Source of the DNA: Candidatus Acidiferrum sp.
Lineage (GTDB): Bacteria > Acidobacteriota > Terriglobia > Acidiferrales > UBA7541
NCBI GenBank assembly: GCA_035314425.1
Contig: DATFZN010000114.1
Span: 4,232-68,231, forward strand
Length of the DNA: 64,000 nucleotides
Direction of reading: 5' to 3'
Shown: positions 1 to 64,000 of the stretch, one piece after another
Position numbering within the stretch: the stretch's first letter is position 1
Layout of the letters: the number at the start of each line of letters is the position of its first letter
The notes under the pieces: generated by a model
The model's database searches: none
Seen by the model: the letters and a program-made list of their open reading frames with translations, nothing else
What the model was told of the DNA's origin: nothing
Program-made: the position numbers and the translations under genes

Positions 1-2
1 CG

Positions 3-2501
3 ATTGCTCCTTACGCGTATTCCAGCGTCGCGGGATTTTCTCAGCATCTCGATGCCGGCAGTCAGGTCGCGTCGATCAGCAACGTTCAAACTATTCGGCC
101 AAACTTCAGCGTCACGGAAACCTTTGGCTTCATTCGCGAGAAGGTCTACAGCACGGTTTCCTCGCCGTTTACGGCTGCCTTTTTAGGTATCAATAACTTT
201 GGATCGAGTATTTTCCCTGGCATGACCATCGTCGACAATTTTGGAAACGCAGCGCCTTACAACACCGGTTGCCCCAACTCCGATCCCCAATGCGCCCTTC
301 CTGCTCCCGTGGCAAACGCCGCACTCACTTTCGGCGAAGGTGCCGCTTCCCAGGGCGCCTGGACGGGCGTTTTCCAAAACCGTTTCATGCCTTCGGGCAA
401 CGCAATCTGGACCAAGGGTAAGCACACCATCACCTTCGGTGGCAGCTACGCCTACACCCAACTCAACACCCGTGACCGTAGAACCGATTCCGGGATCATC
501 GGCATGTCTGACTTTTCCCAATTCCTACAAGGCCTGGTCACGCCTTACACTTCCGATGGGTTCGTCACCACCGCTTTCCTGCAAGGCGATGCCAACCGCT
601 ATTGGCGCTCTGGCCAAATCGGTTTGTATATCGAGGATAGGTTCGCACTCAAGCCCAATCTCAACATCACCCTCGGTCTCCGCTACGACTGGAACGGCGG
701 ACTCACAGAGAAATACGGTCGTGTCTACAACTTTGATCCTTCCCAATACGCGTTTGACGGCAATGAAGTTACTTCCACCGGCTTTCTCATCGCTGGCAAT
801 AACAAGCAATTTCCCTCGAAAGGGGTCAGCAATACGACACTCACCGGACGCCAGTGGGGTTTTGCCCCGAGACTTGGCATCGCCTGGTCACCTGAGATGT
901 TCCACGGCAAGGTGGTCGTCCGCGCTGGCGCCGGCTTTTACTATGACCGCGGCGAACTCTTTTCCTACCTCTCCCCTGGATTCGCCGCTGGTGTCATCAC
1001 CGGCGGTCCCTTCGGCGTCAACCAGGCGCCACCTTTCGTGAACTCGCAACTTTGCAAGTCCACCATCTCGCCCTACCAGGGCTTCATTGCCACTTGCGAT
1101 CCAACTCAGGTTGGTATCGGCAACGGCACGGGTGGCTCGCTTGCCAGCCCTTGGGGCGATCAATTGCAGGCTCCTCCAACCGGCAACCCCGCAAATATTA
1201 TCAACTACCTGCCCAACGTCCCTGAAATCGAAAATACCGCGCAACTGTTTGCCCTCGCCGTTTATAACCGCAAAAATAAGCTTCCCTACACCATCAACGA
1301 TACCCTCGATATCCAGTGGCAGCCTCGCAATGACCTCATGATTGACGTCGGCTACGTCGGCAACCTGGGACGCCATCAGGTCATTCCCGTCCCCTTCAAC
1401 CAGGCGCAAATCGCTAGCCCCTCGCACCCCATTAACGGCCAAGTCTATTCCTACGGCTATCAGGTCATCGCCGATCCAAATACCTTCACTCCGGCGAATT
1501 TACCTCCTGTAAACGGAATGTCTCCGGGGTCCTACCTCAACACGTACGAAGGCGGTAACATCGATTTGCGCGTTCCCTACGTCGGTTACTCTTCCGAATC
1601 GGAAAGCTACAACGCCCAAGGAATTTCGGCGTACAACGCCTTGCAAGTCCACATTGAGAAGCGTATGAGCCACGGTTTGCTGGCAGGCTTCTCCTACACC
1701 TACTCGCATGCGACAGACGAACAGAGCGCACTTGGACTGTTTTACAACGGCAACAACCCGTTGAACCTGCGAGAGGCATACGGCACTTCCGACTTCGACC
1801 GAACACACGTCTTTAACATCCATTTCGTTTACGAATTGCCCAAATTCACCTCGGACACCGCCTCCATCAAGTCCAGATTTACCAACGGCTGGGCTATCCA
1901 AGGTGTGTACGTGCTTCAGAGTGGTCAACCGTTCAGCGTCATTGACTACAGCGGTGCCGTGGGCAGCGTTTACTATGGGGTATCTGACGGCATCACGAAC
2001 CCCATCGTTCCCGTGATTCCTGGCTGCAAAGCCGTAACTGGCAAAAACGGCGTCACTCCCGGACTACCAGCCTTAGAAGCCTCCTGCTTCACCATCCCTA
2101 TCCTGGGAGCGAACGCTTTGAATGGAGCGATTCCTTCAAACGATCCCTATGAGACCGGTTTCACCACCGGCCAACGAAACATTTTTCGCCAGACTTGGCA
2201 GCGTCGTGCGGACATTTCCCTCGTGAAGATGACCACCATCACCGAACGTCTAAACCTCCGCTTCAGCATGGATGTCTTCAACATCACCAACACTCCAAGC
2301 TTTGACATCCCCATCGACGACGTTACGCAAAACCAGTATTACAACGGCTTCCCCACAGCTGGGACGCCAGTTTTGCCGTCAGGATGCGGCACCGCGAATC
2401 CCGTCAATAACTTCTACAACTGCCCGTTCGGTTTGGGGAACGTTAACAAGACCATCGGCAGCGCGCGCCAGATTCAGTTCACGCTGAAAGTGTTGTTCTA
2501 A
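3..2501 (+). CDS. TonB-dependent outer-membrane receptor, C-terminal beta-barrel part (5' end lies upstream of the window)
   Basis: The frame is open from nt 3, with no stop before the ATG at 222 used by the ORF track, so the gene is truncated by the window edge. The sequence is Gly/Tyr/Asn/Thr-rich with an alternating beta-strand pattern. It ends in ...QFTLKVLF, the terminal aromatic typical of OM barrels. A GC hairpin terminator follows. Confidence 0.8.
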   Translation: MAPYAYSSVAGFSQHLDAGSQVASISNVQTIRPNFSVTETFGFIREKVYSTVSSPFTAAFLGINNFGSSIFPGMTIVDNFGNAAPYNTGCPNSDPQCALPAPVANAALTFGEGAASQGAWTGVFQNRFMPSGNAIWTKGKHTITFGGSYAYTQLNTRDRRTDSGIIGMSDFSQFLQGLVTPYTSDGFVTTAFLQGDANRYWRSGQIGLYIEDRFALKPNLNITLGLRYDWNGGLTEKYGRVYNFDPSQYAFDGNEVTSTGFLIAGNNKQFPSKGVSNTTLTGRQWGFAPRLGIAWSPEMFHGKVVVRAGAGFYYDRGELFSYLSPGFAAGVITGGPFGVNQAPPFVNSQLCKSTISPYQGFIATCDPTQVGIGNGTGGSLASPWGDQLQAPPTGNPANIINYLPNVPEIENTAQLFALAVYNRKNKLPYTINDTLDIQWQPRNDLMIDVGYVGNLGRHQVIPVPFNQAQIASPSHPINGQVYSYGYQVIADPNTFTPANLPPVNGMSPGSYLNTYEGGNIDLRVPYVGYSSESESYNAQGISAYNALQVHIEKRMSHGLLAGFSYTYSHATDEQSALGLFYNGNNPLNLREAYGTSDFDRTHVFNIHFVYELPKFTSDTASIKSRFTNGWAIQGVYVLQSGQPFSVIDYSGAVGSVYYGVSDGITNPIVPVIPGCKAVTGKNGVTPGLPALEASCFTIPILGANALNGAIPSNDPYETGFTTGQRNIFRQTWQRRADISLVKMTTITERLNLRFSMDVFNITNTPSFDIPIDDVTQNQYYNGFPTAGTPVLPSGCGTANPVNNFYNCPFGLGNVNKTIGSARQIQFTLKVLF

Positions 2502-2530
2502 CCACTTATGGTTCCCTAAGCGATAACAAA

Positions 2531-2566
2531 AGGGGCCGGCCGACGGCCGGCTCTATTTGTTTCCTC
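2531..2566 (+). terminator. Rho-independent terminator after the receptor gene
   Basis: GCCGGCC (2535-2541) pairs with GGCCGGC (2545-2551) around a 3-nt loop, and flanking G/C bases extend the stem. It is followed by TCTATTTGTTT. Confidence 0.6.
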
Positions 2567-2677
2567 CGAATCAATTCCGAATGTAGGCGCCGGGCTTTCT
2601 AGCCCGACCCAGCTCAAACATGTCCCAACTACCGGCGCCATATCCTTAACCGTGGCTTTGGGTTTTCTCCCGCCTCG

Positions 2678-3502
2678 CTACCCTGCACTCACCTTGACCG
2701 TGAGCGTCTCCACCTTCGCCTCGGCAAATCTCTCCTGCAACTCCTGCGCTTCCCGAAAAAGCTCCCCTTCGACAAACCTGGCCGGAAACTCGAACGTCAA
2801 TCCATCTGAGGCGAACGGATACGGCTCCAAAACGAAATGTCTCTTCCCCGCGGACCGCACGTTCACCTCAGCATACCCGCCTCCCCGCAGCGGCAAGGCA
2901 TGCAGCAGATGCGCGGGCCTCGCGAAATCGACGCACGTCAGCAAAGAAAGATTATCGGTTGCCTGCAACAGCCGGAAATGATCTCGGATCGCAATGTCGC
3001 TCTTCTGTTCGAGAGCAATTGATCCATCAAGAGAAATCCCCGCCCGCAGCGACCCCTGAAACTCTTTCTGCTTCCGAAGAAACTCATCCAGCAATGGCAG
3101 CTCCTGCGCCGCGATCGTCGATCGGTCCGCATGCTCGGTCAGCAAGTTATAGGTATGCATTGAAATCAGAATGGCTGCGTAGGGGTCTTCCGCAGCAATC
3201 AGCCTCACAGCTCGGTCCCGAACCGCAAGATAATCCGCCAGGTCAATCTCTTCAAATGCCGAATACTTCCCTACTAACTCCACCGAAAATGCGCTGGGCT
3301 TTCCCTGCCGCGTGATCTGTGGCTTGGCATCACGCGCGGCCCACCCGTCATCGTGCCGGGCGATTCCCTCGAGAACGCGCTCCCGTGGTTCCGGCGGAGG
3401 AAACCGCTCGTTGCCCCATCGCGCCGCAAACGCGCCCGCCAGCCGCGCATGATCTGGATGCGTAACCAGCCACCACCCATTCCGTGTCTGCCGTCGCAAC
3501 AT
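2678..3502 (-). CDS. DUF3891-like protein (last gene of the operon)
   Basis: ATG at 3502 gives MLRRQTRNGWWLVTHPDHARLAG... The longer ORF-track start at 3787 would overlap the upstream permease gene by about 250 nt. The N-terminal W..V.H.dHa.laG pattern matches my recollection of DUF3891, so the family call is tentative. Confidence 0.55.
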   Translation of the reverse strand: MLRRQTRNGWWLVTHPDHARLAGAFAARWGNERFPPPEPRERVLEGIARHDDGWAARDAKPQITRQGKPSAFSVELVGKYSAFEEIDLADYLAVRDRAVRLIAAEDPYAAILISMHTYNLLTEHADRSTIAAQELPLLDEFLRKQKEFQGSLRAGISLDGSIALEQKSDIAIRDHFRLLQATDNLSLLTCVDFARPAHLLHALPLRGGGYAEVNVRSAGKRHFVLEPYPFASDGLTFEFPARFVEGELFREAQELQERFAEAKVETLTVKVSAG

Positions 3503-3539
3503 AACGTATCTTCGTCGCCTGCTCGTCAGTATCTTGGAC

Positions 3540-4331
3540 CTACACCGAATCCGGCCCCCTCGCCGATTCGTGCCACTTGTGCAGAAAATACCATTCCAGA
3601 AACATGACCACGAAAACAAACCCGAACCCCAAGACCGTCGTCGCCGCCACCAACGCAAACAAATAATCCGTTTGCAATTGTGATGACGCATAAAAAATCG
3701 AATACCCCAACCCGCCTTCTCCGACTCGGGCCGAACCGGCATACAGTTCGCCGGTGATCGCGCCGATGACTGCCAGTCCGCTCGCAATCCGAATCCCTAC
3801 AAACATCGACGGCACCGAATTCGGCAACCGCAGCTTGAAAAGAATTTGCTTGGCCGAAGCGTTGTGCATCAAAAACAAATCCACCAGGTTCTCATCCGCG
3901 CTGATCAATCCTTGCGTCACGTTCGCGATGATCGGCGCCAGCGAAATGATGAACGCAATCAGCGTTACCGCAGTCGCTCCGGCTCCCACCCACATCAATA
4001 TCAACGGCGAAATCGCGATGATCGGCACGGTCTGCAGCAGCAGCGTATAGGGATAAAGCATCCGCCGCACCCATCGCGATTGCGCGAACAGCAGCGCCGT
4101 CCCTATACCCACCAGGATGCTGGCTAGCAAACCTCCACCCGCTTCGATCGCCGTAATCGACAGCGCATGGAGCAGCATCGGAAATTTTCCAACCGTCGCC
4201 TTTACCACCGCCAGTGGCGAGGGCAACAGGAACGGGGCCACCTGAAAGATCCAGATCACCAGTTGCCACAAGGCCAACAAAGCCGCAAAAACAATCAGCG
4301 CGTTAGCGATCGCCGTGAAACGCTTCTTCAT
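3540..4331 (-). CDS. ABC transporter permease, NitT/TauT (SsuC/TauC/ThiX-like) family
   Basis: 263 aa with about 6 hydrophobic helices and a binding-protein-dependent transport signature region (..SRWVRRMLYPYTLLLQTVP..). Its start forms an ATGA overlap with the stop of the upstream ATPase gene. Confidence 0.85.
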   Translation of the reverse strand: MKKRFTAIANALIVFAALLALWQLVIWIFQVAPFLLPSPLAVVKATVGKFPMLLHALSITAIEAGGGLLASILVGIGTALLFAQSRWVRRMLYPYTLLLQTVPIIAISPLILMWVGAGATAVTLIAFIISLAPIIANVTQGLISADENLVDLFLMHNASAKQILFKLRLPNSVPSMFVGIRIASGLAVIGAITGELYAGSARVGEGGLGYSIFYASSQLQTDYLFALVAATTVLGFGFVFVVMFLEWYFLHKWHESARGPDSV

Positions 4332-5101
4332 TGGGCGATCGCCTCGCGCAGGGCTCTCGACACTTTCGCAACTATCCGGTCAAACTCGGTAGTCGTCCGC
4401 AACTCGGCGGTACGCTGTATCGGTAAGTCGACAGCAAAGGTAGCGTGAATCCGTCCGGGATTCGGCGCCAGCACTACGATTCTCGTCGACAGAAATACCG
4501 CCTCAATCACCGAATGCGTCACAAACACCGCGGTCCAGCTTTGTTCCCCGCGTAAACGCAATATCTCTTCATTCAGCCGGTCACGGGTCATTTCATCTAG
4601 AGCCCCAAATGGCTCGTCCATCAGCAACAACCGCGGATTTGTTGATAGCGCTCGCGCGATCGAGACCCTCATCTTCATTCCGCCGGACAATTCACGCGGA
4701 TACGCCCCTGACACTCGTTCTAGCCCTACCAGCCTGAGCAGCTCGTCCGCCCTCTTTTGCTGACGGGCTCTTGCCGCACCTTCGAGCTCGAGCCCCAAGC
4801 AAACATTCTGAAAAACCGTCCTCCAGGGCAGTAGCGTCGCATCCTGAAACACAAACGAGATGATTTCCCGGGCATTGTTCGGCGTTAGTCCATCTACTCG
4901 GATCGTTCCCTGGCTGGGCGGCGTTAAACCGGAAATCAGTTTTAGCAGCGTGGACTTCCCGCATCCGGAGGGACCGATTAGCGTAACGAATTCTCCTTTT
5001 CGAATTTCAAGTGTGAGCGGATCGAGCACGCTTCTGCCATTTGGAAATTTCTTCGCCACTCCGTCCAGTTCCACCATCAACGCCGTTTCGCTCACGGTCA
5101 T
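4328..5101 (-). CDS. ABC transporter ATP-binding protein, NitT/TauT family
   Basis: Walker A GPSGCGKST, ABC signature LSGGMKMRV and Walker B LLLMDEPF are present. ATG 5101 forms an ATGA overlap with the CocE-like stop. The ORF-track start at 5188 would overlap that gene by 90 nt. Confidence 0.9.
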   Translation of the reverse strand: MTVSETALMVELDGVAKKFPNGRSVLDPLTLEIRKGEFVTLIGPSGCGKSTLLKLISGLTPPSQGTIRVDGLTPNNAREIISFVFQDATLLPWRTVFQNVCLGLELEGAARARQQKRADELLRLVGLERVSGAYPRELSGGMKMRVSIARALSTNPRLLLMDEPFGALDEMTRDRLNEEILRLRGEQSWTAVFVTHSVIEAVFLSTRIVVLAPNPGRIHATFAVDLPIQRTAELRTTTEFDRIVAKVSRALREAIAQ

Positions 5102-6816
5102 GGCGGCGAGCCTGTGGTCGGCAGATACAGTGCGCTGGGTCTCGTCCTGTCGTGAAACACAATCTGCGTCGATCGCCGCCAATCCCATGACGTTGCCTCG
5201 GAAGACGCCACATCACTCCCAGGATTGCGATCGTAAAGTGGAAACGCGCTGCTGGCGATTTCCAGTCGTATACGCTCGTTGGCGGAAAACCGACACGAAG
5301 TCGGCTCCAACGAGAAATCCCATGCGTGAATCTTGTCGGCGGAATATTTTTCCCGACCGAACAGCCAACTCGATCGTGCAATCCCCATGCAAATGAATTC
5401 CGCCACGCCATTCGGCCGTGCGCGCACGAGTTTCGCGGTGAAGTCCGTATTCCCGAGCGAACTGGCGGCATAAAGAACCACTCGTGGAATCCCGAACACT
5501 GTAAGGGGTTCCTTGAGCGGCTCGGTCGTAAACACCAAGACGTTATTACCCAGTTCGAGTGTTGATTGATCGAATTGTCCGCTCTGAGCCCCAGGCCCAC
5601 CCGGAGCCTGCACCGGGACTTCCGGGTCATACACAAAGACATCGCAGGGCTCATCAAGTGGCGGCAACTCCAAGCGGAGCGTGCCATCGCCGCGCCGCGA
5701 ATTCGCGTGCCCGCAACTGTGTAGGTATAGTGTGTAATTCTGTCCTGTTGGAAATTCATCCGCGTGGTGCCACTGATTTTCCCCCAGCACAAAGTGCCGA
5801 ATCTGCGCTTCCGCGGAAAATGCGTCCGAATCTTTCAACCAGTGATCAAACCAGCGCAAAAGTATTGTGTCGGTATCCAGCAGCGCGTGCGGACCAAAAT
5901 CCGTCGTTCCAATTCGATCGCCCCAGGGAATGTGCTGCCAGGGACCGGCAATCAAATATTGATTTTCCCGCGCAAACTCATTGGCCGCTCCGCGCCGAAG
6001 CTGCAGAAATCCATCAATCGCGCCGCGCAAAAACATGTCATACCAGCCGGAAATGTGCAGCGCCGGCACCGCAACGCGACCGATGGACTTGCTCACATCC
6101 AGTTCGGACCAATACTTACCCGGCTGATCGTGTTCGAACCAGTCTCGTACGTACTGGGGAACTCCTTCGCCCACGAGCGCTGGATTCTCGCCAAACGGCA
6201 AATAACTTGTCTGGGCCGCCAGGTTCGCCCAAGCCTCTTCCAAGCGGTCGCTCGCTTCCCGCAATCCTTTGCGCCGCACATCCACTTTCAATAGTTGTAA
6301 TCCCCAACCGAGCGCGACTGCCAACCGTAACGCCCCATGGTGATAAAACCATCCGTGATACAAATCGCAAGCTGTCATACCGGGCGCAATGCACTTCAAC
6401 CCCGCCGGTTGCTCTGCAGCAGCCAATAATTGCGTCGCTCCCTGGTAGGAAAATCCATACATCCCGATGGCCCCATTGCATTCGGGCCTCTTGCTGAGCC
6501 ACAGAATCGTTTCCGCCCCGTCTTTTGCTTCATTGCGAAATGGATAAAATTCACCTTCGGAATCCCCACGCCCGCGCACATCCTGAATCACGACGTTGTA
6601 TCCGTGTCGTGCGAACCAGATCGGATGCGCGTACACCACCGTAGATGCAATATCTCGCCCGTAGGGCTGGCGCATGAGCAAGGCCGGTTTTGGCGACGAA
6701 CCTTTTGGGTAGTAGTGATCGGAAACCAGAGTGGTTCCATCAACGAGTTGGCATCGTACACCTCGTTCCAGCCGTACCCCGCTACCGCAATCAACGAAGT
6801 TTGCGTCGCTCGTCAT
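5098..6816 (-). CDS. CocE/NonD family alpha/beta hydrolase (S15 X-Pro dipeptidyl-peptidase-like)
   Basis: Contains ..LLMRQPYGRD.. and the nucleophile elbow GFSYQG, with a long C-terminal beta-sandwich region as in CocE/NonD. ATG 6816 forms an ATGA overlap with the creatininase-family stop at 6813. Confidence 0.8.
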   Translation of the reverse strand: MTSDANFVDCGSGVRLERGVRCQLVDGTTLVSDHYYPKGSSPKPALLMRQPYGRDIASTVVYAHPIWFARHGYNVVIQDVRGRGDSEGEFYPFRNEAKDGAETILWLSKRPECNGAIGMYGFSYQGATQLLAAAEQPAGLKCIAPGMTACDLYHGWFYHHGALRLAVALGWGLQLLKVDVRRKGLREASDRLEEAWANLAAQTSYLPFGENPALVGEGVPQYVRDWFEHDQPGKYWSELDVSKSIGRVAVPALHISGWYDMFLRGAIDGFLQLRRGAANEFARENQYLIAGPWQHIPWGDRIGTTDFGPHALLDTDTILLRWFDHWLKDSDAFSAEAQIRHFVLGENQWHHADEFPTGQNYTLYLHSCGHANSRRGDGTLRLELPPLDEPCDVFVYDPEVPVQAPGGPGAQSGQFDQSTLELGNNVLVFTTEPLKEPLTVFGIPRVVLYAASSLGNTDFTAKLVRARPNGVAEFICMGIARSSWLFGREKYSADKIHAWDFSLEPTSCRFSANERIRLEIASSAFPLYDRNPGSDVASSEATSWDWRRSTQIVFHDRTRPSALYLPTTGSPP

Positions 6817-7595
6817 TTCTGATAATTCGCCATGGCCTCTAGTGCAGCCGCCAATCGGCTTGCGGCTTGCTCGATCCACTTCGCGCCGTTCTCCGCCGTG
6901 GCAGGGCGTGGATCGCCGAGGACTCCACTTTCGGCGATGTCACGCGTCAGCCAGGCAAAGGTAGCCGCCGCGTTCTCCGGAAGCAGAAGGTCCGGCTTAT
7001 CCAGCTGCGCAATGTAGTTCACGGTGTACGCGCCGCGATCTACCAACTCCGGGACCGATGCCAGCAAATATGCTGTCTCTAGTTCTCCGGCGTGAAACCC
7101 GTACGCCTGCTCCTGCAGACTCAGTCCGTCAGAGGAAATCCCGCCCGATCCGTCGAGCGTGAAGGTCCGCAATCCGAATTCCGCACGCAAATCGCGCGCC
7201 ATGACATGAATCAACGCGCTGTTCCCGCCGTGGGTGTTGTACAAAACCAATTTCTGAAAGCCCGCGGAACGCAAACTCGCTCCGAGATCTCGAACGACGG
7301 CCATGAATGTGGCGGCACTCACAGAGAGAGTCCCAGGAAATCCCGAGTGCTCGTTGCTCTTGCCATAATGCACTGGTGGAAGCGCATAAACCGGCATGTC
7401 GGCTGGCAGCTTTTCTATCGCGTGTCCCAGCAACAGATTATTGATCAGGGTGTCGGTCGCTAGCGGCAGATGATGCCCGTGCTGCTCAATCGCCGCTGTC
7501 GGAAGAACCAGCAATGTTTTCTCCCTCGACAGCGCATCCACTTGCTTCCAATTCAGATACGCGAAGTTGCGATTGTCCGGAATCCAGGTCTTCAT
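6813..7595 (-). CDS. Creatininase-family amidohydrolase (creatinine amidohydrolase / formamide hydrolase family)
   Basis: Metal-binding N-terminal motif LPTAAIEQHGHHLPLATD, then ..HGG.. and ..HAGELET... ATGA overlaps at both ends (7592-7595 and 6813-6816). Confidence 0.8.
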   Translation of the reverse strand: MKTWIPDNRNFAYLNWKQVDALSREKTLLVLPTAAIEQHGHHLPLATDTLINNLLLGHAIEKLPADMPVYALPPVHYGKSNEHSGFPGTLSVSAATFMAVVRDLGASLRSAGFQKLVLYNTHGGNSALIHVMARDLRAEFGLRTFTLDGSGGISSDGLSLQEQAYGFHAGELETAYLLASVPELVDRGAYTVNYIAQLDKPDLLLPENAAATFAWLTRDIAESGVLGDPRPATAENGAKWIEQAASRLAAALEAMANYQK

Positions 7596-8968
7596 TTCGC
7601 CACCGCTTCCGAAGAAGCAGTCCTTGCTTCAAACGTGATCATCTTCCCCGGATTCAGCAGACCTTGGGGGTCGTAGCGGTGTTTCGCGACGAGTTGAATG
7701 TTGTCCGGCCTGTACCTTCCCCCACCCTCCACATTATTTACATGCGGATTGGCCACAAACACTCCCAACTCCTGGCAACGGTCGATCATCTCCTTTAAGC
7801 GCTCCTCCGTCGTGAAGTACACCACGGGAATCGCCCCGGGAATCACCTTGCCTTCCCCGTTCTTCATAAATTCCATATGAAACAAAAATTCGGAGCCGAA
7901 TCGCTCTTTGAGCGCCCGCATCTGCTCCCGCACGCGCTGCGGATCAAACCCGCACTGCAGGTACGTATAGGCTTCATCGTTTTTCATCGCCCAGAGAGTT
8001 GTATGGTTCCACGTATAGTCCGACAACAGCGGCCGGCTCTGCAATCCTACATAGTCTCCCGAAAGTGCAATGGCCCCACTGGCATCTCCTGCTGCCGATT
8101 CGAGCTTGTCCAGGTGTTCTGTCGCGATTAGAAAGAAAATCAGTGACCGGCCTTCCCCCGCCAGTGCCTTGATGGGCAGAAAAAAGGACGGTATGGGCCA
8201 CTCAAATGCGCTCACCAACCGCTTGGTATAGCTATCATCCACGGCGATCTGCTCGCTGAAATCGTATGCCGCCCGAAACGTGTCAAACGATACGACGCAT
8301 TGTGACCATTTGACAGCCGGCGCCAGCGCCAGCCAAATTCGTGTGATCACTCCGTTCGTTCCCCAGGCGTGCAGTATTTCATGCACCGCGTCGCCTTCTT
8401 GCTTGACGACCCGCGGTTCCGCTTCCATCGTCACCACTTCGAGCGCTCGCACGGTCTGGAAATCCCGCAAGCCGCCGTGTGCCACCGATCCGATCCCGCC
8501 GGAACCGCCAGCAATAAATCCCCCTACCGAGGCTTTCGCAAGTGTCGACGGATAGCACCGCAACTCCCAGCCGACTTTTCTCGCCTGGGTCTCGAGCACG
8601 CCCAATCGCACGCCTGGTTGGCAGACGGCTACGCCATCTGGAAGAATTTCTTCGATGGCATCCATTTTCGATAGATCAAGAACTACTCCGCCACGGAGCG
8701 GTACGGCCTGCCCATAATTCCCTGTGCCTGCGCCGCGAGTCGTTACGGGGATAGCGTGGGAATAGCAATACCCCAACACAGTTTGCACTTCTCCTGTGCT
8801 CAGCGGCTGAACCACCATCTCCGCCATTTTCCCGTCGAGCTGCTTTTTCAATACCGGCGAATACCAGTAAAAATCCTTCGATAGCTGCTCTACGACTTCC
8901 GTCTGCGTAAGCACCCGGCTCTGGTCGGCCAACAATGAGGCAAGCGCCGCGCCGTGATTGATCCCCAT
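7592..8968 (-). CDS. FAD-binding (PCMH-type, GlcD-like) oxidoreductase
   Basis: FAD-binding loop TTRGAGTGNYGQAVP and about 460 aa of FAD-linked oxidase architecture. I prefer ATG 8968, which is preceded by AAGAGGA directly after the upstream stop, over the ORF-track start at 9007. Confidence 0.8.
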   Translation of the reverse strand: MGINHGAALASLLADQSRVLTQTEVVEQLSKDFYWYSPVLKKQLDGKMAEMVVQPLSTGEVQTVLGYCYSHAIPVTTRGAGTGNYGQAVPLRGGVVLDLSKMDAIEEILPDGVAVCQPGVRLGVLETQARKVGWELRCYPSTLAKASVGGFIAGGSGGIGSVAHGGLRDFQTVRALEVVTMEAEPRVVKQEGDAVHEILHAWGTNGVITRIWLALAPAVKWSQCVVSFDTFRAAYDFSEQIAVDDSYTKRLVSAFEWPIPSFFLPIKALAGEGRSLIFFLIATEHLDKLESAAGDASGAIALSGDYVGLQSRPLLSDYTWNHTTLWAMKNDEAYTYLQCGFDPQRVREQMRALKERFGSEFLFHMEFMKNGEGKVIPGAIPVVYFTTEERLKEMIDRCQELGVFVANPHVNNVEGGGRYRPDNIQLVAKHRYDPQGLLNPGKMITFEARTASSEAVAK

Positions 8969-8979
8969 GAATCCTCTTT

Positions 8980-9459
8980 CTAGTTCCCCTTTTTCCTGCT
9001 GCTCCAACTCTTAAACGCTTTCTGCATGGTTGGATCTGTAAAAAGCGTGTTGCACAATTTTCGAAGGACCGGTCCTTCGACCAGGCAATGCATGTCCGAA
9101 CGCCGCGCAACCTCTTTCGCCGCAATATGAATCTGCAAACAGTACTTGTTCGCGTCCGCGATCGTTGCGCCAAACACCACTCGGTCCAGTTTCGCCCACA
9201 ATGCATTGGCCATGCACATCGCACACGGTTCGCACGTCGAGTACAACGTGTACCCCGCCAAACTGGGACTTTTCAATTTCTTGCAGGCCAATCGCACGGC
9301 TCGCACTTCTGCGTGCGAGGAAGGATCATTCTCAGAGATTACCGCGTTCGTTGCTCCGAGCAATCGCTCTCCGGTCTTCGTATTCACAATCAGCGCGCCG
9401 AAGGGAGCAGGGTGAGCGGTCGACATCGTCCGGGCGGTGAACTCATACACTTCGCGCAT
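8980..9459 (-). CDS. CDA-fold nucleoside/guanine deaminase (GuaD-like)
   Basis: Zinc motifs HAEVRAV and CEPCAMC. PFGALIV...NDPSSHAE resembles B. subtilis guanine deaminase. The start is taken at MREVYEF (9459); the ORF track extends to 9567. Confidence 0.75.
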   Translation of the reverse strand: MREVYEFTARTMSTAHPAPFGALIVNTKTGERLLGATNAVISENDPSSHAEVRAVRLACKKLKSPSLAGYTLYSTCEPCAMCMANALWAKLDRVVFGATIADANKYCLQIHIAAKEVARRSDMHCLVEGPVLRKLCNTLFTDPTMQKAFKSWSSRKKGN

Positions 9460-9665
9460 CCTGCCTTCGTCAAAGCTGGCAGGAGCAACAGCTTTTCCCC
9501 GGAAACTCCGCATGGCGCAATCTAGCACATCGCCACCGCGGGCCCACATGCAAAAAATTGAATCCAAAGCATCGAAGGCATGGCACGATAGCCGTCGGGG
9601 AACGGGTTAGACTACCCCCCTATTGCGCGTTCAAGTCGCCGGCAGTGCTACAAACGGGGTGAAGC

Positions 9666-10688
9666 ATGGTAGTTTTTGGGGCCTCTCGGAGACGATTCCA
9701 GTGCACGATCAAGCGCTTTTCTGTTCCGACCGTTTCCCTGCTCCTGCTGAGTTTCATTGCGCTCTCTTGCCGGGAAAAACCCGCCGCTACTCCCGGGCTT
9801 ACCCAGGTCGTTCTGCAGACAGATTGGTATCCGCAACCCGAACACGGAGGCTTTTATACCGCTTTAGTCGAGGGCTACTACAAAGAGGAGGGCTTGGACG
9901 TCACGATCCAGCCCGGTGGCCCCTACATGCAACCGTATCAACAAGTTGCGGCCGGTGCCGCGCAATTCGGCATGGGCGGCTCGGATAAAATCTTGGAATC
10001 TGTCGCTTCCGGCCAGAAATTATTAGCCGTCGCGGCCACTTTGCAGCACGACCCGCAAGGAATCATGGTGAGAGAAAGTTCGGGGGTAAAAGCCTTTGGG
10101 GATTTGAGCGGACATTCCGTGGCGGTGACACCCGGCTCGACCTGGTTTCGGTATCTAGTGGAGCGGTACAAGCTGCATGATGTGCGCGAGACGCCGGCGA
10201 TGATGAGCGTGGCAAATTTTATTGCGAATCCAGATTACATTCAGCAGGCGTTTGCGACTTCCGAGCCATTTTTCGCAAGGCAAGCAGGCGCCCAGCCGCG
10301 CTTTCTGTTGGTCAGTGACGCGGGATTTGCTCCCTATCGGGTGATGTTCACGACGCAGGATTTTGCACGAGAGCACCCAGATGTTGTTGCAAAATTCGTG
10401 AGAGCGTCGATCCGTGGTTGGCATGAATACCTCAACGATCCGAAGGCGGCCGATGATGCCGTGGCAAAATTGAATCCGGCGCTGACTCCGGAATGGATGA
10501 AATTCAGTTGGAAAGCGTTGCGCGATGGAAAGTTTGTGGCGGGGGATGATGCCAGCGGAGCAAAAATCGGACAGATGGAAACCGAGCGCTGGAACGCAAT
10601 CTACAAGCAATTGCTGGAACTAAAGGTAATTGATAAAGAGTTTGATCCGGCAACCGCCTACACGCTCGAATTCATCCCGAAGAACTAA
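9666..10688 (+). CDS. ABC transporter substrate-binding lipoprotein, NMT1/THI5 (SsuA/ThiY-like) family
   Basis: Signal peptide with ..FIALSC.. (lipobox-like) and DWYPQPEHGGFYTALVEGYYKEEGLDV, typical of the NMT1/THI5-like fold. Divergent from the transporter operon. Confidence 0.75.
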   Translation: MVVFGASRRRFQCTIKRFSVPTVSLLLLSFIALSCREKPAATPGLTQVVLQTDWYPQPEHGGFYTALVEGYYKEEGLDVTIQPGGPYMQPYQQVAAGAAQFGMGGSDKILESVASGQKLLAVAATLQHDPQGIMVRESSGVKAFGDLSGHSVAVTPGSTWFRYLVERYKLHDVRETPAMMSVANFIANPDYIQQAFATSEPFFARQAGAQPRFLLVSDAGFAPYRVMFTTQDFAREHPDVVAKFVRASIRGWHEYLNDPKAADDAVAKLNPALTPEWMKFSWKALRDGKFVAGDDASGAKIGQMETERWNAIYKQLLELKVIDKEFDPATAYTLEFIPKN

Positions 10689-11148
10689 GTGAATCGTCGA
10701 CACCGATATCTTCGTGCCAGACGGCGGGATTCCGGCTGATATAGTCTGCTAACAATTTGATGCATTCCTCGGAATCTAAATCAATCACATTCACGCCGAT
10801 AGAACGCAACCAATCGACCCCCCCTTGAAAGTTTCTGCTTTCGCCGACAACTAGCGTGCGAAAGCCGAATTGGCGAACCAGGCCGCTGCAATACCAGCAG
10901 GGCGCAAGCGTTGTCACCATAATTAAATTGCGATAGCTGCGCTGACGGCCCGCTTTGCGAAACGCGTCGGTTTCTCCGTGGACCGATGGATCGTCATGCT
11001 GAACGCGGCGATTGTGGCCTGCGCCGAGAAGGTGGCCGCTGGAGTTGAAAACAGCGGCGCCGATGGGAATGCCGCCCTCTTTCAAGCCAGTCCGGGCCTC
11101 TTCGATGGCCACGCCCAGCATGGCTTGATAGTCGAGTGTATCGTCCAT
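10672..11148 (-). CDS. Cytosine deaminase, yeast FCY1-type (CDA fold)
   Basis: GGIPIGAAV..GHNRR..HGETDAF..TTLAPCWYCSG..VVGESRNF..WHEDIGV is colinear with S. cerevisiae Fcy1 along its whole length, from memory of that sequence. Its 3' end overlaps the convergent SBP gene by 17 nt. Confidence 0.8.
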   Translation of the reverse strand: MDDTLDYQAMLGVAIEEARTGLKEGGIPIGAAVFNSSGHLLGAGHNRRVQHDDPSVHGETDAFRKAGRQRSYRNLIMVTTLAPCWYCSGLVRQFGFRTLVVGESRNFQGGVDWLRSIGVNVIDLDSEECIKLLADYISRNPAVWHEDIGVDDSLSSSG

Positions 11149-11200
11149 TCGAAGGTCCTCGTCGAAGTCAGAAAAGCCGCTACAGGCTGAACCTGTGCCA

Positions 11201-12877
11201 CTATTTTTTGTATTGGCGAACGCGGCGGATCACATTGTTGGTGGAGCTGTCATGCGCCAACTTTGGTTCCGTCGGGCTCTCGATTTCCGGGATGATGCGC
11301 TGAGCGAGAACTTTTCCGAGTTCGACGCCCCACTGGTCGAAGGAATCAATGCTCCAGACGGTTCCCGCTGTGAAGACGGAGTGTTCGTAGAGCGCGACCA
11401 ATTTCCCGAGTGCCGCCGGCGTGAGTTTTTCGAGAAGGATTGTGTTCGACGGGCGATTTCCCTCAAAGACGCGGTGCGGGATAAGCCATTCCGCCGTGCC
11501 TTCCGCTTTTACTTGTTTGGCGGTTTTGCCAAAGGCCAGAGCTTCGGTTTGCGCACAGACGTTTGCCAGAAGCATATCGTGATGACGCCCGAGCGGATTG
11601 AGTGATTCGCCGAACGCAATGAAATCACAGGGAATTAGGCGCGTGCCCTGATGGATCAATTGATAAAAAGAGTGTTGGCCGTTGGTGCCGGGCTCGCCCC
11701 AATAGATCGGACCGGTTTCATAATTGACTGTGGTGCCTGTCAGCGTGACGTGTTTCCCATTGCTCTCCATGGTCAATTGCTGGAGGTAGGCGGGAAAGCG
11801 CTTCAAATATTGCTCGTACGGAAGCACAGCGACGGTTTGCGCACCGAAGAAGTCGGTATACCAAACGCCCAGCAGACCCATCAGCACGGGCAAGTTCCCC
11901 TCAAACGGAGTCGTGCGGAAATGTTCGTCCATCTCGTGAAAACCGTCGAGCAGTTCACGAAAATTATCGGGGCCAATCGCGAGCATCGTGGAGAGGCCGA
12001 TCGCCGAATCCATGGAGTAGCGACCTCCGACCCAATCCCAGAAGCCAAACATGTTAGCGGTATCAATTCCAAACTTCGAGACTTCGGCGGCATTTGTGGA
12101 GACCGCAACGAAATGCTTGGCGACGGCTTTCTCATCGCCGCCAAGCCCCTTCAGACACCAAGCGCGAGCGCTGTGAGCGTTCGTCATCGTCTCCAAAGTT
12201 GTAAACGTTTTTGATGAAATGATAAACAAAGTTTCGGAAGGATCGAGGCCGAGGACCGCTTCGGCAAAGTCAGTAGAATCGACATTTGAGACAAAGCGGA
12301 AGGTCAAGTTGCGGTCGCTGTAGTGCTTTAACGCTTCATAGGCCATAACCGGGCCAAGATCGGAACCGCCGATTCCAGCATTGATGATGTTGCGAATGCG
12401 CTTGCCGGTGTGGCCTTTCCACGCGCCGCCGCGGATACGATTGCTAAAGTCGGCCATTTTATCCAGGACGGCATGAACATCGGGGACAACATCCTTGCCA
12501 TCCACAATGATCTTTTCGCCTTTGGGAGCACGAAGAGCAATGTGCAATACCGCGCGGTTCTCGGTGATGTTGATCTTGTCACCGCGGAACATGGCGTCAA
12601 TGTGGGCTTGCAAACCGGATTCTTTGGCAAGAGCAAGCAGCAACTTGAGGGTCTTTTCTGTGATGCGATTTTTGGAATAATCAAAAAAGATGCCGAGGGC
12701 TTCGGTGGAATATTGCTCACCGCGCTTGGGATTTTCTCGAAAAAGATCGCGAAGGTGAGTGTTGCGAATCTTCGCATGATGGGCTTTAAGATCGGCCCAA
12801 GCTTTGCGCTTCGTGAGTGGCTGGATTGGGCTGGCTTTGGAGCTTGTTTTGGGTGCTAATTTGGATTTGGAGGCCAT
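11201..12877 (-). CDS. pgi: Glucose-6-phosphate isomerase
   Basis: 558 aa, colinear with class I PGI (..FDYSKNRIT.., ..GIGGSDLGP.., ..GGRYS.., ..[15 protein letters not shown]..). Confidence 0.95.
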
Positions 12878-13038
12878 GATGGAGTTCCTTTCCTACCCCG
12901 AGAAGGGCGTCGACTGGTCGTATCGAGGAAGACAGTCTACACGAGGGTTGCCTCGATCTGCGAGCCCACCAAGCAAGAACAATCTTGGAGCAGCGCTGTC
13001 GATTGCATACCAGCGTAGATACAGGTAGCTTATTCGCC

Positions 13039-15144
13039 ATGACCCCGACGCGCGACCTCATTCTCTCGCTATTCCCAGAGGAACAACGGAGTAACAAATC
13101 GCTGCGGCAACTGGCAGTACGCGCGGAACGCTTGACCAGCGCCACTTCATTGAGTACGCGCCTGGATGCGGCGGTTGAGCTTTATACGTTTATGCGGGGG
13201 AAAGACCGGAACATTCCGCCACCCCTTCCCTGCGCACAAGGTCAGAGCAGCTTGCATGACGAACGATGGAGGAGAGAAGCGGTCTGGCTTTCCATCCTGG
13301 AAAATTCGCCAGAGATTCGCGGGCGTTACCACGATAGCCTGGCGGCGCTACTTTCCGAGACCAACGGCGTTTCGCTTTTCGCGGAATCCGGATTGCCGAG
13401 TGACCGTGGGCTGCTCGCCGAACTATCGAACCGATTCCTGGGAATTGTGCTGCCCGCGCCGAAGGAATACAGCGAACTGGCGCGGTTGTTTATCCGCATG
13501 TACCCCACGAAAGATGAAGTGGAACACTTTTTCAGCCTGCCACCAGAAAATTTCGATCGTATCGTGGCACTGGCCGCGCCGGATGAACGAGCGGAGCAAT
13601 GGCGCCCGGTGGTGGAATCGCTGATTGACGCGTTTTGCCTCCTGGGAGCGCGTGTGCAAGGGCTGGGGCTATCTGAAAAATTGCGGGTAAGGAGCAAGCC
13701 GCGGCCCGTGCAGCAATCTTCCTTCTACTTGTTGCCCCGTGCGGGGGATGTCTTTGTATTCGCGCTGCGAAGCCATGAAAACCTTCTCTCGGCCGAGCGC
13801 CAATGGCGCAACACTGTGAAGGGTTGCCGCGACGAATTGAAAATCATCGTCGAGAACATGGATAAACGCGGCGTAAATCTGGATGTGGTGTACGCGATCG
13901 ATGTGATCGAGCAGAGCCTGGGACGAATGGAAACGATCGCTGACGTGCTCGTGGCGGATCCTGGCCATGAAAAAAGGCTAGCTGCGCAAAGATTCCTACG
14001 CGAGGTGGTGCGAGGCCGTCTGGCGGACCGCAGTTTGCTGGTGCTGCTAAGCAACAGCATGCGGCTGATGTCTAAAAAGATTGTGGAGTGGGCGGGGAAG
14101 ACCGGCGAACACTACATCGCCAACAACCGCAAAGAGTATTGGCAGATGTGGAGAGCAGCATTGGGAGGCGGATTGCTGACGGTGGGAACGGCGGCGATCA
14201 AGATGGTGGTAACCCATTCCGGGTTCGGTCCGTTCGTCGAAGGCTTTCTGGCGGGAACAAATTACGCAGTGAGCTTCGTGATGTTGCAGGTGTTGGGATT
14301 GGCGTTGGCAACGAAACAGCCCTCGATGACCGGTGCCGCGCTGGCACAAATCGTACTGCGCTGCCAGCAAAGTGGAAATGACGAAGAGCTGGCTACATTT
14401 GTGGCACGAATCTTTCGAACGCAATTGGCCGCGGCTCTGGGAAACATCCTGGCAGTTGCGGCGGGAGCGATAGGATTGGGATTTTTGTGGCACGTATTGT
14501 TCGGCGCGCCGCTACTGCATGAGGAAACCGCAGAATACGCGCTAACATCGCTGAATCCAATCAAGACGGGAACTATTTTTTACGCGGCGATAACCGGGGT
14601 AATCCTCTGGTTGTCGAGCTTGATTGGTGGGTGGATCGAAAACTGGGCGGTCTACCACCGGTTGCCCGAAGCGATTGCCGAGCATCGCCTTGGGGCATTC
14701 TTGCGGCCGGAGCGATTGCAGCGCGTTTCACAGGTATTCTCAAAGAATATTTCCGGATGGGGAGGATCGATCGCGCTGGGTTACATGCTGGGAATGACCC
14801 CAACGATTGCGCGCTTCTTTGGATTGCCGCTCGATGTGCGGCACGTGACGCTCTCCACCGGAACGGTGGCCCTCGGAGCCGTGTCGCTCAGCAGGTCGAC
14901 GATGCCCGAAGGAGCGCTGTTCTGGGCAGCGATCGGGATTGCAGCAACGTTCGTGCTCAACTTGAGTGTGAGCTTTTATCTAGCGCTGAAGCTGGCGCTG
15001 AAAGCCCACGGAGCGAATCTCGGTGGAAATATCACCATCGTCAAGACAATCCTGGCAGCGTTTTTGCACTCCCCACGCGATTTCTTTTTACCTCCGCTCG
15101 ACAATCCGAACGCCCCGGTTGCCGCCAGCCAGGAAACTCATTGA
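13039..15144 (+). CDS. Large membrane protein: about 380-aa soluble helical N-domain plus about 8 TM helices; possibly the PF10136 family (misnamed site-specific recombinase)
   Basis: ATG 13039 (MTPTRDL). The C-terminal half has repeated 20-residue hydrophobic segments. The family assignment is from recollection of architecture only. Confidence 0.5.
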   Translation: MTPTRDLILSLFPEEQRSNKSLRQLAVRAERLTSATSLSTRLDAAVELYTFMRGKDRNIPPPLPCAQGQSSLHDERWRREAVWLSILENSPEIRGRYHDSLAALLSETNGVSLFAESGLPSDRGLLAELSNRFLGIVLPAPKEYSELARLFIRMYPTKDEVEHFFSLPPENFDRIVALAAPDERAEQWRPVVESLIDAFCLLGARVQGLGLSEKLRVRSKPRPVQQSSFYLLPRAGDVFVFALRSHENLLSAERQWRNTVKGCRDELKIIVENMDKRGVNLDVVYAIDVIEQSLGRMETIADVLVADPGHEKRLAAQRFLREVVRGRLADRSLLVLLSNSMRLMSKKIVEWAGKTGEHYIANNRKEYWQMWRAALGGGLLTVGTAAIKMVVTHSGFGPFVEGFLAGTNYAVSFVMLQVLGLALATKQPSMTGAALAQIVLRCQQSGNDEELATFVARIFRTQLAAALGNILAVAAGAIGLGFLWHVLFGAPLLHEETAEYALTSLNPIKTGTIFYAAITGVILWLSSLIGGWIENWAVYHRLPEAIAEHRLGAFLRPERLQRVSQVFSKNISGWGGSIALGYMLGMTPTIARFFGLPLDVRHVTLSTGTVALGAVSLSRSTMPEGALFWAAIGIAATFVLNLSVSFYLALKLALKAHGANLGGNITIVKTILAAFLHSPRDFFLPPLDNPNAPVAASQETH

Positions 15145-15229
15145 CGGCTCTGTTCGCCATTCCCAGCAGCAGAACGGAATCACGAACAGTTGAACGGTGG
15201 CACGCAATCCGGTCCGCCTATGGCCAGAT

Positions 15230-16291
15230 TTACGATGGGCAAACGCTCGTGCTGGCGCGAACCTTCAGCTGGGGCTTCACTACGAGCTGTTTCGGATAAT
15301 CAGTCTTGTTGCCGGAAGAAATTCTCTTCAGCAAGGTTTCCGCGCCGATGACCCCCATCTCACGCAGCGGCTGGTGGACTGTGGTGAGGCTAGGATTTTG
15401 ATAAGCGGCACTCTGAATGTCGTCGAATCCGATGACAGAAACGTCTTGCGGAACCCGGCGCCCGGATTCTCGAAGAGCGTGAATGGCCCCGATAGCGGAG
15501 ATGTCGTTGAAGGCAAACAACGCGGTGAACGGAACGTTGCGGGCAAGAATCTCGCGGGTGACTTCATAACCCACTTCGGGAGATGTGGAGTCGCTCTTCA
15601 TCTGGTGTTGCAGGCGGGAATCCATGGAAACACCCAGGTGTTTCGCGACGGAATGCAAAGTTTGCCAACGAATCTCCGTGTCCGAACTGAAATCCTGCCC
15701 TTTGATGAATGCAATATTTTTGTGCCCTAGTTCCTGGAGATGCTGTAGCGCGAGCGTCGCAGCCAATTCGTGGTCTAGGACGACATTGGTCACACCCGGA
15801 ACCTCCTGGTGGCCAGAGATTGCCACGATAGGAAGAGTGCAGGTTTCACTACAGGAAGTGTCCACCGCAATGATCCCTTCCACAGCGCGCTGCTGAAGAA
15901 TCAGCGGATACTCTTCGATCAGATCGGCGCGATGCCGGTGGCTGACGACCAAGTAAAAATATCCTTCCTCAAGCAGGAAGTCCTCAATACCCGACATAAC
16001 AAGCGCCGCGTACCCTTCACTGATTTCGGGCACGATGACGCCAATGGTGAAGCTTCGTTTCTGGCGGAGAGAACGAGCCATCAGGTTTGGCCGGTAATTG
16101 AGCTCGCGTGCGGCCTGTCGGACGCGTTCCTGCGTGGCCGGCGGAATGGACTTCGCCCCCGGAGATCGGTTGATCACCAAGGAAACAGTGGCGGAAGAAA
16201 CGCCCAAATACTCAGCCAGTTTCTTTAAGCTGACAGAACTGGAGCCGGCTTCCCGAATTTCTTGCGAACGCTTTTTACCAGAGTCGGACAT
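15230..16291 (-). CDS. LacI-family transcriptional regulator
   Basis: HTH VSLKKLAEYLGVSSATVSLVINRSPG followed by a periplasmic-binding-protein-like sugar-binding core. ATG 16291 is preferred because the ORF-track extension encodes an implausible hydrophobic leader. Confidence 0.85.
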   Translation of the reverse strand: MSDSGKKRSQEIREAGSSSVSLKKLAEYLGVSSATVSLVINRSPGAKSIPPATQERVRQAARELNYRPNLMARSLRQKRSFTIGVIVPEISEGYAALVMSGIEDFLLEEGYFYLVVSHRHRADLIEEYPLILQQRAVEGIIAVDTSCSETCTLPIVAISGHQEVPGVTNVVLDHELAATLALQHLQELGHKNIAFIKGQDFSSDTEIRWQTLHSVAKHLGVSMDSRLQHQMKSDSTSPEVGYEVTREILARNVPFTALFAFNDISAIGAIHALRESGRRVPQDVSVIGFDDIQSAAYQNPSLTTVHQPLREMGVIGAETLLKRISSGNKTDYPKQLVVKPQLKVRASTSVCPS

Positions 16292-16374
16292 CGAGGGTGG
16301 GTGAATTCTGTCACAGGCAAGGAGCAGGAGCAAGCAAGAGAAAAGAGCGAAACTCACGGGAAGGGGCTGTATAC

Positions 16375-16386
16375 TAAATCGATTTA
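16375..16386. promoter_or_regulatory. Candidate LacI-type operator (perfect palindrome TAAATCGATTTA, central CG)
   Basis: It lies in the divergent LacI / GH3 intergenic region. The AAnCGnTT core is typical of LacI/GalR-family operators. Confidence 0.45.
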
Positions 16387-16516
16387 TCCCAGCATACTTG
16401 AGGTCTGCCGCGGGTTTCTACCAGGATCGCGGTCCGAATTTGGAGAAGCAATTGTATCCCCAGTCACATACAGTTTCCCCACTCCCTAGGCAGGCGGGCG
16501 GGCATGGAGCCTCGAA

Positions 16517-18871
16517 ATGAAATTCCGCTCTCTGCTCTACTTTCTCTTGCTGTGCGGCACCTTTGCCGCTTCACCCGCCCGCGGACAATCGCCGGTTTCT
16601 AGGGAACAAGCTCCCTTTCGCGGATTGCCTGTGCGAAACGATTTGGCCACACTCTCAATTGAGCAGAGAGTTGAAGATCTGCTGAAAACCATGACTTTGG
16701 AAGAAAAAGTCGGGCAGTTGGTGCAGTATTCGATCGGAACGCCGACAGGACCGGGAACCGGACGCGGAGGCTACGACGAGATGGTCGCCAGCGGGCAGGT
16801 TGGATCGCTATTCAACCTCGAAAACGGCCAAGCGGTGAACCACTATCAACACATCGCCGTAGAAAAATCCCGACTGCACATACCGTTGCTGGTCGGGCTG
16901 GATGTGATTCACGGCTACCGAACAATTTTCCCGGTGCCACTCGCCATGGCCTCCACCTGGGATCCGCCGATTGTGGAACGCGCCGCACGCTTGGCGGCAG
17001 AGGAGGCAACGGCAGAGGGAGTGCGCTGGACATTTTCACCGATGGTGGATATTGCACGCGATGCGCGATGGGGACGGATGATTGAGGGAGCAGGGGAAGA
17101 TCCTTTTCTCGGCAGTGAAATCGCACGCGCGTATGTTCGTGGATATCAGAGCAAGAGGCTCGGTGCGCCGGATAGCCTGGCATCCTGCGCCAAGCATTAT
17201 GTCGGGTACGGCGCGGCCGAGGGCGGTAGGGATTACAATACCGCGGAAATTTCCGAGCACACGTTGCGGGAAATCTATTTGCCGCCATTCTATGCCGCGC
17301 TCGACGAAGATGGCGCATCCGTAATGAGTGCGTTTCATCCGCTGAATGGAGTGCCGGCGAGCGCGAACCCCTTTATCCTAAAACAGGTTTTGCGGGATGA
17401 ATGGCAGTTCCAGGGAATAGTGGTGAGCGATTGGACGTCAGTGGGGGAACTCGAGGCTCACGGAATCGCCAATGATGGCGCCACAGCAGCTCGCAAGTCG
17501 TTTACCGCGGGCGTGGACATGGATATGGAGAGCAATCTCTACCACAACTATCTGGCTGACCAAGTGAAAAACGGAAAAGTGAGTGAGGCACAGCTAGATG
17601 AAGGAGTACGGCATGTGCTGCGGGTAAAACTTGCCCTTGGGCTTTTCGATGAGCCGTATACCAATGAAACGCGCAAGCATGTTGGTCCGCTAGACAAGGA
17701 AAGTCTGGACGTTGCGCGAGTTGCCGCTGAGCGCTCGCTCGTGCTTTTGAAAAATGGAAATGGGGTTCAATCGCTATTGCCACTAAAAAAAGGACAGACC
17801 GTGGCGCTCATTGGGCCGCTAGCAGACGATGCGGTAAATATGCTGGGATCCTGGGCCGGCCGTGGGCAACCCGAGGATGTGGTTACGCTGAAAACGTCTC
17901 TGACGCGCTCCCTCGGCGCTTCGAAAGTAAAGTATGCACAAGGCGGTGGGATCCGTTCTGCGAGCGACAAAGAGATTGCAGAGGCAGTTGCAGCGGCGAA
18001 GAGGGCGAGCGTAGCGATTCTTGCCCTGGGCGAAGACGCCCGTGAGATGACCGCAGAAGCCGGGTCGCGCGCGCATTTGGATTTGCCCGGACGTCAGGAA
18101 GAATTGCTAGAAAAAGTGGTTGCGACAGGAACCCCGGTTGTTCTGGTGCTGTTCAGCGGAAGGCCTTTGACGCTGCCCTGGGCGTTTGAGCACGTGCCTG
18201 CCGTACTGGCTGCGTGGTTCCCCGGGGTGCAAGCGGGCCCCGCGCTCTATCGAATCTTGTATGGTGAGGCCAGCCCCAGCGGCAGACTAGTAGTGAGCTG
18301 GCCACGCTCCGTGGGACAACTCCCGCTTTATTACAATGCGCTCAGTACCGGGCGCCCAGCAGGTGAAGTGGATTTGAGCCACCCTCCGAAAAATGGTGAG
18401 GAGAAATATGTATCCAGATACATTGACGAACGCAATTCTCCGCAATTTCCCTTTGGCTATGGACTTTCCTATACGACGTTTGCATACGCGGCTCCAGAAG
18501 TAAGCACTCGGAAGATCAGTGCCCAGACACTCAATGATAACTTGCGAAAAAGAAACCCCGACGAGCGGCAGGACGTGATCGTGTCCGTGAACGTCACCAA
18601 TACCGGGAATGTTTCCGCGGACGAAACGGTGCAGCTCTACATTGGGTTGCGAGGCACGAGCGTCGCCGAACCGGTCAAGGCGTTAAAGGCCTTTCAACGT
18701 GTCGGGCTGGCACCCGGCGAAACGAAAAAGGTTGTTTTTGAGCTCGCACCGGAAGCATTCGCAATTTGGGGCCAGGACAATCGATGGGCAGTCGAGCCGT
18801 CCGAGGCGACAATTTGGGTCGGCCCCAACTCCGCAGTGCAAGGCGGGGTACGCCTGGAAATCGGCGATTGA
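16517..18871 (+). CDS. bglX: Glycoside hydrolase family 3 beta-glucosidase (BglX-like), Sec signal
   Basis: Signal peptide, then ..KVGQL.., GLDVIHG, RWGR, VVSDW (nucleophile region) and a C-terminal Fn3-like domain. 784 aa. Confidence 0.9.
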   Translation: MKFRSLLYFLLLCGTFAASPARGQSPVSREQAPFRGLPVRNDLATLSIEQRVEDLLKTMTLEEKVGQLVQYSIGTPTGPGTGRGGYDEMVASGQVGSLFNLENGQAVNHYQHIAVEKSRLHIPLLVGLDVIHGYRTIFPVPLAMASTWDPPIVERAARLAAEEATAEGVRWTFSPMVDIARDARWGRMIEGAGEDPFLGSEIARAYVRGYQSKRLGAPDSLASCAKHYVGYGAAEGGRDYNTAEISEHTLREIYLPPFYAALDEDGASVMSAFHPLNGVPASANPFILKQVLRDEWQFQGIVVSDWTSVGELEAHGIANDGATAARKSFTAGVDMDMESNLYHNYLADQVKNGKVSEAQLDEGVRHVLRVKLALGLFDEPYTNETRKHVGPLDKESLDVARVAAERSLVLLKNGNGVQSLLPLKKGQTVALIGPLADDAVNMLGSWAGRGQPEDVVTLKTSLTRSLGASKVKYAQGGGIRSASDKEIAEAVAAAKRASVAILALGEDAREMTAEAGSRAHLDLPGRQEELLEKVVATGTPVVLVLFSGRPLTLPWAFEHVPAVLAAWFPGVQAGPALYRILYGEASPSGRLVVSWPRSVGQLPLYYNALSTGRPAGEVDLSHPPKNGEEKYVSRYIDERNSPQFPFGYGLSYTTFAYAAPEVSTRKISAQTLNDNLRKRNPDERQDVIVSVNVTNTGNVSADETVQLYIGLRGTSVAEPVKALKAFQRVGLAPGETKKVVFELAPEAFAIWGQDNRWAVEPSEATIWVGPNSAVQGGVRLEIGD

Positions 18872-19151
18872 ACCGACAGAGGGCACAGCCGGTTTGCGGG
18901 TCGGACGGAGGGGGAGTGCGCCAGGCGACACAATTGATTGCGAAATTGAGAATACTGCCAATTTTTGACGCGTCAAGAGTCGTTTTGCACCAAGTGAGAA
19001 AACTACCCCGAGAGGATGGTCTAGCTAAGCCAATGCAGGATAAAGACTTGTTGCTCACTGAAAGGGTTTGGTCGGGCGAGTTTTCCGTGAGAATGCAGAT
19101 ACGAACGGACTCAAAGTTGCATCCAACTAGGTCGATGGTAGAATCTGTGCC

Positions 19152-20483
19152 TTGGTACCAGTCGAGAGGAGGATTGCCACGGAAAACGCATGTCTAACTA
19201 AGCCCTCTCGGCGCGACATTCTGAGGTGGGCCGGAATGGGGATGGCCGCCGCACCGTTCGCATCGAGGCTGGCTTTGGGAGCTCCTCTAGGGGGCTCGAG
19301 GAGCGCCTATGAAGGCACGGACGAAGAGTTATTTGATGACATTCAGAGGGCCGCATTTCGATTCTTCTGGAATGAGACCGACCCGCGCACGGGTCAGGTG
19401 AAAGATCGCGCGTTTCTGAATGGGAATGATTCGCGGACGATGTCGAGTATTGCCGCAACCGGCTTTGGGCTGACTTCCCTCTGTATCGCCGATTCCCGTG
19501 GATTTGCCCGGTCGCAGGATATACGCAATCGCGTTCGAACCACATTGCAGTACGTCGCGAATGATCTAGAAACTGAGCACGGTTTTTACTACCACTTTGT
19601 GGACATGAGCACCGGCAAGCGCTGGAGAAAGTGCGAATTGTCGTCGGTCGATACAGCCCTGCTCTTGTGCGGAGTTTTGACCGCACGGCAATATTTCGAA
19701 GACGCAGAAATTCAGGATCTGGCTACAAACATCTATAACCGCGTTGACTGGCCGTGGATGCTCAACAAGGGCTACGCGTTTTCGATGGGCTGGACGCCAG
19801 AGAATGGGTTCCTGAAAGCCCGATGGGATCATTACGGCGAAATGATGATGATCTATCTGCTGGGAATCGGTTCGCCGACACTTCCCGTTTCGCCGGAAAC
19901 GTGGAAAGCCTTTAGCCGCCCAAAGGTGACCTACGACGGGATTACGTTTATCGCTGGCCGGGATCCCCTTTTCACGCACCAGTATTCGCACGCGTGGTTT
20001 GACTTCCGAAACAAGGAAGATGCCTACACCAATTATTTTCAAAATTCGATCCTAGCAACCAGGGCGCACAAGCAGTTCTGCTTGTCGCTACAATCCAAAT
20101 TGGGACATTGCTGTGAGGATTTGTGGGGTATTTCGGCCTCCGACACACCCAGGGGCTATACCGCGCCACCCATCTTGGGGCCCGTGGATGGCAGCATCGT
20201 GCCCTGCGCGACCGGGGGGTCAGTTCCCTTCTTGTATGAGGATTGCGTGCAGGTGCTTCGAACGATTCGCGCCAGGTACTCGCAAAAGGGCTGGGGATTG
20301 TACGGATTCGTCGATGCGTTCAATCCGTCCGCTGGATGGTATGACACAGACGTTCTGGGGATCGACCTGGGCATAACCATGCTCATGATTGAGAATTACC
20401 GGACCGCGCTGCCGTGGAACACATTCATGCTGAATCAGGAAGCCCAAGCGGGAATGTTGCGAGCAGGATTCCAATACGTTTAG
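19152..20483 (+). CDS. Tat-exported alpha/alpha-toroid glycosidase-like protein (PF10091 putative glucoamylase / GH144 endo-beta-1,2-glucanase-like)
   Basis: Twin-arginine motif SRRDILRW followed by an h-region. About 440 aa, with the FFWNETDPRTGQVKDR motif. Adjacent to a GH3 gene, as in described GH144 loci. The start is uncertain: TTG 19152 is the only canonical in-frame start upstream of the RR motif, and a strong GAGAGGAGG at 19163-19172 has no canonical start at normal spacing. Confidence 0.5.
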   Translation: MVPVERRIATENACLTKPSRRDILRWAGMGMAAAPFASRLALGAPLGGSRSAYEGTDEELFDDIQRAAFRFFWNETDPRTGQVKDRAFLNGNDSRTMSSIAATGFGLTSLCIADSRGFARSQDIRNRVRTTLQYVANDLETEHGFYYHFVDMSTGKRWRKCELSSVDTALLLCGVLTARQYFEDAEIQDLATNIYNRVDWPWMLNKGYAFSMGWTPENGFLKARWDHYGEMMMIYLLGIGSPTLPVSPETWKAFSRPKVTYDGITFIAGRDPLFTHQYSHAWFDFRNKEDAYTNYFQNSILATRAHKQFCLSLQSKLGHCCEDLWGISASDTPRGYTAPPILGPVDGSIVPCATGGSVPFLYEDCVQVLRTIRARYSQKGWGLYGFVDAFNPSAGWYDTDVLGIDLGITMLMIENYRTALPWNTFMLNQEAQAGMLRAGFQYV

Positions 20484-20566
20484 AAGTTTCCGCCGCTTAC
20501 GATTCCAAGATAAGCAATGCTACCCTCGCCCGCGGGCATATCTTCGGACCAAATAGCAAAGAAAAA

Positions 20567-20603
20567 CTGCCAACGAGTGGGGTGAATCAGCTCTCGTTGG
20601 CAG
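20567..20603. terminator. Bidirectional rho-independent terminator between convergent genes
   Basis: Perfect 11-bp stem CTGCCAACGAG / CTCGTTGGCAG with a 15-nt loop. It is followed by CGTTTCCTTTT on the plus strand and preceded by AAATAGCAAAGAAAAA, which reads as a T-tract on the minus strand. Confidence 0.6.
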
Positions 20604-20809
20604 CGTTTCCTTTTACAAACGGAAGCACGGGGGTTAAACGCGCATCCGGCAAACTGTCTGGCGATATCGCACCACATCCTTAAGTAAATCGGTTAAGCAC
20701 AATATTCGGGGGCAGTATAGACACAAGAAATTTGAATGTCAATCATGAGTTTTACGTAGCCGGCCAACTGCACTCGAAGCTAGCCAAACGGACTCTCACG
20801 GACCAAAAA

Positions 20810-22612
20810 TTAACGTTTGACGGAAGCGGTTGGACGGATTTTCTCAGTTGAGACTATGCCTTGGCCTTCTTGAAGGGCATAGAAATGGTCGGCATCCAGG
20901 TTCACAATGGTCTCTATTTTTCCGGAAGGCCAACGAACTTCGAGGCTGTCGATTTTGCTGGCCTTGCCAAGGCCGAAATGGGCGCGCTGGTCGCTTTGTG
21001 AAAGGTAGCTGCCGCCGCTGTGAATTTCCTCGGTTTGGGTTACCCCGCCTGCCGTTAATTTAAGTCGAGCGCCGATGGCCATGCGATTGCTTTTCGTGCC
21101 AGCCAGTTCGAAGCTTATCCAGTGCTGGCCAGGAATCCCGGGATTTCGCAAAATCTGCGGAGCCCCCACAAGATTTTCAACGACGAGGTCCATATTGCCA
21201 TCGTTGAAGAGGTCGCCCGCGGCAAGACCTCGCGAGACTTGCGGGAGCAGAATGGCAGGGCCGCTTTGGTCACTGGCGTCGCAGAAGGTGCCATTGCCCT
21301 GGTTGTATTGAACTAGTTTTGGTTCTTGATAGCGAGCAGCGGAAGGCAACGAATCCACTTGCGGATAAACGTGACCGGTTGCGGTGACGAGATCGAGCCA
21401 ACCGTCATTATCGAGATCAATGAAAACGATTCCCCACTTCACATAGGGGACAGAGGGCAAGCCAATACCCGCAGCGTAGGAGACATCCTGAAAATCCCAG
21501 TTGCCGTCGTTACGATAGAGCGGGGTGTTGTCCATAGAGAAATTCGTAACGGCTAGCGAAGGGCGACCCGTGTGGAGATAATCGCCAACGGCGACGCCCA
21601 TAGCTGCTTGCTCGTGGCCGTCTTCACCGAGCGCAGTGCCAGACTCGAGACCAATATCGGTGAATTTGCCGTTGCCATCGTTGCGATACAGAAAGCCTGC
21701 AGTCGAATCGTTGGCCACATAAATGTCCGGGCGACCGGTGTTGCTGAAGTCCGCCCAGATTGTGGTGAGGCCGTAGTAGCCGCCGGGATCGTCAACCCCA
21801 GCTTTCTTGGACACGTCAGTGAATGTACCGTTGCCGTTGTTGTGGAACAGCGAGTCGCCCGAACCCTTCAGGCCACGAGGGCCGCATTGCACATCGAGGC
21901 CCATGTATTTGCACGTCGCAGTGCTGCCAAAGACGGGAAGGCGGTGGAGGTCAAGATCGACATAGTTGGTGACCATGAGATCCACAAAGCCGTCGCCATC
22001 GTAATCGCCGAAGGCTGCACCGGTCGACCAGCGTCCATCAGTGACGCCGGCTTTCTTGCCGATGTCGGTGAAAGTACCGTCACCGTTGTTGTGATAGAGA
22101 ACGTTTCCCCCGTAGCAGGTTAAATAGATATCTGGCCAACCGTCGTTGTCGAAGTCGGCTACGGCACCGCCCATAACGTAACACGGGAAACCGACGCCGG
22201 CTTTGTCGGTCACATCCGTGAATGTGCCGTCATGATTGTTGTGGTAAAGAGCGCTGCGCGCTTTCCCTCCATTCAGAGCGGATTCGGCGGTGGGAGCATT
22301 GGTGAAATAAATATCGAGCCAACCATCGCGATCGTAATCGAGAAGCAAGACGCCTCCGCTCATGGATTCAATGATGTACCGGCTCTCGGGAGAAGAGGAA
22401 TGCGAGAAAGTAATGAGACTCTTTTGAGTGATGTCTTCGAGTTGCGGAATGGGACGGTCTTTACAGCGGATGGATTTAGCGGTGGGCGGCGGAGCAGTGC
22501 CTTGAGCAATTCCCTGCCCGGCTGAATTCCCGCCGGTGGTGAGAACGAAGAAGGTGATCAGAGAGAAAAGAGTGAGTAGGCGCGGAAAGACTGCCGTGCA
22601 ATTCATCGCCAA
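20810..22612 (-). CDS. CRTAC1-family protein (FG-GAP/VCBS repeats + ASPIC/UnbV domain), secreted
   Basis: Signal peptide, six or more repeats of the ..NNGDGTFTDV..KAGV.. type, and a C-terminal ..IGARL..GG....E...G.GYLSQSD..HFGLG.. ASPIC/UnbV signature. Confidence 0.85.
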   Translation of the reverse strand: MAMNCTAVFPRLLTLFSLITFFVLTTGGNSAGQGIAQGTAPPPTAKSIRCKDRPIPQLEDITQKSLITFSHSSSPESRYIIESMSGGVLLLDYDRDGWLDIYFTNAPTAESALNGGKARSALYHNNHDGTFTDVTDKAGVGFPCYVMGGAVADFDNDGWPDIYLTCYGGNVLYHNNGDGTFTDIGKKAGVTDGRWSTGAAFGDYDGDGFVDLMVTNYVDLDLHRLPVFGSTATCKYMGLDVQCGPRGLKGSGDSLFHNNGNGTFTDVSKKAGVDDPGGYYGLTTIWADFSNTGRPDIYVANDSTAGFLYRNDGNGKFTDIGLESGTALGEDGHEQAAMGVAVGDYLHTGRPSLAVTNFSMDNTPLYRNDGNWDFQDVSYAAGIGLPSVPYVKWGIVFIDLDNDGWLDLVTATGHVYPQVDSLPSAARYQEPKLVQYNQGNGTFCDASDQSGPAILLPQVSRGLAAGDLFNDGNMDLVVENLVGAPQILRNPGIPGQHWISFELAGTKSNRMAIGARLKLTAGGVTQTEEIHSGGSYLSQSDQRAHFGLGKASKIDSLEVRWPSGKIETIVNLDADHFYALQEGQGIVSTEKIRPTASVKR

Positions 22613-22712
22613 GGCCTTTTACGCATACTGCAAAGATAGCAGAAGGGACGCCGGAGTCGCCAAGGGCGGAGGGAATGCCGTGAAAAAACGAGCGTAGCAG
22701 GATTTAGTGTAA

Positions 22713-22722
22713 GGAGCGCTCC
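22713..22722. promoter_or_regulatory. Candidate LacI-type operator (palindrome GGAGCGCTCC; core GAGCGCTC identical to the symmetric lac operator core)
   Basis: It lies in the divergent region between the CRTAC1-like gene (start 22612) and the LacI gene (start 22823). Confidence 0.35.
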
Positions 22723-22822
22723 ATAATTCTGTACAATGGGAGCAACTAAGGAAATGAAGCGTTGGCGAGGCGCTGCGTTTCGCGACGTACATCGCCGCTT
22801 AAGTTGAGGAACCGCCGCTCGG

Positions 22823-23866
22823 ATGAATCCTAAAAAAAAGCCCTCCATACAAAAACAAGGTGCAGTTACATTGAAGGCAGTAGCCAACTCTCTGGGGCTT
22901 ACTGCAGGGACCGTATCCGTCGTACTTAATAATTCCAAGAGCGCGAGTTCAATTCCCGAACACACACGAAATCGAATCCTCGAAGCAGCGCGCAAACTTA
23001 AATATCGGCCAAATTTTGTGGCCCGTTCGTTGCGTGTAAAGCGCACGTTCACCGTCGGCGTAATCACGGAAGAGTTTGGTGATGCCTACGGCGGCGGGGT
23101 ACTGAGCGGCATAGAAACCTATCTTCGCGAGAACAATTACTTTTTGCTTGCCGTGGCGCATCGCCACGACCTGAGGTTGCAACAGAGCTATGCGGAACTG
23201 CTCACATCCCGAGGCGTCGAGGGCTTGATTACCATCGATACTTCGGTCGACGATCCCCCACTGGTTCCCACAATTGCGGTGGCCGGGCACAAAAGAGTCG
23301 AAAACGTCACCAATATCATTCTGGATCATCGTACGGCAGCGGAACTTGCGCTGAAACACCTCAAGGAGTTGGGGCATCGACGGATTGCCTTCTTGCGCGG
23401 CCAGGAAAAGAGCTCGGACTCAGCCACACGCTGGGAAGCGTTGCGCGAAGTCGCAATCGAATTGGGAATCGATCTTATTCCAGAACTGGTTTTGCAGATT
23501 GAAGGAACCGATTCGACACCGGATCTTGGATATCCGTACGGAAAAAGATTGATGGAGACAAATATCCCGTTTACGGCGCTAATGGCGTACAACGATATCT
23601 CTGCGATCGGTGCAATGAAGGCATTCAAGGACGCACATTTACGAGTGCCGCAAGACGTTTCGATCGTGGGATTCGACGATATTTCAATCGCATCTTTTTC
23701 CATTCCACCGCTCACAACGATTCGCCAGCCGCTAAAGGAGATGGGACGAATCGCCGCGAAAACCGTGGTTGGTTTAATTGAACAACAGGAAGATTACGTC
23801 GAAGAGATCGCCGTCGAGCCCAAATTAATTGCACGCGGATCGACGGCGCCCCCAAGACAGCTGTAA
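22823..23866 (+). CDS. LacI-family transcriptional regulator
   Basis: HTH VTLKAVANSLGLTAGTVSVVLNNSKS plus a sugar-binding core. Paralogous in layout to 15230..16291. Confidence 0.85.
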   Translation: MNPKKKPSIQKQGAVTLKAVANSLGLTAGTVSVVLNNSKSASSIPEHTRNRILEAARKLKYRPNFVARSLRVKRTFTVGVITEEFGDAYGGGVLSGIETYLRENNYFLLAVAHRHDLRLQQSYAELLTSRGVEGLITIDTSVDDPPLVPTIAVAGHKRVENVTNIILDHRTAAELALKHLKELGHRRIAFLRGQEKSSDSATRWEALREVAIELGIDLIPELVLQIEGTDSTPDLGYPYGKRLMETNIPFTALMAYNDISAIGAMKAFKDAHLRVPQDVSIVGFDDISIASFSIPPLTTIRQPLKEMGRIAAKTVVGLIEQQEDYVEEIAVEPKLIARGSTAPPRQL

Positions 23867-24050
23867 AGGCTTGCAGCGGGTAGTATGTCTGTTAGGAACT
23901 AAAAGAACAGAACGAACAGTTCAACTTGAAACAGTATTCGAAGCACAACTGTGCAGATTTTTCGCCGGCGCACAGTGATAAAATGAAGTTTCAAGAACTA
24001 CAGGCTATCCTCTTCCGCTCCGATCAGGTTACCTAAGAGGGACAAGAATC

Positions 24051-25559
24051 ATGCCGCGAAAAATAGAAGTCACCGAGTTGATTTTGCGAGACGCGCACCA
24101 GAGTCTGCTGGCAACGCGCATGGCAATGGAAGACATGGTACCGGCGTGTGAGGATATTGATAAAGCGGGATTCTGGAGCGTGGAGTGCTGGGGCGGGGCG
24201 ACGTTTGATGCTTGCATCAGGTACCTGAACGAAGATCCGTGGGAGCGATTGCGGACATTTCGGCAATTGATGCCAAACTCGCGGCTGCAGATGCTGTTGC
24301 GCGGGCAGAACCTGTTGGGATACCGGCATTATGAAGACACAGTGGTCGACCGCTTCGTCGCGAAAGCGGCGGAGAACGGGATGGATGTGTTCCGCGTGTT
24401 CGATGCGCTGAACGATGTGCGAAATGTGAAGCGTGCGATTGCGGCGGTGAAAAAAGTTGGGAAGCACGCGCAAGGGACGATCTGCTATACAGTGAGTCCC
24501 CTGCACACGGTCGAGGGTTATGTGGACATGGCGAAGCAGTTGATGGATCTTGATTGCGATTCGCTCTGCATCAAAGACATGGCAGCGCTGCTGAAGCCGA
24601 AGCCTGCGTACGACATTGTGAAAGCGATTAAAGAAACGCTGGGCGAGCAAGTGCGAATTCATGTGCATGTACACGCCACCACCGGCGTGACACTGGTATC
24701 GCTGATGAAGGCGATTGAAGCGGGAGCCGATGCGGTCGATACTGCGATCAGTTCGTTGAGCCTCGGGCCAGGACATAATCCGACAGAAAGTTTAGTGGAG
24801 ATGCTGGAAGGAACAGAATACACGACGGAATTGGATAAGAGCCGGTTGCTGAGAATTAAGGAGCACTTCGAGAAAGTGCGGCCAAAATATACGGAATTTC
24901 TTTCCAATATAACCGGCGTGGACACGGAGATTTTCAACAGCCAGATTCCCGGTGGAATGATTTCGAATATGGAAAGCCAACTAAAGCAGCAAGGAGCGGC
25001 AGATCGAGTGAAAGAAGTTCTGGAGGAAGTGCCTCGAGTTCGCAAGGACGCGGGCTATCCGCCGCTGGTGACGCCTTCGAGCCAGATCGTCGGTACGCAG
25101 GCTGTGTTCAACGTACTGATGGGCCGCTATAAGGTGATTACCGCAGAATTTGCGGATCTGATGCTCGGATATTACGGAAAGACGCTTGGCGAGCGGGACA
25201 TTACCGTGCTGGCGCAGTGCGAGAAGCAGACGAAGAAATCGCCGATTATGATGCGGCCTGCGGATTTGCTGAAGCCGGAGTGGGAGGCTTTGCGGGCGGC
25301 TGCTGTAAATCTGGATGGATGCGATGGGTCGGATGAAGATGTGCTGACTTGCGCGATGTTCCCGAAGGTAGCACCAACGTTTTTTGCGGAACGGGCGCAG
25401 GGGCCAAAAAGCGTAGCGAAGGATCCGGCAATTGCAGCCGCAAGCACGGTTGCCGCCGGAGCTTCCGGCGCGCCGGGAAGTGGTCCGGTACGCGAAACGA
25501 TTAAATACGAAGTGAAGCTCGATGGAAAAACTCATCAGGTAACTGTTTCACCTGCGTAG
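24051..25559 (+). CDS. Methylmalonyl-CoA carboxyltransferase 5S subunit-like (pyruvate/oxaloacetate carboxyltransferase domain, no biotinyl domain)
   Basis: TIM-barrel carboxyltransferase motifs ELILRDAHQS, CIKDMAALL (carbamyl-Lys motif) and HVHVHATTG. The 502-aa length matches the 5S subunit. OadA/PycB-type proteins carry a C-terminal biotinyl domain, which is absent here. Confidence 0.8.
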   Translation: MPRKIEVTELILRDAHQSLLATRMAMEDMVPACEDIDKAGFWSVECWGGATFDACIRYLNEDPWERLRTFRQLMPNSRLQMLLRGQNLLGYRHYEDTVVDRFVAKAAENGMDVFRVFDALNDVRNVKRAIAAVKKVGKHAQGTICYTVSPLHTVEGYVDMAKQLMDLDCDSLCIKDMAALLKPKPAYDIVKAIKETLGEQVRIHVHVHATTGVTLVSLMKAIEAGADAVDTAISSLSLGPGHNPTESLVEMLEGTEYTTELDKSRLLRIKEHFEKVRPKYTEFLSNITGVDTEIFNSQIPGGMISNMESQLKQQGAADRVKEVLEEVPRVRKDAGYPPLVTPSSQIVGTQAVFNVLMGRYKVITAEFADLMLGYYGKTLGERDITVLAQCEKQTKKSPIMMRPADLLKPEWEALRAAAVNLDGCDGSDEDVLTCAMFPKVAPTFFAERAQGPKSVAKDPAIAAASTVAAGASGAPGSGPVRETIKYEVKLDGKTHQVTVSPA

Positions 25560-25570
25560 GGGGCAGTACG

Positions 25571-27118
25571 ATGAAGAGCATGGAGCAACGCGTTGTAGAA
25601 TTGCGGCGCCGCCGTGGCGAGGTGGAAGCGGGAGGTGGTGCGGAAAGAATCGAAAAGCAAAGAAAATCAGGGAAGCTCACCGCAAGAGATCGTATTTCTG
25701 AGTTGTGTGACCCCAATTCATTCCAAGAATCAGGTCTATTTGCCGAACATCGCTCCGTTCTGTTTGGAATGGAGGGCAAGACCTTCCCTGCCGATGGCGT
25801 GATCACCGGCGCAGGAACAGTGCTGGGGCGGCGCGTTCACCTGGCAAGCCAGGATTTCACGGTGGCTGGCGGTTCCGCAGGCGAAGTGCATTCCGAAAAA
25901 GTGGCCGAATCGATGGAGCAGGCTATCAAGACCGGCACTCCCTTTGTGTTTATGAACGACTCGGGCGGCGCGCGCGTGCAGGAAGGTATCGATTCCCTTT
26001 CCGGGTACGGCAAGGTATTTTTCCAAAACGTGAGTTTAAGTGGAGTTGTTCCGCAGATTTCGTTGATCTGCGGGCCGTGTGCGGGCGGCGCTGCGTACTC
26101 ACCGGCGCTGACGGATTTCATTATTCAGACGCGGAAAGCACAGATGTTTATTACCGGACCGAACGTGATCAAGCAAGTGACCGGCGAAGATGTCACAGCC
26201 GAGCAGTTGGGTGGAGCGGATACGCATATGGGGCGGTCAGGCGTAATTCACTTCATTGCAGAGGACGATAAGCATGCCTTGTTGATATGCAAAAAACTGT
26301 TGAGCTTCTTGCCGTCAAACAATGCGGAGGATCCACCAGAACTGCCGAGTGATGGAAATGTTGACGAGAATCCTACGCTGAACAAGATTGTGCCGGTGGA
26401 TTCGAAACAGGCCTATGACGTTCGTGAAGTGATCGGGAACATTATTGATTCGCAGGATTTTCTGGAAGTGCAATCGGGATATGCACCGAATATCGTGGTG
26501 GGATTCGCCAGGTTGATTGGACGAACGATCGGGATCATTGCGAACCAACCTTCCGCCATGTCTGGAGTTCTCGATATCAATGCCTCTGATAAAGCGGCCA
26601 GCTTCGTGCGATTTTGCAATGCGTTCAATATTCCGCTTGTGACGTTTGTAGATGTACCGGGATTTTTGCCAGGTGTGGACCAGGAATATGGCGGGATTAT
26701 TCGGCACGGGGCGAAAATGTTGTTCGCGTATTCGGCAGCGACAGTTCCGAAGCTGACGATTATTCTGCGCAAGGCGTTTGGCGGCGCGTATCTGGCGATG
26801 TGCGGGCGAGACTTGGGAGCGGACCGCGTGTACGCGTGGCCGACGGCGGAAGTGGCGGTGATGGGAGCCGAAGGCGCGGCTGAAATCGTTTTCAAGAAAG
26901 AGATAGCCACCGCGAAGGATTCGGCGGCGAAACGAAAAGAAATGATCGAGCAATACCGGGAAGCGTTCGCCAACCCATACGTAGCAGCGGGTCGGAGGTT
27001 AGTTGATGACATCATTGAACCAGCATCGACTCGACGGGTGCTGGCGCAGGCTTTGGAATTTCTGCACACGAAGCGCGAACTGCGGCCGCCGAAGAAGCAT
27101 GGATTGATTCCGCTGTGA
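25571..27118 (+). CDS. Methylmalonyl-CoA carboxyltransferase 12S subunit / propionyl-CoA carboxylase beta-type carboxyltransferase
   Basis: Motifs DSGGARVQEG, CGPCAGGAAYSPALTDF and GIIRHGAKML. 515 aa. Confidence 0.9.
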   Translation: MKSMEQRVVELRRRRGEVEAGGGAERIEKQRKSGKLTARDRISELCDPNSFQESGLFAEHRSVLFGMEGKTFPADGVITGAGTVLGRRVHLASQDFTVAGGSAGEVHSEKVAESMEQAIKTGTPFVFMNDSGGARVQEGIDSLSGYGKVFFQNVSLSGVVPQISLICGPCAGGAAYSPALTDFIIQTRKAQMFITGPNVIKQVTGEDVTAEQLGGADTHMGRSGVIHFIAEDDKHALLICKKLLSFLPSNNAEDPPELPSDGNVDENPTLNKIVPVDSKQAYDVREVIGNIIDSQDFLEVQSGYAPNIVVGFARLIGRTIGIIANQPSAMSGVLDINASDKAASFVRFCNAFNIPLVTFVDVPGFLPGVDQEYGGIIRHGAKMLFAYSAATVPKLTIILRKAFGGAYLAMCGRDLGADRVYAWPTAEVAVMGAEGAAEIVFKKEIATAKDSAAKRKEMIEQYREAFANPYVAAGRRLVDDIIEPASTRRVLAQALEFLHTKRELRPPKKHGLIPL

Positions 27119-27128
27119 GGCACCGAGA

Positions 27129-27452
27129 ATGAAAATGGTAAAACAAACGAAGGCGGATTTGGAAGCGGAAGTACAGGGGCTACGCCTGCGGGTCGAAAGA
27201 CTGGAGGCGATGCTAGCTGCTTCTCCCTCGAAACTCCCTGAGAATTCTGCTGCTGCCGTCGGTGCAACTAAACCAAGAGTGGATGAAGGCATCACGCCGG
27301 AGATTGTGTCGGCGATTACAGCGGCAGTGGCAGCATTTTTGGGTAAGCGAGCGACGATCCATCAGATCCGGCTGACCGGAACGACGGCGTGGGCGATGCA
27401 GGGACGCGCAACGGTCCAGGCCTCGCACGGAATTAGCAGATGGTCTCGATAG
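27129..27452 (+). CDS. Small accessory protein in the OadG/MmdD position (coiled-coil N-terminus, no membrane anchor)
   Basis: 107 aa, tightly packed between the 12S and biotin-carrier genes. ITPEIVSAITAAVAAFLG resembles the conserved OadG-family segment. The N-terminus is a heptad-like KADLEAEVQGLRLRVERLEAML. Confidence 0.55.
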   Translation: MKMVKQTKADLEAEVQGLRLRVERLEAMLAASPSKLPENSAAAVGATKPRVDEGITPEIVSAITAAVAAFLGKRATIHQIRLTGTTAWAMQGRATVQASHGISRWSR

Positions 27453-27466
27453 GCTCAGGGTGATTC

Positions 27467-27856
27467 ATGAAACTCAAGGTGACGGTGGACGGAAAAGTGT
27501 ATGAGGTGGAAGTAGAAGTTGCGCCAGAGCCCACGCCAGTGCTGCCGACATTCATAGTGCAGAGCGCTGCAGCGGCGGTGCCCGCAGGCGGCGGTGCCGG
27601 CGGATCTTGCATCTCCGGTGGCGCAGAAGAAGACTTGGACGAGGCCAAAGTTTGCCGCAGCCCCATTTCCGGGATTGTGGTGAAATCAAACGTGCGATTG
27701 GGACAGACGATTGAGCCGGGAGATTTGCTGTTTGTGCTGGAAGCAATGAAGATGGAGACGGAGGTGACGGCGCCCGTTGCTGGAAAAGTTGCACAAGTAA
27801 AAGTGAATAAGGGCGACAGCGTGAAAAGCGGGCAGGTGGTGCTGGTATGGGCATAG
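27467..27856 (+). CDS. Biotin carboxyl carrier protein (1.3S-like)
   Basis: Biotinylation motif VLEAMKMETEV in a C-terminal biotinyl/lipoyl fold, with an Ala/Pro/Gly linker. 129 aa. Confidence 0.9.
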   Translation: MKLKVTVDGKVYEVEVEVAPEPTPVLPTFIVQSAAAAVPAGGGAGGSCISGGAEEDLDEAKVCRSPISGIVVKSNVRLGQTIEPGDLLFVLEAMKMETEVTAPVAGKVAQVKVNKGDSVKSGQVVLVWA

Positions 27857-28320
27857 AGGCAGAAGCGATCCATGTGAAGGACGTGCCGGGATTTTTGTTT
27901 GTTGATCATATAGCCGTATCGGTGAAACAGGGAGATTTGGAAAAGCAGGTGGCGGTTTACAAGGCGATGGGATTTACGGAGGTTCATCGCGAAGATGTGC
28001 TGGGAACAGATCAGGTGCGGGAAGTGTTGCTGCGGATCGGCGATGGGCCGAACTTGATTCAGTTGCTCGAACCGCTTTCGGCGGATTCTCCCGTGAGCAA
28101 GCAGATTGCGAAAAACGGCGGACGCGGAGGATTCGCGCACATGGCCTTACGCGTAGCGGATATCCAGAAGGCGTTCGACGCGCTGAAGCAAAAGGGATTT
28201 CAGATTATTGATGCGGCGCCGCGAGCGGGATCGCGTAATACAACGGTATTTTTTGTGCATCCGAAGACGACCGAAGCTGCGGCGCTGGGTTATTTGATTG
28301 AGGTTGTGCAGGAGGGTTGA
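27847..28320 (+). CDS. mce: Methylmalonyl-CoA epimerase (VOC/glyoxalase fold)
   Basis: HIAVSV..., ..IQLLEP.. and GGFAHMALRVADI..FFVHPK are colinear with MCE. Overlaps the preceding gene by 10 nt. Confidence 0.85.
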   Translation: MGIEAEAIHVKDVPGFLFVDHIAVSVKQGDLEKQVAVYKAMGFTEVHREDVLGTDQVREVLLRIGDGPNLIQLLEPLSADSPVSKQIAKNGGRGGFAHMALRVADIQKAFDALKQKGFQIIDAAPRAGSRNTTVFFVHPKTTEAAALGYLIEVVQEG

Positions 28321-28322
28321 AA

Positions 28323-29546
28323 ATGTGGGAAGAGTTCCCGCCAATCTCGACGGAGGAGTGGGAAGCCGCGATTCGCGCAGATTTGAAGGGTGCGGATTAT
28401 GCCAAGAAGTTCGACTGGCAAACGGAAGAAGGGATTGCGGTAAGGCCGTATTACAGGCGCGAAGATTTGCCGGGAAGTACCGGACAAGCGCGGTTTATGG
28501 GAAGGTGGAAAGTAGGGAGGGCGGCGGAAATTCCAGCCGATGCTGTGCGCGGGGATTTCTTGCATGAACAGGGCGCGAATTCGGTCCAGGAAATCGGGTA
28601 CTCTCTGGCGGAATCGGCGGGCAAACGTAACACGTTTGTGCTCGCGGTGGGCAGCAATTACTTCATGGAAATTGCGAAGCTGCGCGCGGCTCGGCAATTG
28701 TGGGCACGGATATCGGACTTGCCGATGGTCATCTGGTCGCGAACTTCGTATGCAAATAAGAGTTTGTATGATCCTTCGGCGAATTTGATGCGATGCACGA
28801 CGGAGGCAATGAGCGCGATTTTTGGTGGATGCGATTACCTCATCGTGGAAGCCGCACGGTTCGCGCAACATCTGGCAGAAAGTTTGCCGAGAATACTGGC
28901 AGAAGAGGCGCATTTCAATCAGGTGTCAGATCCCGCAGGGGGATCGTATTACGTGGAGTCGCTGACGGCCGCGATTGCGGCGGAAGCGTGGAAGGTCTAC
29001 GAGGAAGGTCTAGCCAATCGGGATACAGCGATTGCGGCGTCGCGCACGGCCAAAGAGAAAGCGGTGGCTCTGCGAAAGCGCACTCTGGTTGGCGTGAATA
29101 ACTATCCAGATTTGACCGAGACGATTCCCCAAGGCTCAAAGCTACCTCATGATTCAGCGCCACGGCTGTCTCAACCGTTTGAAGCAATAAGGCAACGGGT
29201 GGAAAAGTCGGGAAAGCGGCCCGTTGTCTTGCTGCTACAGCGCGGCGATTTGAAGATGCGAATGGCGCGGGCGAACTTTGCACTGAACTTTTTTGGGTGC
29301 GCGGGTTTTGAGATACGGAGTTCCGACAAAATCGAGGCTGCGGATTTGATTGTGCTGTGCAGCTCGGATGCGGAATATCTGGCGTTGGCGAAGGAAGTTG
29401 TGCCGCAGACGAAGGCGCCGGTGCTTGTGGCGGGAAATCCAAAAGAACAGATCGAACTGTTGCGCGCCGCGGGCGTGAAGGACTTCGTCTACGTCGGAGT
29501 AAATGCGGTGGAAGTGCTCTCGCGATGGCAGGAGGCACTGGTATGA
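28323..29546 (+). CDS. mutA: Methylmalonyl-CoA mutase small (beta, MutA-like) subunit, unusually compact
   Basis: MCM-family segments (..[17 protein letters not shown].., ..[13 protein letters not shown]..) plus a C-terminal Rossmann-like domain that lacks the DxHxxG cobalamin motif. ATG 28323 is preceded by GGAGGG. The stop overlaps the mutB start (ATGA). Confidence 0.75.
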
Positions 29547-31606
29547 ACCGCGCGGATTGGAAGACGCAGGAAGGAATCAAGGTGAAACCGCTGTACACGG
29601 CGGCGGATCTGGCAGCAATTGAGCACCTAGATTATGCAGCAGGACTACCTCCCTTTTTGCGCGGGCCGTACAGCTCGATGTACGCGATGCAGCCGTGGAC
29701 GATTCGGCAGTACGCGGGATTTTCGACGGCGGAGGATTCGAACGCGTTTTACCGACAGAACTTGGCGGCGGGGCAAAAAGGATTGAGCGTGGCGTTTGAT
29801 CTGGCAACGCACCGCGGGTACGACTCCGATCATCCGCGCGTAAAAGGCGATGTCGGTAAAGCCGGCGTGGCGATCGACAGCGTTGAGGACATGAAGATTC
29901 TGTTCGACCGGATTCCGCTGGATCAGATGTCCGTCTCGATGACGATGAACGGGGCGGTGCTGCCGATCATGGCGTTTTATATTGTGGCGGCCGAAGAACA
30001 AGGCGTTGCGACGCAAAAACTGACAGGGACGATTCAGAACGACATCTTGAAAGAGTTCATGGTGCGGAACACGTACATTTATCCGCCGAAGCCTTCGATG
30101 CGAATCGTCGGAGATATTTTTCGCTACAGTGCGGCGAAGATGCCGAAGTTCAATTGCATCTCGATTTCCGGATATCACATGCAGGAAGCGGGTGCAACGG
30201 CGGATATCGAGTTAGCGTACACCTTAGCCGATGGACTGGAATATTTGCGGACGGGATTGCACGCGGGGCTCGATATCGACGAATTTGCGCCGCGGCTGAG
30301 TTTTTTCTGGGCGATTGGCATGAACCATTTTATGGAGATCGCCAAGATGCGGGCCGCGCGGCTTCTATGGGCCAAACTGGTAAAACAGTTCAACCCGAAA
30401 AATCCCAAATCGATGGCGCTGCGGGCACATTCGCAGACTTCGGGGTGGAGCTTAAGCGCGCAGGACGTTTATAACAACGTGATTCGCACAACGGTGGAAG
30501 CGATGGCTGCGGCGATGGGCGGAACGCAATCGTTGCACACAAATGCGCTCGACGAGGCCCTGGCGTTGCCGACAGATTATTCGGCACGAATTGCGCGAAA
30601 CACTCAAATTTATTTGCAGCAAGAAACAGGAATTTGCCACGTGGTCGACCCGTGGGGCGGAAGCTACTATGTGGAATCACTGACGGCAGAATTGGCGGCA
30701 AAAGCGTGGACGTTGATCGAGGAGGTTGAAAAGCTTGGCGGAATGACGCGCGCAATTGAGACAGGCTTGCCAAAGATGCGGATTGAAGAAGCGGCGGCGC
30801 GGCGCCAGGCGCATATTGATTCCGGCAGCGAGACGATTGTTGGCGTCAATAAATATGCGGTGGACGATGAGAAGCCGCTGGAAGTCCGAATCGTAGATAA
30901 CGCGGCGGTGCGAGAAAATCAGTTGGCGCGATTAAAGGAGATGCGGGGGAAGCGGAACTCGGCGGAAGTGGAGACGGCGCTCTGCTCGTTGACGAAATGC
31001 GCGGAAAGCGGCGAAGGAAACTTGCTGGAACTGGCCGTCGACGCGGCACGCAAACGCGCTACACTAGGCGAAATCTCCTATGCGCTGGAGAAGGTTTTTG
31101 CAAGGTACAAAGCGGTGAACCATACCATTTCCGGAGTGTATTCGTCGGAGAGTCGGCAGGATCCGGAATTTCTAAAGGCTCGCTTGCTCACGGAACAATT
31201 CGAAAAAAGCGAGGGGCGGCGTCCGCGGATTCTGGTAGCCAAGATGGGACAAGACGGGCACGATCGCGGCGCGAAGGTGATTGCGACGGCCTTTGCTGAC
31301 TTGGGATTCGACGTAGACCTGGGACCCCTTTTTCAGACGCCGGAAGAAGTGGCGCGGATGGCAGTCGAAAATGACGTGCACATTCTTGGCGTGTCAACAC
31401 TGGCGGGCGGGCACATGACGCTGGTGCCGGAACTGATTCAGGAATTGAAGAGGCTGGGACGCGAGGACATCCTCGTTGTCGTGGGCGGCGTGGTTCCTCC
31501 GCAAGATTTTGCGGCGCTGCGACAAGCGGGCGCAGCAGGAATCTTCGGACCGGGAACACGCATACCACTTTCTGCACAAGAAATACTGCACCGATTGCTG
31601 GAGTAG
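29543..31606 (+). CDS. mutB: Methylmalonyl-CoA mutase large (alpha) subunit with B12-binding domain
   Basis: Motifs ..[13 protein letters not shown].., ..[20 protein letters not shown].. and the cobalamin motif [11 protein letters not shown]. The start is at MNRADWK (29543), not the ORF-track 29357. Confidence 0.95.
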
Positions 31607-31609
31607 CCG

Positions 31610-32620
31610 TTGCGGACGCGCCGACTGGCCGCTGAACAATATATTTCGGGAGTCCTCCAGGGCGACCTGGCCACCTTGGCGAGGACAATCACGGTCGTCG
31701 AGAGCGACCTACCCTCCGATGGTGAACTCGCTCTAGAAATTCTGGATTCCCTGCTTCCCCATACAGGCAAATCGCGACGCATAGGAATTACTGGCGTGCC
31801 CGGCGTCGGTAAGAGCACCTTCATCGACAAAATTGGATTGCACATCATTCGCGATCGCGGCGAGAAACTGGCCGTGCTCAGTGTAGACCCTTCAAGCCCT
31901 ATTACAGGCGGGAGTATTTTGGGCGACAAGACGCGAATGGAGCGACTGGCCGCGGAGCCCCACGCGTTCATTCGACCGTCGCCATCCAGAGGATCATGGG
32001 GCGGAGTGGCAGGAAGAACGCGGGAGACGATACTGGTGTGCGAGGCTGCGGGTTTTAACAACATCTTGGTGGAAACAGTGGGAGTTGGTCAATCAGAAAT
32101 TGCGGTGCGAACGATGACAGATTTCCTGCTGCTGCTCTTGCTTCCCGGAGCCGGCGACCAACTGCAAGGAATCAAGCGTGGGATTTTAGAGTTGGTCGAT
32201 GCGATTGCGATCAATAAAGCTGATGGAGAGCAACTTACTCGCGCACAGTTGGCGAAGGAGGATTACCAGAGCGCGTTGCATCTGTTTGCTCCCGGCGCGG
32301 GTGGATGGAATCCGCCAGTGATGCTCTCGAGCGCAGATACGGGTGCGGGGGTCAAAGAGATTTGGGAATGCATTTTGCGGCACGAGCAATTTCAGAGTGA
32401 AAACGGGTTGCGGGCGGAGATACGGAAGGAGCAGTCGTTGTCGGCCATGCGGCAGATGATTTCTGCGGAACTTGAGACGGCGTTCCGGCGGGATCCAGCG
32501 GTTGCAGGGAAGTTGCGACAGGTGGAGGCGCAGGTAAGGGAGGGGAGGATGACCTCGTTTGCGGGAGCGAAGGTATTGTTGGGGGAGTTTTGGCGCGGTG
32601 TGGCAGAGAAAGAAAGATAA
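31610..32620 (+). CDS. meaB: Methylmalonyl-CoA mutase-associated GTPase MeaB (ArgK)
   Basis: P-loop GVPGVGKST, ..VETVGVGQSE.. and NKAD. TTG start 4 nt after the mutB stop. Confidence 0.9.
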   Translation: MRTRRLAAEQYISGVLQGDLATLARTITVVESDLPSDGELALEILDSLLPHTGKSRRIGITGVPGVGKSTFIDKIGLHIIRDRGEKLAVLSVDPSSPITGGSILGDKTRMERLAAEPHAFIRPSPSRGSWGGVAGRTRETILVCEAAGFNNILVETVGVGQSEIAVRTMTDFLLLLLLPGAGDQLQGIKRGILELVDAIAINKADGEQLTRAQLAKEDYQSALHLFAPGAGGWNPPVMLSSADTGAGVKEIWECILRHEQFQSENGLRAEIRKEQSLSAMRQMISAELETAFRRDPAVAGKLRQVEAQVREGRMTSFAGAKVLLGEFWRGVAEKER

Positions 32621-32727
32621 GATTTAGCAAAGGTGTCGGAAGACATGCGGCGAAAAGGAAGGTAAACCCAAGCACAGTCAAGCTGGGCTGTGCCGTGGAA
32701 AACCAAAGATAGGCACGAAGGAGCATC

Positions 32728-33600
32728 ATGCGAATGTTGATTGGGGTTTTGTTGCTGGCGGCGCTCGCGGCAACCGGAGCGAATGGGCAGAGTGCCAAGC
32801 TTTCAACGAAATGGGAAGAATTGACGGCGGCGGATTTTCGAGATGCGATTGCCAGAGCACAGGGAACGTGCTTGCTGCCATTTGGAATTTTGGAAAAGCA
32901 TGGACCACATTTGCCTCTGGGAACGGATTTATTGAATGTGCGTTACGTTTCCGAGCATGCCGCGCAGCAAGAGTATGTGGTTATTTTTCCGCAATATTTT
33001 GCTGGGCAGATATTTGAGGCGCGGCACGAACCGGGAACGATTGCCTATAGCGCGGAAATTCAAATGAAACTATTGCAGGAAACGACGGATGAAATGGCGC
33101 GCAATGGCTGCAAAAAAGTGATTATTGTGAACGGGCATGGCGGCAACGAGGATCTGCTTCCCTACTTTGCGCAAACGCAGCTGGCCAAGCCGCATGATTA
33201 CGTTGTGTATGTCCAGTGGGGGCACGAGGCCACGAAAAAAGTAGGCGGCGAAAAAAGTGGCCCGGACTGGCATGCTGGCGAAACCGAGACTTCCAACATG
33301 ATCGTGACGAATCCGGGCCTGGTACACATCGATCGTGCAGGCGAAGAATCGGGAGCGGATCAGCGACGAGTGAAATTGCCGGAAAGCGTGTACACGGGAA
33401 TCTGGTGGTATGCGCGTTTTCCGAATCATTATTCGGGCAATGGCGCTACCGCAACGAAGGAACAAGGGCTGGAAGACATTACCAGTTGGATCAACACGCT
33501 GGTGCACGCCATTAACGCCGTTAAGGCCGATGACGAAAGTTTGAAGTTACAGAAAGAGTTTTATGAAAAAAGCGAGCACCCGCTCGATACGGCGCATTGA
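32728..33600 (+). CDS. Creatininase-family amidohydrolase, exported paralog
   Basis: Sec signal MRMLIGVLLLAALAATGANGQ, then LLPFGILEKHGPHLPLGTD, NGHGGN and HAGETETS. Confidence 0.75.
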   Translation: MRMLIGVLLLAALAATGANGQSAKLSTKWEELTAADFRDAIARAQGTCLLPFGILEKHGPHLPLGTDLLNVRYVSEHAAQQEYVVIFPQYFAGQIFEARHEPGTIAYSAEIQMKLLQETTDEMARNGCKKVIIVNGHGGNEDLLPYFAQTQLAKPHDYVVYVQWGHEATKKVGGEKSGPDWHAGETETSNMIVTNPGLVHIDRAGEESGADQRRVKLPESVYTGIWWYARFPNHYSGNGATATKEQGLEDITSWINTLVHAINAVKADDESLKLQKEFYEKSEHPLDTAH

Positions 33601-33662
33601 GGTTCGAGGCGATAGGCGGGAAAGCAGGGCTCAATCACATTCAATTCTACGACGAAAAGAGA

Positions 33663-34040
33663 CTAGCGGTTACGGCGGAGAGCATCGATCAAGTTGGCAA
33701 GAATCTGATTGTTGGGGGGTTCGAGATCGAAAAATTCAATTCCCATACCGACTCGCGGTTTGACGATGCGAACCACGATGAAGGCTTCCAAAACTTCATT
33801 TTTGCGAATAAGTCTCATACGGGCGCGAGCGTTGAGGGGTAGCTGTTTACTGGTACACACAAAGCATCCACCCAAAGAGAGGTCGGACGTTACCCCCTCA
33901 ACTTGCTTCCCGGTTTCCATTTCAATGAGTTCGACGTCCGCAGCAAACGGGTAGCGGATGGTGTAGCGGCGGTCCCGGACTCCGACAAGTCGGGGAGCAA
34001 GTATGCCATTGCGATTGGACATGGAGATGACCTTACTCAA
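33663..34040 (-). CDS. PilZ-domain c-di-GMP receptor (single domain)
   Basis: Canonical RRYTIR (RRxxxR) and DLSLGG (DxSxxG) motifs. 125 aa. Confidence 0.8.
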   Translation of the reverse strand: MSKVISMSNRNGILAPRLVGVRDRRYTIRYPFAADVELIEMETGKQVEGVTSDLSLGGCFVCTSKQLPLNARARMRLIRKNEVLEAFIVVRIVKPRVGMGIEFFDLEPPNNQILANLIDALRRNR

Positions 34041-34300
34041 GCGATCCTCAGCGATGAGACAACACTCATGATTTACCCCTGGCGCGAGGTATTTGCTCGT
34101 CTAAGTGTGTCCGAACGGAGGGCTTTTGCAAATCGTCGCGAGGGCCCCAGGAGCCAAAAAGTAACTGTGAATTCAGCCAGTGGATCCGCTTGATTCAACT
34201 CAAGATGCTATTAGTGGGAAGGACAAGCGACGGTACCCGGACGACTATTTCGCTAAATCGACGTGTTACCCTGTGCCGTAGCCATCTTCAAGCGACACCT

Positions 34301-35131
34301 ATGCGCACGGAGCGAATGCGTCAAAGCGACCGAGTCAGCCTGGAAGTCCAGGTCGAGGCGTCGTGGCTAGATAGCGGCGGCGGGCAGATTCGTTTGCCAG
34401 CGCACACCCTGTTGATCAGCCGGAATGGTGGAGTGATCCGCTTGGCGGAGAAAATATTTCCCGGGCAAGAAATCGTACTTCATCGCAAGCTCGAAGGCGA
34501 CCAAACGAAAAGTGCGCGAGCCCGCATCATGGCGGAAATTGACCGGGAGCCTGACGGGTTTATCTACGCGGTAGCGATTCTGGATCAACGGGTTGATTTC
34601 TGGGAGATCGAATTCCCTTCTCCGCACAAGGCGGAAGAGGCTTTGGCAAGGATGTTGATGGAGTGCAGTTTCTGCCAGCGGCGCGAAGTGGTCTATCTCA
34701 ATGAAATGGAGTTGAAATCGTTCGAAGTGCGGCGCTGCGTGGCACGGCTGTGCAAGCATTGCGATTCCCCGTCCATTTGGATCGAGGCTCATTCGGAACC
34801 GAAGATTGAGGAAACGCTACCATCACGATCTGCAGTGGAAGAACGTGTACTGCCGCGAAGAAACCGCACGCGGGTGAAGGCGCGGGTGTTGGCTTGTATT
34901 CGCAGGCGCGGATTTCAGGAAGAAGTTGCGGTTTGCGAAGACTTGTCTAAGGGCGGAATTAGCTTTCGCAGTCGAAATAAGTATCCAGAAGGAACGCGGT
35001 TAGAGGTTGCAGTGCCGTATACACCGGGAGCTGGAGCCATTTTCGTGCCAATACGCATTGTGTTCTCGCAGCCGATCGCGGCGGCGGGACTGTTTCGGCA
35101 CGGGGCCGCGTATGTGCGGCCGCCGGAGTAG
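34301..35131 (+). CDS. PilZ-like / zinc-ribbon / PilZ protein
   Basis: The C-terminal PilZ has RRNRTR and DLSKGG. The N-terminal PilZ-like domain has RQSDR but a degenerate second motif (LISRNG). A central CSFC...CKHC cysteine pair-of-pairs is present. The start is uncertain (34301, 34316, or ORF-track TTG 34190). Confidence 0.7.
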   Translation: MRTERMRQSDRVSLEVQVEASWLDSGGGQIRLPAHTLLISRNGGVIRLAEKIFPGQEIVLHRKLEGDQTKSARARIMAEIDREPDGFIYAVAILDQRVDFWEIEFPSPHKAEEALARMLMECSFCQRREVVYLNEMELKSFEVRRCVARLCKHCDSPSIWIEAHSEPKIEETLPSRSAVEERVLPRRNRTRVKARVLACIRRRGFQEEVAVCEDLSKGGISFRSRNKYPEGTRLEVAVPYTPGAGAIFVPIRIVFSQPIAAAGLFRHGAAYVRPPE

Positions 35132-35314
35132 CAGGCCTAGCCCCAAAAATCCTGAATCAAATTGCTCGCCGAGCTAACGCCGGTATCTAAATTATGGATT
35201 CGGTCGGGGCGCCAGGATGGCTTGCCAGTTGATGATGGCGTTCCAGAGCATCCGTTGATCGCCGCGGTTAAAGTCGCGACGCAGGATTTAGCTCGTCAAG
35301 GACAAGACAGGCAT

Positions 35315-35331
35315 GAGGGCCCAGTGCCCTC
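35315..35331 (-). terminator. Possible terminator hairpin after cheX
   Basis: GAGGGC / GCCCTC stem with a 5-nt loop, 9 nt after the cheX stop. The downstream U-tract is interrupted (AUGCCUGUCUUGUCCUUG). Confidence 0.35.
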
Positions 35332-35339
35332 TGACCAAA

Positions 35340-35843
35340 TTAGTCGAGGGCGGCGACGGTGTCGCGTTCGCGTCGGCGGCGATGCAGGTAATGCATCGCA
35401 ATATTTAAGTAGATCTGGCCACAGGGCGTCTCAATACAAATGACCATCGCTTCGGTCTCGACATTTCCGGAGAGGCCCTGCTCACTCACATGAATTTCTG
35501 GGGGGAACACTTTGAAGCGAAAACCCGCATCATTCAGCAATGTGACAGAATTGCCGATAACCATGTTTGCGAGTTCGCAAACAGTCTCTCGGACAACTTG
35601 TTCGCTCGCGGCCACGGGTGAGCCGGCCAGCGCGCTGGCAACACTGATTGCGACCTCCGGAGCAAGATCGAGAATGACACGCCCTTCGATATCACCCTTG
35701 ATCGCAATCAGCGCGGCGATGCCTTTGCGGCGATAGGTATCCTCTTCCATCGTGAGGTCGAGGATCTTTGTCGGTGCTTGCAGAGATTCAGCGAAAACAG
35801 CATCCGCGGCGTTTATAAACGGTTGGATCAGTTCCATTCTCAT
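35340..35843 (-). CDS. cheX: CheX-type CheY-P phosphatase
   Basis: Single CheC/CheX active-site motif E-x2-N-x22-P (ELANMVIGNS...VFPP) and N-terminal ..PFINAADAVF.. as in CheX. ATGA overlap with cheY. Confidence 0.75.
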   Translation of the reverse strand: MRMELIQPFINAADAVFAESLQAPTKILDLTMEEDTYRRKGIAALIAIKGDIEGRVILDLAPEVAISVASALAGSPVAASEQVVRETVCELANMVIGNSVTLLNDAGFRFKVFPPEIHVSEQGLSGNVETEAMVICIETPCGQIYLNIAMHYLHRRRRERDTVAALD

Positions 35844-36292
35844 CGGTGGCCCTCTTCCGCGAGCGCGACCGGCCCGCTTGGTGCATTCGGGTCATCACCC
35901 AAAACGTAACGTAGAATCTCATACAAGACTTCCGGTTTCACCGGTTTCTGGACGAAATGCTTTGCGCCCTTTTGCAGAGCAGCCAGAATATTTTCCTGAT
36001 AGCCAACGGAAGACACCATGACAATGCGGGCGTTGGAATGTTGCCGAACGATGCGTTCGACGGCTTCAATGCCCTCCATTTGCGGCATGGTGATGTCCAT
36101 CAGCACGATGTCGGCTTTGGTGCGGTTGTACTCCGCAATGGCGGTGAGGCCATCGCCCGCCTCGCCAGCAACCTCGCCGCCGAAAAGCTCAATCATCTTG
36201 ATGAGATTTTTGCGAGCGAAGACGGAGTCGTCCACGACCAAGTAGCGGACGGGTTGATTGTCGCTCCGAAGTAAAGGTGCAAACTGTTGCAT
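35840..36292 (-). CDS. cheY: CheY-like single-domain response regulator
   Basis: Receiver motifs LVVDDS, DIVLMDITMP, MVSS and VQKP. Confidence 0.85.
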   Translation of the reverse strand: MQQFAPLLRSDNQPVRYLVVDDSVFARKNLIKMIELFGGEVAGEAGDGLTAIAEYNRTKADIVLMDITMPQMEGIEAVERIVRQHSNARIVMVSSVGYQENILAALQKGAKHFVQKPVKPEVLYEILRYVLGDDPNAPSGPVALAEEGHR

Positions 36293-36319
36293 AAACTTCT
36301 CCTTTGGCCCCGCACGTCG

Positions 36320-37471
36320 TCAGACGCGTGGAGTCGAAACTGGTGTCCTATCGTTCTTTTCCGCGCGATCACTTTTCTCGAGCTTTTCCTGCGCATCGGT
36401 TTTTTCTGTATTGCCGCGATCAGAAGCGAATTGAGTAATCAGAAACTGGCTGAGCCCATCAAGTGGAATAATTTTTGAGGCGTAGCCCTTATTGATCGCG
36501 GCACGGGGCATGCCTGGGACCACGCAGGTATCTTCGCTTTGCGCGATGGTTACGCCGCCAGCTGAGCGAATCGCGCCCAAACCTTCCGCGCCGTCTTCAC
36601 CCATGCCAGTCATGAGCACGCCGACGGCGGTCAAACCAAACTCTTGGGCGACGGAATGAAACAGAACGTCCACCGAGGGGCGATGGCCATTGATCGGAAG
36701 ACCATCGGAAAGAATCACCATTTCACCCCGCGGCATGCGCCGGACCATCATGTGTCGATTGCCGGGACAGATCAACACGCGGCCGGCGATCAGGAGATCG
36801 CCGGACTTCGCCTCCTGCACATCGACAGCGCAACATTCATCAAGGCGACGCGCAAACATTTCCGTGAAACCTTCGGGCATGTGCTGTACGACCACGAATG
36901 TGGCCGGAAACTCTACGGGAATTTGTGAGAGCAGATATTGCAAGGCATTGGGACCACCGGTAGAGATACCAATTGCGATTACGCGATTGGGTTGAACGGC
37001 CGGCCGGCCGCGTTTTTTGTGAAGTGGAGGAAGTTCGATCTCTGCCCGCGGAATTGCTTTTGTTCCCCCCGCCCGTTTGGCTACCTTGATTTTTTCGATG
37101 AGCTGGACTGCAACCGTTTCGAGATGACCAGTAGCGGCATCCTTTGGCTTCGGAACGAAATCGATTGCGCCAAGTGCCAGGGCTTTGAACGTGGAGTAGG
37201 CGCCTTCCTTCGAATGGGTGCTGAAAACAATTACGGGGAGCGGCGCGCTACGCATGATCATGCGCAGTGTCTCAATTCCATCCATGCGCGGCATTTCTAA
37301 ATCGAGGGTGACGACGTCGGGACGCAACTCGGCAATTTTGCGCAGAGCAAACGCGCCGTCCATTGCCGTACCCACGACCTCAACATCGGGATCGCGTTCG
37401 AGAATCAATGGAATCAACTTCCGCATGAGCGCAGAGTCGTCCACCACCAGCACTCGGACCCGTTCTCTCAT
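36320..37471 (-). CDS. cheB: Protein-glutamate methylesterase CheB (REC + methylesterase)
   Basis: REC (VLVVDDS, DVVTLDLEMP) plus catalytic GISTGGP, VVQHMP and GMGEDG. Confidence 0.95.
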   Translation of the reverse strand: MRERVRVLVVDDSALMRKLIPLILERDPDVEVVGTAMDGAFALRKIAELRPDVVTLDLEMPRMDGIETLRMIMRSAPLPVIVFSTHSKEGAYSTFKALALGAIDFVPKPKDAATGHLETVAVQLIEKIKVAKRAGGTKAIPRAEIELPPLHKKRGRPAVQPNRVIAIGISTGGPNALQYLLSQIPVEFPATFVVVQHMPEGFTEMFARRLDECCAVDVQEAKSGDLLIAGRVLICPGNRHMMVRRMPRGEMVILSDGLPINGHRPSVDVLFHSVAQEFGLTAVGVLMTGMGEDGAEGLGAIRSAGGVTIAQSEDTCVVPGMPRAAINKGYASKIIPLDGLSQFLITQFASDRGNTEKTDAQEKLEKSDRAEKNDRTPVSTPRV

Positions 37472-39561
37472 GCGATGGCTCCAAGTGGAATGGCACGAGA
37501 CAATCTCGAAAGAATTGCCGGAACGCTCAGAATCAAAACGACCGTGCCGTCGCCGAGGATCGAAGCACCACTGACGAGGTCGCTCGAGACGATTTCCCCT
37601 GGTAGAGCTTTTATGACCAATTCTTCTTCTCCAACCATGGTGTCGACCAGCAGGCCAAACCGTTTTTCAGCAATTCCAATCACAATTACAAAGCTTTTTT
37701 TCTTTAAAAGACTGCTCGGCTCGACAGAATGGATCCCTTTGATGGAGTTCAACCGGACGAGTGTCAAGATCTGGTCCCGTAGACGGAGGACTTCCCGCTG
37801 GTCGACACGCTGAATCTCTTGATCAGAGATGCGCGTGATTTCCACGACCGCGGAAAGCGGTACGGCAAATAATCGCCCGCCCACTCGAAACAAAAGAGTC
37901 TGAATGCTGGCAAGGGTCAAGGGGACGCGTAGAAGCATGGTCGTTCCCTTTTTTTTCGAGCTGGAAACGTGGACTGTACCCTTCAGCCGATCGAGAACGG
38001 TCCGGACCACGTCCATGCCAACGCCGCGGCCGGAGATTTCGGTGATTTCACTTGCGGTGCTGAAGCCGGATTCGAAGATGAGATTCAAAACGTCTGGCTC
38101 AGTTAAACGGTCGGCATCTTCTTTTTTGATCAGCCCACTGCGAACGGCCTGGGCCCGGATGAGATCGAGGTCAATCCCGCGACCATCGTCACGGACTTCA
38201 ATGACAACTTGGGTTCCTTGATGATACGCGTTCAGGTAAACAGTGCCGCGTGCGGGCTTGCCCGCGTTCAGGCGCTCCTCGGCAGGTTCGATGCCGTGGT
38301 CGACTGCGTTGCGGACGAGGTGAGTCAGTGGCTCTGCAAGAGCATCCAAAATGCTTTTGTCGAGGTCGGTATGTTCGCCTGCAACCTCGAGCGCGATATC
38401 TTTGCCGCAAAGTTTTGCGACATCTCGAACCACTCGTGGGAAGCGTCGGAACAACTGTTCGACTGGAACCATACGAATCTTCAAGACGCATTTGTGCAAT
38501 TCATCGAGAATGCGCGATTGGAAAGCCAGTGTTTCAGCCAACTTTGCGCGAACCGGATCGCGTGCGTGGTCTACATCAAATTCGGCAAGGGTCCGGTTGA
38601 GCATGGATTTGCCGATGATGAGTTCGCCGACGAGGTTCATCACGGCATCGATGCGAGAGGAATCGACGCGCAGTGAACTCTCGGCAAGTGCCGCGACAGC
38701 GGAAGAACCAGACTGACCCTTGGCTTCAATTGCCGCAGAGTCTGACCTGGTAGCGTGTTCCACAGCTTGTGCTTCCAGAATATCTCCCAAAAGCTGATGT
38801 TCGGCGCCTTCATCCTGAGCGGCATTCTCGATTCGGACATCGGAGACGATCGAGGGGATACGGCAGCGATGCGAAACGTGGTCCATGGGATGAGTACTGG
38901 CAACGGCTGCTTCGACAATGTCGACTTGGGAGGCAGCGAGGTTGTCCTCTGGGCGGAGGGCGATGACCGTGCCACAAGCGTGAAGTACATTGCGAACGAG
39001 TTGAAATGCCGCAGCTCGCATGGCGCTGTCCGGGTCGATGCGCAATGCAATGTTGTAAACGCTACTCCCGTTCAGCCGGGCTTCAGAGATCATCAGCCGT
39101 TCGTACTCGCTCCATTGAAACTCCGCAGGGACCATGCCCATTTGCCGATTGGGCTTTACACATTTTTCTGCAGGGGACTCGAGAAGCCCGTGAATCAGAA
39201 GCCGTAAGGCTGCCGGCGCTGGGGGTTCGATTTGCCGCTGGTAGCAGCTCAACATATTTTCAAAGGTGTCGACGGAAGAAAGGATAGCTTCAGCGAGTTG
39301 TACACCCTGCGACTGGCTAATCTGCAGGGTCAAGACATCCTCAAGTTCATGAGCAATTTCACTCAATTTGCTAAAGCCACATGCGGCGGAGTCACCTTTT
39401 AGAGTGTGAATTGCACGGCGCAGGCTACGCAAAAGCTCCTCATCGGCGGGATGCTTCTCGAGTCTTAAACCAGAATCATTGATGGTCTGCAGAAGTTCCG
39501 ACGCACTCTCAAAAAAGAGCGCGCGAAGCTCCGAATTCCGTTCATCGGGCAGGAAACTCAA
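37468..39561 (-). CDS. cheA: Chemotaxis histidine kinase CheA (Hpt-dimerisation-HATPase-CheW)
   Basis: Hpt AIHTLKGDSA; HLVRNAVDHGIE, DDGRGID and GRGVGMDVV; C-terminal CheW-like domain. Confidence 0.95.
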   Translation of the reverse strand: MSFLPDERNSELRALFFESASELLQTINDSGLRLEKHPADEELLRSLRRAIHTLKGDSAACGFSKLSEIAHELEDVLTLQISQSQGVQLAEAILSSVDTFENMLSCYQRQIEPPAPAALRLLIHGLLESPAEKCVKPNRQMGMVPAEFQWSEYERLMISEARLNGSSVYNIALRIDPDSAMRAAAFQLVRNVLHACGTVIALRPEDNLAASQVDIVEAAVASTHPMDHVSHRCRIPSIVSDVRIENAAQDEGAEHQLLGDILEAQAVEHATRSDSAAIEAKGQSGSSAVAALAESSLRVDSSRIDAVMNLVGELIIGKSMLNRTLAEFDVDHARDPVRAKLAETLAFQSRILDELHKCVLKIRMVPVEQLFRRFPRVVRDVAKLCGKDIALEVAGEHTDLDKSILDALAEPLTHLVRNAVDHGIEPAEERLNAGKPARGTVYLNAYHQGTQVVIEVRDDGRGIDLDLIRAQAVRSGLIKKEDADRLTEPDVLNLIFESGFSTASEITEISGRGVGMDVVRTVLDRLKGTVHVSSSKKKGTTMLLRVPLTLASIQTLLFRVGGRLFAVPLSAVVEITRISDQEIQRVDQREVLRLRDQILTLVRLNSIKGIHSVEPSSLLKKKSFVIVIGIAEKRFGLLVDTMVGEEELVIKALPGEIVSSDLVSGASILGDGTVVLILSVPAILSRLSRAIPLGAIA

Positions 39562-40463
39562 GAATTATCCTCGATTCGCTTATAGGCAGTGCCGTTATTT
39601 TCGTGAACCATCTTGAATTTCTGGGTCAATCCGAAAAGGCTCTCGGCGTGGCCGACGAATAAGTAGCCACCCGGATTCAAGCAATGCCAGAACTTTTCGA
39701 TCAAACGCTTTTGTTCTGCTTCATCGAAATAGATCATGACGTTGCGGCAAAGGATGATGTCGTTGCGGCGGGGCAAAAACTCGGTCTTGAGATTATGGAA
39801 GTCGAATTGGACCAAATCCTTGAGCTGTTTCTTTACCGCGTACCTATCGCTGGACTTTTCGAAATAGCGCAGACGAGTGGTGTAATCCACTGGTTCCATC
39901 TGAATTTCTGTATAAAGACCTTCCTGACCAGTGCGCAAGCTTGCGTAGCTGATGTCGGAGGCGACAATTTCCAGCTTCCAAGGAGGCGGAATCATCGGCT
40001 TCGGCGAAGGCATCTCGAACGGCAATGGATTCCGCAGGTAGTAGTACGCCAACGCATCGCAAATCAGAATGGCCACGGAATATGGTTCCTGGCCTGCAGA
40101 ACAACCCGCGCTCCAAACCCGCAAATTCCAGTCGCGCCGTTCTTGTTTACGGTGAAGAATTTCTTCCAAAACATTCTTTTGCAGGAGATCGAGTTGCGGA
40201 CGATTGCGAAAAAAACTGGTTTCGTTAACAGTTAAATTTTCAAGCAGAAGGGCGAGTTCGGCTCTTCCCTCGCGACTGGTCAAAAGGCGGTAATAGCTGT
40301 AAAAGGACTCGATTTGACACGCCTTCAGTCTCCGCTGCAGGCGGTCTTTCAGGAAGTGCGAGCGGCGTTCATCGAAATACATGCCGCATTCCTGATAGAC
40401 GAGGGTCTGGAGGAGTTTTAGTTCTGCTTCAGTAAGCTGAACCTGCGCAGTGATCGTTCCCAT
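39558..40463 (-). CDS. cheR: Chemotaxis methyltransferase CheR
   Basis: N-terminal helical CheR domain, ETSFFRN, and SAM-binding VWSAGCSAGQEPYS. Confidence 0.95.
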   Translation of the reverse strand: MGTITAQVQLTEAELKLLQTLVYQECGMYFDERRSHFLKDRLQRRLKACQIESFYSYYRLLTSREGRAELALLLENLTVNETSFFRNRPQLDLLQKNVLEEILHRKQERRDWNLRVWSAGCSAGQEPYSVAILICDALAYYYLRNPLPFEMPSPKPMIPPPWKLEIVASDISYASLRTGQEGLYTEIQMEPVDYTTRLRYFEKSSDRYAVKKQLKDLVQFDFHNLKTEFLPRRNDIILCRNVMIYFDEAEQKRLIEKFWHCLNPGGYLFVGHAESLFGLTQKFKMVHENNGTAYKRIEDNS

Positions 40464-40517
40464 AATGTAGGTGCGTCGAGCCTTTCGAACGGTAACATTT
40501 CCAAGATTTTTGGAAAT

Positions 40518-41003
40518 CTATGTCGGAATTGCGACCGGCTCCGCGGCCTCCTCGAGCTTCTTGAATTCCGGTTGACGCAGAAGACGCGGAATATCCAAGA
40601 TGATGACCAGCCGGCCTTTTAACTTTCCGACTCCGGTGACGTAGCTGGACTCACCCTCCGCGAAAACGGTACCCGGTGCTTCGATTTCCGAGGGTGGAAT
40701 TTTCAAAACCTCCGAAGCGGAGCTAACGATCAGGCCCAGAAGTTTATTCCCCAATTCCACAACCAGAATTCGATTTCGCTTATCGCTTTTGACATCTTTG
40801 TCGCCAAACCGCTTACGCAGATCCATAACCGGAATAATCTTCCCGCGAAGATTGATCACCCCTTCGATGGCTTCAGGTGCATTGGGCACCGAAGTAATTT
40901 CCGGGACGCGGACAATTTCCCGCACGGAAGCGATACGCACCCCGTACGTTTCATTGCCGATCCGAAATCCGACTACTTGATGGTCTTTCTCCATGGTTCG
41001 CAC
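40518..41003 (-). CDS. cheW: CheW coupling protein
   Basis: Motifs ..VVGFRIGNETYGVRIASVREIV.. and INLRGKIIPVMDLR. 161 aa. Confidence 0.9.
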   Translation of the reverse strand: MRTMEKDHQVVGFRIGNETYGVRIASVREIVRVPEITSVPNAPEAIEGVINLRGKIIPVMDLRKRFGDKDVKSDKRNRILVVELGNKLLGLIVSSASEVLKIPPSEIEAPGTVFAEGESSYVTGVGKLKGRLVIILDIPRLLRQPEFKKLEEAAEPVAIPT

Positions 41004-41009
41004 TGTTTC

Positions 41010-43019
41010 TTAGGACTGGCTCACTTCGGCGTATTCGAATTCATTTGCACCAGACTGTGAAGAGCGACGATGGCTAGGGATTGCGTCGCGACGATGGCGA
41101 ACTTGCCCGGCGCGATCGATGACAAACTGGTCCATATTGTCCAGAAGATTTCTGGAAAGCTTCAACATTTGCTCGGCGGCAGCCGAAAGCTCCGTTGAAC
41201 TGGAAGCCGATTGCTGAACGAGTTCACGCATCTTGTCCATGGCGCGGACAACGGCTTGCGCACCGGAAGCCTGCTCTTCAACCGCGGAACTGATCTCCTG
41301 GGTAATTTCGGTGAGGCGATTGGTCGCCTTGGCAATCTGCGAAGAACCCACAGACTGCTCGTTGGTGGCTGCGCCGATTTCCTGAGAAAACTTGTAGACC
41401 TCCGTAACCACATCAGAGATTTTGTGGAGTGCCGTGCCCAGGTCATTTCCAAAGCCCAAACCTTCTTCCACGATCCGCGTACTCTGTTCCATGTTTTCGA
41501 CCGCCTGACGAGCCTCGCGCTGAATGCTCTGAATCAGGTCCGCGATTTCTTTCGTTGATTGTGTGGACTTTTCCGCTAGTTTCCGAACTTCGTCGGCGAC
41601 GACGGCAAATCCGAGTCCATGTTCGCCGGCGCGGGCGGCTTCGATCGCAGCGTTCAACGCCAGAAGATTGGTTTGTTCGGCAAGGTCATCGATGACTTCA
41701 ATGATTTTTCCGATGTCATCGGCGCGGTGACCAAGAATATTGATGATTTCCGCGGAAGACTGGATGGAACGGTTAGTGCGATTCAAGCCATCGGTGGTCT
41801 TCTCCATGGTGGCAATGCCAGTGACCACCTCTTCTCTCGAACGGTTCGCGATATCCAGAAGAACTTTGGCGGTATCTGCAACGCGCTGGATCGAAGTGAC
41901 CATCTGATCGATGGAAGCCGAGGTTTCTGCAACGCTGCTAGCCTGCACCTGCGTGTTCTTCACGACGTTTTGAACGTTTACGCTCATCTCATGCATCGTG
42001 CTGGTCACTTCCTCAATGGCGGAAGAAGCTTGCACGCTGACCTTGGCCGATTCATCGGCAGCGCCGGCGACTTGGTTGGACCCGGCGGATACTTGCGAAG
42101 CGCCGTCGCGGGTGGAGCGAACAATCTGTTGGAGTCCATGCGACATGCGCGCGAACGCGTTGCCGAGCGTGTCGCGCTTGGATCGCGGAGCGACTTCGAT
42201 GGTCAAATCGCCTTCGGCAACCGCCATGGAAACGGTGGCCATTTCCTTCAGATACGCGACCATGTTGTTGAAAGTGGTGGCCAGCGCGCCGATTTCGTCG
42301 TTGCGATGGATATCAATGTTCTGGTCCAGGTCCCCGGCATCGCCAATCTCGCGGGCCACAGCAATCAAATGCTGGAGAGGTTCGGTGATGGATTTTGCCG
42401 TGCGCACTGCGGTGATGCCGATGAATATCATGGCGCAAAGTGTTCCCACGAGGATAAAGATCAAACTGACGGTGCTGGCGCGGCGGGCCGCATCCTGAGA
42501 ATCGCTGAGGGCTTTACTCATGTCCGTATTGGCCTGATCGAGAACTGTGGAAGACTTGGTGAGCCAGGAAGACGGATCTTTCTGAAGATAGAAAATCTGT
42601 AGATCAGAAACGGTGGCATCGCCAGAATCAACTTGGTGCCGCTTGGCAAGCAGAGGTTTCGCAAAATTATCTGCCCAATTGGCTTCGGTGCTCTCGACCT
42701 GAATCAGAGCAGTGCGTAGAAAGTCGTTGTTTGTCTGCGACTGGGCACGCTTGACCAAATCACTCAGTTCGGAGAATCCGCGGTTAACTTTTTCTTCGTC
42801 GCGTGGATCGCCGCTCAGTAGAAAATTATTCAGGTTCAAGCGGTTGATCATGATCTGATAACGCGCCGCTTCTGCGGTGCGCACACTCTCAAGTGTGGAT
42901 GCGGCTTCAGCACTGGCCGACCGCGCTTTCCAAATGGTGGCGAGGTCAACCATCAAGAGAATGGCGAGAATCGCCAGGATCGCCCCGAAACTTCGATATA
43001 GTCGATTTCCGATCGTCAT
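41010..43019 (-). CDS. Methyl-accepting chemotaxis protein with CHASE3-like periplasmic domain and HAMP
   Basis: Conserved hairpin [36 protein letters not shown]. Two TM segments bracket an approximately 170-aa domain with NNFLLSGDPRDEEKV (CHASE3-like). ATG 43019 is preceded by GGAGGAAG. Confidence 0.9.
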   Translation of the reverse strand: MTIGNRLYRSFGAILAILAILLMVDLATIWKARSASAEAASTLESVRTAEAARYQIMINRLNLNNFLLSGDPRDEEKVNRGFSELSDLVKRAQSQTNNDFLRTALIQVESTEANWADNFAKPLLAKRHQVDSGDATVSDLQIFYLQKDPSSWLTKSSTVLDQANTDMSKALSDSQDAARRASTVSLIFILVGTLCAMIFIGITAVRTAKSITEPLQHLIAVAREIGDAGDLDQNIDIHRNDEIGALATTFNNMVAYLKEMATVSMAVAEGDLTIEVAPRSKRDTLGNAFARMSHGLQQIVRSTRDGASQVSAGSNQVAGAADESAKVSVQASSAIEEVTSTMHEMSVNVQNVVKNTQVQASSVAETSASIDQMVTSIQRVADTAKVLLDIANRSREEVVTGIATMEKTTDGLNRTNRSIQSSAEIINILGHRADDIGKIIEVIDDLAEQTNLLALNAAIEAARAGEHGLGFAVVADEVRKLAEKSTQSTKEIADLIQSIQREARQAVENMEQSTRIVEEGLGFGNDLGTALHKISDVVTEVYKFSQEIGAATNEQSVGSSQIAKATNRLTEITQEISSAVEEQASGAQAVVRAMDKMRELVQQSASSSTELSAAAEQMLKLSRNLLDNMDQFVIDRAGQVRHRRDAIPSHRRSSQSGANEFEYAEVSQS

Positions 43020-43098
43020 TGCGTCACTTCCTCCACTCCGCCAACCGCGCTTCGAGGCCGTGCTTCGCTCATCGGCAGCGCAAAACAAACAAATCTAA

Positions 43099-43407
43099 CT
43101 ATTGACCGAAATTGAATTCGATCAGTTGCGAGGTTTCTTCAGGCGCAGCGTCAAATCGCCATTCCTTAACCGCTTCCAAGCACGGCTGAACCAGGACGGG
43201 AGAGCCGCCAACAGCGCGAACACTTTTAACGTGACCGTCCGGAGCGATCACGGCTTCCACCTTGACCTTCCCGGTAATATTCATCTTGCGAGCCAGATCC
43301 GGGTAAACGGGAGTGACTTTCGTTTTCGCCTTGCGCCTGCCTTCTTCGGCTTGCTGAGCACTGGCTAAAGATCCCGCCAAAACAAATATTGCTGCTCCCG
43401 TAACCAT
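43099..43407 (-). CDS. Small secreted TonB C-terminal-domain protein
   Basis: Signal peptide MVTGAAIFVLAGSLASAQQ, then PVYPDLARKMNITGKVKVEAVIAPDGHV..V.. (TonB_C fold). ATG 43407 is preceded by GGAGAAAG. The ORF-track start at 43524 would place the sigma-54 promoter inside the gene. Confidence 0.75.
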   Translation of the reverse strand: MVTGAAIFVLAGSLASAQQAEEGRRKAKTKVTPVYPDLARKMNITGKVKVEAVIAPDGHVKSVRAVGGSPVLVQPCLEAVKEWRFDAAPEETSQLIEFNFGQ

Positions 43408-43479
43408 TTTCTTTCTCCATCGAACACATGTCCGCACTTCGGACCTCCTGGGCGAGGGAAAGTCCCCCACCAAGGAAAA

Positions 43480-43496
43480 GGCAAGTGCAGTGCCAA
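43480..43496 (-). promoter_or_regulatory. Sigma-54 (-24/-12) promoter, near consensus
   Basis: The minus strand reads TTGGCACTGCACTTGCC (TGGCAC-N5-TTGC) with correct GG/GC spacing, about 75 nt upstream of ATG 43407. Confidence 0.7.
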
Positions 43497-43794
43497 GTTC
43501 AGGGGGTTTCTGGAGAAAGTCCAAAGAACCTCGGCGGCGGCCGCAAGCCCCTCAGAGGAATGGGGATATGCTTTCGCAAAGAACGGCGCCGGTCTTTTAT
43601 TTCATGCGCCAACGTCTCAGGTACCCGCCGAAACTACGAAATGGATCTCACGCTGAGACAATTCGCTTCAAACAGGGTTAGCCCCAGGTAACGCATCCGC
43701 CGCAGCCCAAGGATGAGTGATTGACTCAGATTGAGATTGCTCAGTAGCTTTGAAGTGTGCAGTCTTAACTTGAGACAGAGAGACCTTACCCCGT

Positions 43795-46122
43795 ATGCGT
43801 GGACGAAAGACTACAACTTCTCGCCGCAGCTCCGCGGTCCGTGGCCGGACCCATTCCGGCCAGGTTGCATCTGATTACGCACAGGAATTAATGAACCTGG
43901 CGGTTGCCGCGGCAAATTCACGGGAATTGCCAGCGTTTCTTGCTGGATTTGCCTCACGCGCGGCCGAAATGCTGGACGCCCAATGGGTCGGGGTCGGCGA
44001 GATTATTGGCAGCCGAGTTGAACTGTATTCGCCGGTGCAGGAATTCCCGGCTAGCCCGGCGGTATGGGACTGGTTGCTGCTAAATATTCCCTGCAAGCGA
44101 GATAGCCTCGAGGTAGTCACGGTTCCGGCAGGCGCCGGCCACTGCGCGTTCTTTCCGATTTATGCCAGCGACGGCGAATTGATGGGCACGCTCTGCCTGC
44201 TGCGGGCTGAACCGAAGTTTTCGGCCGCGCAGGAGCGCCTCTTGACAGCCCTGGCCAGCCATGCGGCGCTTTCCATGGAGAAGGTGCGGCGCTTTTCGCA
44301 GCTGGAGCGCTCGAAGAAGCAATGGGTCGAAGATATTGATGCGATCAGCGACTATATCGTGGTGCACGACCAAAGCTGGAAAATTGTGCGCACCAACAGG
44401 ACATTGGCGACGCATCTCGGCAGGCCACCCGCGGCACTAGTCGGCGAGCCCATGGCCAACCTCCGGAATATCGCAGAAACGGGCAGCGCGCTACCCTGCC
44501 CTTTTTGCAAGAACACCAAGCAAGCACGAGAAGAATATATCGCCACGGCGGAAGGGCGCACATTTTTGGTTTCCACTTCACGAACGCCGGGAGCGGTCGA
44601 AGAAGAAACACGCACGATTCACGTACTGAAGGACATTACCGATCGCCGGGAAGCAGAGCGCCGCTACCGGGAATTATTCGACAGCATTCAAGAAGGATTG
44701 TTTTTTGCCACGCCGGATGGACAATTCTTGGATGTGAATGATGCCATGGTTCGTATGTTAGGTTACGATTCGCGCGAAGAGTTGTTGCGCGCGGACGTTA
44801 GCCCGCACCTTTATCCCACCGTTGCGGCCAAGGATCGGTTCGTGCGCGCGATTGCCGAGCGAGGTGCGCTGCGCAATTACGAAGAGACCCTCCGCCGAAA
44901 AGACGGCAGCCTGCTGCACACCATGCAGAACATTAGCGCGGTGCGAGATGCCCAGGGAAGAGTGGTGCAAACACGGGGATTGATGCTCGATGTGACAGAA
45001 CAAAAAATGTTTCAGTCGCAACTGCAGCGAGAGCGCGACTTTAACCAGAAAATTCTGAATACCACGCAGAGCATGATTCTGGTGTTGGATACGGCGGGAT
45101 TGATCAGCTACGTGAATAAGCGGTGCTACGAAGCGGGATATAAGGAAGAAGAGCTCATCGGTCACCGGCTCGAGAATTGGATCGACTTCTCGCATCGGAT
45201 TGACTTCGAAGCCGCTTTGCAGACCACGGCACTTGGCCACCAGGTAGAAAATTTGGAATTGCGCGTCGCCCGAAGCGATGGATCGATGGGACATTTTTCG
45301 ATCAGCCTCAGCCCTATGCGCGATGAGTCGAAGCAGGTAAACAGCGTTGTCGTGGTAATGACGGACATCACCGACGCAGCTTTGCTGCAGGCAAAACTCG
45401 CCCATTCCGAAAAGATGGCAACAATTGGGCAATTGGTTTCTGGCGTGGCGCATGAAGTGAACAACCCGCTGGCGGCTATCTTAGGATTTACCGATTTGTT
45501 GCTGGAAAACCCGGAGGTGCCAGAAGCCGCGCGAGAAGATCTGCGGATTATTCTGCAGGAAACTCAGCGCACGAAAGAGATTGTCCAGGATCTTTTGAGT
45601 TTCGCGCGCCAGCGTCCGGCACAGCGCGAAGCGGTCCAAATCAACGCCATTCTCCGACAGACAATCAAGCTCCGGAGTTACGATTTTTCGAGCCACGGGG
45701 TGGAGGTGGTGGAGGAATTTGACGAGAGTATTGCTCCAACACTGGGCGACGGACAACAGCTGCAACAAGTCTTTCTCAATATATTGAACAACGCGTACGA
45801 TGCCATACAAGAGTCCGGAAATCACGGACAGATTCGCATACGGACACGCCGGACACAGGATTCGGTGGAGGTGGCCTTTATCGATAATGGCATTGGCCTT
45901 ACCGAGCCGGAACGGATCTTTGATCCATTTTTCACGACCAAGCAGGTAGGAAAAGGCACTGGCCTCGGGCTGAGCATTTGTTACGGCATTGTGCGGGCCC
46001 ACGGCGGAGAAATTCTTTGTTGGAACAACGCCCAAGATTCTGGAAGCACGTTCGTCGTGCGATTGCCGCAAACCTCCGAATCAGCATTGGCAGCTGCTGC
46101 AGCGAAAGAGGCATCGCGATGA
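43795..46122 (+). CDS. Cytoplasmic sensor histidine kinase (GAF + three PAS-like + HisKA + HATPase)
   Basis: No TM segments. H-box VAHEVNNPL, N-box NILNNAYDA and G-boxes DNGIG / KGTGLGLSICYGIV. PAS-like segments begin near residues 185, 290 and 420. Confidence 0.9.
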   Translation: MRGRKTTTSRRSSAVRGRTHSGQVASDYAQELMNLAVAAANSRELPAFLAGFASRAAEMLDAQWVGVGEIIGSRVELYSPVQEFPASPAVWDWLLLNIPCKRDSLEVVTVPAGAGHCAFFPIYASDGELMGTLCLLRAEPKFSAAQERLLTALASHAALSMEKVRRFSQLERSKKQWVEDIDAISDYIVVHDQSWKIVRTNRTLATHLGRPPAALVGEPMANLRNIAETGSALPCPFCKNTKQAREEYIATAEGRTFLVSTSRTPGAVEEETRTIHVLKDITDRREAERRYRELFDSIQEGLFFATPDGQFLDVNDAMVRMLGYDSREELLRADVSPHLYPTVAAKDRFVRAIAERGALRNYEETLRRKDGSLLHTMQNISAVRDAQGRVVQTRGLMLDVTEQKMFQSQLQRERDFNQKILNTTQSMILVLDTAGLISYVNKRCYEAGYKEEELIGHRLENWIDFSHRIDFEAALQTTALGHQVENLELRVARSDGSMGHFSISLSPMRDESKQVNSVVVVMTDITDAALLQAKLAHSEKMATIGQLVSGVAHEVNNPLAAILGFTDLLLENPEVPEAAREDLRIILQETQRTKEIVQDLLSFARQRPAQREAVQINAILRQTIKLRSYDFSSHGVEVVEEFDESIAPTLGDGQQLQQVFLNILNNAYDAIQESGNHGQIRIRTRRTQDSVEVAFIDNGIGLTEPERIFDPFFTTKQVGKGTGLGLSICYGIVRAHGGEILCWNNAQDSGSTFVVRLPQTSESALAAAAAKEASR

Positions 46123-46517
46123 GCGTTCGAACGGAGACGAAAGTCTTGGCGCCTATTCTGCTCATTGAAGATGAGGATTCTGTGCGCGCGTTTGTGCGCT
46201 CGGCGCTCGAGCGTCGTGGATATTCTGTCGTGCAGGCATCATCGGGCACGCAAGGGGTAGAGCAACTGGCCTCGGCACACTATGCCGGGGTGATTTCCGA
46301 CATTCGCATGCCCGGCAAGGTCAACGGCGCGGATATTCATCAATGGATACAAAAGAATCGACCAGAATTAGCGGAGAGAATCATTTTGATCAGTGGCGAT
46401 ACAGCGAATAGCGAAACGCAGTCATTGCTTCGTGGTAGTTCCACACCTTGCATTGAAAAACCGTTTCGTGTTCAACACTTGATTTCTATCGTGGAGAAGA
46501 CATTCGGAAAACCATGA
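46119..46517 (+). CDS. Single-domain response regulator (canonical receiver)
   Basis: Motifs ILLIEDED, VISDIRMP, LISGD and IEKPF. ATGA overlaps with both neighbouring genes. The ORF-track start at 45978 lies inside the kinase gene. Confidence 0.85.
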   Translation: MSVRTETKVLAPILLIEDEDSVRAFVRSALERRGYSVVQASSGTQGVEQLASAHYAGVISDIRMPGKVNGADIHQWIQKNRPELAERIILISGDTANSETQSLLRGSSTPCIEKPFRVQHLISIVEKTFGKP

Positions 46518-47938
46518 GCGACGACCTAAAAACCAAACTTCTGGTAGTGGACGATGAGCAGAGCATCCGTAAGCTGTGCATGACCATCGGAAACTCGTTG
46601 GGCTTTTTATGCCATGAAGCCGAGAGCGCAGAGATTGCTGCCACGCGACTAGAAACCGATCCGCCTGACCTGGTACTGACGGACTTAAAGCTCCCCAATC
46701 AGTCTGGTGTGGAATTGCTGAAACAGATTCGCACTGTTTTGCCTCGGGCCGAAATTGCCATCATGACCGGACACGGTTCGATTGAGTCTGCAGTCGATGC
46801 GATGAAACTCGGCGCATACGACTATATCGAAAAGCCCTTTCGAGTCGAGAAGTTGCGGCTCTTGCTGCAACGCATGGCCGAAAAGGTGCGCTTGGTAAAT
46901 GAAAACGCCTTCTTGCGCGAACGAGTCAACACCGAGGAAAACGTGGATGGGATTATCGGCAGTTCCTCGGCGATGCAAGATGTTCTGCGAATGATTTCGC
47001 GGTTGAAAGACACCCGGACACCCGTCCTGATTTCAGGGGAAAGCGGCACGGGAAAAGAACTGGTTGCACGCGCCATTCACTTCCGCGGAGCCATGGCCCA
47101 GACCCCGTTTGTGGCGGTGGATTGCGGTTCGTTGGTCCCCACACTGATGGAAAGCGAACTTTTTGGTTATGAGAAAGGCGCATTTACCGGTGCCACAAAA
47201 TCTAAATCCGGATTGTTCGCCTCTGCAAACGGCGGAAGCATATTCCTCGATGAAATCGGGGAAATTCCGCTGGAGATGCAGGCAAAACTCCTTCGCGTGT
47301 TGCAGGAGAAAGAGGTGCGGCCGGTTGGTAGCAACGATCGGGTCAGCATCGACGTTCGCGTGATTGCGGCAACCAATCGAGATTTGGAAGCTGCCTATCG
47401 CGACGGAACGTTTCGAAAGGACCTCTATTTCCGATTGAACGTGGTTACCGTTCATTTGCCTCCGCTGCGGGACAGGCGTTCGGATATTCCTGTCCTCGTC
47501 CATTATTTTTTGAATCGCTACGCGCCCGGCGCGCATGTACATGTAACCCCTGCGGCGATGAAGAGCCTGCTGCAATACGACTGGCCAGGCAATGTGCGTG
47601 AACTAGAGAATTGTGTCGCCCGCGCATTGACGCTCGGCGATCAAGAGGTCATCGATGTAAAGGACTTGCCACCTGCCATTCGAGCGGAACAAAGCCTCAC
47701 CCAGAGCCTGGCAGTGGAGGAGGCGAGCTCCCTTTCCACCACGGCGTTGGCGGAGATGGAAAAAATGACTATTTTGCGCGTTTTCGAGCAAGCACACGGA
47801 GACAAAGCACTGGCTGGAAAAATGTTGGGAATCAGCCGTGCCACGCTCTACAGAAAATTAAAGCGATACAATATTCCACCCCGCGGCAGCACGGAACAGA
47901 TTGAAAAAGAGGCGGAAATCCATTCGGTAGAACAATGA
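46514..47938 (+). CDS. Sigma-54-dependent transcriptional activator (NtrC family: REC + AAA+ + Fis-type HTH)
   Basis: Walker A GESGTGKE, the sigma-54 contact loop GAFTGA, and the C-terminal HTH GISRATLYRKLKRY. Confidence 0.95.
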   Translation: MSDDLKTKLLVVDDEQSIRKLCMTIGNSLGFLCHEAESAEIAATRLETDPPDLVLTDLKLPNQSGVELLKQIRTVLPRAEIAIMTGHGSIESAVDAMKLGAYDYIEKPFRVEKLRLLLQRMAEKVRLVNENAFLRERVNTEENVDGIIGSSSAMQDVLRMISRLKDTRTPVLISGESGTGKELVARAIHFRGAMAQTPFVAVDCGSLVPTLMESELFGYEKGAFTGATKSKSGLFASANGGSIFLDEIGEIPLEMQAKLLRVLQEKEVRPVGSNDRVSIDVRVIAATNRDLEAAYRDGTFRKDLYFRLNVVTVHLPPLRDRRSDIPVLVHYFLNRYAPGAHVHVTPAAMKSLLQYDWPGNVRELENCVARALTLGDQEVIDVKDLPPAIRAEQSLTQSLAVEEASSLSTTALAEMEKMTILRVFEQAHGDKALAGKMLGISRATLYRKLKRYNIPPRGSTEQIEKEAEIHSVEQ

Positions 47939-48095
47939 GCCGTCTCACGCGGTAGCGGCCGGGGATCAAAGTTTCAAATTGCAAGTGAGACACAATCGTT
48001 TCAGTGTGAGACTCAGGTCACTAATTAGGCCCGAAGGAAGTTTTTAAGCTCTTTTGTTTCTGTTACATTCCTGAAAATCAGACCAACTCAGATTT

Positions 48096-48112
48096 TGGTT
48101 CTCGGCGTGCAT
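48096..48112 (+). promoter_or_regulatory. Sigma-54-like -24/-12 element (TGGTTCTCGGCGTGCAT)
   Basis: GG (48097-98) and GC (48109-10) are at consensus spacing with T at -14. It lies 73 nt upstream of ATG 48185, which is preceded by GAGGGA. It shares the CGTGCAT -12 box with 50772..50788. Confidence 0.5.
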
Positions 48113-48184
48113 CCTTCCCCGTGGGGCGGTATGTCCCGTATTGCGCTGGGCGTGTCTTTTCATAAGCGTGAGGGAACCTAAGGA

Positions 48185-48517
48185 ATGTCGCTGATCGCCG
48201 ATGAACGCGAATGCGCAAAACAATTGGCAAAGTTTTTTCCGGACTTGCCTGCAACTCGCTTCCTGGTCCGAGTGCAATCTGCTAGGCCCGGTCGAGAGAA
48301 ACTGCAGGAATCGACGGTAGTCGAATTTGGCATGGGGCAATTCGCAATCTTCACGACATCGCTACCGCTGGAGTTTGATGAACGCATCCGATTGGTTCAG
48401 CACAGTGGGGGGAAGCCGGTGGAAGCGGAAGTGATTGCTTTGCAATATCACGAAGGAATGAAAGCAGTGGCCGTGCGGTTTGTGGAAGGCACCTGGGACT
48501 GGATAATGCAGCCGTGA
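48185..48517 (+). CDS. Hypothetical small protein (beta-rich; faint PilZ-like pattern without c-di-GMP motifs)
   Basis: Good SD. The stop overlaps the next start (GTGA). No recognisable catalytic or binding motif. Confidence 0.6.
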   Translation: MSLIADERECAKQLAKFFPDLPATRFLVRVQSARPGREKLQESTVVEFGMGQFAIFTTSLPLEFDERIRLVQHSGGKPVEAEVIALQYHEGMKAVAVRFVEGTWDWIMQP

Positions 48518-49959
48518 ACAAAATGATAACAACATTAAATTTGCAAGCACCTCAGAAGCCAGATAACTCGCGAAATGCGCAATGGGAAGAAAACCGCTCG
48601 GTTTTTCCCATTTACATCGCGCTGGCCAAGCACCTTCAAATTGAAATTCCGTTTCCGCAAAACAAGCGCGTTTTGCCGGAGAAGGCGGAACTTGAACTGT
48701 TCACTCAGGTTGATACCTGGCTAAATGCCATGGATCAACAAGTGATGGTGCATCAATTGCGCCACCTTCTTCAGATGACTACGCTGAACGCCAGCGAAAG
48801 CGGCTTGCGCGGGCTGATCATGCGACATCTGAAGAAATCCGGCAAGACTCTCGCGGATCGAGACAAGATTGATTTCCTATTGGTTCAATACTTCGCGCTC
48901 TGCGCCCCGGCTAAAATCTTTCACAAGCAAATCGAACTGGTGGACGTGGCGCAGGTCATGAAACCTGTTTTTGGTGAGGTGAGCACAGCGCCGCTGCCGT
49001 GGTGTGAGCCGCTTGAAAAAATGATTCATTCTCTGCGAACCTTCAAGAGCCTGCGCGATATTCTGAAAACCAATTTTATCGAACAAGGGCGGCGGGTAAA
49101 AGAAACCGCAGGCAATATGTTCTACGATCCGAGTGCCATGTTGGCTTTTGTGCAATTCAATTTCCTCTTGCGCCGGACACTTATCGAGTTGATGCACGCA
49201 GATTTGATCTACATCCGATCCGGGATCAATCATCTGGAAACTGCTGGTGCCAAGACCATCGATTGTCAATCCTTTGGATTGACAGCGTCTGAACCGGTTG
49301 CGAAGGTTCGCCAATATGCCGACGAATGGAAGCAGCCATTCCAGAAGGAATACACCGAACGGTCCGTGAATCAGGCTTTCGACAAGCTTCTGGCTCTGCG
49401 CGCGGACATCGAGCGCGCCGTTGAAAAGGTCTTGGGGAAGCCACTTGAGCCAGCTCCTGCGTCCACTTCAGGGGCAAAACTCGAGCCCCATTCGCCAGCA
49501 AAGGCTGCAGAGGTCAAAACGTCTCCGGCGGCAATAATGAATGAATCTGCAGAACCAGAGCTGGACTTCGAATCCTGTATGGAACAGATTTGGGAGCAGC
49601 TTATCTCCGCACCGCCCTCTCGAGGACGTTCCATGACCACTGTAAAGGTGGGAGGCGCGCGAGTGCTGATGTCTTCCTGGGAAGTGACTGCGTTTGTCAG
49701 TGAAGATGGTTCCGCGGCGGAAGATCTACGACGCGCCGTGGTTGCGCGCGCAATGGTCACCGCAGCCACGGAAAAAGCGAAGACTTCACCCACGACGGCC
49801 AATCTCGAGCGCGTACTCCCTATTGCCCGGGTCGAAGTTTCGCGCTTGCAGGAACGCGTGGAACTAGCCAAACAAGCCAAGGACACAGAAGCTGCCGTGA
49901 ATCTGGGCATCAGCACGAAGAGATTGCTGTCCGCTTTAGACGAAGCCGAGAAGCTTTGA
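48514..49959 (+). CDS. Hypothetical 481-aa soluble protein (helical N-domain, Pro/Ala/Ser linker, C-terminal coiled-coil-rich domain)
   Basis: Long uninterrupted ORF, co-directional and translationally coupled. No TM segment, signal peptide or known motif recognised. Confidence 0.7.
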   Translation: MNKMITTLNLQAPQKPDNSRNAQWEENRSVFPIYIALAKHLQIEIPFPQNKRVLPEKAELELFTQVDTWLNAMDQQVMVHQLRHLLQMTTLNASESGLRGLIMRHLKKSGKTLADRDKIDFLLVQYFALCAPAKIFHKQIELVDVAQVMKPVFGEVSTAPLPWCEPLEKMIHSLRTFKSLRDILKTNFIEQGRRVKETAGNMFYDPSAMLAFVQFNFLLRRTLIELMHADLIYIRSGINHLETAGAKTIDCQSFGLTASEPVAKVRQYADEWKQPFQKEYTERSVNQAFDKLLALRADIERAVEKVLGKPLEPAPASTSGAKLEPHSPAKAAEVKTSPAAIMNESAEPELDFESCMEQIWEQLISAPPSRGRSMTTVKVGGARVLMSSWEVTAFVSEDGSAAEDLRRAVVARAMVTAATEKAKTSPTTANLERVLPIARVEVSRLQERVELAKQAKDTEAAVNLGISTKRLLSALDEAEKL

Positions 49960-50007
49960 TTCGCTGCCAAAGAAGCTCATCAAGCGCACGGGATTCGGGA
50001 GCCCATT

Positions 50008-50691
50008 TTGCGAAACACGAGTGTCTTAATTTTGACCGACGATTCCGAGTTTGCCCGGCTGCTCAGCGCTTGTTGGCAGACAGAACGTCAATTGCCTGGC
50101 CTCTCTGTGCTCACCAGCGATTTATGGAAAGGCGGCGAGAATGTTGCCCCAGACCTGATCGTAATCGGCCCACTAAAAGAAGATAAATTCGCGAGCGTGA
50201 TGCGTTCGATCGGCTCGAACACGGCAGTTATTTTTTGCGCTACTTCCGAACACAAGGATTTTGGGCTGCTCCGCAAACGCTACCCCAGGTTACTGCACCT
50301 ACCCCTGCGTGAGGACTGGACCCAGATGATTCTCTTGCTTGCCGGTGAATCGCTAAAGCGTACGGAAGCACTCAAAATTGCGAAGCAAGCGGAACGCAAC
50401 GCCTCGCTGAGCGCCAATCAGGCGACGCTCGGCCGCTACATGATGGATATGAAACGCAATATGAACAACGCGCTGACTTCGCTGCTAGGTAACGCTGAAT
50501 TGTTGTTGCTGGAACCTGGACAACTTTCCGGGCAATCCTTGGCGCAGATAAAGACGATTCACACTATGGCCCTGCGCATCAACGAAATCGTCCAAAGATT
50601 CTCATCGCTCGCCAGTGAAATGCGGGACGCTGAGACGCCTTCTCAGAGTGAGACCGAGGAATCCATCTCGCCGCATTTTACCCCCCGATAG
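50008..50691 (+). CDS. Pseudo-receiver + HisKA/DHp-like domain with Lys in place of the phospho-His; no ATPase domain
   Basis: TTG start preceded by GGGAG. VLILTDDSEF...DLIVIGP is a receiver fold with Gly at the phospho-Asp position. LGRYMMDMKRNMNNALTSLLGNAELLLLE aligns with IGQLVSGVAHEVNNPLAAILGFTDLLLEN of the kinase at 43795, with H replaced by K. Confidence 0.7.
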   Translation: MRNTSVLILTDDSEFARLLSACWQTERQLPGLSVLTSDLWKGGENVAPDLIVIGPLKEDKFASVMRSIGSNTAVIFCATSEHKDFGLLRKRYPRLLHLPLREDWTQMILLLAGESLKRTEALKIAKQAERNASLSANQATLGRYMMDMKRNMNNALTSLLGNAELLLLEPGQLSGQSLAQIKTIHTMALRINEIVQRFSSLASEMRDAETPSQSETEESISPHFTPR

Positions 50692-50771
50692 GGCCAGACA
50701 CCTCCACGATAACTCCCCTGCTTTCAAATACTTAATAGGATTCGACAACAGTTGAGAAAGAGCCGCAAAGC

Positions 50772-50788
50772 TGGCTGTCAACGTGCAT
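50772..50788 (+). promoter_or_regulatory. Sigma-54-like -24/-12 element (TGGCTGTCAACGTGCAT)
   Basis: GG (50773-74) and GC (50785-86) are at consensus spacing, with the same CGTGCAT -12 box as 48096..48112. It lies immediately upstream of the first gene of chemosensory cluster 2. Confidence 0.5.
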
Positions 50789-50797
50789 TTTTCTACT

Positions 50798-51187
50798 ATG
50801 GAGAAGTACGCGGAGCAACTGCACGTGCCCAAAATAGTGCTGATCGTCGATGATTCACCCGCTCAGGTGAAGCTGATTCAAGGGCTTCTCGAGCCCGAAG
50901 GTTATTGCCCAGTGGGCTTGAGTGACCCAAAACGCGTGGAGGAGATGATCACCTCAGAGCGGCCGAGTGTGATTTTGCTCGATGTAGTGATGCCCGAGCG
51001 AAACGGGTTTCAGGTATGCCGGGAATTGAAAAGCAGCAACGACTTCAATTCTATCCCGGTCATCCTGGTCACCTCCAAAGACACAGCAAGCGATCGTTAC
51101 TGGGGAGAGCAGCAGGGTGCCGACGGTTACGTAACAAAACCCTTCACACGGGAAGAATTATTGCGCGCGGTTCGACGGTTTGCGTAA
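50798..51187 (+). CDS. Single-domain response regulator (PilG/PilH position)
   Basis: Motifs VLIVDDS, VILLDVVMP, LVTSK and VTKPF. The start is uncertain. The ORF-track GTG 50783 lies inside the -12 box, and ATG 50798 would be nearly leaderless. GTG 50825 has GGAG 9 nt upstream. Confidence 0.85.
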   Translation: MEKYAEQLHVPKIVLIVDDSPAQVKLIQGLLEPEGYCPVGLSDPKRVEEMITSERPSVILLDVVMPERNGFQVCRELKSSNDFNSIPVILVTSKDTASDRYWGEQQGADGYVTKPFTREELLRAVRRFA

Positions 51188-51205
51188 GAGGCCAGAGGAA
51201 ACGGA

Positions 51206-51736
51206 ATGAACGAAGACTTTCATCTTGTACCGATGCCCGCCGACGCGGAGATGGTCGATCTGCTGGAGGCCCTTGGGCCAATCGCCGAGCGCCCGCCGGA
51301 ATCGCAATATTGCGTTTTTCGCAGCGGTCGGGAACGGTTTTGCTTGCCGGTGTTAGACGTGGAGGAGGTAGTGGAATGGCCGCTGATTACACCCTTGCCA
51401 TTGTCGCCAGCCTATGTCCTGGGAATTTTCAATCTGCGTGGCGCCATCGTTCCGCTGATTGATATCGCGTTGACGGAAGGCCGTAGGACGGGATTGTTGC
51501 CAAAGCACGTGGTGGTCGCTTCGCTTCGCCCGGATGGTCATCATGAGGAAATACGGGTTGCGATCGCAGCGGACGAAGTCGTCGGAACCTACTCCGTGAA
51601 CGAAGAAGAAGATTTGTTGGAGCAAGCGCCGGAAAACGTGCCGCATTGCATTGGGATGTTGCGCCACGAAGACCGGTTGGCGCTGGTTATTGATCTTCGC
51701 CGGCTGTTGGAAGTGTACCCCGGTCCGAGTATTTAA
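51206..51736 (+). CDS. CheW-like coupling protein (PilI position)
   Basis: Motifs ..[19 protein letters not shown].. and [13 protein letters not shown]. Confidence 0.85.
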
Positions 51737-51765
51737 AAGTTTTCGAGAGAGCTTGGGAGGTAGGA

Positions 51766-53214
51766 ATGAAATCGCGACTGAGCACTAACATCTGGACGCT
51801 GGCCATCCTGAACGCCGTCGTATTCTTTGTGGTACTGGGATTGGCATTCAGCGCAGGACGCCAGGCAAACGGCGCATCTATTTTCGATGTCGGGGCTATG
51901 CCCAGCGGAGCGAGCGGAAACTTGATCTTCGCGCTGGTACTGGCCGTGGCCACCAGCATGTTCCTGGCGTGGAGATTAGGAAACGCCATACTCTCCCCAG
52001 TGAATGAGCTCGCCGCGTTCTCCGAACGGCTGGCGGCGGGTGATTCGAAAGCGCGCGCCGATGTCAGCTCAAACGACGAGTTTGGGCATATCGCAGAAAA
52101 CCTGAATCGCGCCGTTGCCCGCGTCTCGAAGGCCGCCAACAACCAGGAAGCCACCGAATCACTGCAGCGCAGCATCACAGATCTGCTTGCCGTCATCAAC
52201 CAGGTCGCCCGCGGAGATCTGACCCTGCGCGGCAAGGTCACCAACGACGCCCTCGGCAACGTTTCCGACTCGATCAACTACATGCTCGAGAATTTCACTA
52301 AGGTGCTAGAACGCGTTCGTAAAGCCGCTATGGAAGTCACCGCCTGCTCGAACAATATCCTCGTGGCTGCCGATCAGATGCAGGCCGGCGCGACGCAACA
52401 GGACCAGGAAATTACCAATACGTCGAGCGCGGTGGAGGAGCTTACCGTCTCGATGAAACAAGTGTCCAACAACGCGGAAGCCAGCGCAGAAGCGGCTCGC
52501 CGTGCACTCGATGCCGCTGAACAGGGTAATCGCGCCGTGCGCGACACGCTCGATGGCATGCAGCGAATTCGTTCTTCCGTGCAGGCGACCGCGAAGAAGA
52601 TCAAGTCTCTCGGAGACCGTTCGCTGGAAATCTCCGAAATCATCAACGTGATCAACGACATCACCGAACAGACCAACCTGCTGGCACTAAACGCCGCAAT
52701 TGAAGCAGCGCGCGCCGGTGAGGCAGGCCGTGGCTTCGCGGTGGTCGCCGACGAAGTTCGTAAATTGGCGGAGCACTCACGCAGCGCAACGAAAGATATC
52801 GCGGCACTGATTAAGGCGATTCAGGCCGAGACCAACGAAGCCGTGGTGGTCATGGAGGAAGGCACCAAGGAAGTGGAATCCGGAGCAACCCTCGCTGATC
52901 AGGCGGGACGCGCGCTCGACGCAATTTCGAGCGTGGTTCGCCAGTCGGCGGAACTTGTGCAAGAGATTTCACTCGCTTCCAAACAGCAGGTTCGCGGTAC
53001 AGAAGGGGTCGCGCACGCCATGCAGATCATTTCCAACATTACGCGCCAGACCTCTCAGGGTACACGCGGCACGGTGGCCACGGTAAGCCAACTGGTCAAA
53101 CTCTCTGACCAGCTAAACGAAGCGCTGGCTCAATTCCGGGCAAACTCAAAGACCAACAGTAGCTCGGCCATGGGAGATTCGCAGCATCCCGTCCCAGCGG
53201 GCGCTTTGCGGTAA
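51766..53214 (+). CDS. Methyl-accepting chemotaxis protein with minimal (about 20-aa) periplasmic loop + HAMP (PilJ position)
   Basis: Hairpin [36 protein letters not shown]. Two TM helices (residues about 9-30 and 52-72). Confidence 0.9.
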
Positions 53215-53274
53215 GGCAAATAGTGTTTCGGCGTTTCGGTGAGATCGAACGATCGAGGCAAGAGCGGGACGGTT

Positions 53275-54159
53275 ATGAGCGATCGCCACGGGGCGGGACA
53301 CAGTTTGACCGAACACGAACTGAGCGAGATCCGCATGCTGATCGAAGAGCGGACAGGCATACGTTTCGACGAGTCGCGCGAGAGATTTTTCTCCACGCGA
53401 GTCCGTGAACATCTGCACGCAAACGGTTTTCACCACGGCAGCGAGTTGGTCAGGGCGATCCGCAAGAGCAATGTGGAATATGAGGCACTGCTTGAACGGT
53501 TGCTAACCCAGGAAACATCGTTCTTCCGCTATCCCGCGGTGTTCGATGCGTTTGAGAAAAGAGTTTTGCCGGAACTGCACGCCAAGAACTTCTGGAAGAG
53601 CCCGCGGACGCTTCGGGTGTGGAGCGCTGGGTGTTCCACCGGCGAGGAGCCCTACTCCATCGCGATCACCATACTCGACACCCTTTCTTTGGCGGATGCG
53701 TGGAACGTGGAAATCCTGGCGACCGATGTGGGCCGTCACGCGCTGAAACATGCAGAACGCGGAGTGTATTCTGGCCGCAGTATTTCCAGTGTGAAAGCTT
53801 CGCAGCTTGCCGCACATTTCACAGTGGCAAAAGATGGGCATCAAGTGAAGCCTCGCGTCCGCAAGTTGGTTAGTTTCGCACAGATGAACTTGGCGTCACC
53901 CGTTTATTTGGGTCGCATGGACTTGATTTTCTGCATGAATGTTCTTATTTACTTTTCGGAAGCGCGGTGTGCCGCACTCGTACAGCGGTTTTATGAAGCG
54001 CTGGAGCCCGGTGGATATCTTTTTCTCGGGCATTCTGAGTCCATTTCGAAGATGACGGTGAAATTTCAGGCCATCGTTTTGGGTGATTGCATCTTGTATC
54101 GCAAGCCATTGGCGGATGAAATGCAAAAGCACGAATTGGTGGCGGAGGGACGCGGGTGA
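53275..54159 (+). CDS. CheR-type methyltransferase (PilK position)
   Basis: Motifs ETSFFRY and VWSAGCSTGEEPYS. The start is ATG 53275 or ORF-track GTG 53239. Confidence 0.9.
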   Translation: MSDRHGAGHSLTEHELSEIRMLIEERTGIRFDESRERFFSTRVREHLHANGFHHGSELVRAIRKSNVEYEALLERLLTQETSFFRYPAVFDAFEKRVLPELHAKNFWKSPRTLRVWSAGCSTGEEPYSIAITILDTLSLADAWNVEILATDVGRHALKHAERGVYSGRSISSVKASQLAAHFTVAKDGHQVKPRVRKLVSFAQMNLASPVYLGRMDLIFCMNVLIYFSEARCAALVQRFYEALEPGGYLFLGHSESISKMTVKFQAIVLGDCILYRKPLADEMQKHELVAEGRG

Positions 54160-57155
54160 GCGGTCCGGACCAAGAAGCCGTCGAGCTTTTCCTCCAGGAA
54201 GCATCCGAGCACCTGCAGTATCTGCGGGAATACGTCAGCGTGCTTCAAGACGCTTCGCCACGTCACGAAGATGTGGAGCGCCTGTACATCGCCGCACACA
54301 CGCTAAAGGGCACTTCTGCCAGTTATGGCTTTCCGCGCTTTTCTGAAGTTGCCGGCAAGCTTGCGCACATTTTCCAATATGCGCTGAATGCTCCGCTCGG
54401 CGACGATCTACACGGCCCGCTAACCGAGTTCCTTTCCGACGGCATCTCCCTGCTCGAAACCAGCTTGCTCGAGATTAGTGACACCGGTCAGGAAAATATC
54501 GAGGACGCAACCGCGTTTAAGGAACGCTATCGTTTTGCGTTTCCCGTCGAACCACCGCCACTCAATTTGGCGCCGCTCGAACCTCGTGTGGAAGAGCCGC
54601 AAGAGGCACAGGATAACTCACCATTTGAGCCGTCGGAGGCCATTCACACGGGGTTGACCGGTTCCTATTTCGATGCCCTGCCTGCCGACGACGAAGTCCC
54701 GGGCGAGATTATCGAGTTTTTCCAGCCCGAGGCAGAAGAGCATTTGCAAATCGTCAGCGACTGTCTGCTTTCGCTTGAAGGCAATAACAACCCTGAAGAT
54801 ATCAATCGGTTGTTTAGGGCGATCCACACGGTAAAGGGCTCGGCGGCCCAGGTTGGACTGCGGCGGCTGGGCGCGATCGCACATCGCGTGGAAGACTTGA
54901 TCGGACGCCTGCGTGATCAAGAAATTCAGCCTTCCCCGGCGGTCGTGGATCTATGCCTTGCGTCAGTCGACGTGCTGAAGAAGACCTTGCATCGCGAGTG
55001 GAAAGACGAATCGGAAATGCGCGCGGGGGTCGATTCCCTTCTGGGCCGTATTGCGACCTTCGCGCCCGAAGAGTCCGAGGAAGGGCCCGGGCAGCCTGCG
55101 CCGACAGAGCAAAACGAGCTCGCAAGCGAAGAGGCGGCAGTGGCCGTCGAGGAGCCGCGCGCGAATAAACCTGCTACGACTCGGGCGCAGAAACAAGCCG
55201 TTGCGGCAAAATCGGTGCGCATCGCGCTTGGTCGCCTGGATCGCATGATGAACACAGTCGGCGAACTGGTAATCAATCGCACGAAAATGGTCGGCCGGGT
55301 CGCAGAACTGGAAAAGTTGATCGACACCCTGAGCTTTTCGAAGGAACGATTGCAAGGCAAAGTCAGCGAGTTTCAGGACAAGTACGAATTTAACCGGATT
55401 CGAGCAATCCAACCCGGTACGCCCTGGGCAAATCGGCAGACTCAGCAGATGTTGACTAGCGCAGCGGCAGGCGATGGCTCCATCTTCAGTGATTTTGGTG
55501 AACTGGAGATGGACCGCTACGATGATTTTAATATCTTGTCGCGTTCGATGACGGAAATTTCCGCCGACGTGAACGAAGTCCTTGCGCAACTTGAAGGATT
55601 CATCGGGAGAGTGGAAGGCGATATCGACGAATTCACCAAGCTTGCACATCACTTACAGGACGAGATTACCGCCGCACGTATGGTGCCCATTGGTACTCTC
55701 TATTCGCTGCTGTCGCGCACGGTTCGAGATGCAGCCAAATCAGCCAAAAAACAAGTCGAGATGGATCTCTCGGGCAGCGAGACGGAACTCGACAATAACA
55801 TCATTCAGCAAATCTCTGATCCGCTGGTGCACTTGGTACGTAATTCCGTTGCGCACGGCATTGAACCAACCGAAGATCGTGCGCGCAACGGCAAGCCCGA
55901 ACAGGGCAAGATTCTGCTTCGTGCCTATCATCGCGGCAATCACATTTACATCGAAGTCGAGGATGATGGTCGCGGAATCGATTACGAGCGCGTCAAGCAT
56001 AGTGCAATTGAATCCGGATTGGTTTCACCGGAAACCGCTGGCCGTTTAACGGAGCGCGACCTCCGCGAAATGCTTTTCCATCCGGGTTTTTCCACCGCTT
56101 CCGTCAAGACTGAATTGGCCGGTCGGGGAGTCGGACTCGACGTCGTTCGATCCAACCTCAACGCGCTAAACGGTGAAATTGAAGTTCAGAGTGTGGCAAA
56201 TCAAGGAACGAAGTTTACCCTAAAGGTTCCACTGACACTTATTATTTCCCCGGCTTTGTTCGTGCGTTGCGGTTCGAATCACTTTGCGATTCCGCTCGCC
56301 GTCGTGGAAGAGATTCGTCGTATCCGATCCGACGAAATCGAGGATGTTGGCGGAAAGCTGCTGACAAAAGTTCGCGACGTAGTTACGGAAGTGGTGCGGT
56401 TGGATTCTTATCTTGGTTTGCCTCCCCTCGAGCCAATGAATGGATATTTCCGCATGGTCGTGGCCAACGCGGGAACACGGCAGGTTGGCGTCGTCGTTGA
56501 GGAAGTGATCGGCAAAGACGAAATCGTGATCAAGAGCCTTGGCGAATATCTGCGCAGAATCAAATTGTTCCCAGGCACGACCATCGCACCTGACGGCAGC
56601 TTGATTCTGTTACTCGATCTCAATCGCATGGTGGCGACCGAACCGAATGAGCGTCGCGCAGTACAAGCCAGTGCCAGCGCAGCTCGCGTATTTGCCCCGG
56701 GCTCCGAAGCCATCGCTCAAGGCACAATTCCTGTGGACGCGATCGATCGGGTTGACCAGGAACGCGTCGTCGTCATCGTGGACGATTCTATCAGCGTGCG
56801 CAAATTTGTGGCCCGGATGCTGGAAAAGAATGGCTATCGTGTGAAGCTTGCGGCCGATGGATTGGAAGCCGCTGAGCTTATCACCCAGCAGGGATGCCAT
56901 TTGGTCATTACCGACCTCGAAATGCCGCGCATGACCGGTTATGAATTGATGGCCCAATTGCGGCAGAACCCGATCACCAGAAGAATTCCGGTCATGGTAG
57001 TCACTTCACGAGCCGGCGCAAAACACCGTGAGCGCGCGCTCAAGGAAGGCGCGACTTCATTCCTGACAAAGCCAGTGCAGGAAGACCAACTGCTGTTCGC
57101 AGTGGAACAACTGATTGGGACGGAGGCGGCACGGCCAGTCGTGCCAGTTGGATAG
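54156..57155 (+). CDS. Hybrid CheA (ChpA-like): two Hpt domains + dimerisation + HATPase + CheW + C-terminal receiver
   Basis: Hpt1 AAHTLKGTSA and Hpt2 AIHTVKGSAA; HLVRNSVAHGIE, DDGRGID and GRGVGLDVV; a CheW-like domain; and a receiver (VVIVDDS, LVITDLEMP, TKP). 999 aa. Confidence 0.95.
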   Translation: MSGPDQEAVELFLQEASEHLQYLREYVSVLQDASPRHEDVERLYIAAHTLKGTSASYGFPRFSEVAGKLAHIFQYALNAPLGDDLHGPLTEFLSDGISLLETSLLEISDTGQENIEDATAFKERYRFAFPVEPPPLNLAPLEPRVEEPQEAQDNSPFEPSEAIHTGLTGSYFDALPADDEVPGEIIEFFQPEAEEHLQIVSDCLLSLEGNNNPEDINRLFRAIHTVKGSAAQVGLRRLGAIAHRVEDLIGRLRDQEIQPSPAVVDLCLASVDVLKKTLHREWKDESEMRAGVDSLLGRIATFAPEESEEGPGQPAPTEQNELASEEAAVAVEEPRANKPATTRAQKQAVAAKSVRIALGRLDRMMNTVGELVINRTKMVGRVAELEKLIDTLSFSKERLQGKVSEFQDKYEFNRIRAIQPGTPWANRQTQQMLTSAAAGDGSIFSDFGELEMDRYDDFNILSRSMTEISADVNEVLAQLEGFIGRVEGDIDEFTKLAHHLQDEITAARMVPIGTLYSLLSRTVRDAAKSAKKQVEMDLSGSETELDNNIIQQISDPLVHLVRNSVAHGIEPTEDRARNGKPEQGKILLRAYHRGNHIYIEVEDDGRGIDYERVKHSAIESGLVSPETAGRLTERDLREMLFHPGFSTASVKTELAGRGVGLDVVRSNLNALNGEIEVQSVANQGTKFTLKVPLTLIISPALFVRCGSNHFAIPLAVVEEIRRIRSDEIEDVGGKLLTKVRDVVTEVVRLDSYLGLPPLEPMNGYFRMVVANAGTRQVGVVVEEVIGKDEIVIKSLGEYLRRIKLFPGTTIAPDGSLILLLDLNRMVATEPNERRAVQASASAARVFAPGSEAIAQGTIPVDAIDRVDQERVVVIVDDSISVRKFVARMLEKNGYRVKLAADGLEAAELITQQGCHLVITDLEMPRMTGYELMAQLRQNPITRRIPVMVVTSRAGAKHRERALKEGATSFLTKPVQEDQLLFAVEQLIGTEAARPVVPVG

Positions 57156-57162
57156 ACGAGCC

Positions 57163-58302
57163 ATGACCAGTAGCGCACAAAAGAAGTTCCGAGTGCTCGT
57201 CGTGGACGATTCCGCTTTCATGCGGAAAGTTCTCGAGTCTATTTTCAATTCAGACGACCAATTGCAGGTAGTCGGCCACGCCAAGGATGGCCGCGAAGCG
57301 ATCACGCTCTCGGAATCCCTTAAACCTGATGTCATCACCATGGACATCAATATGCCGCATGTCGACGGGCTGCAGGCCACAGCGCATATCATGACGAACA
57401 ACCCGCGGCCGATTGTGGTGGTTAGCTCAGAAACCCGCGAAGGAGCCTTCAGCGCTCTGAAGGCATTGGAACTTGGCGCAATCGAGTTTGTGACCAAGCC
57501 AACCAGCGGCATTGATCTGGACATGCAGAGTATTAAAGAGGATTTGCTGCGTAAAGTTCGGATGGCTGCGAAAGTTCGGGTCGTGCGAACAGCATCACGT
57601 CAGGCAAGCACGATACAGTCTCGAACTCTGCCCGCAACCTCAACACCCGCTCAGGCAGAGCCCCTGGCTGCACCTTCGCGAACCATGAGCGTTGCGACTG
57701 ATCTTCGCTTCCCGGTTGTGGTGCTCGGTGCATCAACTGGAGGTCCTGCAACAATCATGCGCATGGCGCCCGGTTTTACGCGCGATTTTCCGGCGGCAGT
57801 CATCCTCGTTCAACACATGCCAGCAGCATTTACTACCCAATATGCTGTGCAACTTGCAGAGTTCACCAACATCCGTGTGAAAGAAGCGGAAAATGGTGAA
57901 GCGGTTGGGCCCGGTACTCTCTATATTTGTCCCGGTGGGCAGCATCTCCGCGTTTCGCAAACGGGACGCATTCAGCTCGACGCAACAACCGGGCGAATCG
58001 AAGGATATCTACCCAACATCGATGTGACCCTGGAATCTGTGGCAAGTTTTGCCGGTCCGATGGGCATCGGCGTAATCCTGACCGGGATGGGGAGTGATGG
58101 CGCTCGCGGCGCACGGCTAATTAAGTCTGCCGGTGGGATTGTTTTCGCCCAGGACGAAGCGACTTCCGTAATTTTCGGTATGCCAGCAGAAGCGATTAAG
58201 ACCGGTGCAGTCGAACAAGTATTGGGAATTGACGACCTGTATCCCGCGATTGAAAAGCGAGTTCTCAGCCTCAGCCGCGCGATGCCAGCAGGAGTGCTCT
58301 GA
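57163..58302 (+). CDS. CheB-type methylesterase (REC + methylesterase; ChpB position)
   Basis: Motifs VLVVDDS, DVITMDINMP, GASTGGP, LVQHMP and GMGSDG. The start is at MTSSAQKK (57163). Confidence 0.95.
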   Translation: MTSSAQKKFRVLVVDDSAFMRKVLESIFNSDDQLQVVGHAKDGREAITLSESLKPDVITMDINMPHVDGLQATAHIMTNNPRPIVVVSSETREGAFSALKALELGAIEFVTKPTSGIDLDMQSIKEDLLRKVRMAAKVRVVRTASRQASTIQSRTLPATSTPAQAEPLAAPSRTMSVATDLRFPVVVLGASTGGPATIMRMAPGFTRDFPAAVILVQHMPAAFTTQYAVQLAEFTNIRVKEAENGEAVGPGTLYICPGGQHLRVSQTGRIQLDATTGRIEGYLPNIDVTLESVASFAGPMGIGVILTGMGSDGARGARLIKSAGGIVFAQDEATSVIFGMPAEAIKTGAVEQVLGIDDLYPAIEKRVLSLSRAMPAGVL

Positions 58303-58841
58303 TGCGTTTCGAACCCACGCATAAGATTCCGGCGGCGCGCAGCGAACAGATCATACTTTTTCGCAGTAGCTCCCAGCTTTTTGCGGTTTCCTCTGCTTCC
58401 GTACAAGAAGTACGCAGCGTCGATAGTCTCGCTGGCCTGGCCAGCGAAATCAACGTGCCGAACATTCGCAAAGTACGTCACATGCTCCGACGAGCAGAGC
58501 GCACCATCTATGTGGTCAACGTGGCATTGCATTTTGGATTGAAACCTTCACCGGCTGGCCTGATTTTCCTTCTCCGTAGATCGCGCATCGCACTGCTCTT
58601 GGACGGAATCGAGAAGATGAGCACCATGACACGCCTACAGGCCCTGCCCGCAGCTTTCACTCACGAAGAGCGCCATTGGTACCGGGGATTGACGGTTTTG
58701 GAACAAAACGTGTTTCCGGTGATAAATCCCACAGGCTTTTTGACCGCAGAAGAATTTCTGCAATTGGATTTGGCAGTCGAAAAGAAGGCGCACGATGCCG
58801 CAGCTCCCCCGGTTGAACCTGAAATTGGATTGGCGCTATGA
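58302..58841 (+). CDS. CheW-like domain protein (divergent; ChpC position)
   Basis: ..ILFRSSSQLFAVSSASVQEV.. has a CheW-like topology. Coupled by a TGATG overlap upstream and an ATGA overlap downstream. Confidence 0.7.
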   Translation: MRFEPTHKIPAARSEQIILFRSSSQLFAVSSASVQEVRSVDSLAGLASEINVPNIRKVRHMLRRAERTIYVVNVALHFGLKPSPAGLIFLLRRSRIALLLDGIEKMSTMTRLQALPAAFTHEERHWYRGLTVLEQNVFPVINPTGFLTAEEFLQLDLAVEKKAHDAAAPPVEPEIGLAL

Positions 58842-59320
58842 CGTGGACCGACCAAATCGATTCACACTCTTGCGTGCTGCTACGCATCGGTGATCGCACG
58901 TTTGCGCTTCCTGCCGATCAGGTGGCCGAGCTTGTCGCCCCTAGCCGCATTTTTCGTTTCCCTCATCGCACCAAAGAAATCGACGGTGTCATTTTGCGGC
59001 GTGGGCGGGTGGTTCCCGTGTGCGATCTCGCGGAAAAGCTCACGGGCCAGCGCTTGGTCTCCAGACGCTTTTACCTGATTGCCTGGAGGCAGCTGGCCAG
59101 CTCGAAAGAAACCGTAGCGTTGCCGGTGAGCGGCGAATGTGAATTGATCCGCGCGGATCTTACCCCTGCCAGCCCGACAGATTCGGCGCATGTAGCGGGA
59201 TGGCTGTCGCACCAAGGCGAAGTGATCGAAGTATTAAATCTTCAAGCGCTTACGCCAGAAATAATACTTGCTCGCCAAGCGAGTTCGGAACGGGCGGCGC
59301 TTGCGGAAGTGCTACCATGA
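58838..59320 (+). CDS. CheW-like domain protein (divergent, second tandem copy)
   Basis: Motifs ..VLLRIGDRTFALPADQVAELV.. and ILRRGRVVPVCDL. Confidence 0.7.
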   Translation: MTWTDQIDSHSCVLLRIGDRTFALPADQVAELVAPSRIFRFPHRTKEIDGVILRRGRVVPVCDLAEKLTGQRLVSRRFYLIAWRQLASSKETVALPVSGECELIRADLTPASPTDSAHVAGWLSHQGEVIEVLNLQALTPEIILARQASSERAALAEVLP

Positions 59321-60102
59321 TCTTTCCTGGAAAACCCGCCAAGATTCTACTGATTGACAGCAACGTGCTTTTTGCCAAGCGCCTTGGCGATGCCCTGAAA
59401 CGAGAGGGCTTTGAGGTCATTTCGACAACGCAAGCGGCATTTGCTTTGACAACCTTGGAGTACGACGCTCCATCAGCAATCGTGTGTTCCAGCAGTATGC
59501 GCGAAATGGGCGCATTGGAGTTGGCAAAAGTCGTTCGTGCAGATGCAAAGAACGCCAACCTACCGATTATCGCGATGGGTGACGGCAGCCAGAGGGCGTT
59601 GATGGAGGCCTTTCAAGCTGGATGCGATGATTACATCGATCGCCATCTTTCGCCCGCGACCATCGCCAATCACATCAAGAACATCGTCGTCAGCAAGATT
59701 GATGGCTTCCAGCCAACTCAAATGCTGGGTCAGGCGGACACCAGCTTAAGTGGAAATTTGACCCACCACGACCTCACCGGAGTGATGCAAATGCTTGGTC
59801 AGGCTCACCAAACTGGCGCGTTAACGATCAACGCCGGTGACACGGATGCGGTGATATTTTTTGACGCCGGTGAGATTACCCACGCGGAGTGCGGATCGCT
59901 GTTTGGCGATGAAGCTGTGCTGCATATCCTGAAAAACTGCGTGCAGTGTGGCAACGGAGTTTACAAGTTTGTTTACGGTGCTGCTTCCGGGCAGCGCACC
60001 GTTTTGCGCTCAGCCACGGACCTTATGTTGGACGCCATGCGCGAGTATGACGAAGTGGTTCGCGACATGAGCGACGATTTCGCGGACAAGGAGGCTCAAT
60101 GA
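59317..60102 (+). CDS. Pseudo-receiver + DUF4388 (PATAN-type) domain protein
   Basis: Receiver fold with Ser at the phospho-Asp position (AIVCSSSMREMG), and T87 and K109 equivalents also replaced. The C-terminal LSGNLTHHDLTGVMQMLGQAHQTGALTINAGDTDAVIFFDAGEITHAE..GDEAV..IL matches the DUF4388 pattern. The start is at 59317 (ATGA overlap), not the ORF-track 59200. Confidence 0.75.
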   Translation: MIFPGKPAKILLIDSNVLFAKRLGDALKREGFEVISTTQAAFALTTLEYDAPSAIVCSSSMREMGALELAKVVRADAKNANLPIIAMGDGSQRALMEAFQAGCDDYIDRHLSPATIANHIKNIVVSKIDGFQPTQMLGQADTSLSGNLTHHDLTGVMQMLGQAHQTGALTINAGDTDAVIFFDAGEITHAECGSLFGDEAVLHILKNCVQCGNGVYKFVYGAASGQRTVLRSATDLMLDAMREYDEVVRDMSDDFADKEAQ

Positions 60103-60929
60103 GCGAAACCATCGCTATGCCACCCCTCGGGACGGTCGAAAAAGGGCATGTTCCCACAGTTTATTTCATAGATGACAGCGCCACGATGCGCGAAGTCATC
60201 AAGATCGCGTTTCGTCGCGAGAACATTCACGTCATCACCTGCGCCGAGGCATCTTCCGCGCTGGGGCAATTCGATGAACATCCCCCGGATATCGTCATCA
60301 CGGATGTAATCATGCCGGATCAGGACGGCTACTCGGTCTGCAGCCAGATCAAACAGAATCCTCTCTACGCAAAGATTCCTGTAATCCTCATGTCCGGCGT
60401 CGTGAACAAGAATGTTGCGGATCGCGCGGTAGCCGTGCAAGCCGATGAGCTGGTACGCAAGCCGTTTCAGCCGCAGGAGCTGATCGCTCGCGTGAAAAAT
60501 CTTCTAGGCCAATCGAATCCGCGGCCGCAGCCCAAAGAAGAGCATTCTCCTGCTGTGCCGTCGCTCAGCAATTTATTTTCGGCTGCACCCTCAAATCCAC
60601 CGGCCGCACTGCGCCTGGTTCCGGTACCACCTCTGGTTCCCACGCCTCCGCCAAACGAACCCCCGCCGCCGGATTCGGTTTGGCCGCGGGCACTTGCGGA
60701 AGCATTTCTGCAGCAAAATCCCGGTGCCCCGCCGCAGCAACCTGCGCAGCCGGTGACCAGCCCTCCTGCCGCTCGCCCAAATGCCACCCCGGCCGATGCC
60801 ATCAGATTGCGAGCGGAAATTGCCCGCCTTGACCTACTCGTCAAGAAACTGCAAACCGAACTCCAGATCGAGCGGCAATATAATCAAGCGCTGGAGTTGC
60901 ACGTGCGCAGCTTGATTCAGATCGATTGA
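60099..60929 (+). CDS. Response regulator: canonical receiver + approximately 100-aa Pro-rich low-complexity region + short C-terminal coiled coil
   Basis: Motifs YFIDDS, DIVITDVIMP, LMSG and VRKPF, then PRPQPKEE...PPPNEPPPPD...PPQQPAQPVTSPPAARP, then RLRAEIARLDLLVKKLQTELQIERQYNQALE. Confidence 0.8.
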   Translation: MSETIAMPPLGTVEKGHVPTVYFIDDSATMREVIKIAFRRENIHVITCAEASSALGQFDEHPPDIVITDVIMPDQDGYSVCSQIKQNPLYAKIPVILMSGVVNKNVADRAVAVQADELVRKPFQPQELIARVKNLLGQSNPRPQPKEEHSPAVPSLSNLFSAAPSNPPAALRLVPVPPLVPTPPPNEPPPPDSVWPRALAEAFLQQNPGAPPQQPAQPVTSPPAARPNATPADAIRLRAEIARLDLLVKKLQTELQIERQYNQALELHVRSLIQID

Positions 60930-61048
60930 AGGCAAATTTGATCGTGGAAACTGTCTTGATTCGCGATCTCCGATGGTCCAGTTGACGGTTCTCAGTGAAT
61001 TGGATAGCCTCGCCTTGCTTTTCCGCGCTCGTGAGGGAGTTTGAGGTC

Positions 61049-61465
61049 ATGAAGACGCAAAACAAAAAATTACTTTCTCGCCGCGCGTTTGCCCAACGAG
61101 CAGCCCTGCTGTCAGCCGGTGCGGGACTTGCGCCTGCTAGCCGCATTCTCCCGACGATTGCTTCTGCGGAGGGATCGGTTCAATCGCCAGCCAACCTTCC
61201 AAAGCTTTCTGCCGAGGGACAATCAGAAGCAGAAGCTCGCTACCAACTCGCTTTAAGCAGATATGGCTCACGCTTGAATGAGGAGCAAAAGAAAACCGTA
61301 AAGCTGATGTGCTGTATGGCGCAACCTGGACTAGAACGCCTTCGCTCCTTTTCGCTAAAAAACGGCGATGTCCCGGATCTTTTCTTAAAGCCACTTGTCG
61401 AGCGGGAGAAGCAATCTCCCGGAATGATATCGGGCACATCCTCTGCCATTCGGAAACAATCCTAA
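61049..61465 (+). CDS. Small Tat-signal protein (about 138 aa), possible amidase partner
   Basis: SRRAFAQ twin-arginine motif, h-region AALLSAGAGLAPA and an ASA cleavage site. It ends 9 nt before the amidase gene. The start is at MKTQNKK (61049). Confidence 0.65.
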   Translation: MKTQNKKLLSRRAFAQRAALLSAGAGLAPASRILPTIASAEGSVQSPANLPKLSAEGQSEAEARYQLALSRYGSRLNEEQKKTVKLMCCMAQPGLERLRSFSLKNGDVPDLFLKPLVEREKQSPGMISGTSSAIRKQS

Positions 61466-61474
61466 GGAGCATGA

Positions 61475-62890
61475 ATGCTCGCAGCTTCCGTTCTCTACCA
61501 ATCGCTAGGCGAACTAGCTAAAAAAATCGAAGCGAAACAAATCTCCCCGGTCGAGCTCACGGAAAGCTATCTCGATCGTAGTCAAAAGCTCGGACCAAAA
61601 CTGAATGCTTACGCGCAACTTACCCCGGAAATCGCCCTCGAGCAGGCAGAAGCAGCAGAAAAAGAGATTCACCGCGGCCATTATCGCGGCCCACTGCACG
61701 GAATTCCCTACGCGGCGAAAGATCTGCTGGCAGTGAAGGGAATTCCAACGACATGCGGCGCAAAACCGTACGCGAATCAGGTTTTCGACTACCACGCTAC
61801 CGTGATCGAGCATCTCAATCATGCGGGCGCTGTCATGATTGGCAAAGCGTCAATGATCGAACTTGCCGGCGCAATGGGATACATGTATGCAAGAGCGTCC
61901 TTGCAAGGTGAATGCAAGAATCCCTGGGATACAACTTGCTGGACCGGCGGATCATCCTCGGGTTCTGCCGCAATTGTTTCCGCGGGCCTTGCCGCGTTCA
62001 CAATTGGGACCGAAACATGGGGATCGATCGTCTGCCCAGCAGCCTTTTGCGGCGTCAGCGGACTCCGCCCTACCTTTGGCCGCGTCAGCCGCTATGGCGC
62101 CATGGCTCTGGCCTATTCGATGGATAAAATCGGACCGATCGCGCGATCCGCGGAAGATTGCACGCGTATTTTTGCGGCGATTGCTGGCCACGATCCACAT
62201 GACCTCGACACTCTTCCTGTTGATAAAGCCGCCTTCACGTATTCACCTTCCGCGGAGTTGAACAGTCGCAGGTTAAAAGTTGGATGGCTCACCAACGCCT
62301 GGAAGCAGACCGACTACGAACCGTCTTTGGCAAAAGTGTTGGATGCAACTCACAAAGTCTTGCAGAAACGATTTCCAGGGATGAAAGATGCTGAGCTTCC
62401 GGCGGGGCCGTGGGAGGATGCCGCGAATGTCATTCTGCACTGCGAAGTTGCTTCAGCATTCGCGCCGTTGATCGATTCGGGACGTTTGCGAGAACTCTCC
62501 GATCCGTTAGGTCAAGTTGGTGGCTACATCAGCCAGACGATTTCTGGCGCTGACTATACAACTGCCTTGCGCGTACGTGAGATCCTTCAACAAACGATCC
62601 GAACACTGTTCGAGTCTTACGATGTTCTGGTCGCCGCGGCACAACCCGTCCCCGCAACTTCACTTGAACTGAATCTCCTCACGGGTTTGTCCTTCGCCGA
62701 TCTCTTGGGAGGCATCGGGAATCTCTGCGGTTTGCCGGCCCTTTCTGTTCCCTGCGGATTTACAGAAAAGAAGCTCCCCGTCGGCATTCAGTTCGTTGCG
62801 AGAGCTGGCAACGACGCGGCGGTACTCCAGGCTGGCCGGGCGTTTCAGCAAGCCACGGATTGGCACCACAAGCACCCCAACCTTGAATAA
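61475..62890 (+). CDS. Amidase-signature (AS) family amidase, no signal peptide
   Basis: AS motif GGSSSGSAA and KD.. (PYAAKDLL). 471 aa. AAGGAG lies 5 nt upstream of the ATG. Confidence 0.9.
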   Translation: MLAASVLYQSLGELAKKIEAKQISPVELTESYLDRSQKLGPKLNAYAQLTPEIALEQAEAAEKEIHRGHYRGPLHGIPYAAKDLLAVKGIPTTCGAKPYANQVFDYHATVIEHLNHAGAVMIGKASMIELAGAMGYMYARASLQGECKNPWDTTCWTGGSSSGSAAIVSAGLAAFTIGTETWGSIVCPAAFCGVSGLRPTFGRVSRYGAMALAYSMDKIGPIARSAEDCTRIFAAIAGHDPHDLDTLPVDKAAFTYSPSAELNSRRLKVGWLTNAWKQTDYEPSLAKVLDATHKVLQKRFPGMKDAELPAGPWEDAANVILHCEVASAFAPLIDSGRLRELSDPLGQVGGYISQTISGADYTTALRVREILQQTIRTLFESYDVLVAAAQPVPATSLELNLLTGLSFADLLGGIGNLCGLPALSVPCGFTEKKLPVGIQFVARAGNDAAVLQAGRAFQQATDWHHKHPNLE

Positions 62891-62927
62891 CTTTCACAGT
62901 GGACCTTGATAGTTGCATGACAAGGAA

Positions 62928-64000
62928 TCAGTAGCCGCCTCCCGATTCAAGTCTCGCTCCCAGCATTTCGCGGGCAGCACGTAGAAGCGCCGACCTGCTA
63001 AACGGTTTAGTCAACAGGCGAACGCCAGGATCGGCGTCGGCCATCTCCGTTGCTGCATGTTCGCTATAGCCTGACATGAAAATGACCCGAACGTTCGGTT
63101 GTTCGTGCTGCAGATTCACGGCCAATTCCTGGCCGGTCATTCCTGGCATCACCATATCGGTTACCAACAATTCGATTTTCCCGGCGTTTTGACGCGCGAG
63201 TTCGATGGCTTCCCTGCCATTTTTCGCTTCGATCACCTTGTAACCGCCCGATTCAAGAAATTGTCTGGCGATTTCTCGCACGTCGGCCTCATCTTCCGTG
63301 AGCAACACAGTTTCCGTGCCACTCGGAATTTCCGCAGTTGGCTTGGGAACTCCGACTTGCTCCTCGGCCTGATCTACGCGGGGCAAGTAAATCTTGAAGC
63401 ACGTGCCCTTCCCGAGTTCACTGTAAACCCAGATGAAGCCACCGCTTTGTTTGACGATCCCGTAAACCGTGGCCAATCCTAACCCAGTGCCTTTTCCTTT
63501 TTCCTTGGTAGTAAAGAACGGTTCGAAAATGTGCGCCTGCGTCTCCGCATCCATGCCCGTTCCGCTGTCGGAAACAGTAAGTTGTACGTACTTTCCTGGC
63601 TTCATCAATGGATGACTTGACGTGTAGCCATGATCCAGCTCCGCGTTGGCAGTTTCGATCAAAAGCTTTCCGCCGTTGGTCATGGCGTCACGCGCGTTCA
63701 CGGCGAGATTCATGATGACTTGTTCCATCTGGCTGGCATCGGCACGAATCGCTCCGAGTCTTTCCGAAGCGCATATCGAAAGATCAATATCTTCCCCAAT
63801 CAACCGCGGCAGGAGCTTCCCCATTTCGTCGACGATCGAATTCAGGTTGATAATCTGCGGCTGCAACACTTGCATGCGACTAAACGCCAGCAGTTGCCGC
63901 GTGAGTGAAGCGGCACGGTCCGCGGAGCTGTCAATCTGCTGTATTTTCCGGCTTATACTATCTGTCGGCGATAATACATTCAGCAGCAGTTCGGTGTGGC
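62928..64000 (-). CDS. Hybrid sensor histidine kinase, C-terminal part (HisKA end, HATPase, receiver); the 5' end lies beyond the window
   Basis: The minus-strand frame stays open past the ORF-track ATG (63875) to nt 64000 and encodes ...ADRAASLTRQLLAFSRMQVLQPQ, the end of a DHp domain. This is followed by NLAVNARDA, DSGTGMD, GKGTGLGLATVYGIV and a receiver (VLLTEDE, LLVTDMVMP, TKPF). Confidence 0.85.
   Translation of the reverse strand, partial: HTELLLNVLSPTDSISRKIQQIDSSADRAASLTRQLLAFSRMQVLQPQIINLNSIVDEMGKLLPRLIGEDIDLSICASERLGAIRADASQMEQVIMNLAVNARDAMTNGGKLLIETANAELDHGYTSSHPLMKPGKYVQLTVSDSGTGMDAETQAHIFEPFFTTKEKGKGTGLGLATVYGIVKQSGGFIWVYSELGKGTCFKIYLPRVDQAEEQVGVPKPTAEIPSGTETVLLTEDEADVREIARQFLESGGYKVIEAKNGREAIELARQNAGKIELLVTDMVMPGMTGQELAVNLQHEQPNVRVIFMSGYSEHAATEMADADPGVRLLTKPFSRSALLRAAREMLGARLESGGGY

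Follow-up and report, generated by a model that had tools for sequence, protein, structure and literature searches.

A putative sigma-54 regulon encompassing two chemosensory gene clusters in Candidatus Acidoferrales and relatives

Gene content of the locus

The window that we analyzed is a stretch of 64,000 nt from the metagenome-assembled genome of Candidatus Acidiferrum sp., an acidobacterium of soil that has not been cultured (GCA_035314425.1, contig DATFZN010000114.1, positions 4,232-68,231 of the forward strand), and the locus occupies positions 35340-60929 within it. According to Pfam, it consists of a minus-strand che operon of eight genes, the genes for a kinase, a receiver and an NtrC-type activator (EBP), a trio of genes for unknown proteins, and a che operon of ten genes. 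A preliminary description of this DNA had placed the kinase, receiver and EBP genes (43795-47938) between two chemosensory gene sets, with operon 1 divergent (minus strand) and the trio and cluster 2 co-directional (plus strand); the Pfam gene content agrees with this placement and the gene coordinates with these orientations. Both gene sets contain an MCP, CheW, CheA, CheY, CheR and CheB, that is, a complete chemosensory pathway, to which operon 1 adds CheX. Neither is a CheY-less cluster of the CrdS/CrdA/Che3 type, since CheY-like receivers are encoded at 35840-36292 and 50825-51187.

Operon 1 (Pfam assignments; intergenic gaps of 0-79 nt):
35340-43407, minus: operon 1, eight genes
43099-43407, minus: TonB_C-like secreted protein, first gene
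41010-43088 (probable start 43019), minus: MCP with two transmembrane segments
40518-41003, minus: CheW
39558-40463, minus: CheR
37468-39561, minus: CheA
36320-37471, minus: CheB
35840-36292, minus: CheY
35340-35843, minus: CheX, last gene

Kinase, receiver and EBP (Pfam; PAS S-box for the kinase):
43795-46122, plus: soluble sensor histidine kinase with partial GAF, three PAS-like, HisKA and HATPase_c domains
46119-46517, plus: stand-alone receiver domain protein, ATGA overlap at each end
46514-47938, plus: NtrC-type EBP with REC, AAA+ with GAFTGA, and HTH_8

Trio (AF2 models for the first two proteins, alignment for the third):
48185-48517, plus: 110-aa protein, PilZ-like beta-barrel
48514-49959, plus: 481-aa all-alpha protein
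50008-50691, plus: 227-aa pseudo-receiver plus DHp-like protein

Cluster 2 (Pfam assignments):
50798-60929, plus: cluster 2, ten genes
50798-51187 (probable GTG start 50825), plus: CheY
51206-51736, plus: CheW
51766-53214, plus: MCP, almost without periplasmic domain
53239-54159, plus: CheR
54156-57155, plus: CheA-REC hybrid with two Hpt stretches
57115 (probable 57190)-58302, plus: CheB
58302-58841, plus: CheW
58838-59320, plus: CheW
59200 (probable 59317)-60102, plus: REC-PATAN/DUF4388
60099-60929, plus: REC, Pro-rich and coiled-coil protein (REC-coil)

The translational coupling claimed for the kinase, receiver and EBP genes is borne out by ATGA overlaps at 46119-46122 and 46514-46517. As had also been proposed, the kinase is devoid of membrane segments (its top 19-residue Kyte-Doolittle mean of 1.37 is not transmembrane-like), and the GAF and three PAS-like domains read in it correspond to a partial GAF match and three PAS S-box stretches. 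The kinase sequence has an H-box and a CPFC motif. The stand-alone receiver is missing from one related locus (L086) and can therefore be regarded as accessory. The EBP has the domains of a group I protein (Pfam Sigma54_activat at 2e-69, Response_reg and HTH_8), and GAFTGA, the Walker A motif GESGTGK and the receiver Asp in DLVLTD can be read in its sequence. Its best NCBIfam matches are AtoC and NtrC. It scores below every equivalog cut-off (AtoC 443 bits vs 714, NtrC 427 vs 559, ZraR 378 vs 760) and is therefore an unnamed member of the NtrC family. No rpoN match was found among the large ORFs of the window, which also contains no pilus or gliding genes, and there are no flagellar genes near the locus.

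Except for a weak HisKA match, Pfam and NCBIfam have no family for the trio proteins. The AF2 model of the 110-aa protein (pLDDT 78) has PilZ domains as its top Foldseek matches (BcsA, PA0012, Alg44, MotI and YcgR; E 3e-3 to 2e-2, TM 0.5-0.68), with FMN-binding split barrels reaching similar scores, and the c-di-GMP motifs RxxxR and (D/N)xSxxG occur neither in the protein itself nor in the conserved columns of 25-43 orthologues. The 481-aa protein (AF2 pLDDT 73) gave no match in a fold search; its family comprises 565 clusters at 50% identity. The 227-aa protein was considered and rejected as a histidine kinase, since its HisKA match is weak (22.9 bits, cut-off 26.9) and HATPase_c is missing. 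In the alignment, the window protein has an Arg at the position of the candidate phospho-acceptor His, and the N-terminal receiver-like domain is without acceptor Asp.

Control regions and their conservation

Candidate control elements, with the strand where one applies:
43481-43495, minus: promoter A, -24/-12 element TGGCACTGCACTTGC upstream of operon 1, perfect consensus match
43614-43659: putative enhancer A, half-site GTCTCA at 43614-43619 and dyad ATCTCACGCTGAGAC at 43645-43659, in columns at least 95% conserved
43722-43776: block of conserved columns ahead of the kinase gene, kept in the distant L082, L083 and L086
43722-43750: putative sigma-70-type promoter of the kinase operon, TTGACT (43722-43727), N17, TAGCTT (43745-43750)
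43723-43737: dyad-like GACTCAGATTGAGAT in the conserved block, over the putative kinase-operon promoter
43762-43776: dyad GTCTTAACTTGAGAC in the same block, at most one mismatch
47942-48012: putative enhancer B, half-sites at 47942-47947 and 47986-47991 and dyad GTTTCAGTGTGAGAC at 47998-48012
48096-48111, plus: promoter B, -24/-12 element TGGTTCTCGGCGTGCA upstream of the trio, TGG-N9-TGC kept
50631-50654: putative enhancer C, half-site at 50631-50636 and dyad TTCTCAGAGTGAGAC at 50640-50654, within the 3' end of the 227-aa gene
50772-50787, plus: promoter C, -24/-12 element TGGCTGTCAACGTGCA upstream of cluster 2, TGG-N9-TGC kept

The -24/-12 element and the common dyad that had been reported ahead of operon 1, the trio and cluster 2 are present in all three places. 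Defined as GTCTCA-N3-TGAGAC and counted with at most one mismatch, the dyad occurs four times in the window (43645, 43762, 47998 and 50640) against 0.13 expected, a number reached in none of 100 shuffles, and all four copies fall within the three control regions. For comparison, we used 80 related species-level genomes, most of which are recorded as Ca. Acidoferrales or as unclassified Acidobacteriota. Across their 80 loci (1.6 Mb), 235 of 235 dyads with at most one mismatch sit in the same three regulatory regions. In the window, the -24/-12 element lies downstream of the dyad, at 157 (A), 91 (B) and 125 bp (C), distances that agree with the spacing of upstream activator sequences of sigma-54 promoters (~80-200 bp), at which binding of the EBP is predicted. 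This spacing is fixed to within 1-2 bp in related loci: measured from the dyad centre to the T of TGG, it is 157-159 bp in most loci for enhancer A, 89-91 bp in 65 of 73 for B, and 124-126 bp in 77 of 80 for C. The extra dyads of the control block before the kinase gene also keep fixed distances (234-237 and 275-279 bp).

By itself, a loose -24/-12 pattern shows no enrichment in the window (10 matches vs 7.2 expected), so that sequence alone is weak evidence for promoters B and C, which have GTGCA instead of TTGCA in their -12 regions and differ from the consensus at 3 of 11 positions. TGGCAC-N5-TTGC has a single exact match in the window, promoter A, TGGCACTGCACTTGC. Among the related loci, TGGC..N..TGCC of promoter A was found in 74/74, TTTGG..N..CGTGCA of promoter B in 73/73 and TGGC..N..CGTGCA of promoter C in 80/80, and the GG and GC dinucleotides are 100% conserved with an exact spacing of 10 nt (73-80 loci). 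The elements point to the first gene of their unit and lie 12-136 nt upstream of its start. Conservation of the motif columns is 96-99%, against 54-58% in the intergenic DNA around them; no Rfam family matches the three promoter regions. As judged from these alignments, the cis-regulatory layout is under strong purifying selection.

The dyad of enhancer C lies in the 227-aa gene. The codon in its spacer varies in the amino acid that it specifies, but its third base is always T; Glu is encoded by GAG in 92/92 sites and Ser by TCT in 75/92. Read across the homologues, this codon pattern shows selection at the DNA level on a candidate site within coding sequence. The HTH of the EBP, GISRATLYRKLKRY, is almost invariant over 79 orthologues (L replaces I in L085, and KQY is found in L082). 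Near-invariance is a property that the HTH and the dyad have in common. Recognition helices of this type are widespread among NtrC-family proteins, so that the helix alone does not link the EBP to the dyad.

The preliminary description had named conserved synteny of the kinase-receiver-EBP genes with both clusters as a check, and the synteny holds in essentially all 80 loci. The TonB_C-MCP-CheW-CheR order of operon 1 is kept in nearly all loci with enough contig, a comparison that had CheA partly in range and CheB, CheY and CheX outside the fetched flank. In cluster 2, the order from CheY to REC-PATAN is conserved, also in L081, L083, L085 and L086, with the last gene, REC-coil, outside the fetched flank. 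Layout and motifs persist in deeper relatives in which the 481-aa protein is 36-47% identical. One locus, L082, is without cluster 2 and most of the trio and keeps the remainder; here a homologue of the 481-aa protein is encoded after the EBP, and no -24/-12 element could be recognised there. In five loci, unrelated genes are inserted between the EBP gene and the trio, and the dyad and promoter B remain with the trio where foreign genes intervene.

A model for the switch and its alternatives

Because the same promoter type and the same dyad are found at all three units, the locus looks like one dedicated transcriptional switch. The presence of the parts that such a switch would need is supported: three sigma-54-type promoters, one dyad, enhancer-like distances and an intact GAFTGA. 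We suggest, with a probability of about two in three, that the region is a locus-contained sigma-54 regulon of Ca. Acidoferrales and relatives, in which the EBP would switch three units; the comparative evidence makes a single EBP regulon a well supported proposal.

In this model, the cytoplasmic GAF-PAS-PAS-PAS histidine kinase would detect a cue that is presumably intracellular, and would phosphorylate the receiver domain of the adjacent EBP, with the stand-alone receiver as a possible side branch or phosphate sink. The activated EBP, the probable binder, would assemble on the GTCTCA-N3-TGAGAC dyads 157, 91 and 125 bp upstream of the -24/-12 promoters and remodel sigma-54 RNA polymerase there. 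Predicted targets are the tonB_C-mcp-cheWRABYX operon, the cytoplasmic trio, and the Frz/Tfp-like operon cheY-W-mcp-R-A(REC)-B-W-W, which also encodes the outputs REC-PATAN and REC-coil. The extra dyads overlap the promoter region of the kinase operon and therefore suggest autoregulation: with two dyad-type sites over its putative sigma-70-type promoter, the operon would probably be controlled by its own EBP, much as by NtrC at glnAp1/glnAp2. We propose the block at 43722-43776 as the autoregulatory operator, the sign of the autoregulation being inferred. We likewise infer strict dependence of the operons on the EBP; the che operons may have additional sigma-70 promoters, so that “gate” may mean “boost”. 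The earlier wording that the genes are turned on “as a unit” is too strong, given three transcription units with promoters of their own and differing enhancer distances and site numbers, the reduced locus L082 and the insertions in five loci.

A further, doubtful extension concerns the trio, with its PilZ-like barrel without c-di-GMP motifs, its 481-aa all-alpha protein and its pseudo-receiver-DHp protein. These proteins might form an unrecognised accessory module that is induced by the EBP and either feeds back on kinase-receiver-EBP phosphorylation or couples both arrays, which would turn the locus into a self-contained and bistable “commitment” switch for a programme of motility or behaviour in an abundant soil lineage without cultured members.

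The genes could also be linked mainly because information flows from one or both chemosensory pathways to the EBP, if CheA phosphorylated or dephosphorylated either the EBP or the stand-alone receiver. In such a scheme, chemosensing would have the EBP as an output instead of, or besides, a master switch, and a feedback loop would arise in which the che operons are controlled by the regulator that they drive. There is precedent for this in M. xanthus, where the NtrB-like PAS kinase CrdS phosphorylates the NtrC homologue CrdA and CheA3 dephosphorylates it (PMC3147164). That operon 1 begins with a small secreted TonB_C-domain protein, reminiscent of the first gene of Che3, and that the locus holds an extra receiver and a pseudo-receiver-DHp protein, would fit as well. 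However, Che3 is devoid of CheY, whereas both clusters here have CheY-type outputs of their own, to which cluster 2 adds two response regulators. Moreover, the conserved sigma-54 promoters and dyads before the che operons would be left unexplained; they indicate flow from the EBP to the che genes, and we consider the reverse flow unlikely, and an added layer at most.

The regulon model would also fail if the dyad were the site of a different protein encoded elsewhere, another EBP or a repressor, with co-location being historical and the adjacent EBP having other targets. NtrC-family HTH sequences do resemble one another, and L030 retains dyad and promoter although the 9.6 kb upstream of its trio contain no EBP gene. 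Yet in every lineage dyads are found beside and over the promoter region of the EBP operon, their distances from -24/-12 elements are typical of enhancers (90-160 bp), the 1.6 Mb contain none elsewhere, and no DNA-binding protein other than the EBP is conserved at the locus. L084, a negative control with a stand-alone 481-aa homologue in unrelated context, has neither an EBP nearby nor the dyad. A foreign binder therefore seems quite improbable. More improbable still is that the conserved blocks are not sigma-54 promoters at all, the operons being served by ordinary promoters and TGG-N9-TGC being incidental to another conserved element. The chance frequency of the loose pattern and the deviations of promoters B and C from the consensus would allow it; the invariant and exactly spaced GG and GC amid less conserved DNA, the correct orientation and position relative to the first genes, the GAFTGA-bearing EBP encoded alongside and the lack of Rfam matches in the regions speak against it.

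Significance and relation to known systems

None of the Ca. Acidoferrales (order UBA7541), a common group of soil Acidobacteria, has been cultured, and our literature search on them found nothing describing behaviour or its regulation. The regulon model makes a concrete prediction, namely that whether two whole chemosensory systems are made would be decided by a single soluble sensor, a single activator, a 15-bp site and three promoters. Synthetic DNA and purified proteins would suffice to test it, without culturing the organism. In addition, the locus offers a clean example of a putative enhancer embedded in coding sequence, with a codon-level selection signature, and brings to light a widespread and strongly conserved family, that of the 481-aa protein, which is genetically tied to chemosensory genes.

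In the enteric NtrB/NtrC system, dyad enhancers lie ~100-160 bp upstream of the -24/-12 promoter glnAp2 and overlap the sigma-70 promoter glnAp1, so that NtrC both activates and autoregulates. The likeness lies in the dyads, predicted here to serve one regulator, at enhancer distance and over a sigma-70-type promoter, which is putative here. The dyads differ (GTCTCA-N3-TGAGAC here, TGCACC-N5-GGTGCA for NtrC), the operon with putative autoregulation here runs divergently to one of the predicted sigma-54 targets, and these targets are chemosensory genes instead of genes for nitrogen assimilation. Frz/Tfp-type systems with PATAN response regulators are known from M. xanthus (Frz) and cyanobacteria (Pix/Tax). 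Cluster 2 resembles them in its CheA-REC with two Hpt stretches, several CheW, CheR, CheB, near-periplasm-less MCP and REC-PATAN protein, a likeness by gene content; its domain order is REC-PATAN, not PATAN-REC.

The view that the architecture is not a described one was overstated in the preliminary description, given a che operon under FleQ and sigma-54 in R. sphaeroides and CrdS/CrdA beside Che3 in M. xanthus. In R. (Cereibacter) sphaeroides, FleQ and sigma-54 (RpoN2) activate the cheOp3-type set tlpT, cheA3, cheA4, cheW4, cheR3, cheB2 and cheY6 (PMC7277832). Here, too, an EBP and sigma-54 would act on a complete chemotaxis gene set. However, FleQ stands at the head of a flagellar hierarchy as its master regulator, and the che genes there form part of the flagellar locus (PMC7277832), whereas the activator here is of the NtrC type, contains a receiver, has a soluble kinase of its own and appears dedicated to signalling genes. 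In M. xanthus, the Che3 cluster adjoins CrdS/CrdA, its first gene encodes a periplasmic peptidoglycan-binding protein, and it has no CheY; the targets of CrdA were unknown, and the demonstrated flow is from Che3 to CrdA (PMC3147164). Both loci have the genes for a PAS kinase and an NtrC-like sigma-54 activator next to a che cluster, in a synteny conserved within an order, and in both the first gene of the cluster codes for an envelope accessory protein (with a TonB_C domain here and OmpA there). Unlike Che3, the present locus has two clusters, both with CheY, as well as the trio, and its sequence suggests that the EBP acts on the che promoters. It may thus be an evolutionary counterpoint to CrdSA/Che3, with the same parts and the opposite direction of wiring.

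Gene content of the chemosensory region

Two chemosensory gene sets, three -24/-12 elements and a dyad shared between them had been proposed in the preliminary description, and these observations are confirmed here. Pfam scans of the window's ORFs match its gene map, as follows.

Genes of the chemosensory region
43407 to 35340, minus strand: operon 1, eight genes; the first encodes a small secreted TonB_C-domain protein, the others an MCP (two TM segments, periplasmic domain of about 165 aa), CheW, CheR, CheA (P2-domain match weak), CheB, CheY and CheX
43795-46122, plus strand: histidine kinase, 775 aa
46119-46517, plus strand: stand-alone receiver (REC)
46514-47938, plus strand: NtrC-type enhancer-binding protein (EBP) with Walker A motif, GAFTGA, receiver Asp and HTH_8
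48185-50691, plus strand: trio of genes for proteins of 110, 481 and 227 aa
to 60929, plus strand: cluster 2, ten genes in the order CheY, CheW, MCP, CheR, CheA-REC hybrid, CheB, CheW, CheW, REC-PATAN (DUF4388), receiver with Pro-rich linker and coiled coil

The kinase, receiver and EBP genes are translationally coupled, as had been claimed, with ATGA overlaps at both junctions. The kinase is also free of membrane segments (highest 19-residue Kyte-Doolittle mean 1.37, versus 2.5-2.7 in the two MCPs) and has a normal H-box; of the GAF and three PAS domains ascribed to it, the three PAS S-box stretches are present, and the GAF match is partial. The first PAS-like domain (residues about 175-285 of the protein encoded at 43795-46122) contains a CPFC (CxxC) motif that may be a redox or metal site. 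The best NCBIfam matches of the EBP are AtoC and NtrC, with scores below every equivalog cut-off.

For several genes, the mechanically assigned ORF start probably lies upstream of the true one (50798-50827, 57115-57190, 59200-59317, 43019-43088). The likely starts are GTG 50825 for the cluster 2 CheY (120 aa, matching the gene calls of related loci), ATG 57190 for the cluster 2 CheB, ATG 59317 for REC-PATAN (ATGA overlap with the CheW stop) and ATG 43019 for the operon 1 MCP. No rpoN, flagellar or pilus genes are found among the large ORFs of the window, the remainder of which encode ordinary metabolism. A PF10136 site-specific recombinase gene and a carboxylase, carboxyltransferase, methylmalonyl-CoA mutase and MeaB cluster (12985-15144 and 24051-32620) form an unrelated metabolic context.

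Control regions in the window and in related loci

Control elements of the three units, with their form and spacing across related loci (spacing, dyad centre to the T of TGG)
Promoter A, 43481-43495, minus strand: perfect -24/-12 element TGGCACTGCACTTGC, 74 nt upstream of the TonB_C start of operon 1; TGGC..N..[TG]TGCC in 74/74 loci; spacing 157-159 bp, further sites at 234-237 and 275-279 bp
Promoter B, 48096-48111, before the trio: weaker element TGGTTCTCGGCGTGCA; TTTGGC..N..CGTGCA in 73/73 loci; spacing 89-91 bp
Promoter C, 50772-50787, before cluster 2: weaker element TGGCTGTCAACGTGCA; TGGC..N..CGTGCA in 80/80 loci; spacing 124-126 bp
Dyads GTCTCA-N3-TGAGAC, 43645, 43762, 47998 and 50640: all within the three control regions
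Extra half-sites: 43614, 47942, 47986 and 50631

Promoter A is the sole zero-mismatch -24/-12 site in the 64 kb. Because the loose pattern TGGC-N7-KTGC turns up in the window about as often as chance predicts (10 found, 7.2 expected), promoters B and C are suggestive at most when judged from the sequence alone; TGGCAC-N5-TTGC with up to two mismatches is found 89 times, versus 78 expected. The dyad with at most one mismatch occurs four times, versus 0.13 expected, and no shuffle gets to four. The bare TGAGAC hexamer shows no enrichment, with 20 copies in the window versus 26 expected. Of the 20, 8 lie in these short control stretches, and the hexamer is significant solely through this clustering and through the dyad form. 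A simple promoter and terminator scan of 43400-51000 returned nothing over shuffle expectation. Scanned against Rfam, the whole window contains no known RNA elements, so the conserved blocks described below are not a known RNA family. The stretch TTTCAAATACTTA (50722-50734) differs at one position from the IHF consensus WATCAANNNNTTR; it lies midway between the cluster 2 enhancer and promoter C and is only moderately conserved.

Motif statistics from a single window are uninformative by themselves, and we therefore used comparative footprinting. The 481-aa trio protein is strongly conserved, with more than 3,600 homologues in a word-indexed search, the best 120 of which are at least 75% identical and, where the source gives a name, are assigned to Ca. 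Acidoferrum/Acidiferrum. With this protein as specific anchor, 80 loci with 10-kb flanks were gathered from species-representative genomes. The linkage of the kinase-REC-EBP module to both chemosensory sets, which the preliminary description had made a check of its model, was borne out by tblastn with all window proteins: essentially every locus has the same layout where the contig permits, with CheR-CheW-MCP-TonB_C on one strand, and kinase-REC-EBP, trio and CheY through REC-PATAN on the other. Eight loci (L009, L033, L036, L039, L046, L049, L054, L078), with a 481-aa gene 67-78% identical to that of the window and with synteny kept on the longer contigs, are filed as Alphaproteobacteria, Eremiobacteraceae, Verrucomicrobiia, Eisenbacteria, Limnocylindrales, Baltobacteraceae, Dormiibacterota and Elarobacter; these non-acidobacterial names are probably MAG binning or labelling errors.

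In MAFFT alignments of 73-80 species, conservation across the three intergenic regions is confined to discrete islands, motif columns being 96-99% conserved versus 54-58% for the remaining intergenic columns. The -24/-12 element before each of the three units is present in all 73-80 loci aligned, with the GG and GC dinucleotides invariant in all three promoters. All 235 dyads (at most one mismatch) in the 1.6 Mb of fetched DNA fall inside the three control regions, with none elsewhere, and the distance from dyad to TGG is fixed for each promoter in most loci. As both the dyad and the EBP HTH (79 orthologues) are almost invariant in every lineage found, their co-variation cannot serve as evidence.

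The trio and the enhancer within its last gene

None of the trio genes has a family assignment; NCBIfam gave no meaningful match, profile searches against PDB sequences gave none, and none of the proteins has TM segments. The model of the 110-aa protein (pLDDT 78) is a helix with a six-stranded barrel, and the PDB folds that match it best are PilZ domains (BcsA, PA0012, Alg44, MotI, YcgR; E 3e-3 to 2e-2, TM at most 0.68 on the target); the RxxxR and DxSxxG motifs are absent. The AF2 model of the 481-aa protein (pLDDT 73) is all-alpha with a disordered linker at 313-347; this protein has no sequence match, and a fold search with the model gave no hit under E = 0.2. In the 227-aa protein, a receiver-like domain that lacks the acceptor Asp precedes a DHp-like helix pair, and there is no ATPase domain. 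An H-box-like His is present in at least 90% of its orthologues and replaced by Arg in the window's protein (residue 150; gene 50008-50691), which speaks against this His being essential for phosphotransfer, in this strain at least. The conserved place of the trio between the EBP gene and cluster 2, together with its own EBP-type promoter, suggests that its products are signalling accessories.

The cluster 2 dyad sits in the final codons of the 227-aa gene (50631-50654 with its half-site), and this location within coding sequence provides a clean test of selection at the DNA level. The peptide SQxET is conserved within the otherwise variable tail of the protein. Depending on the species, the codon across the N3 spacer specifies the residue A, G, T, V, S, L, C or P; among the codon types tallied, its final base is always the T with which TGAGAC begins. 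The Glu after it is encoded by GAG in 92/92 sites, the next Glu but one mostly by GAA, and the Ser by TCT in 75 of the 92 sites. Given this codon-level pattern, the conservation of SQxET is best explained by the embedded enhancer, and the peptide itself is probably a by-product of selection on the DNA.

Distant relatives, model and known systems

An exhaustive search of 50%-identity representatives extends the 481-aa family to 565 clusters, with identity down to about 30%. A profile of distant members was used to obtain proteins with retrievable contigs.

Loci of distant relatives (identity of the 481-aa protein to that of the window)
L083, 68%: whole layout; dyad at all three places, strong (at least 8/11) -24/-12 match at each
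L085 and L086, 45-47%: whole layout; dyad at all three places; strong match at A and C in both and, in L086 alone, at B too; no stand-alone receiver and two TonB_C genes in L086
L082 (2.7-Mb contig), 39%: operon 1 (minus the TonB_C gene), kinase-REC-EBP and the 481-aa gene kept; cluster 2 and the 110-aa and 227-aa genes missing; upstream of the 481-aa gene no clear -24/-12 element
L087, 37%: EBP gene, 7-kb type I restriction-modification system, then the trio, adjoined by TGAGAC/GTCTCA half-sites and a TGG-N9-TGC element
L081, 36%: trio and cluster 2 with cluster 2 dyad and promoter; contig stops upstream
L084, 32%, most distant full-length homologue: alone beside uvrB/uvrA; no dyads, no signalling genes nearby

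The isolated homologue in L084 shows that the 481-aa family is not always tied to chemosensory loci. Unrelated inserts, the shortest 2 kb and the longest over 9.6 kb, separate the EBP gene from the trio in four Acidoferrales loci (L021, L025, L042, L030). Their cargo includes genes for a DinB-family protein, for a Ser/Thr kinase with TPR repeats, and for an Ig-domain protein together with an OMP; the insert of L030 (more than 9.6 kb) encodes, among others, an esterase and a GNAT-MarR protein. Five loci, including L087, share a recurrent break point, which lies after the EBP stop and before the trio enhancer (window about 47939-47941). Dyad and promoter stay with the trio in all loci with inserts, and directly upstream of it in the four Acidoferrales loci; the cis elements therefore belong to the target operons. 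The regulator would be able to act in trans, and the module is separable, with operon 1 and the kinase-EBP pair as its tighter core. L082 also carries a second, unrelated HK-EBP pair 3 kb downstream.

With the parts, their positions and the selection on them established, we infer that the EBP binds the dyad, that the operons depend on it, and likewise what the kinase responds to. The soluble GAF-PAS kinase would phosphorylate the EBP, which would bind the dyads, oligomerise and open sigma-54 complexes at the three promoters. The same EBP probably also autoregulates a putative sigma-70-type promoter of the kinase operon. Shortly before the kinase gene lies a conserved block of 55 bp, kept in L082, L083 and L086, which contains TTGACT-N17-TAGCTT, overlapped by a dyad-like GACTCA-N3-TGAGAT and by the dyad at 43762; we propose it as a putative promoter on the strength of its conservation, its score lying under the threshold of the scan tool. 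The arrangement is as expected for such autoregulation, and NtrC autoregulates a sigma-70-type promoter at glnAp1/glnAp2. The preliminary interpretation is supported in part: the architecture of the proposed regulon has strong support from the comparative evidence, whereas gating of all units as one is an overstatement.

The claim that this architecture is undescribed also went too far, since activation of a whole che operon by an EBP and sigma-54 is known in R. sphaeroides. There, FleQ with RpoN2 activates tlpT-cheA4-cheA3-cheW4-cheR3-cheB2-cheY6, and the CckA/ChpT/CtrA system activates cheOp1 (PMC7277832). These are flagellar master regulators and not a dedicated pair. For Ca. Acidoferrales, our literature search turned up no paper dealing with chemotaxis or sigma-54. 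The closest architecture is that of CrdS/CrdA with Che3 of M. xanthus, in which CheA3 acts on CrdA, CheY is lacking and the targets of CrdA were unknown in that work (PMC3147164). Common to the two are a kinase resembling NtrB, an activator resembling NtrC and a che cluster next to them; in M. xanthus this cluster opens with a periplasmic envelope-binding protein. The system described here is nevertheless not of the Che3 type, because that type is defined by the lack of CheY and both clusters here have CheY outputs. An added feedback layer from Che to the EBP may exist, but the sequence evidence points from the EBP to the che promoters, opposite to the direction described for M. xanthus.

Follow-up and report, generated by a model that had tools for sequence, protein, structure and literature searches.

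The question raised by this locus is what switches on a full set of chemosensory genes in an uncultured acidobacterium when the surrounding DNA, a 64,000-nucleotide stretch of Candidatus Acidiferrum sp. that we refer to as the window, holds no flagellar genes. A preliminary description had placed a single near-consensus sigma-54 promoter in front of the first chemosensory operon (che operon 1), and had set it against the view that che operons are classically driven by sigma-28 or sigma-70. That view holds for enteric bacteria only, and not beyond them, as Rhodobacter sphaeroides (PMC7277832) and Geobacter (PMC2577667) illustrate. The promoter itself, here P1, is retained; what the reading of one isolated promoter missed is a set of enhancer dyads, together with two additional promoters of this type, P2 and P3. 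Taken as a whole, the explanation that we favor, and consider likely, is that P1 is a functional sigma-54 (RpoN) promoter fired by the adjacent NtrC-type activator. The features on which this rests are collected in Table 1.

Table 1. Coordinates of the genes and proposed control elements of the chemosensory locus (positions in the window)
Feature	Position	Strand	Basis or remark
Che operon 1, remainder after the TonB_C gene	35340..43088	-	Pfam; gene calls on identical contigs
CheX	35340..35843	-	
CheY	35840..36292	-	
CheB	36320..37471	-	
CheA	37468..39561	-	
CheR	39558..40463	-	
CheW	40518..40994/41003	-	
MCP, HAMP/MCPsignal receptor, two TM segments	41010..43019/43088	-	
TonB_C-domain secreted protein, first gene, probable revised start GTG 43437 (112 aa)	43099..43437	-	Pfam TonB_C 1.8e-16; NCBIfam tonB_Cterm
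Shine-Dalgarno AGGAGG of the first gene	43444..43449	-	GGAGG block conserved in orthologue alignment
Predicted transcription start (~43468-43470) and conserved G-run GGGG at +2..+5	43464..43470	-	Rule: start ~12 nt past the -12 GC
P1, predicted sigma-54 -24/-12 element TGGCACTGCACTTGC	43481..43495	-	GG at 43494/43493, GC at 43482/43481; consensus TGGCAY-N3-AC-KTGCCTT
Semi-conserved block TAA..t..ct...TTG between enhancer and promoter	43543..43572	-	TT at -51/-50, 1.4 bit
Half-site CTGAGAC	43614..43620	-	~36 nt promoter-proximal to dyad A; TGAGAC block conserved
Dyad A TGTCTCAGCGTGAGAT, family consensus CGTCTCAGCnTGAGACC, candidate main enhancer	43645..43660	.	~164 nt upstream of the P1 -24 element
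Candidate sigma-70-type promoter of the kinase operon	43721..43750	+	TTGACT 43721..43726, 18-nt spacer, TAGCTT 43745..43750
Dyad B ATCTCAATCTGAGTC, conserved as ATCTCAnTCTGAGTCAAT	43723..43737	.	Weaker than dyad A
Dyad C GTCTCAAGTTAAGAC	43762..43776	.	Weaker than dyad A; conserved
GAF/PAS/PAS histidine kinase, soluble, no TM segment (hydropathy)	43795..46122	+	Pfam; NCBIfam nearest AtoS, below cut-off
Single-domain response regulator, 132 aa	46119..46517	+	Gene calls with Pfam Response_reg; NCBIfam
NtrC-type enhancer-binding protein, REC + AAA+ sigma-54 interaction domain + HTH_8	46514..47938	+	Pfam
P2 enhancer-like sites	47942..48012	.	GTCTCA 47942..47947, GTGAGAC 47985..47991, dyad GTTTCAGTGTGAGAC 47998..48012
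P2, predicted second -24/-12 element TGGTTCTCGGCGTGC	48096..48110	+	~90 nt past dyad 47998..48012
orfA, behind P2	48185..48517	+	
orfB, behind P2	48514..49959	+	
orfC, behind P2	50008..50691	+	
P3 enhancer-like sites	50631..50654	.	TGAGAC 50631..50636, dyad TTCTCAGAGTGAGAC 50640..50654; inside orfC 3' end
P3, predicted third -24/-12 element TGGCTGTCAACGTGC	50772..50786	+	126 nt past dyad 50640..50654; ~39 nt before GTG 50825
Che operon 2	50825..60929	+	First gene a receiver, GTG 50825

We note that the element itself was correctly read at the outset. On the minus strand, 43496..43480 gives TTGGCACTGCACTTGCC, that is, TGGCAC-N5-TTGC with its GG and GC dinucleotides at canonical spacing, and in TGGCAC-TGCAC-TTGC all ten specified bases fit YTGGCACG-N4-TTGCW, with exactly 10 nt between GG and GC. 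Taken by itself, a match of this kind in the window is weak evidence and falls below significance on composition: exact TGGCAC-N5-TTGC occurs once, at P1, against 0.27 expected by chance, and at least one exact match was present in 25 of 100 shuffles of the window (p about 0.25). With one mismatch allowed there are 8 matches against 6.6 expected, and the sites at 7187, 14402, 15053, 23019, 28873, 35036 and 38960 were rejected, their number being the chance expectation; the one at 38960 lies inside cheA and reappears in orthologues as coding sequence. It is position, orientation and conservation, rather than the match statistics, that raise P1 above chance. P1 is intergenic, within a 387-nt divergent region, points into che operon 1 and lies a short distance, ~44 nt, ahead of GTG 43437.

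The strongest support for P1 comes from comparison. Scanning one genome per species with the sensor half of the MCP returned 80 loci at 73-94% identity; these loci, and contigs that encode an identical activator, place the window among uncultured Acidobacteriota labelled Candidatus Acidoferrales or Acidoferrum. Two of the 80 loci end too near the gene to inform on P1, which leaves 78. Given enough upstream DNA, every one of these has TGGCnn-N5-KTGC on the strand of the operon, at a distance of 415-496 nt ahead of the MCP match; elsewhere on the same strand, the roughly 1 Mb of loci contains only 9 more occurrences. With the element used to align 79 sequences, T, G, G, C and T, G, C show no variation and the GG/GC spacing is fixed in 79/79, an invariance that is partly selection in that the pattern itself served as anchor. 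Positions that were not selected are also kept, however (A in 71/79, C in 78/79, plus the CTT that follows GC), while the 48 columns directly upstream of the element carry ~0.1 bit as against 2 bits in the core, and a MAFFT alignment made without the P1 anchor yields the same block, TGGCAcc.gACGTGCCTT. The family has its own flavor: the base at -11 is C in 75 of the 79 sequences, unlike the usual A or T (W), and the -12 element reads GTGC rather than TTGC in most orthologues. The motif is non-coding, since an in-frame stop separates it from the gene start in 24 of the 78 loci and its reading frame varies among them. The che operon, kinase, receiver and activator are kept together in every locus with enough DNA. 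The proposal of a near-consensus sigma-54 promoter ahead of che operon 1 is strongly supported by this comparison, and P1 is very probably a genuine sigma-54 promoter, kept in 78 related soil Acidobacteria, all of them uncultured.

Transcription from P1 would, we infer, begin near 43468-43470, and the G-run at +2..+5 is kept in 75-79 of the 79 sequences. Where translation begins is a matter on which the preliminary description needs amendment. The list of open reading frames carries a version of the first gene, 43099..43524 (TTG, 141 aa), that would enclose the P1 motif; this extension was already suspected to be spurious, and as a coding sequence over P1 it is rejected by the stops and frame variation among orthologues described above. 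ATG 43407, which had been preferred in its place and which automatic gene calls favor, fares less well than GTG 43437. Orthologues share AGGAGG followed by GTG or ATG, the counterpart of which in the window is AGGAGG 43449..43444 with GTG 43437; the protein made from this start has VRTCVRWRKK before its hydrophobic segment, which amounts to a normal signal peptide with RWRKK as the n-region. At the position of ATG 43407, the closest relatives have Ile or Leu. GTG 43437 is the more likely start of the TonB_C gene, and with it the leader would be ~32 nt rather than ~62-75 nt.

Behind P1 lie eight co-directional genes, TonB_C, MCP, cheW, cheR, cheA, cheB, cheY and cheX, each of them now identified by Pfam, and the tight spacing ascribed to them is borne out by intergenic gaps of at most 79 nt or 4-nt overlaps. 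On the other side of the divergent region, a kinase, a receiver and an enhancer-binding protein form the operon from which, in our view, P1 is controlled. As described earlier, a GAFTGA-bearing enhancer-binding protein is encoded divergently ~3 kb from P1: it has GAFTGA at residues 222-227, a Walker A motif GESGTGKE, and matches to Response_reg (1.9e-25), Sigma54_activat (2e-69), AAA_lid_14 and HTH_8 (3.1e-11), which by its domains makes it an NtrC-family response-regulator enhancer-binding protein (REC + AAA+ + Fis-type HTH). Its scores fall under the NCBIfam equivalog cut-offs for AtoC (443 vs 714 bits), NtrC (427 vs 558.6) and ZraR (378 vs 760), and by these scores it is a member of the family and not an orthologue of any of these named regulators; its nearest relatives in the PDB are Aquifex aeolicus NtrC4/NtrC1 (best) and ZraR. 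Among 72 orthologues the HTH is the most conserved segment, its 95% column identity exceeding the 78-90% of the remaining domains, and its recognition helix does not vary. The kinase operon has a candidate promoter of its own, TTGACT-N18-TAnnnT, which 75 of 79 sequences share in this position, as compared to about 5 other matches in 1.97 M strand-positions, and we take this conservation to suggest that it serves the operon.

A sigma-54 promoter calls for an activator site, and the divergent region offers several candidates. Each of the 78 loci (971 kb together) has a single exact TCTCA-N3-TGAGA, represented in the window by dyad A; it invariably sits 150-200 nt upstream of P1, and its distance from the P1 -24 element is nearly fixed at 163-166 nt in most loci. 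Conserved dyads span 120-285 nt upstream of P1. When up to one mismatch is allowed, all loci together yield 279 dyads, of which 273 lie either in the P1 spacer or ahead of P2, these being the two control regions that the loci cover; the window has five, all of them within its three control regions. Dyad B overlaps the -35 and spacer of the kinase promoter, and dyad C lies just past the presumed kinase start, an arrangement that suggests autorepression of the activator in the manner of NtrC at glnAp1. In E. coli, NtrC sites overlap the sigma-70-type promoter glnAp1. The dyads are assigned to the neighboring activator by adjacency and co-conservation: an invariant recognition helix and an invariant dyad are conserved together, which matches the helix to the dyad as its candidate site, and the same double invariance makes a covariation test impossible. 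No description of the TCTCA-N3-TGAGA dyad was found in the literature for any characterised activator. Between enhancer and promoter, the semi-conserved block could possibly be a site for an architectural protein or an intrinsic bend; judged by eye, the IHF consensus WATCAANNNNTTR has no convincing fit there.

The search for dyads in the window also brought P2 and P3 to light, through the matches at 47998..48012 and 50640..50654. In orthologues, dyads with at most one mismatch cluster upstream of P2 (69 sites in bins -4700..-4500), and P2 is followed by the same GTGGGG start region as P1. It reads TGGCGY-N3-GC-GTGCA in all 68 loci with both a near-full-length match to the activator and orfA, and TGGT in place of TGGC in the window. 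Pfam gave no significant match for orfA, orfB or orfC, only a sub-threshold HisKA in orfC, and no sequence relatives of orfB and orfC were found in the PDB. As for P3, six diverged loci (L087-L092), fetched through CheW2 homologues at 82-89% identity, keep both the dyad and the element as TGGCC(G/T)-N3-AC-GTGCA, and P1 and P3 are the only matches to TGGC-N6-C-K-TGC in the window. P3 points into a second chemosensory operon that encodes a receiver, CheW, MCP, CheR, CheA (which carries two Hpt domains as well as a receiver), CheB, a further pair of CheW, a receiver-DUF4388 protein and one more receiver. P1 would belong to a small local regulon, in which the neighboring activator probably controls three promoters of this kind within a locus of two chemosensory operons.

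We propose that sigma-54 RNA polymerase would rest on the GG (-24) and GC (-12) of P1 and wait there as a closed complex. A cytoplasmic signal would act through the soluble PAS/GAF kinase, which would presumably phosphorylate the receiver Asp of its co-operonic activator; the activator would then assemble on the TCTCA-N3-TGAGA dyads, A (~164 nt upstream), B and C further upstream, plus the half-site. DNA looping would bring it to the polymerase, and ATP use via the GAFTGA loop would open the promoter. Transcription would run from ~43468-43470 through the short leader, and translation would begin at GTG 43437 behind its AGGAGG Shine-Dalgarno, so that the transcript would specify the secreted TonB_C protein, the transmembrane chemoreceptor, and CheW, R, A, B, Y and X. 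P2, with its three genes that gave no significant Pfam match, and P3, with the second chemosensory operon, would probably be fired by this activator as well, in which case both chemosensory systems and the three genes would be expressed together. Through dyads B and C the activator may also repress its own sigma-70-type promoter. The proposal presumes sigma-54 in this lineage, for which the sigma-54 interaction domain of the activator is indirect support: a 2011 survey also lists RpoN in 3/3 Acidobacteria genomes (Table 1 of PMC3372290), and a six-frame scan of 1.18 Mb gave no match to the RpoN box, a result that is uninformative on the presence of rpoN because that DNA comprises che loci only.

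Alternatively, the activator might be mainly an output of the chemosensory pathways, with a CheA, for instance the CheA-REC hybrid of operon 2, tuning its phosphorylation. The precedent is Myxococcus xanthus, where Che3 has no CheY and its output is CrdA, the targets of which were unknown in that paper (PMC3147164). The layout here resembles crdS/crdA beside che3, where the first gene encodes the periplasmic CrdB (PMC3147164); moreover, an extra single-domain receiver lies between kinase and activator, and the CheA of operon 2 has two Hpt domains and a receiver. On the other hand, Che3-type clusters lack CheY, whereas operon 1 encodes its own CheY and CheX, which sets it outside the Che3/CrdSA type, operon 2 has several receivers, and a dedicated kinase is co-operonic with the activator. 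We consider this role for the activator unlikely as its main one; it is compatible with the explanation we favor and does not exclude it, and if it were true the sigma-54 promoters ahead of the che operons would form a feedback loop.

A further possibility is that P1 is a sigma-54 promoter whose activator is encoded elsewhere, the dyads being operators for autoregulation of the kinase operon or the sites of another factor. Since dyads B and C lie on, or just downstream of, the sigma-70-type promoter of the kinase operon, autoregulation would suffice to explain them. Yet the distance of dyad A is nearly fixed with respect to the -24 element of P1 and not to the kinase promoter, P2 and P3, neither of which faces a divergent promoter, have these dyads upstream too, and the conserved block encodes no other DNA-binding protein. 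To us this makes a distant activator quite unlikely, and the neighboring one remains our candidate.

Other identities for the P1 region fare worse. By the criteria of the tool used, there is no sigma-70-type site (TTGACA-N17-TATAAT) in 43000..44000, and no sigma-28-like site (TAAA-N15-GCCGATAA, at most three mismatches) in either che control region; over the whole window, sigma-28-like matches number 41 against 41.5 expected, equal to chance. We found no candidate site, then, for a sigma-70 promoter or for a sigma-28 (FliA) promoter on the enteric paradigm, and both were rejected for che operon 1. A riboswitch or structured leader was likewise rejected, as an Rfam search of 43300..43900 with E up to 1 gave no match and RNAalifold found no consensus structure for the leader of 76 distinct sequences; this absence of fold and family leads us to read the conserved G-run and GGAGG as start region and Shine-Dalgarno.

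It might also be argued that P1 is the operator of a dimeric DNA-binding protein, recognised through the partial palindrome TGGCA-N7-TGCC, rather than a sigma-54 promoter: GGCA and TGCC are reverse complementary and the block is strongly conserved. The two arms do not evolve as a pair, however. In 19/79 sequences position 4 has become C, yet its partner remains T in 79/79, with no compensatory change; positions 5 and 11 vary independently, and the flanking bases lack symmetry, with T at both position 0 and position 16. The sigma-54 consensus fits at exact spacing, P2 and P3 repeat the pattern with other inner bases, and the element co-occurs with the activator and the enhancer-like dyads. With no covariation to support it, we rejected the palindromic operator, which seems to us very improbable. 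That P1 is a chance match or a coding part of the longer TonB_C frame from TTG 43524, as one match against 0.27 expected and the mechanical ORF list might suggest, has next to no probability left, being already refuted by the comparative data: the element keeps its place in 78/78 loci between unconserved flanks, the 24 in-frame stops and variable frame speak against coding, and gene callers on identical contigs do not take the long ORF.

What does a sigma-54 promoter at this place add? Control of che genes by sigma-54 is already known, the regulation proposed here is well supported but ordinary, and this locus leaves general knowledge of sigma-54 or chemotaxis unchanged. It does provide a testable regulatory map, with three promoters, one enhancer motif, one activator and one kinase, for an abundant uncultured lineage of soil and peat Acidobacteriota. 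It also corrects the start of the first gene of che operon 1, and contributes lineage-specific sigma-54 examples of the form TGGC-N6-C-KTGC that could seed regulon searches in the Acidobacteriota. If the proposed mechanism is true, both chemosensory systems would be conditional on a cytoplasmic signal and not tied to a flagellar hierarchy. One might go further and speculate that a single PAS/GAF kinase and NtrC-type activator act as a master switch that, through three sigma-54 promoters and one enhancer motif, commands two chemosensory machines, one of the CheY/CheX type with a secreted TonB_C partner and one of the PATAN-receiver, CheA-REC type, together with three conserved proteins of unknown fold, possibly with CrdA-like feedback. 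This complete scheme we regard as rather unlikely; were it wired back in such a manner, chemosensory output would tune the abundance of the sensing apparatus itself.

Among systems already described, several share parts of this arrangement. Literature searches on sigma-54 and chemotaxis in Acidobacteria returned nothing relevant as judged by title and abstract, a separate one found nothing on cheOp3 and RpoN, and a 2025 survey of sigma-54 regulons does not mention chemotaxis or Acidobacteria. For instance, NtrBC at glnAp2 and the AtoSC/ZraSR-type systems, which pair enhancer-dependent sigma-54 promoters with a divergent operon for a two-component activator, likewise have a GG-N10-GC core, several dyads 100-300 bp upstream, and a REC-AAA+(GAFTGA)-HTH_8 activator that shares an operon with its kinase. 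As with NtrBC, candidate activator sites overlap a sigma-70-type promoter, as at glnAp1. Unlike the targets of NtrBC, AtoSC and ZraSR, those proposed here are chemosensory operons, and the host belongs to an uncultured Acidobacteriota lineage.

In Rhodobacter sphaeroides, FleQ and sigma-54-2 activate cheA4, cheA3, cheW4, cheR3, cheB2, cheY6 and tlpT (PMC7277832), and cheYZAB of Pseudomonas putida lies in a Class II operon with matches to sigma-54-type promoters (bioRxiv 10.1101/2021.08.29.457346). The cheOp3-type system of R. sphaeroides resembles ours in its full chemosensory gene set, sigma-54 promoter and enhancer-binding protein, but there the regulator is the flagellar master regulator FleQ and the genes sit in a flagellar locus, whereas here a local kinase and activator pair lies between two che operons. 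For Geobacter, Tran et al. (2008) predicted sigma-54 promoters upstream of che clusters from PromScan scores, and the authors saw no correlation of cluster class with mode of regulation (PMC2577667). The likeness extends to -24/-12 elements found in silico, to starts predicted 16-50 nt ahead of the first start codon in major che clusters, and to a bacterium with several chemosensory systems; what differs is the conservation across 78 species-level genomes, and the candidate enhancer and activator.

The Che3/CrdS/CrdA system of Myxococcus xanthus is alike in placing a kinase and an NtrC-like activator beside a che cluster whose first gene encodes a periplasmic protein, and unlike ours in that operon 1 here has CheY and CheX and candidate activator sites front the che operons themselves. 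Set beside these relatives, this locus is distinguished by its lineage, by a two-component activator that is dedicated and local, by its enhancer motif, and by a layout of three proposed promoters over two che operons.

A second conserved promoter of the sigma-54 type is predicted between the gene for the NtrC-type activator and orfA-orfB-orfC (P2), and its dyad motif is the same as that at P1, the sigma-54 element before chemosensory operon 1. The three genes behind it were without significant Pfam matches, orfC having a sub-threshold HisKA match only, and no PDB sequence relatives were found for orfB and orfC. A third such promoter (P3) is predicted before chemosensory operon 2; its enhancer-like dyad falls within the 3' end of orfC, and the promoter is kept in six diverged loci from metagenomes and genomes (L087-L092).

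We note that intragenic motif matches can be conserved for coding reasons, as is shown by a look-alike of the sigma-54 core within cheA, whose recurrence in orthologues is explained by the conserved CheA peptide that it encodes.

Predicted promoters and associated features in the window
Feature	Coordinates	Strand	Remark
TGGCACGGTCATCGC, sigma-54 core look-alike	38960..38974	-	within cheA; one mismatch
Semi-conserved block TAA..t..ct...TTG	43543..43572	-	midway between enhancer and P1 promoter
P2, predicted sigma-54-type promoter	48096..48110	+	dyad-motif sites at 47942..48012
orfA	48185..48517		conserved, downstream of P2
orfB	48514..49959		conserved, downstream of P2
orfC	50008..50691		conserved, downstream of P2
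P3, predicted sigma-54-type promoter	50772..50786	+	before operon 2; sites at 50631..50654
Chemosensory operon 2	50825..60929	+	unusual gene make-up
Receiver-DUF4388 protein	59200..60102	+	operon 2

Downstream of P1, GTG 43437 (minus strand) is the probable start codon of the TonB_C gene. It follows an AGGAGG (region 43435..43449) and gives a 112-aa product with an RWRKK n-region; the two alternative models, an automatic call of 102 aa from ATG 43407 and a mechanical ORF of 141 aa, seem incorrect. In the divergent spacer, dyad B overlaps a TTGACT-N18-TAGnnT element on the kinase strand (43721..43750, +). This element is conserved in 75 of 79 sequences and could be a sigma-70-type promoter under autoregulation, its -10 element being of an unusual TAG type. 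The semi-conserved block may be a bending-protein site; a clean IHF consensus was not found in it, and a similar TAACTC...CTTAAT stretch precedes P3 (about 50711..50736).

Full synteny of the locus was found in records (L021, L035, L038, L053, L055, L059, L061-L063, L083, L084) titled Alphaproteobacteria, Limnocylindrales, Eisenbacteria, Saccharimonadales, Verrucomicrobiia, Baltobacteraceae or Dormiibacterota. Their sensor regions are 74-85% identical to that of the window, and their contigs probably come from Acidobacteriota and were mis-binned or mislabelled.

The cheX stop codon is followed on the minus strand by a weak hairpin resembling a terminator (35308..35323), and a gene convergent with cheX (34190..35131, +) encodes a PilZ-domain protein. 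Upstream of the chemosensory region, 28317..33600 (+) encodes methylmalonyl-CoA mutase subunits, a MeaB GTPase and a creatininase-family protein, genes unconnected with the sigma-54 promoter finding.

The CheA of operon 2 has two Hpt domains and a receiver at its C-terminus; the operon also encodes three CheW-domain proteins and the receiver-DUF4388 protein, which we take to resemble regulators of the PatA/PixG type from pilus-based taxis systems.

Follow-up and report, generated by a model that had tools for sequence, protein, structure and literature searches.

The GTCTCA/TGAGAC sites that precede three sigma-54 promoters in the window, by which we mean the whole 64-kb stretch of DNA analyzed here, are probably the enhancers (UAS) of the two-component sigma-54 activator encoded among them (46514-47938). 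Its sequence context suggests that, in these uncultured Acidobacteriota of the soil, the activator turns on two sets of chemosensory genes and an operon of unknown function. An earlier sequence-only reading had proposed that the sites are UAS of the local EBP, and it is now supported by the excess of the clusters over background, by their conservation in orthologues, by a codon-content test, and by the uniqueness and HTH of the EBP. All three -24/-12 promoters share a common layout, in which one 15-bp dyad of the form GTYTCA-N3-TGAGAC lies upstream at a fixed, promoter-specific distance and has one or two lone half-sites beside it. The features are as follows.

43480-43496, minus strand: sigma-54 promoter P1, TTGGCAC-N5-TTGCC (minus strand 43496-43480 reads TTGGCACTGCACTTGCC)
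43614-43619, minus strand: lone half-site TGAGAC (GTCTCA on the plus strand), 26 bp promoter-proximal to the P1 dyad
43645-43659: main P1 dyad, aTCTCAcgcTGAGAC, with the 13-bp core TCTCAcgcTGAGA at 43646-58 and its centre at 43652
43724-43736: second dyad, ACTCAgatTGAGA, overlapping a candidate sigma-70 promoter
43763-43776: third dyad, TCTTAactTGAGAC (13-bp TCTTAactTGAGA at 43763-75; TGAGACA at 43771-77), ~20 bp before the kinase start codon (ATG at 43795)
46514-47938, plus strand: NtrC-type EBP, the proposed binder (REC, AAA+ and Fis-type HTH)
47942-47947: P2 distal half-site GTCTCA (GTCTCAC at 47942-48), kept in orthologues
47986-48012: P2 core, TGAGAC-N7-GTTTCAgtgTGAGAC, a lone half-site plus a dyad centred at 48005
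48036-48072: conserved box between the putative P2 enhancer and P2, GGAAnttyyTAAGCC...TTTC...TTCC
48096-48111, plus strand: sigma-54 promoter P2, TGGTTC-N5-GTGCA (reads TGGTTCTCGGCGTGCA)
50598-50603: P3 distal half-site TTCTCA, within the 227-aa gene (codons Phe-Ser)
50631-50654: P3 core, TGAGAC-N4-TCTCAgagTGAGAC, at the 3' end of the 227-aa gene, with its dyad centred at 50647
50731-50747: conserved A/T-rich box between the putative P3 enhancer and P3, cTTAaaaAtat.GACA
50772-50787, plus strand: sigma-54 promoter P3, TGGCTG-N5-GTGCA (reads TGGCTGTCAACGTGCA)

Every site coordinate given in the sequence-only reading proved correct when checked against the sequence, including the P2 sites it had quoted as GTGAGACA at 47985-92 and the near-dyad TTTCAgtgTGAGA at 47999-48011, and the P3 sites quoted as TGAGAC at 50631-36, the dyad TCTCAgagTGAGA at 50641-53 and GTGAGAC at 50648-54. 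The three sigma-54 elements are likewise present, the -24 GG is 158, 92 and 126 bp away from the dyad centre (P1, P2 and P3, respectively), and there is a 21-bp offset between the direct GTGAGAC copies at 47985 and 48006, all as claimed. Overlooked at that stage were the dyads at 43724-36 and 43763-75 and the half-site at 50598-50603, all three of which are kept in orthologues. The background frequency of the hexamer is too low across the window to account for three promoter-upstream clusters. TGAGAC shows no overall enrichment (20 copies vs 25.9 +/- 5.4 in shuffles), and the three clusters hold 8 of the 20 copies; seven fall in the 170-bp stretches preceding the promoters, for which chance predicts 0.16 (Poisson P ~4.5e-10, for windows picked post hoc). 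When up to one mismatch is allowed, the whole window has five matches to TCTCA-N3-TGAGA (1.66 expected), all of them inside the three clusters, as are its four matches to the 15-bp GTCTCA-N3-TGAGAC.

The promoters themselves have the hallmarks of sigma-54 elements, with the GG of the -24 and the GC of the -12 element 10 nt apart in a TGGC...TGC(A/C) context (for P1, GG at 43494-43493 and GC at 43482-43481). Both dinucleotides show conservation of 90% or more in the orthologues (68 aligned for P1, 75 for P2 and 79 for P3), and the orthologue consensus reads TTGGCGc-N4-GCGTGCA at P2 and aaGCTGGCCGCTGACGTGCA at P3. P1 is predicted to drive a small TonB_C gene together with an MCP/CheW/CheR/CheA/CheB/CheY/CheX cluster, and P2 the genes for 110-, 481- and 227-aa proteins, of which the 481-aa one is unannotated and has over 3,600 homologues. 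From P3, transcription of genes for CheY, CheW, an MCP, CheR, CheA-REC, CheB, two CheW, a REC-DUF4388 protein and a REC protein is predicted. Each promoter is preceded by one dyad plus one or two half-sites, in the range of ~80-250 bp upstream of the -24/-12 elements that is expected of UAS, for which positions of ~100-150 bp are a general feature (PMC7057263), and a GAFTGA-bearing AAA+ protein with a C-terminal HTH is encoded nearby.

Comparison of 80 orthologous loci, each from a different Acidoferrales species, revealed phylogenetic footprints in which motif columns are at least 90% conserved vs 30-45% in the flanks. The host organism is uncultured and known from metagenome-assembled genomes only. 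Across the 67 full-length loci, TGAGAC is concentrated at three positions only, with 232, 196 and 107 copies vs a background of 1-3 per 100 bp, and 1.6 Mb of orthologous DNA contains 235 dyads with at most one mismatch vs 2 after shuffling, essentially all at the same three places. The dyad-to-GG distances are fixed for each promoter while the sequence between varies freely. Conservation in orthologues, on which the sequence-only reading had staked its proposal, is thus borne out by nearly invariant sites at fixed distances from conserved -24/-12 elements in diverged surroundings.

At P1, the complete UAS-promoter architecture is found in 73/73 loci that hold the region. The main dyad, with the orthologue consensus cGTCTCAgcgTGAGACc, lies 158-159 bp from the -24 GG in 53/68 loci, and the lone half-site, whose columns are at least 90% conserved, is separated from it by N26 in 58/68 loci and by N25 or N27 in the others. 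At P2, the dyad-to-GG distance is 90-94 bp in 75 loci (mode 91), and the distal half-site stands 28-39 bp from its neighbor, depending on the locus. In loci with insertions of 1.5-4.5 kb, the P2 enhancer, distal half-site included, stays beside its promoter and is separated from the EBP gene. Conserved A/T-rich boxes are present at all three promoters, at differing positions and with no clear WATCAANNNNTTR match; the box at 48036-48072 may be a site for an IHF-like bending protein, and it yielded no convincing match to the IHF consensus. Sites for IHF or another bending protein are common between a UAS and its promoter, though not required.

The P3 cluster lies within the 227-aa gene, and codon content had been named in the sequence-only reading as an explanation that could undo its proposal there. 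That explanation is rejected by the conservation of third positions and of synonymous codons. In the core, the codon preceding each GAG (two codons) specifies eight different amino acids among the loci and ends in T in 80/80; GAG itself is used in 80/80 at both places vs a background of 38%, and TCT in 73/80. The distal half-site is written as TTC in 80/80 loci vs 43.5% background and TCA in 80/80 vs 9%, and is followed by the next site after N26 in 79/79 loci. The dyad centre lies 124-127 bp from the -24 GG in 79 loci. What is constrained in this cluster is the DNA rather than the protein.

Two further dyads lie ahead of the kinase-RR-EBP operon. The second dyad (TCTCAnnnTGAGT in 72/73 loci) overlaps a candidate sigma-70 promoter for that operon, a conserved TTGACT (43721-26)-N18-TAGCTT (43745-50) that recurs as TTGACT-N17-19-TAnnnT in 70/73 loci; a scan with the sigma-70 consensus made no call at TTGACT-N18-TAGCTT. 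The third dyad is present in 73/73 loci, as GTCTCAnnnTnARA on the other strand. From their placement, the second dyad may be an autoregulatory operator and the third a second operator.

The EBP carries the Pfam domains Response_reg, Sigma54_activat, AAA_lid_14 and HTH_8, with GAFTGA at 47177 and the HTH at residues 412-452 (nt 47747-47869). It is the only sigma-54 AAA+ homologue or activator in the 64-kb window and, of the conserved-block proteins scanned, the only one with a recognized DNA-binding domain, and its HTH is nearly invariant in 75 orthologues. An RpoN box search found no RpoN/rpoN in the same 64 kb. As a named equivalog the protein was rejected, as it scored below every curated cut-off tried (AtoC, NtrC, PrsR, ZraR, NtrX, LuxO, GlrR, FlbD and FlgR); NCBIfam scores against cut-offs were 443/714 for AtoC, 427/558.6 for NtrC, 379/503 for PEP_resp_reg and 378/760 for ZraR. 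The EBP is not NtrC, because 427 bits fall short of the 558.6 equivalog cut-off.

A scan of metagenomes for loci with pairs of perfect TCTCA-N3-TGAGA dyads returned 120 loci. Near-consensus sigma-54 promoters lie at most 300 bp from the dyads in 16 cases vs 1.0 expected (~15-fold), and EBP genes are present in 10 of the 120 loci, mostly directly adjoining the dyads. The recognition helix of these EBPs reads x-A-T-x-Y-R-K/R in 10/10, a helix near the family consensus, in a comparison confined to EBPs from loci with this dyad. The turn and recognition helix LGISRATLYRK of the window EBP is identical to that of the EBPs at two cdsR-cdsB-like metagenome loci (L114 and L117); because TLYRK is close to the HTH_8 family consensus, the match is a weak discriminator. 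The window sites are attributed to the local EBP because it is the sole sigma-54 activator in the window, no other scanned protein of the conserved block has a recognized DNA-binding domain, its HTH is almost invariant, and dyad, sigma-54 promoters and EBP genes are associated across phyla. Published genetics of C. difficile CdsR lend further support (PMC5767170, PMC6615313).

A mechanism can be proposed on these grounds. The GAF-PAS-PAS histidine kinase encoded in the same operon (43795-46122) would phosphorylate the receiver domain of the activator, whose Fis-type HTH dimers would bind the dyad and half-sites, so that an AAA+ hexamer could assemble on the DNA. The DNA between enhancer and promoter would then loop, possibly aided by a protein that bends it at the conserved A/T-rich boxes, and ATP hydrolysis would open the sigma-54 closed complex. 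The predicted output is co-activation of the minus-strand chemosensory cluster from P1, the 110/481/227-aa operon from P2 and the plus-strand chemosensory cluster from P3. Autoregulation through the two dyads over the candidate sigma-70 promoter of the kinase operon would be the weakest step.

The strongest competing explanation, which we nonetheless regard as unlikely, retains true sigma-54 enhancers and assigns them to an activator encoded elsewhere, for example a paralogue of the same HTH class, with the local EBP serving other targets. One locus (L036) keeps the P2 and P3 enhancers with no kinase, RR or EBP within 10 kb, so that adjacency of the EBP is not obligatory, and the use of the same dyad by unrelated EBPs in other phyla makes paralogues of like specificity conceivable. 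Against this stand the synteny of kinase-RR-EBP with all three enhancers in ~75/80 species, the three dyads in the upstream region of the EBP's own operon, the invariance of the HTH along with that of the sites, and the general tendency of EBP genes to be clustered with their targets (PMC6615313). It is considerably less probable still that the sites are operators of a transcription factor other than an EBP, or of a nucleoid protein, with no enhancer role, such as a repressor gating the three promoters. Dyad symmetry is common among many regulator families, and the dyads at 43724-36 and 43763-75 are placed as those of a kinase-operon repressor would be; however, the promoter-associated sites are found not over the -24 element but 90-160 bp upstream of it, at a distance fixed per promoter, dyad pairs elsewhere are enriched for sigma-54 promoters and adjoin EBP genes, and the conserved block offers no other recognized DNA-binding domain among the proteins scanned. 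That the sites bind no protein, and reflect chance clustering, the codon preferences of the 227-aa gene or a small hairpin (TCTCA-loop-TGAGA) formed by RNA in the transcripts, is scarcely credible. In its favor, TGAGAC as such shows no excess in the window, one cluster is within coding sequence and the dyad could make a 5-6 bp stem. Against it, the three fixed positions are conserved over 80 species, T persists as the third base of codons for eight different amino acids, and synonymous codons are invariant (80/80). As to a hairpin, the lone half-sites are just as conserved yet have no pairing partner, the stem would enclose a loop of 3 nt and lack a T tract, Rfam yielded no match, and the sites are upstream of their accompanying promoters.

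A broader reading can be offered tentatively, with somewhat less than even confidence. TCTCA-N3-TGAGA could be the cognate site of a cross-phylum class of Fis-type HTH with the helix (R/S/P/K)-A-T-L-Y-R-K, which in the Acidoferrales would serve one two-component master switch co-inducing a pair of complete chemosensory arrays together with the three-gene operon, whose function is unknown, with one enhancer inside a target coding sequence and operators on the switch's own promoter. Were such a class real, the targets of many uncharacterized sigma-54 activators could be read from sequence, and the link of one recognition-helix sequence to one half-site across phyla would help to predict EBP targets in metagenomes. 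For an uncultured, widespread order of soil Acidobacteriota, the analysis supplies a concrete predicted regulon in which one kinase/activator pair governs two chemosensory pathways and a conserved operon. It would also provide a clean case of a coding-region enhancer, where the needs of the DNA override codon choice and set the length of the protein tail. The enhancers would be of an ordinary bacterial kind and leave the understanding of sigma-54 enhancers unchanged.

Among known systems, enteric NtrC (NR-I) at glnAp2 is a two-component REC-AAA+-Fis protein that acts by looping from several dyads ~100-150 bp upstream of a sigma-54 promoter; its core site is CACCA-N3-TGGTG, and extra sites over the sigma-70 promoter at glnL/glnAp1 confer autoregulation. 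The window system resembles it in its REC-AAA+-Fis activator, its upstream dyads, the 5-N3-5 palindrome, the proposed looping and the extra dyads at a candidate sigma-70 promoter, and differs from it in half-site sequence, sensor kinase and regulon. FlrC, FleR, FlgR and FlbD are response-regulator EBPs that control motility or chemosensory gene sets from sigma-54 promoters. Unlike the upstream sites of the window, those for FlrC and FlbD may fall downstream of the promoter. The window EBP scored far short of the cut-offs of the FlgR (299/750) and FlbD (310/750) models, and no flagellar genes were seen in the conserved block.

The closest likeness in the sites themselves is to CdsR of Clostridioides difficile, where expression of cdsB requires cdsR and a region from -153 to -223 with two inverted repeats (PMC5767170), and where the predicted UAS reads CGTCTCAAAATGATATAGAATCTCATTTTGAGACT (PMC6615313 Table S3). 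The CdsR UAS at cdsB and the DioR-group motifs of Clostridiales present paired GTCTCA/TCTCA-N3-TGAGA(C) sites of the same geometry (PMC5767170, PMC6615313), and, as at cdsB, the window sites lie upstream of a -24/-12 promoter with the activator gene adjacent. CdsR is a one-component PAS-AAA+-Fis protein of Firmicutes acting on a cysteine desulfidase gene, in contrast to the REC-AAA+-Fis response regulator of Acidobacteriota considered here, with its three promoters. The window EBP was rejected as a CdsR orthologue, as it carries REC instead of PAS and its predicted targets are che clusters and unknown genes, not cdsB (SDH_alpha); it shares 45-46% identity with the CdsR-like EBPs of the metagenome loci over the AAA+ and HTH part. 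CdsR and the window EBP are not orthologous and have only the DNA-binding class in common. By half-site and 3-nt spacer, the window sites would constitute a further member of the TCTCA-N3-TGAGA (CdsR/DioR type) class of UAS.

The GTCTCA/TGAGAC sites clustered upstream of three sigma-54 (-24/-12) promoters, P1 (43480..43496, minus strand), P2 (48096..48111) and P3 (50772..50787), are probably the upstream activating sequences (UASs, or enhancers) of the sigma-54 activator encoded at the same locus (the enhancer-binding protein, EBP). This assignment is well supported, its basis being three conserved promoters that are each accompanied, at a fixed distance, by a dyad of the TCTCA-N3-TGAGA type and by lone half-sites (single copies of TGAGAC or GTCTCA). 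The source group comprises uncultured Acidobacteriota of the order Acidoferrales (Candidatus Acidoferrum/Acidiferrum), whose MAGs are the closest genome records, and an identical EBP protein is found on soil and peat metagenome contigs. The genes concerned are as follows.

35340-43407, minus strand: complete chemosensory operon, starting with a gene for a 102-aa signal-peptide TonB_C-domain protein (43407-43102), followed by MCP, CheW, CheR, CheA, CheB, CheY and CheX
43795-46122, plus strand: GAF-PAS-PAS histidine kinase, first gene of the regulator operon
46119-46517, plus strand: receiver-only protein, regulator operon
46514-47938, plus strand: REC-AAA+-Fis-HTH sigma-54 activator (the EBP), regulator operon
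48185-50691, plus strand: three-gene operon between P2 and P3 (proteins of 110, 481 and 227 aa)
50798-60929, plus strand: second complete chemosensory cluster (CheY, CheW, MCP, CheR, CheA-REC, CheB, two CheW, REC-DUF4388, REC)

Two complete chemosensory clusters lie on either side of the regulator genes; the plus-strand cluster includes a CheA-REC hybrid, three CheW-like genes and a REC-DUF4388 protein, and a PilZ-domain protein is encoded at 34190-35131. The three proteins encoded between P2 and P3 have no significant Pfam or NCBIfam match, and the 481- and 227-aa proteins matched no PDB sequence. In the 227-aa protein HisKA scores 22.9 bits, short of the 26.9-bit cut-off, and an ATPase domain is lacking. 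The more than 3,600 homologues of the 481-aa protein are all labelled 'hypothetical' and its AlphaFold model, mostly helical and of low confidence (pLDDT 61.5, pTM 0.38), is too poor for a fold search. At the first gene after P3 (50783-50830, plus strand), the conserved CheY start, (A/G/T)TGGAGAA, lies ~11-12 nt past the -12 GC and coincides with the predicted transcription start. Gene callers differ on the length of this CheY (120, 129 or 134 aa), and its mRNA from P3 may be leaderless, or its start mis-set.

A sequence-only reading had proposed the three enhancer clusters, and every site that it listed is present in the window, as are the three -24/-12 elements and the dyad-to-promoter distances of 158, 92 and 126 bp; it had overlooked two kinase-proximal dyads (43724-36 and 43763-75) and a half-site at 50598-603. 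Dinucleotide shuffles give 25.9 +/- 5.4 copies of TGAGAC window-wide, so that the 20 observed are no over-representation. The 170-bp stretches directly upstream of the three promoters hold seven of them, vs 0.16 expected (P ~4.5e-10, for windows chosen post hoc). The signal is one of placement rather than count. With up to one mismatch allowed, all five window matches to TCTCA-N3-TGAGA and all four to GTCTCA-N3-TGAGAC lie inside the clusters.

Conservation was assessed in 80 syntenic loci (67-88% identity), collected by scanning with the 481-aa protein and keeping one genome per species; the best 120 matches of a protein homology search with the same query were all at least 75% identical, i.e. 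close relatives only. Across these loci the sites are kept while the flanks have diverged. When 67 full-length loci are lined up on the anchor gene, TGAGAC forms just three peaks (232, 196 and 107 copies), compared with 1-3 copies per 100-bp bin elsewhere, and the 1.6 Mb of orthologous DNA holds 235 dyads (up to one mismatch), essentially all at these three places, vs two after shuffling. In the alignments, conservation is at least 90% in motif columns vs 30-45% in surrounding non-coding columns. In the orientation of the respective promoter, the conserved architectures are:

P1: GTCTCA-N3-TGAGAC, N26, TGAGAC, ~115 bp, TGGCA-N6-CTTGCC
P2: GTCTCA, N28-39, TGAGAC, N7-8, GTTTCA-N3-TGAGAC, ~82 bp, TTGGCG-N6-CGTGCA
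P3: TTCTCA, N26, TGAGAC, N4, TCTCA-N3-TGAGAC, ~117 bp, CTGGCC-N6-CGTGCA

The complete P1 architecture occurs in 73/73 loci that cover the TonB_C/kinase intergenic region. Dyad centres lie 158-159 bp from the -24 GG at P1 (53/68 loci), 90-94 bp at P2 (75 loci) and 124-127 bp at P3 (79 loci), and these distances are kept despite a lack of sequence conservation in the intervening DNA. In seven species (L027, L031, L037, L041, L042, L048 and L059), insertions of 1.5-4.5 kb separate the EBP gene from the 110-aa gene and P2 enhancer, and in an eighth locus, L036, the kinase, response regulator and EBP genes are absent within 10 kb upstream with the P2 and P3 enhancers intact; in all eight, the P2 enhancer remains beside its own promoter.

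The P3 enhancer lies within the 227-aa gene, and the sequence-only reading had cautioned that codon content might account for this cluster. Third-position and synonymous-codon conservation rule this out. Across the 80 orthologues, eight different amino acids are found at each of the two positions just before a GAG codon, and nonetheless the codon there ends in T in every locus (17% third-position T background in the same genes), while both Glu codons are GAG in 80/80 loci (38% background) and neighbouring Glu codons show mixed usage. Similarly, the Ser codon within TCTCA is TCT in 73/80 loci (background 13%), and the distal Phe-Ser pair is TTC-TCA in all 80 (backgrounds 43.5% and 9%). From the distal Phe codon to the stop there are exactly 30 codons in 79/80 loci, in a tail of variable sequence, and this length fits the fixed 126-bp spacing to P3. 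Together, the codon patterns and the fixed tail length indicate that constraint acts on the DNA. The promoter-distal lone half-site (50631-50636) reads TGAGAC (Thr) in 53 loci and TGAGAA (Asn) in 27, an alternation that shows the sixth base to be less constrained there than in the dyad.

As for the protein that binds these sites, the EBP is the sole sigma-54-type AAA+ protein in the 64 kb and carries the only recognised DNA-binding domain among the proteins scanned in the conserved block. It possesses a GAFTGA loop, a Walker A motif and an HTH_8 domain, and falls below the cut-off of every named equivalog, e.g. AtoC, NtrC, PrsR and ZraR. Across 75 orthologues its HTH (residues ~408-455) stays essentially unchanged, with a variable linker and tail, and this invariance parallels that of the sites. 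It is improbable that the sites are bound instead by a different EBP that shares this HTH and is encoded outside the locus. Binding by a regulator other than an EBP is less probable still, because of where the sites lie and because the motif is associated elsewhere with sigma-54 and EBPs. Finally, chance, codon bias or RNA hairpins as sources of the pattern are contradicted by the orthologue pile-up, the DNA-level constraint and the shuffles, and for an RNA element also by the lack of any Rfam match, the conservation of lone half-sites without a pairing partner and the location of sites upstream of promoters.

With the local EBP as binder, the behaviour of NtrC-family activators serves as the model for mechanism (PMC7057263). 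The kinase would phosphorylate the EBP receiver domain, EBP dimers on the dyad and half-sites would nucleate the AAA+ hexamer, the DNA would loop between enhancer and promoter, and ATP hydrolysis would open the sigma-54 closed complex. Each enhancer-promoter interval contains a conserved A/T-rich box:

~43545-43575, minus strand: P1 interval, TAAC...TT.C
48036-48072: P2 interval, GGAAnttyCTAAGCC...TTTC
50731-50747: P3 interval, cTTAaaaAtat.GACA

These boxes may bind a bending protein; inspection by eye gave no convincing match to the IHF consensus and no position common to all three. Additionally, a TTGACT-N18-TAGCKT element (43721-43750, plus strand; TAGCTT in the window) is conserved ~45 bp upstream of the kinase ATG, with TTGACT-N17-19-TAnnnT found in 70/73 orthologues; the dyad ACTCAgatTGAGA overlaps it and the dyad TCTTAactTGAGAC comes after. 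Because a sigma-70 consensus scan of 43380-43830 called nothing, we infer this candidate promoter from conservation only, and the autoregulation that the kinase-proximal dyads suggest is speculative for the same reason. A likeness can be drawn to NtrC, which autoregulates a sigma-70 promoter at glnL.

To place the dyad in a broader context, metagenomes were scanned, as an independent test, for two perfect TCTCA-N3-TGAGA dyads with 5-35 bp between them, a query matched by none of the three known contexts. The scan returned 120 loci, which cover many habitats and a G+C range of 27-74%. Within 300 bp of the dyads and facing away from them, the near-consensus sigma-54 promoter TGGCA[CT]-N5-[TG]TGC occurs 16 times (in 15 loci) vs one expected from its frequency in the remaining sequence of these loci, and a looser sigma-54 promoter pattern is present in 24/120. 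EBP homologues are encoded in 10 of the 120 loci, the dyads mostly right at the gene end or start, and all 10 share the recognition helix x-A-T-x-Y-R-K/R. Two of them, the PAS-AAA+-Fis EBPs of L114 and L117 (591 and 602 aa), each adjoin a dyad pair, a sigma-54 promoter and an SDH_alpha-family gene, and LGISRATLYRK is identical in both and in the window EBP. The window EBP thus appears to have a helix matching this dyad enhancer class, in a comparison confined to EBPs found with this dyad and with TLYRK near the HTH family consensus.

Some scan loci show other arrangements. In 11 (L110, L127, L130, L137, L151, L153, L159, L172, L181, L187 and L198; human gut is among the sources), the two dyads form the ends of a longer, ~50-60 bp palindrome, TCTCACCGTGAGACGCATTT...AAATGCGTCTCACGGTGAGA, which is a different element from the enhancer; no sigma-54 promoter was detected nearby, except at L159 by the looser pattern only. 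Locus L139 (4575-4924) carries a tandem array of at least six units containing TCTCAttcTGAGAC, with a period of ~61 bp.

A literature search returned no direct description of TGAGAC with sigma-54 or an EBP, and nothing on regulation in Acidoferrum/Acidiferrum or Acidoferrales or on this regulon. The system is of interest for its coding-embedded enhancer, for two chemosensory systems on one putative sigma-54 switch, and for a candidate helix-to-half-site correspondence across phyla. Its 5-N3-5 site geometry is that of NtrC and LuxO sites, and its half-site sequence is of the clostridial CdsR/DioR class. The L114/L117 arrangement matches cdsR-cdsB of Clostridioides difficile, where the predicted UAS is CGTCTCAAAATGATATAGAATCTCATTTTGAGACT (Nie et al., PMC6615313, Table S3) and where cdsB expression needs cdsR, sigL and a -153 to -223 region with two inverted repeats (Gu et al., PMC5767170). 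This match, with the promoter and EBP associations of the scan, points to the dyad as a recurrent enhancer type for Fis-HTH activators. The window system, functionally like any NtrC-type enhancer, is not orthologous to NtrC, LuxO or CdsR/DioR, from which it differs in input domain, targets and sub-threshold equivalog scores.
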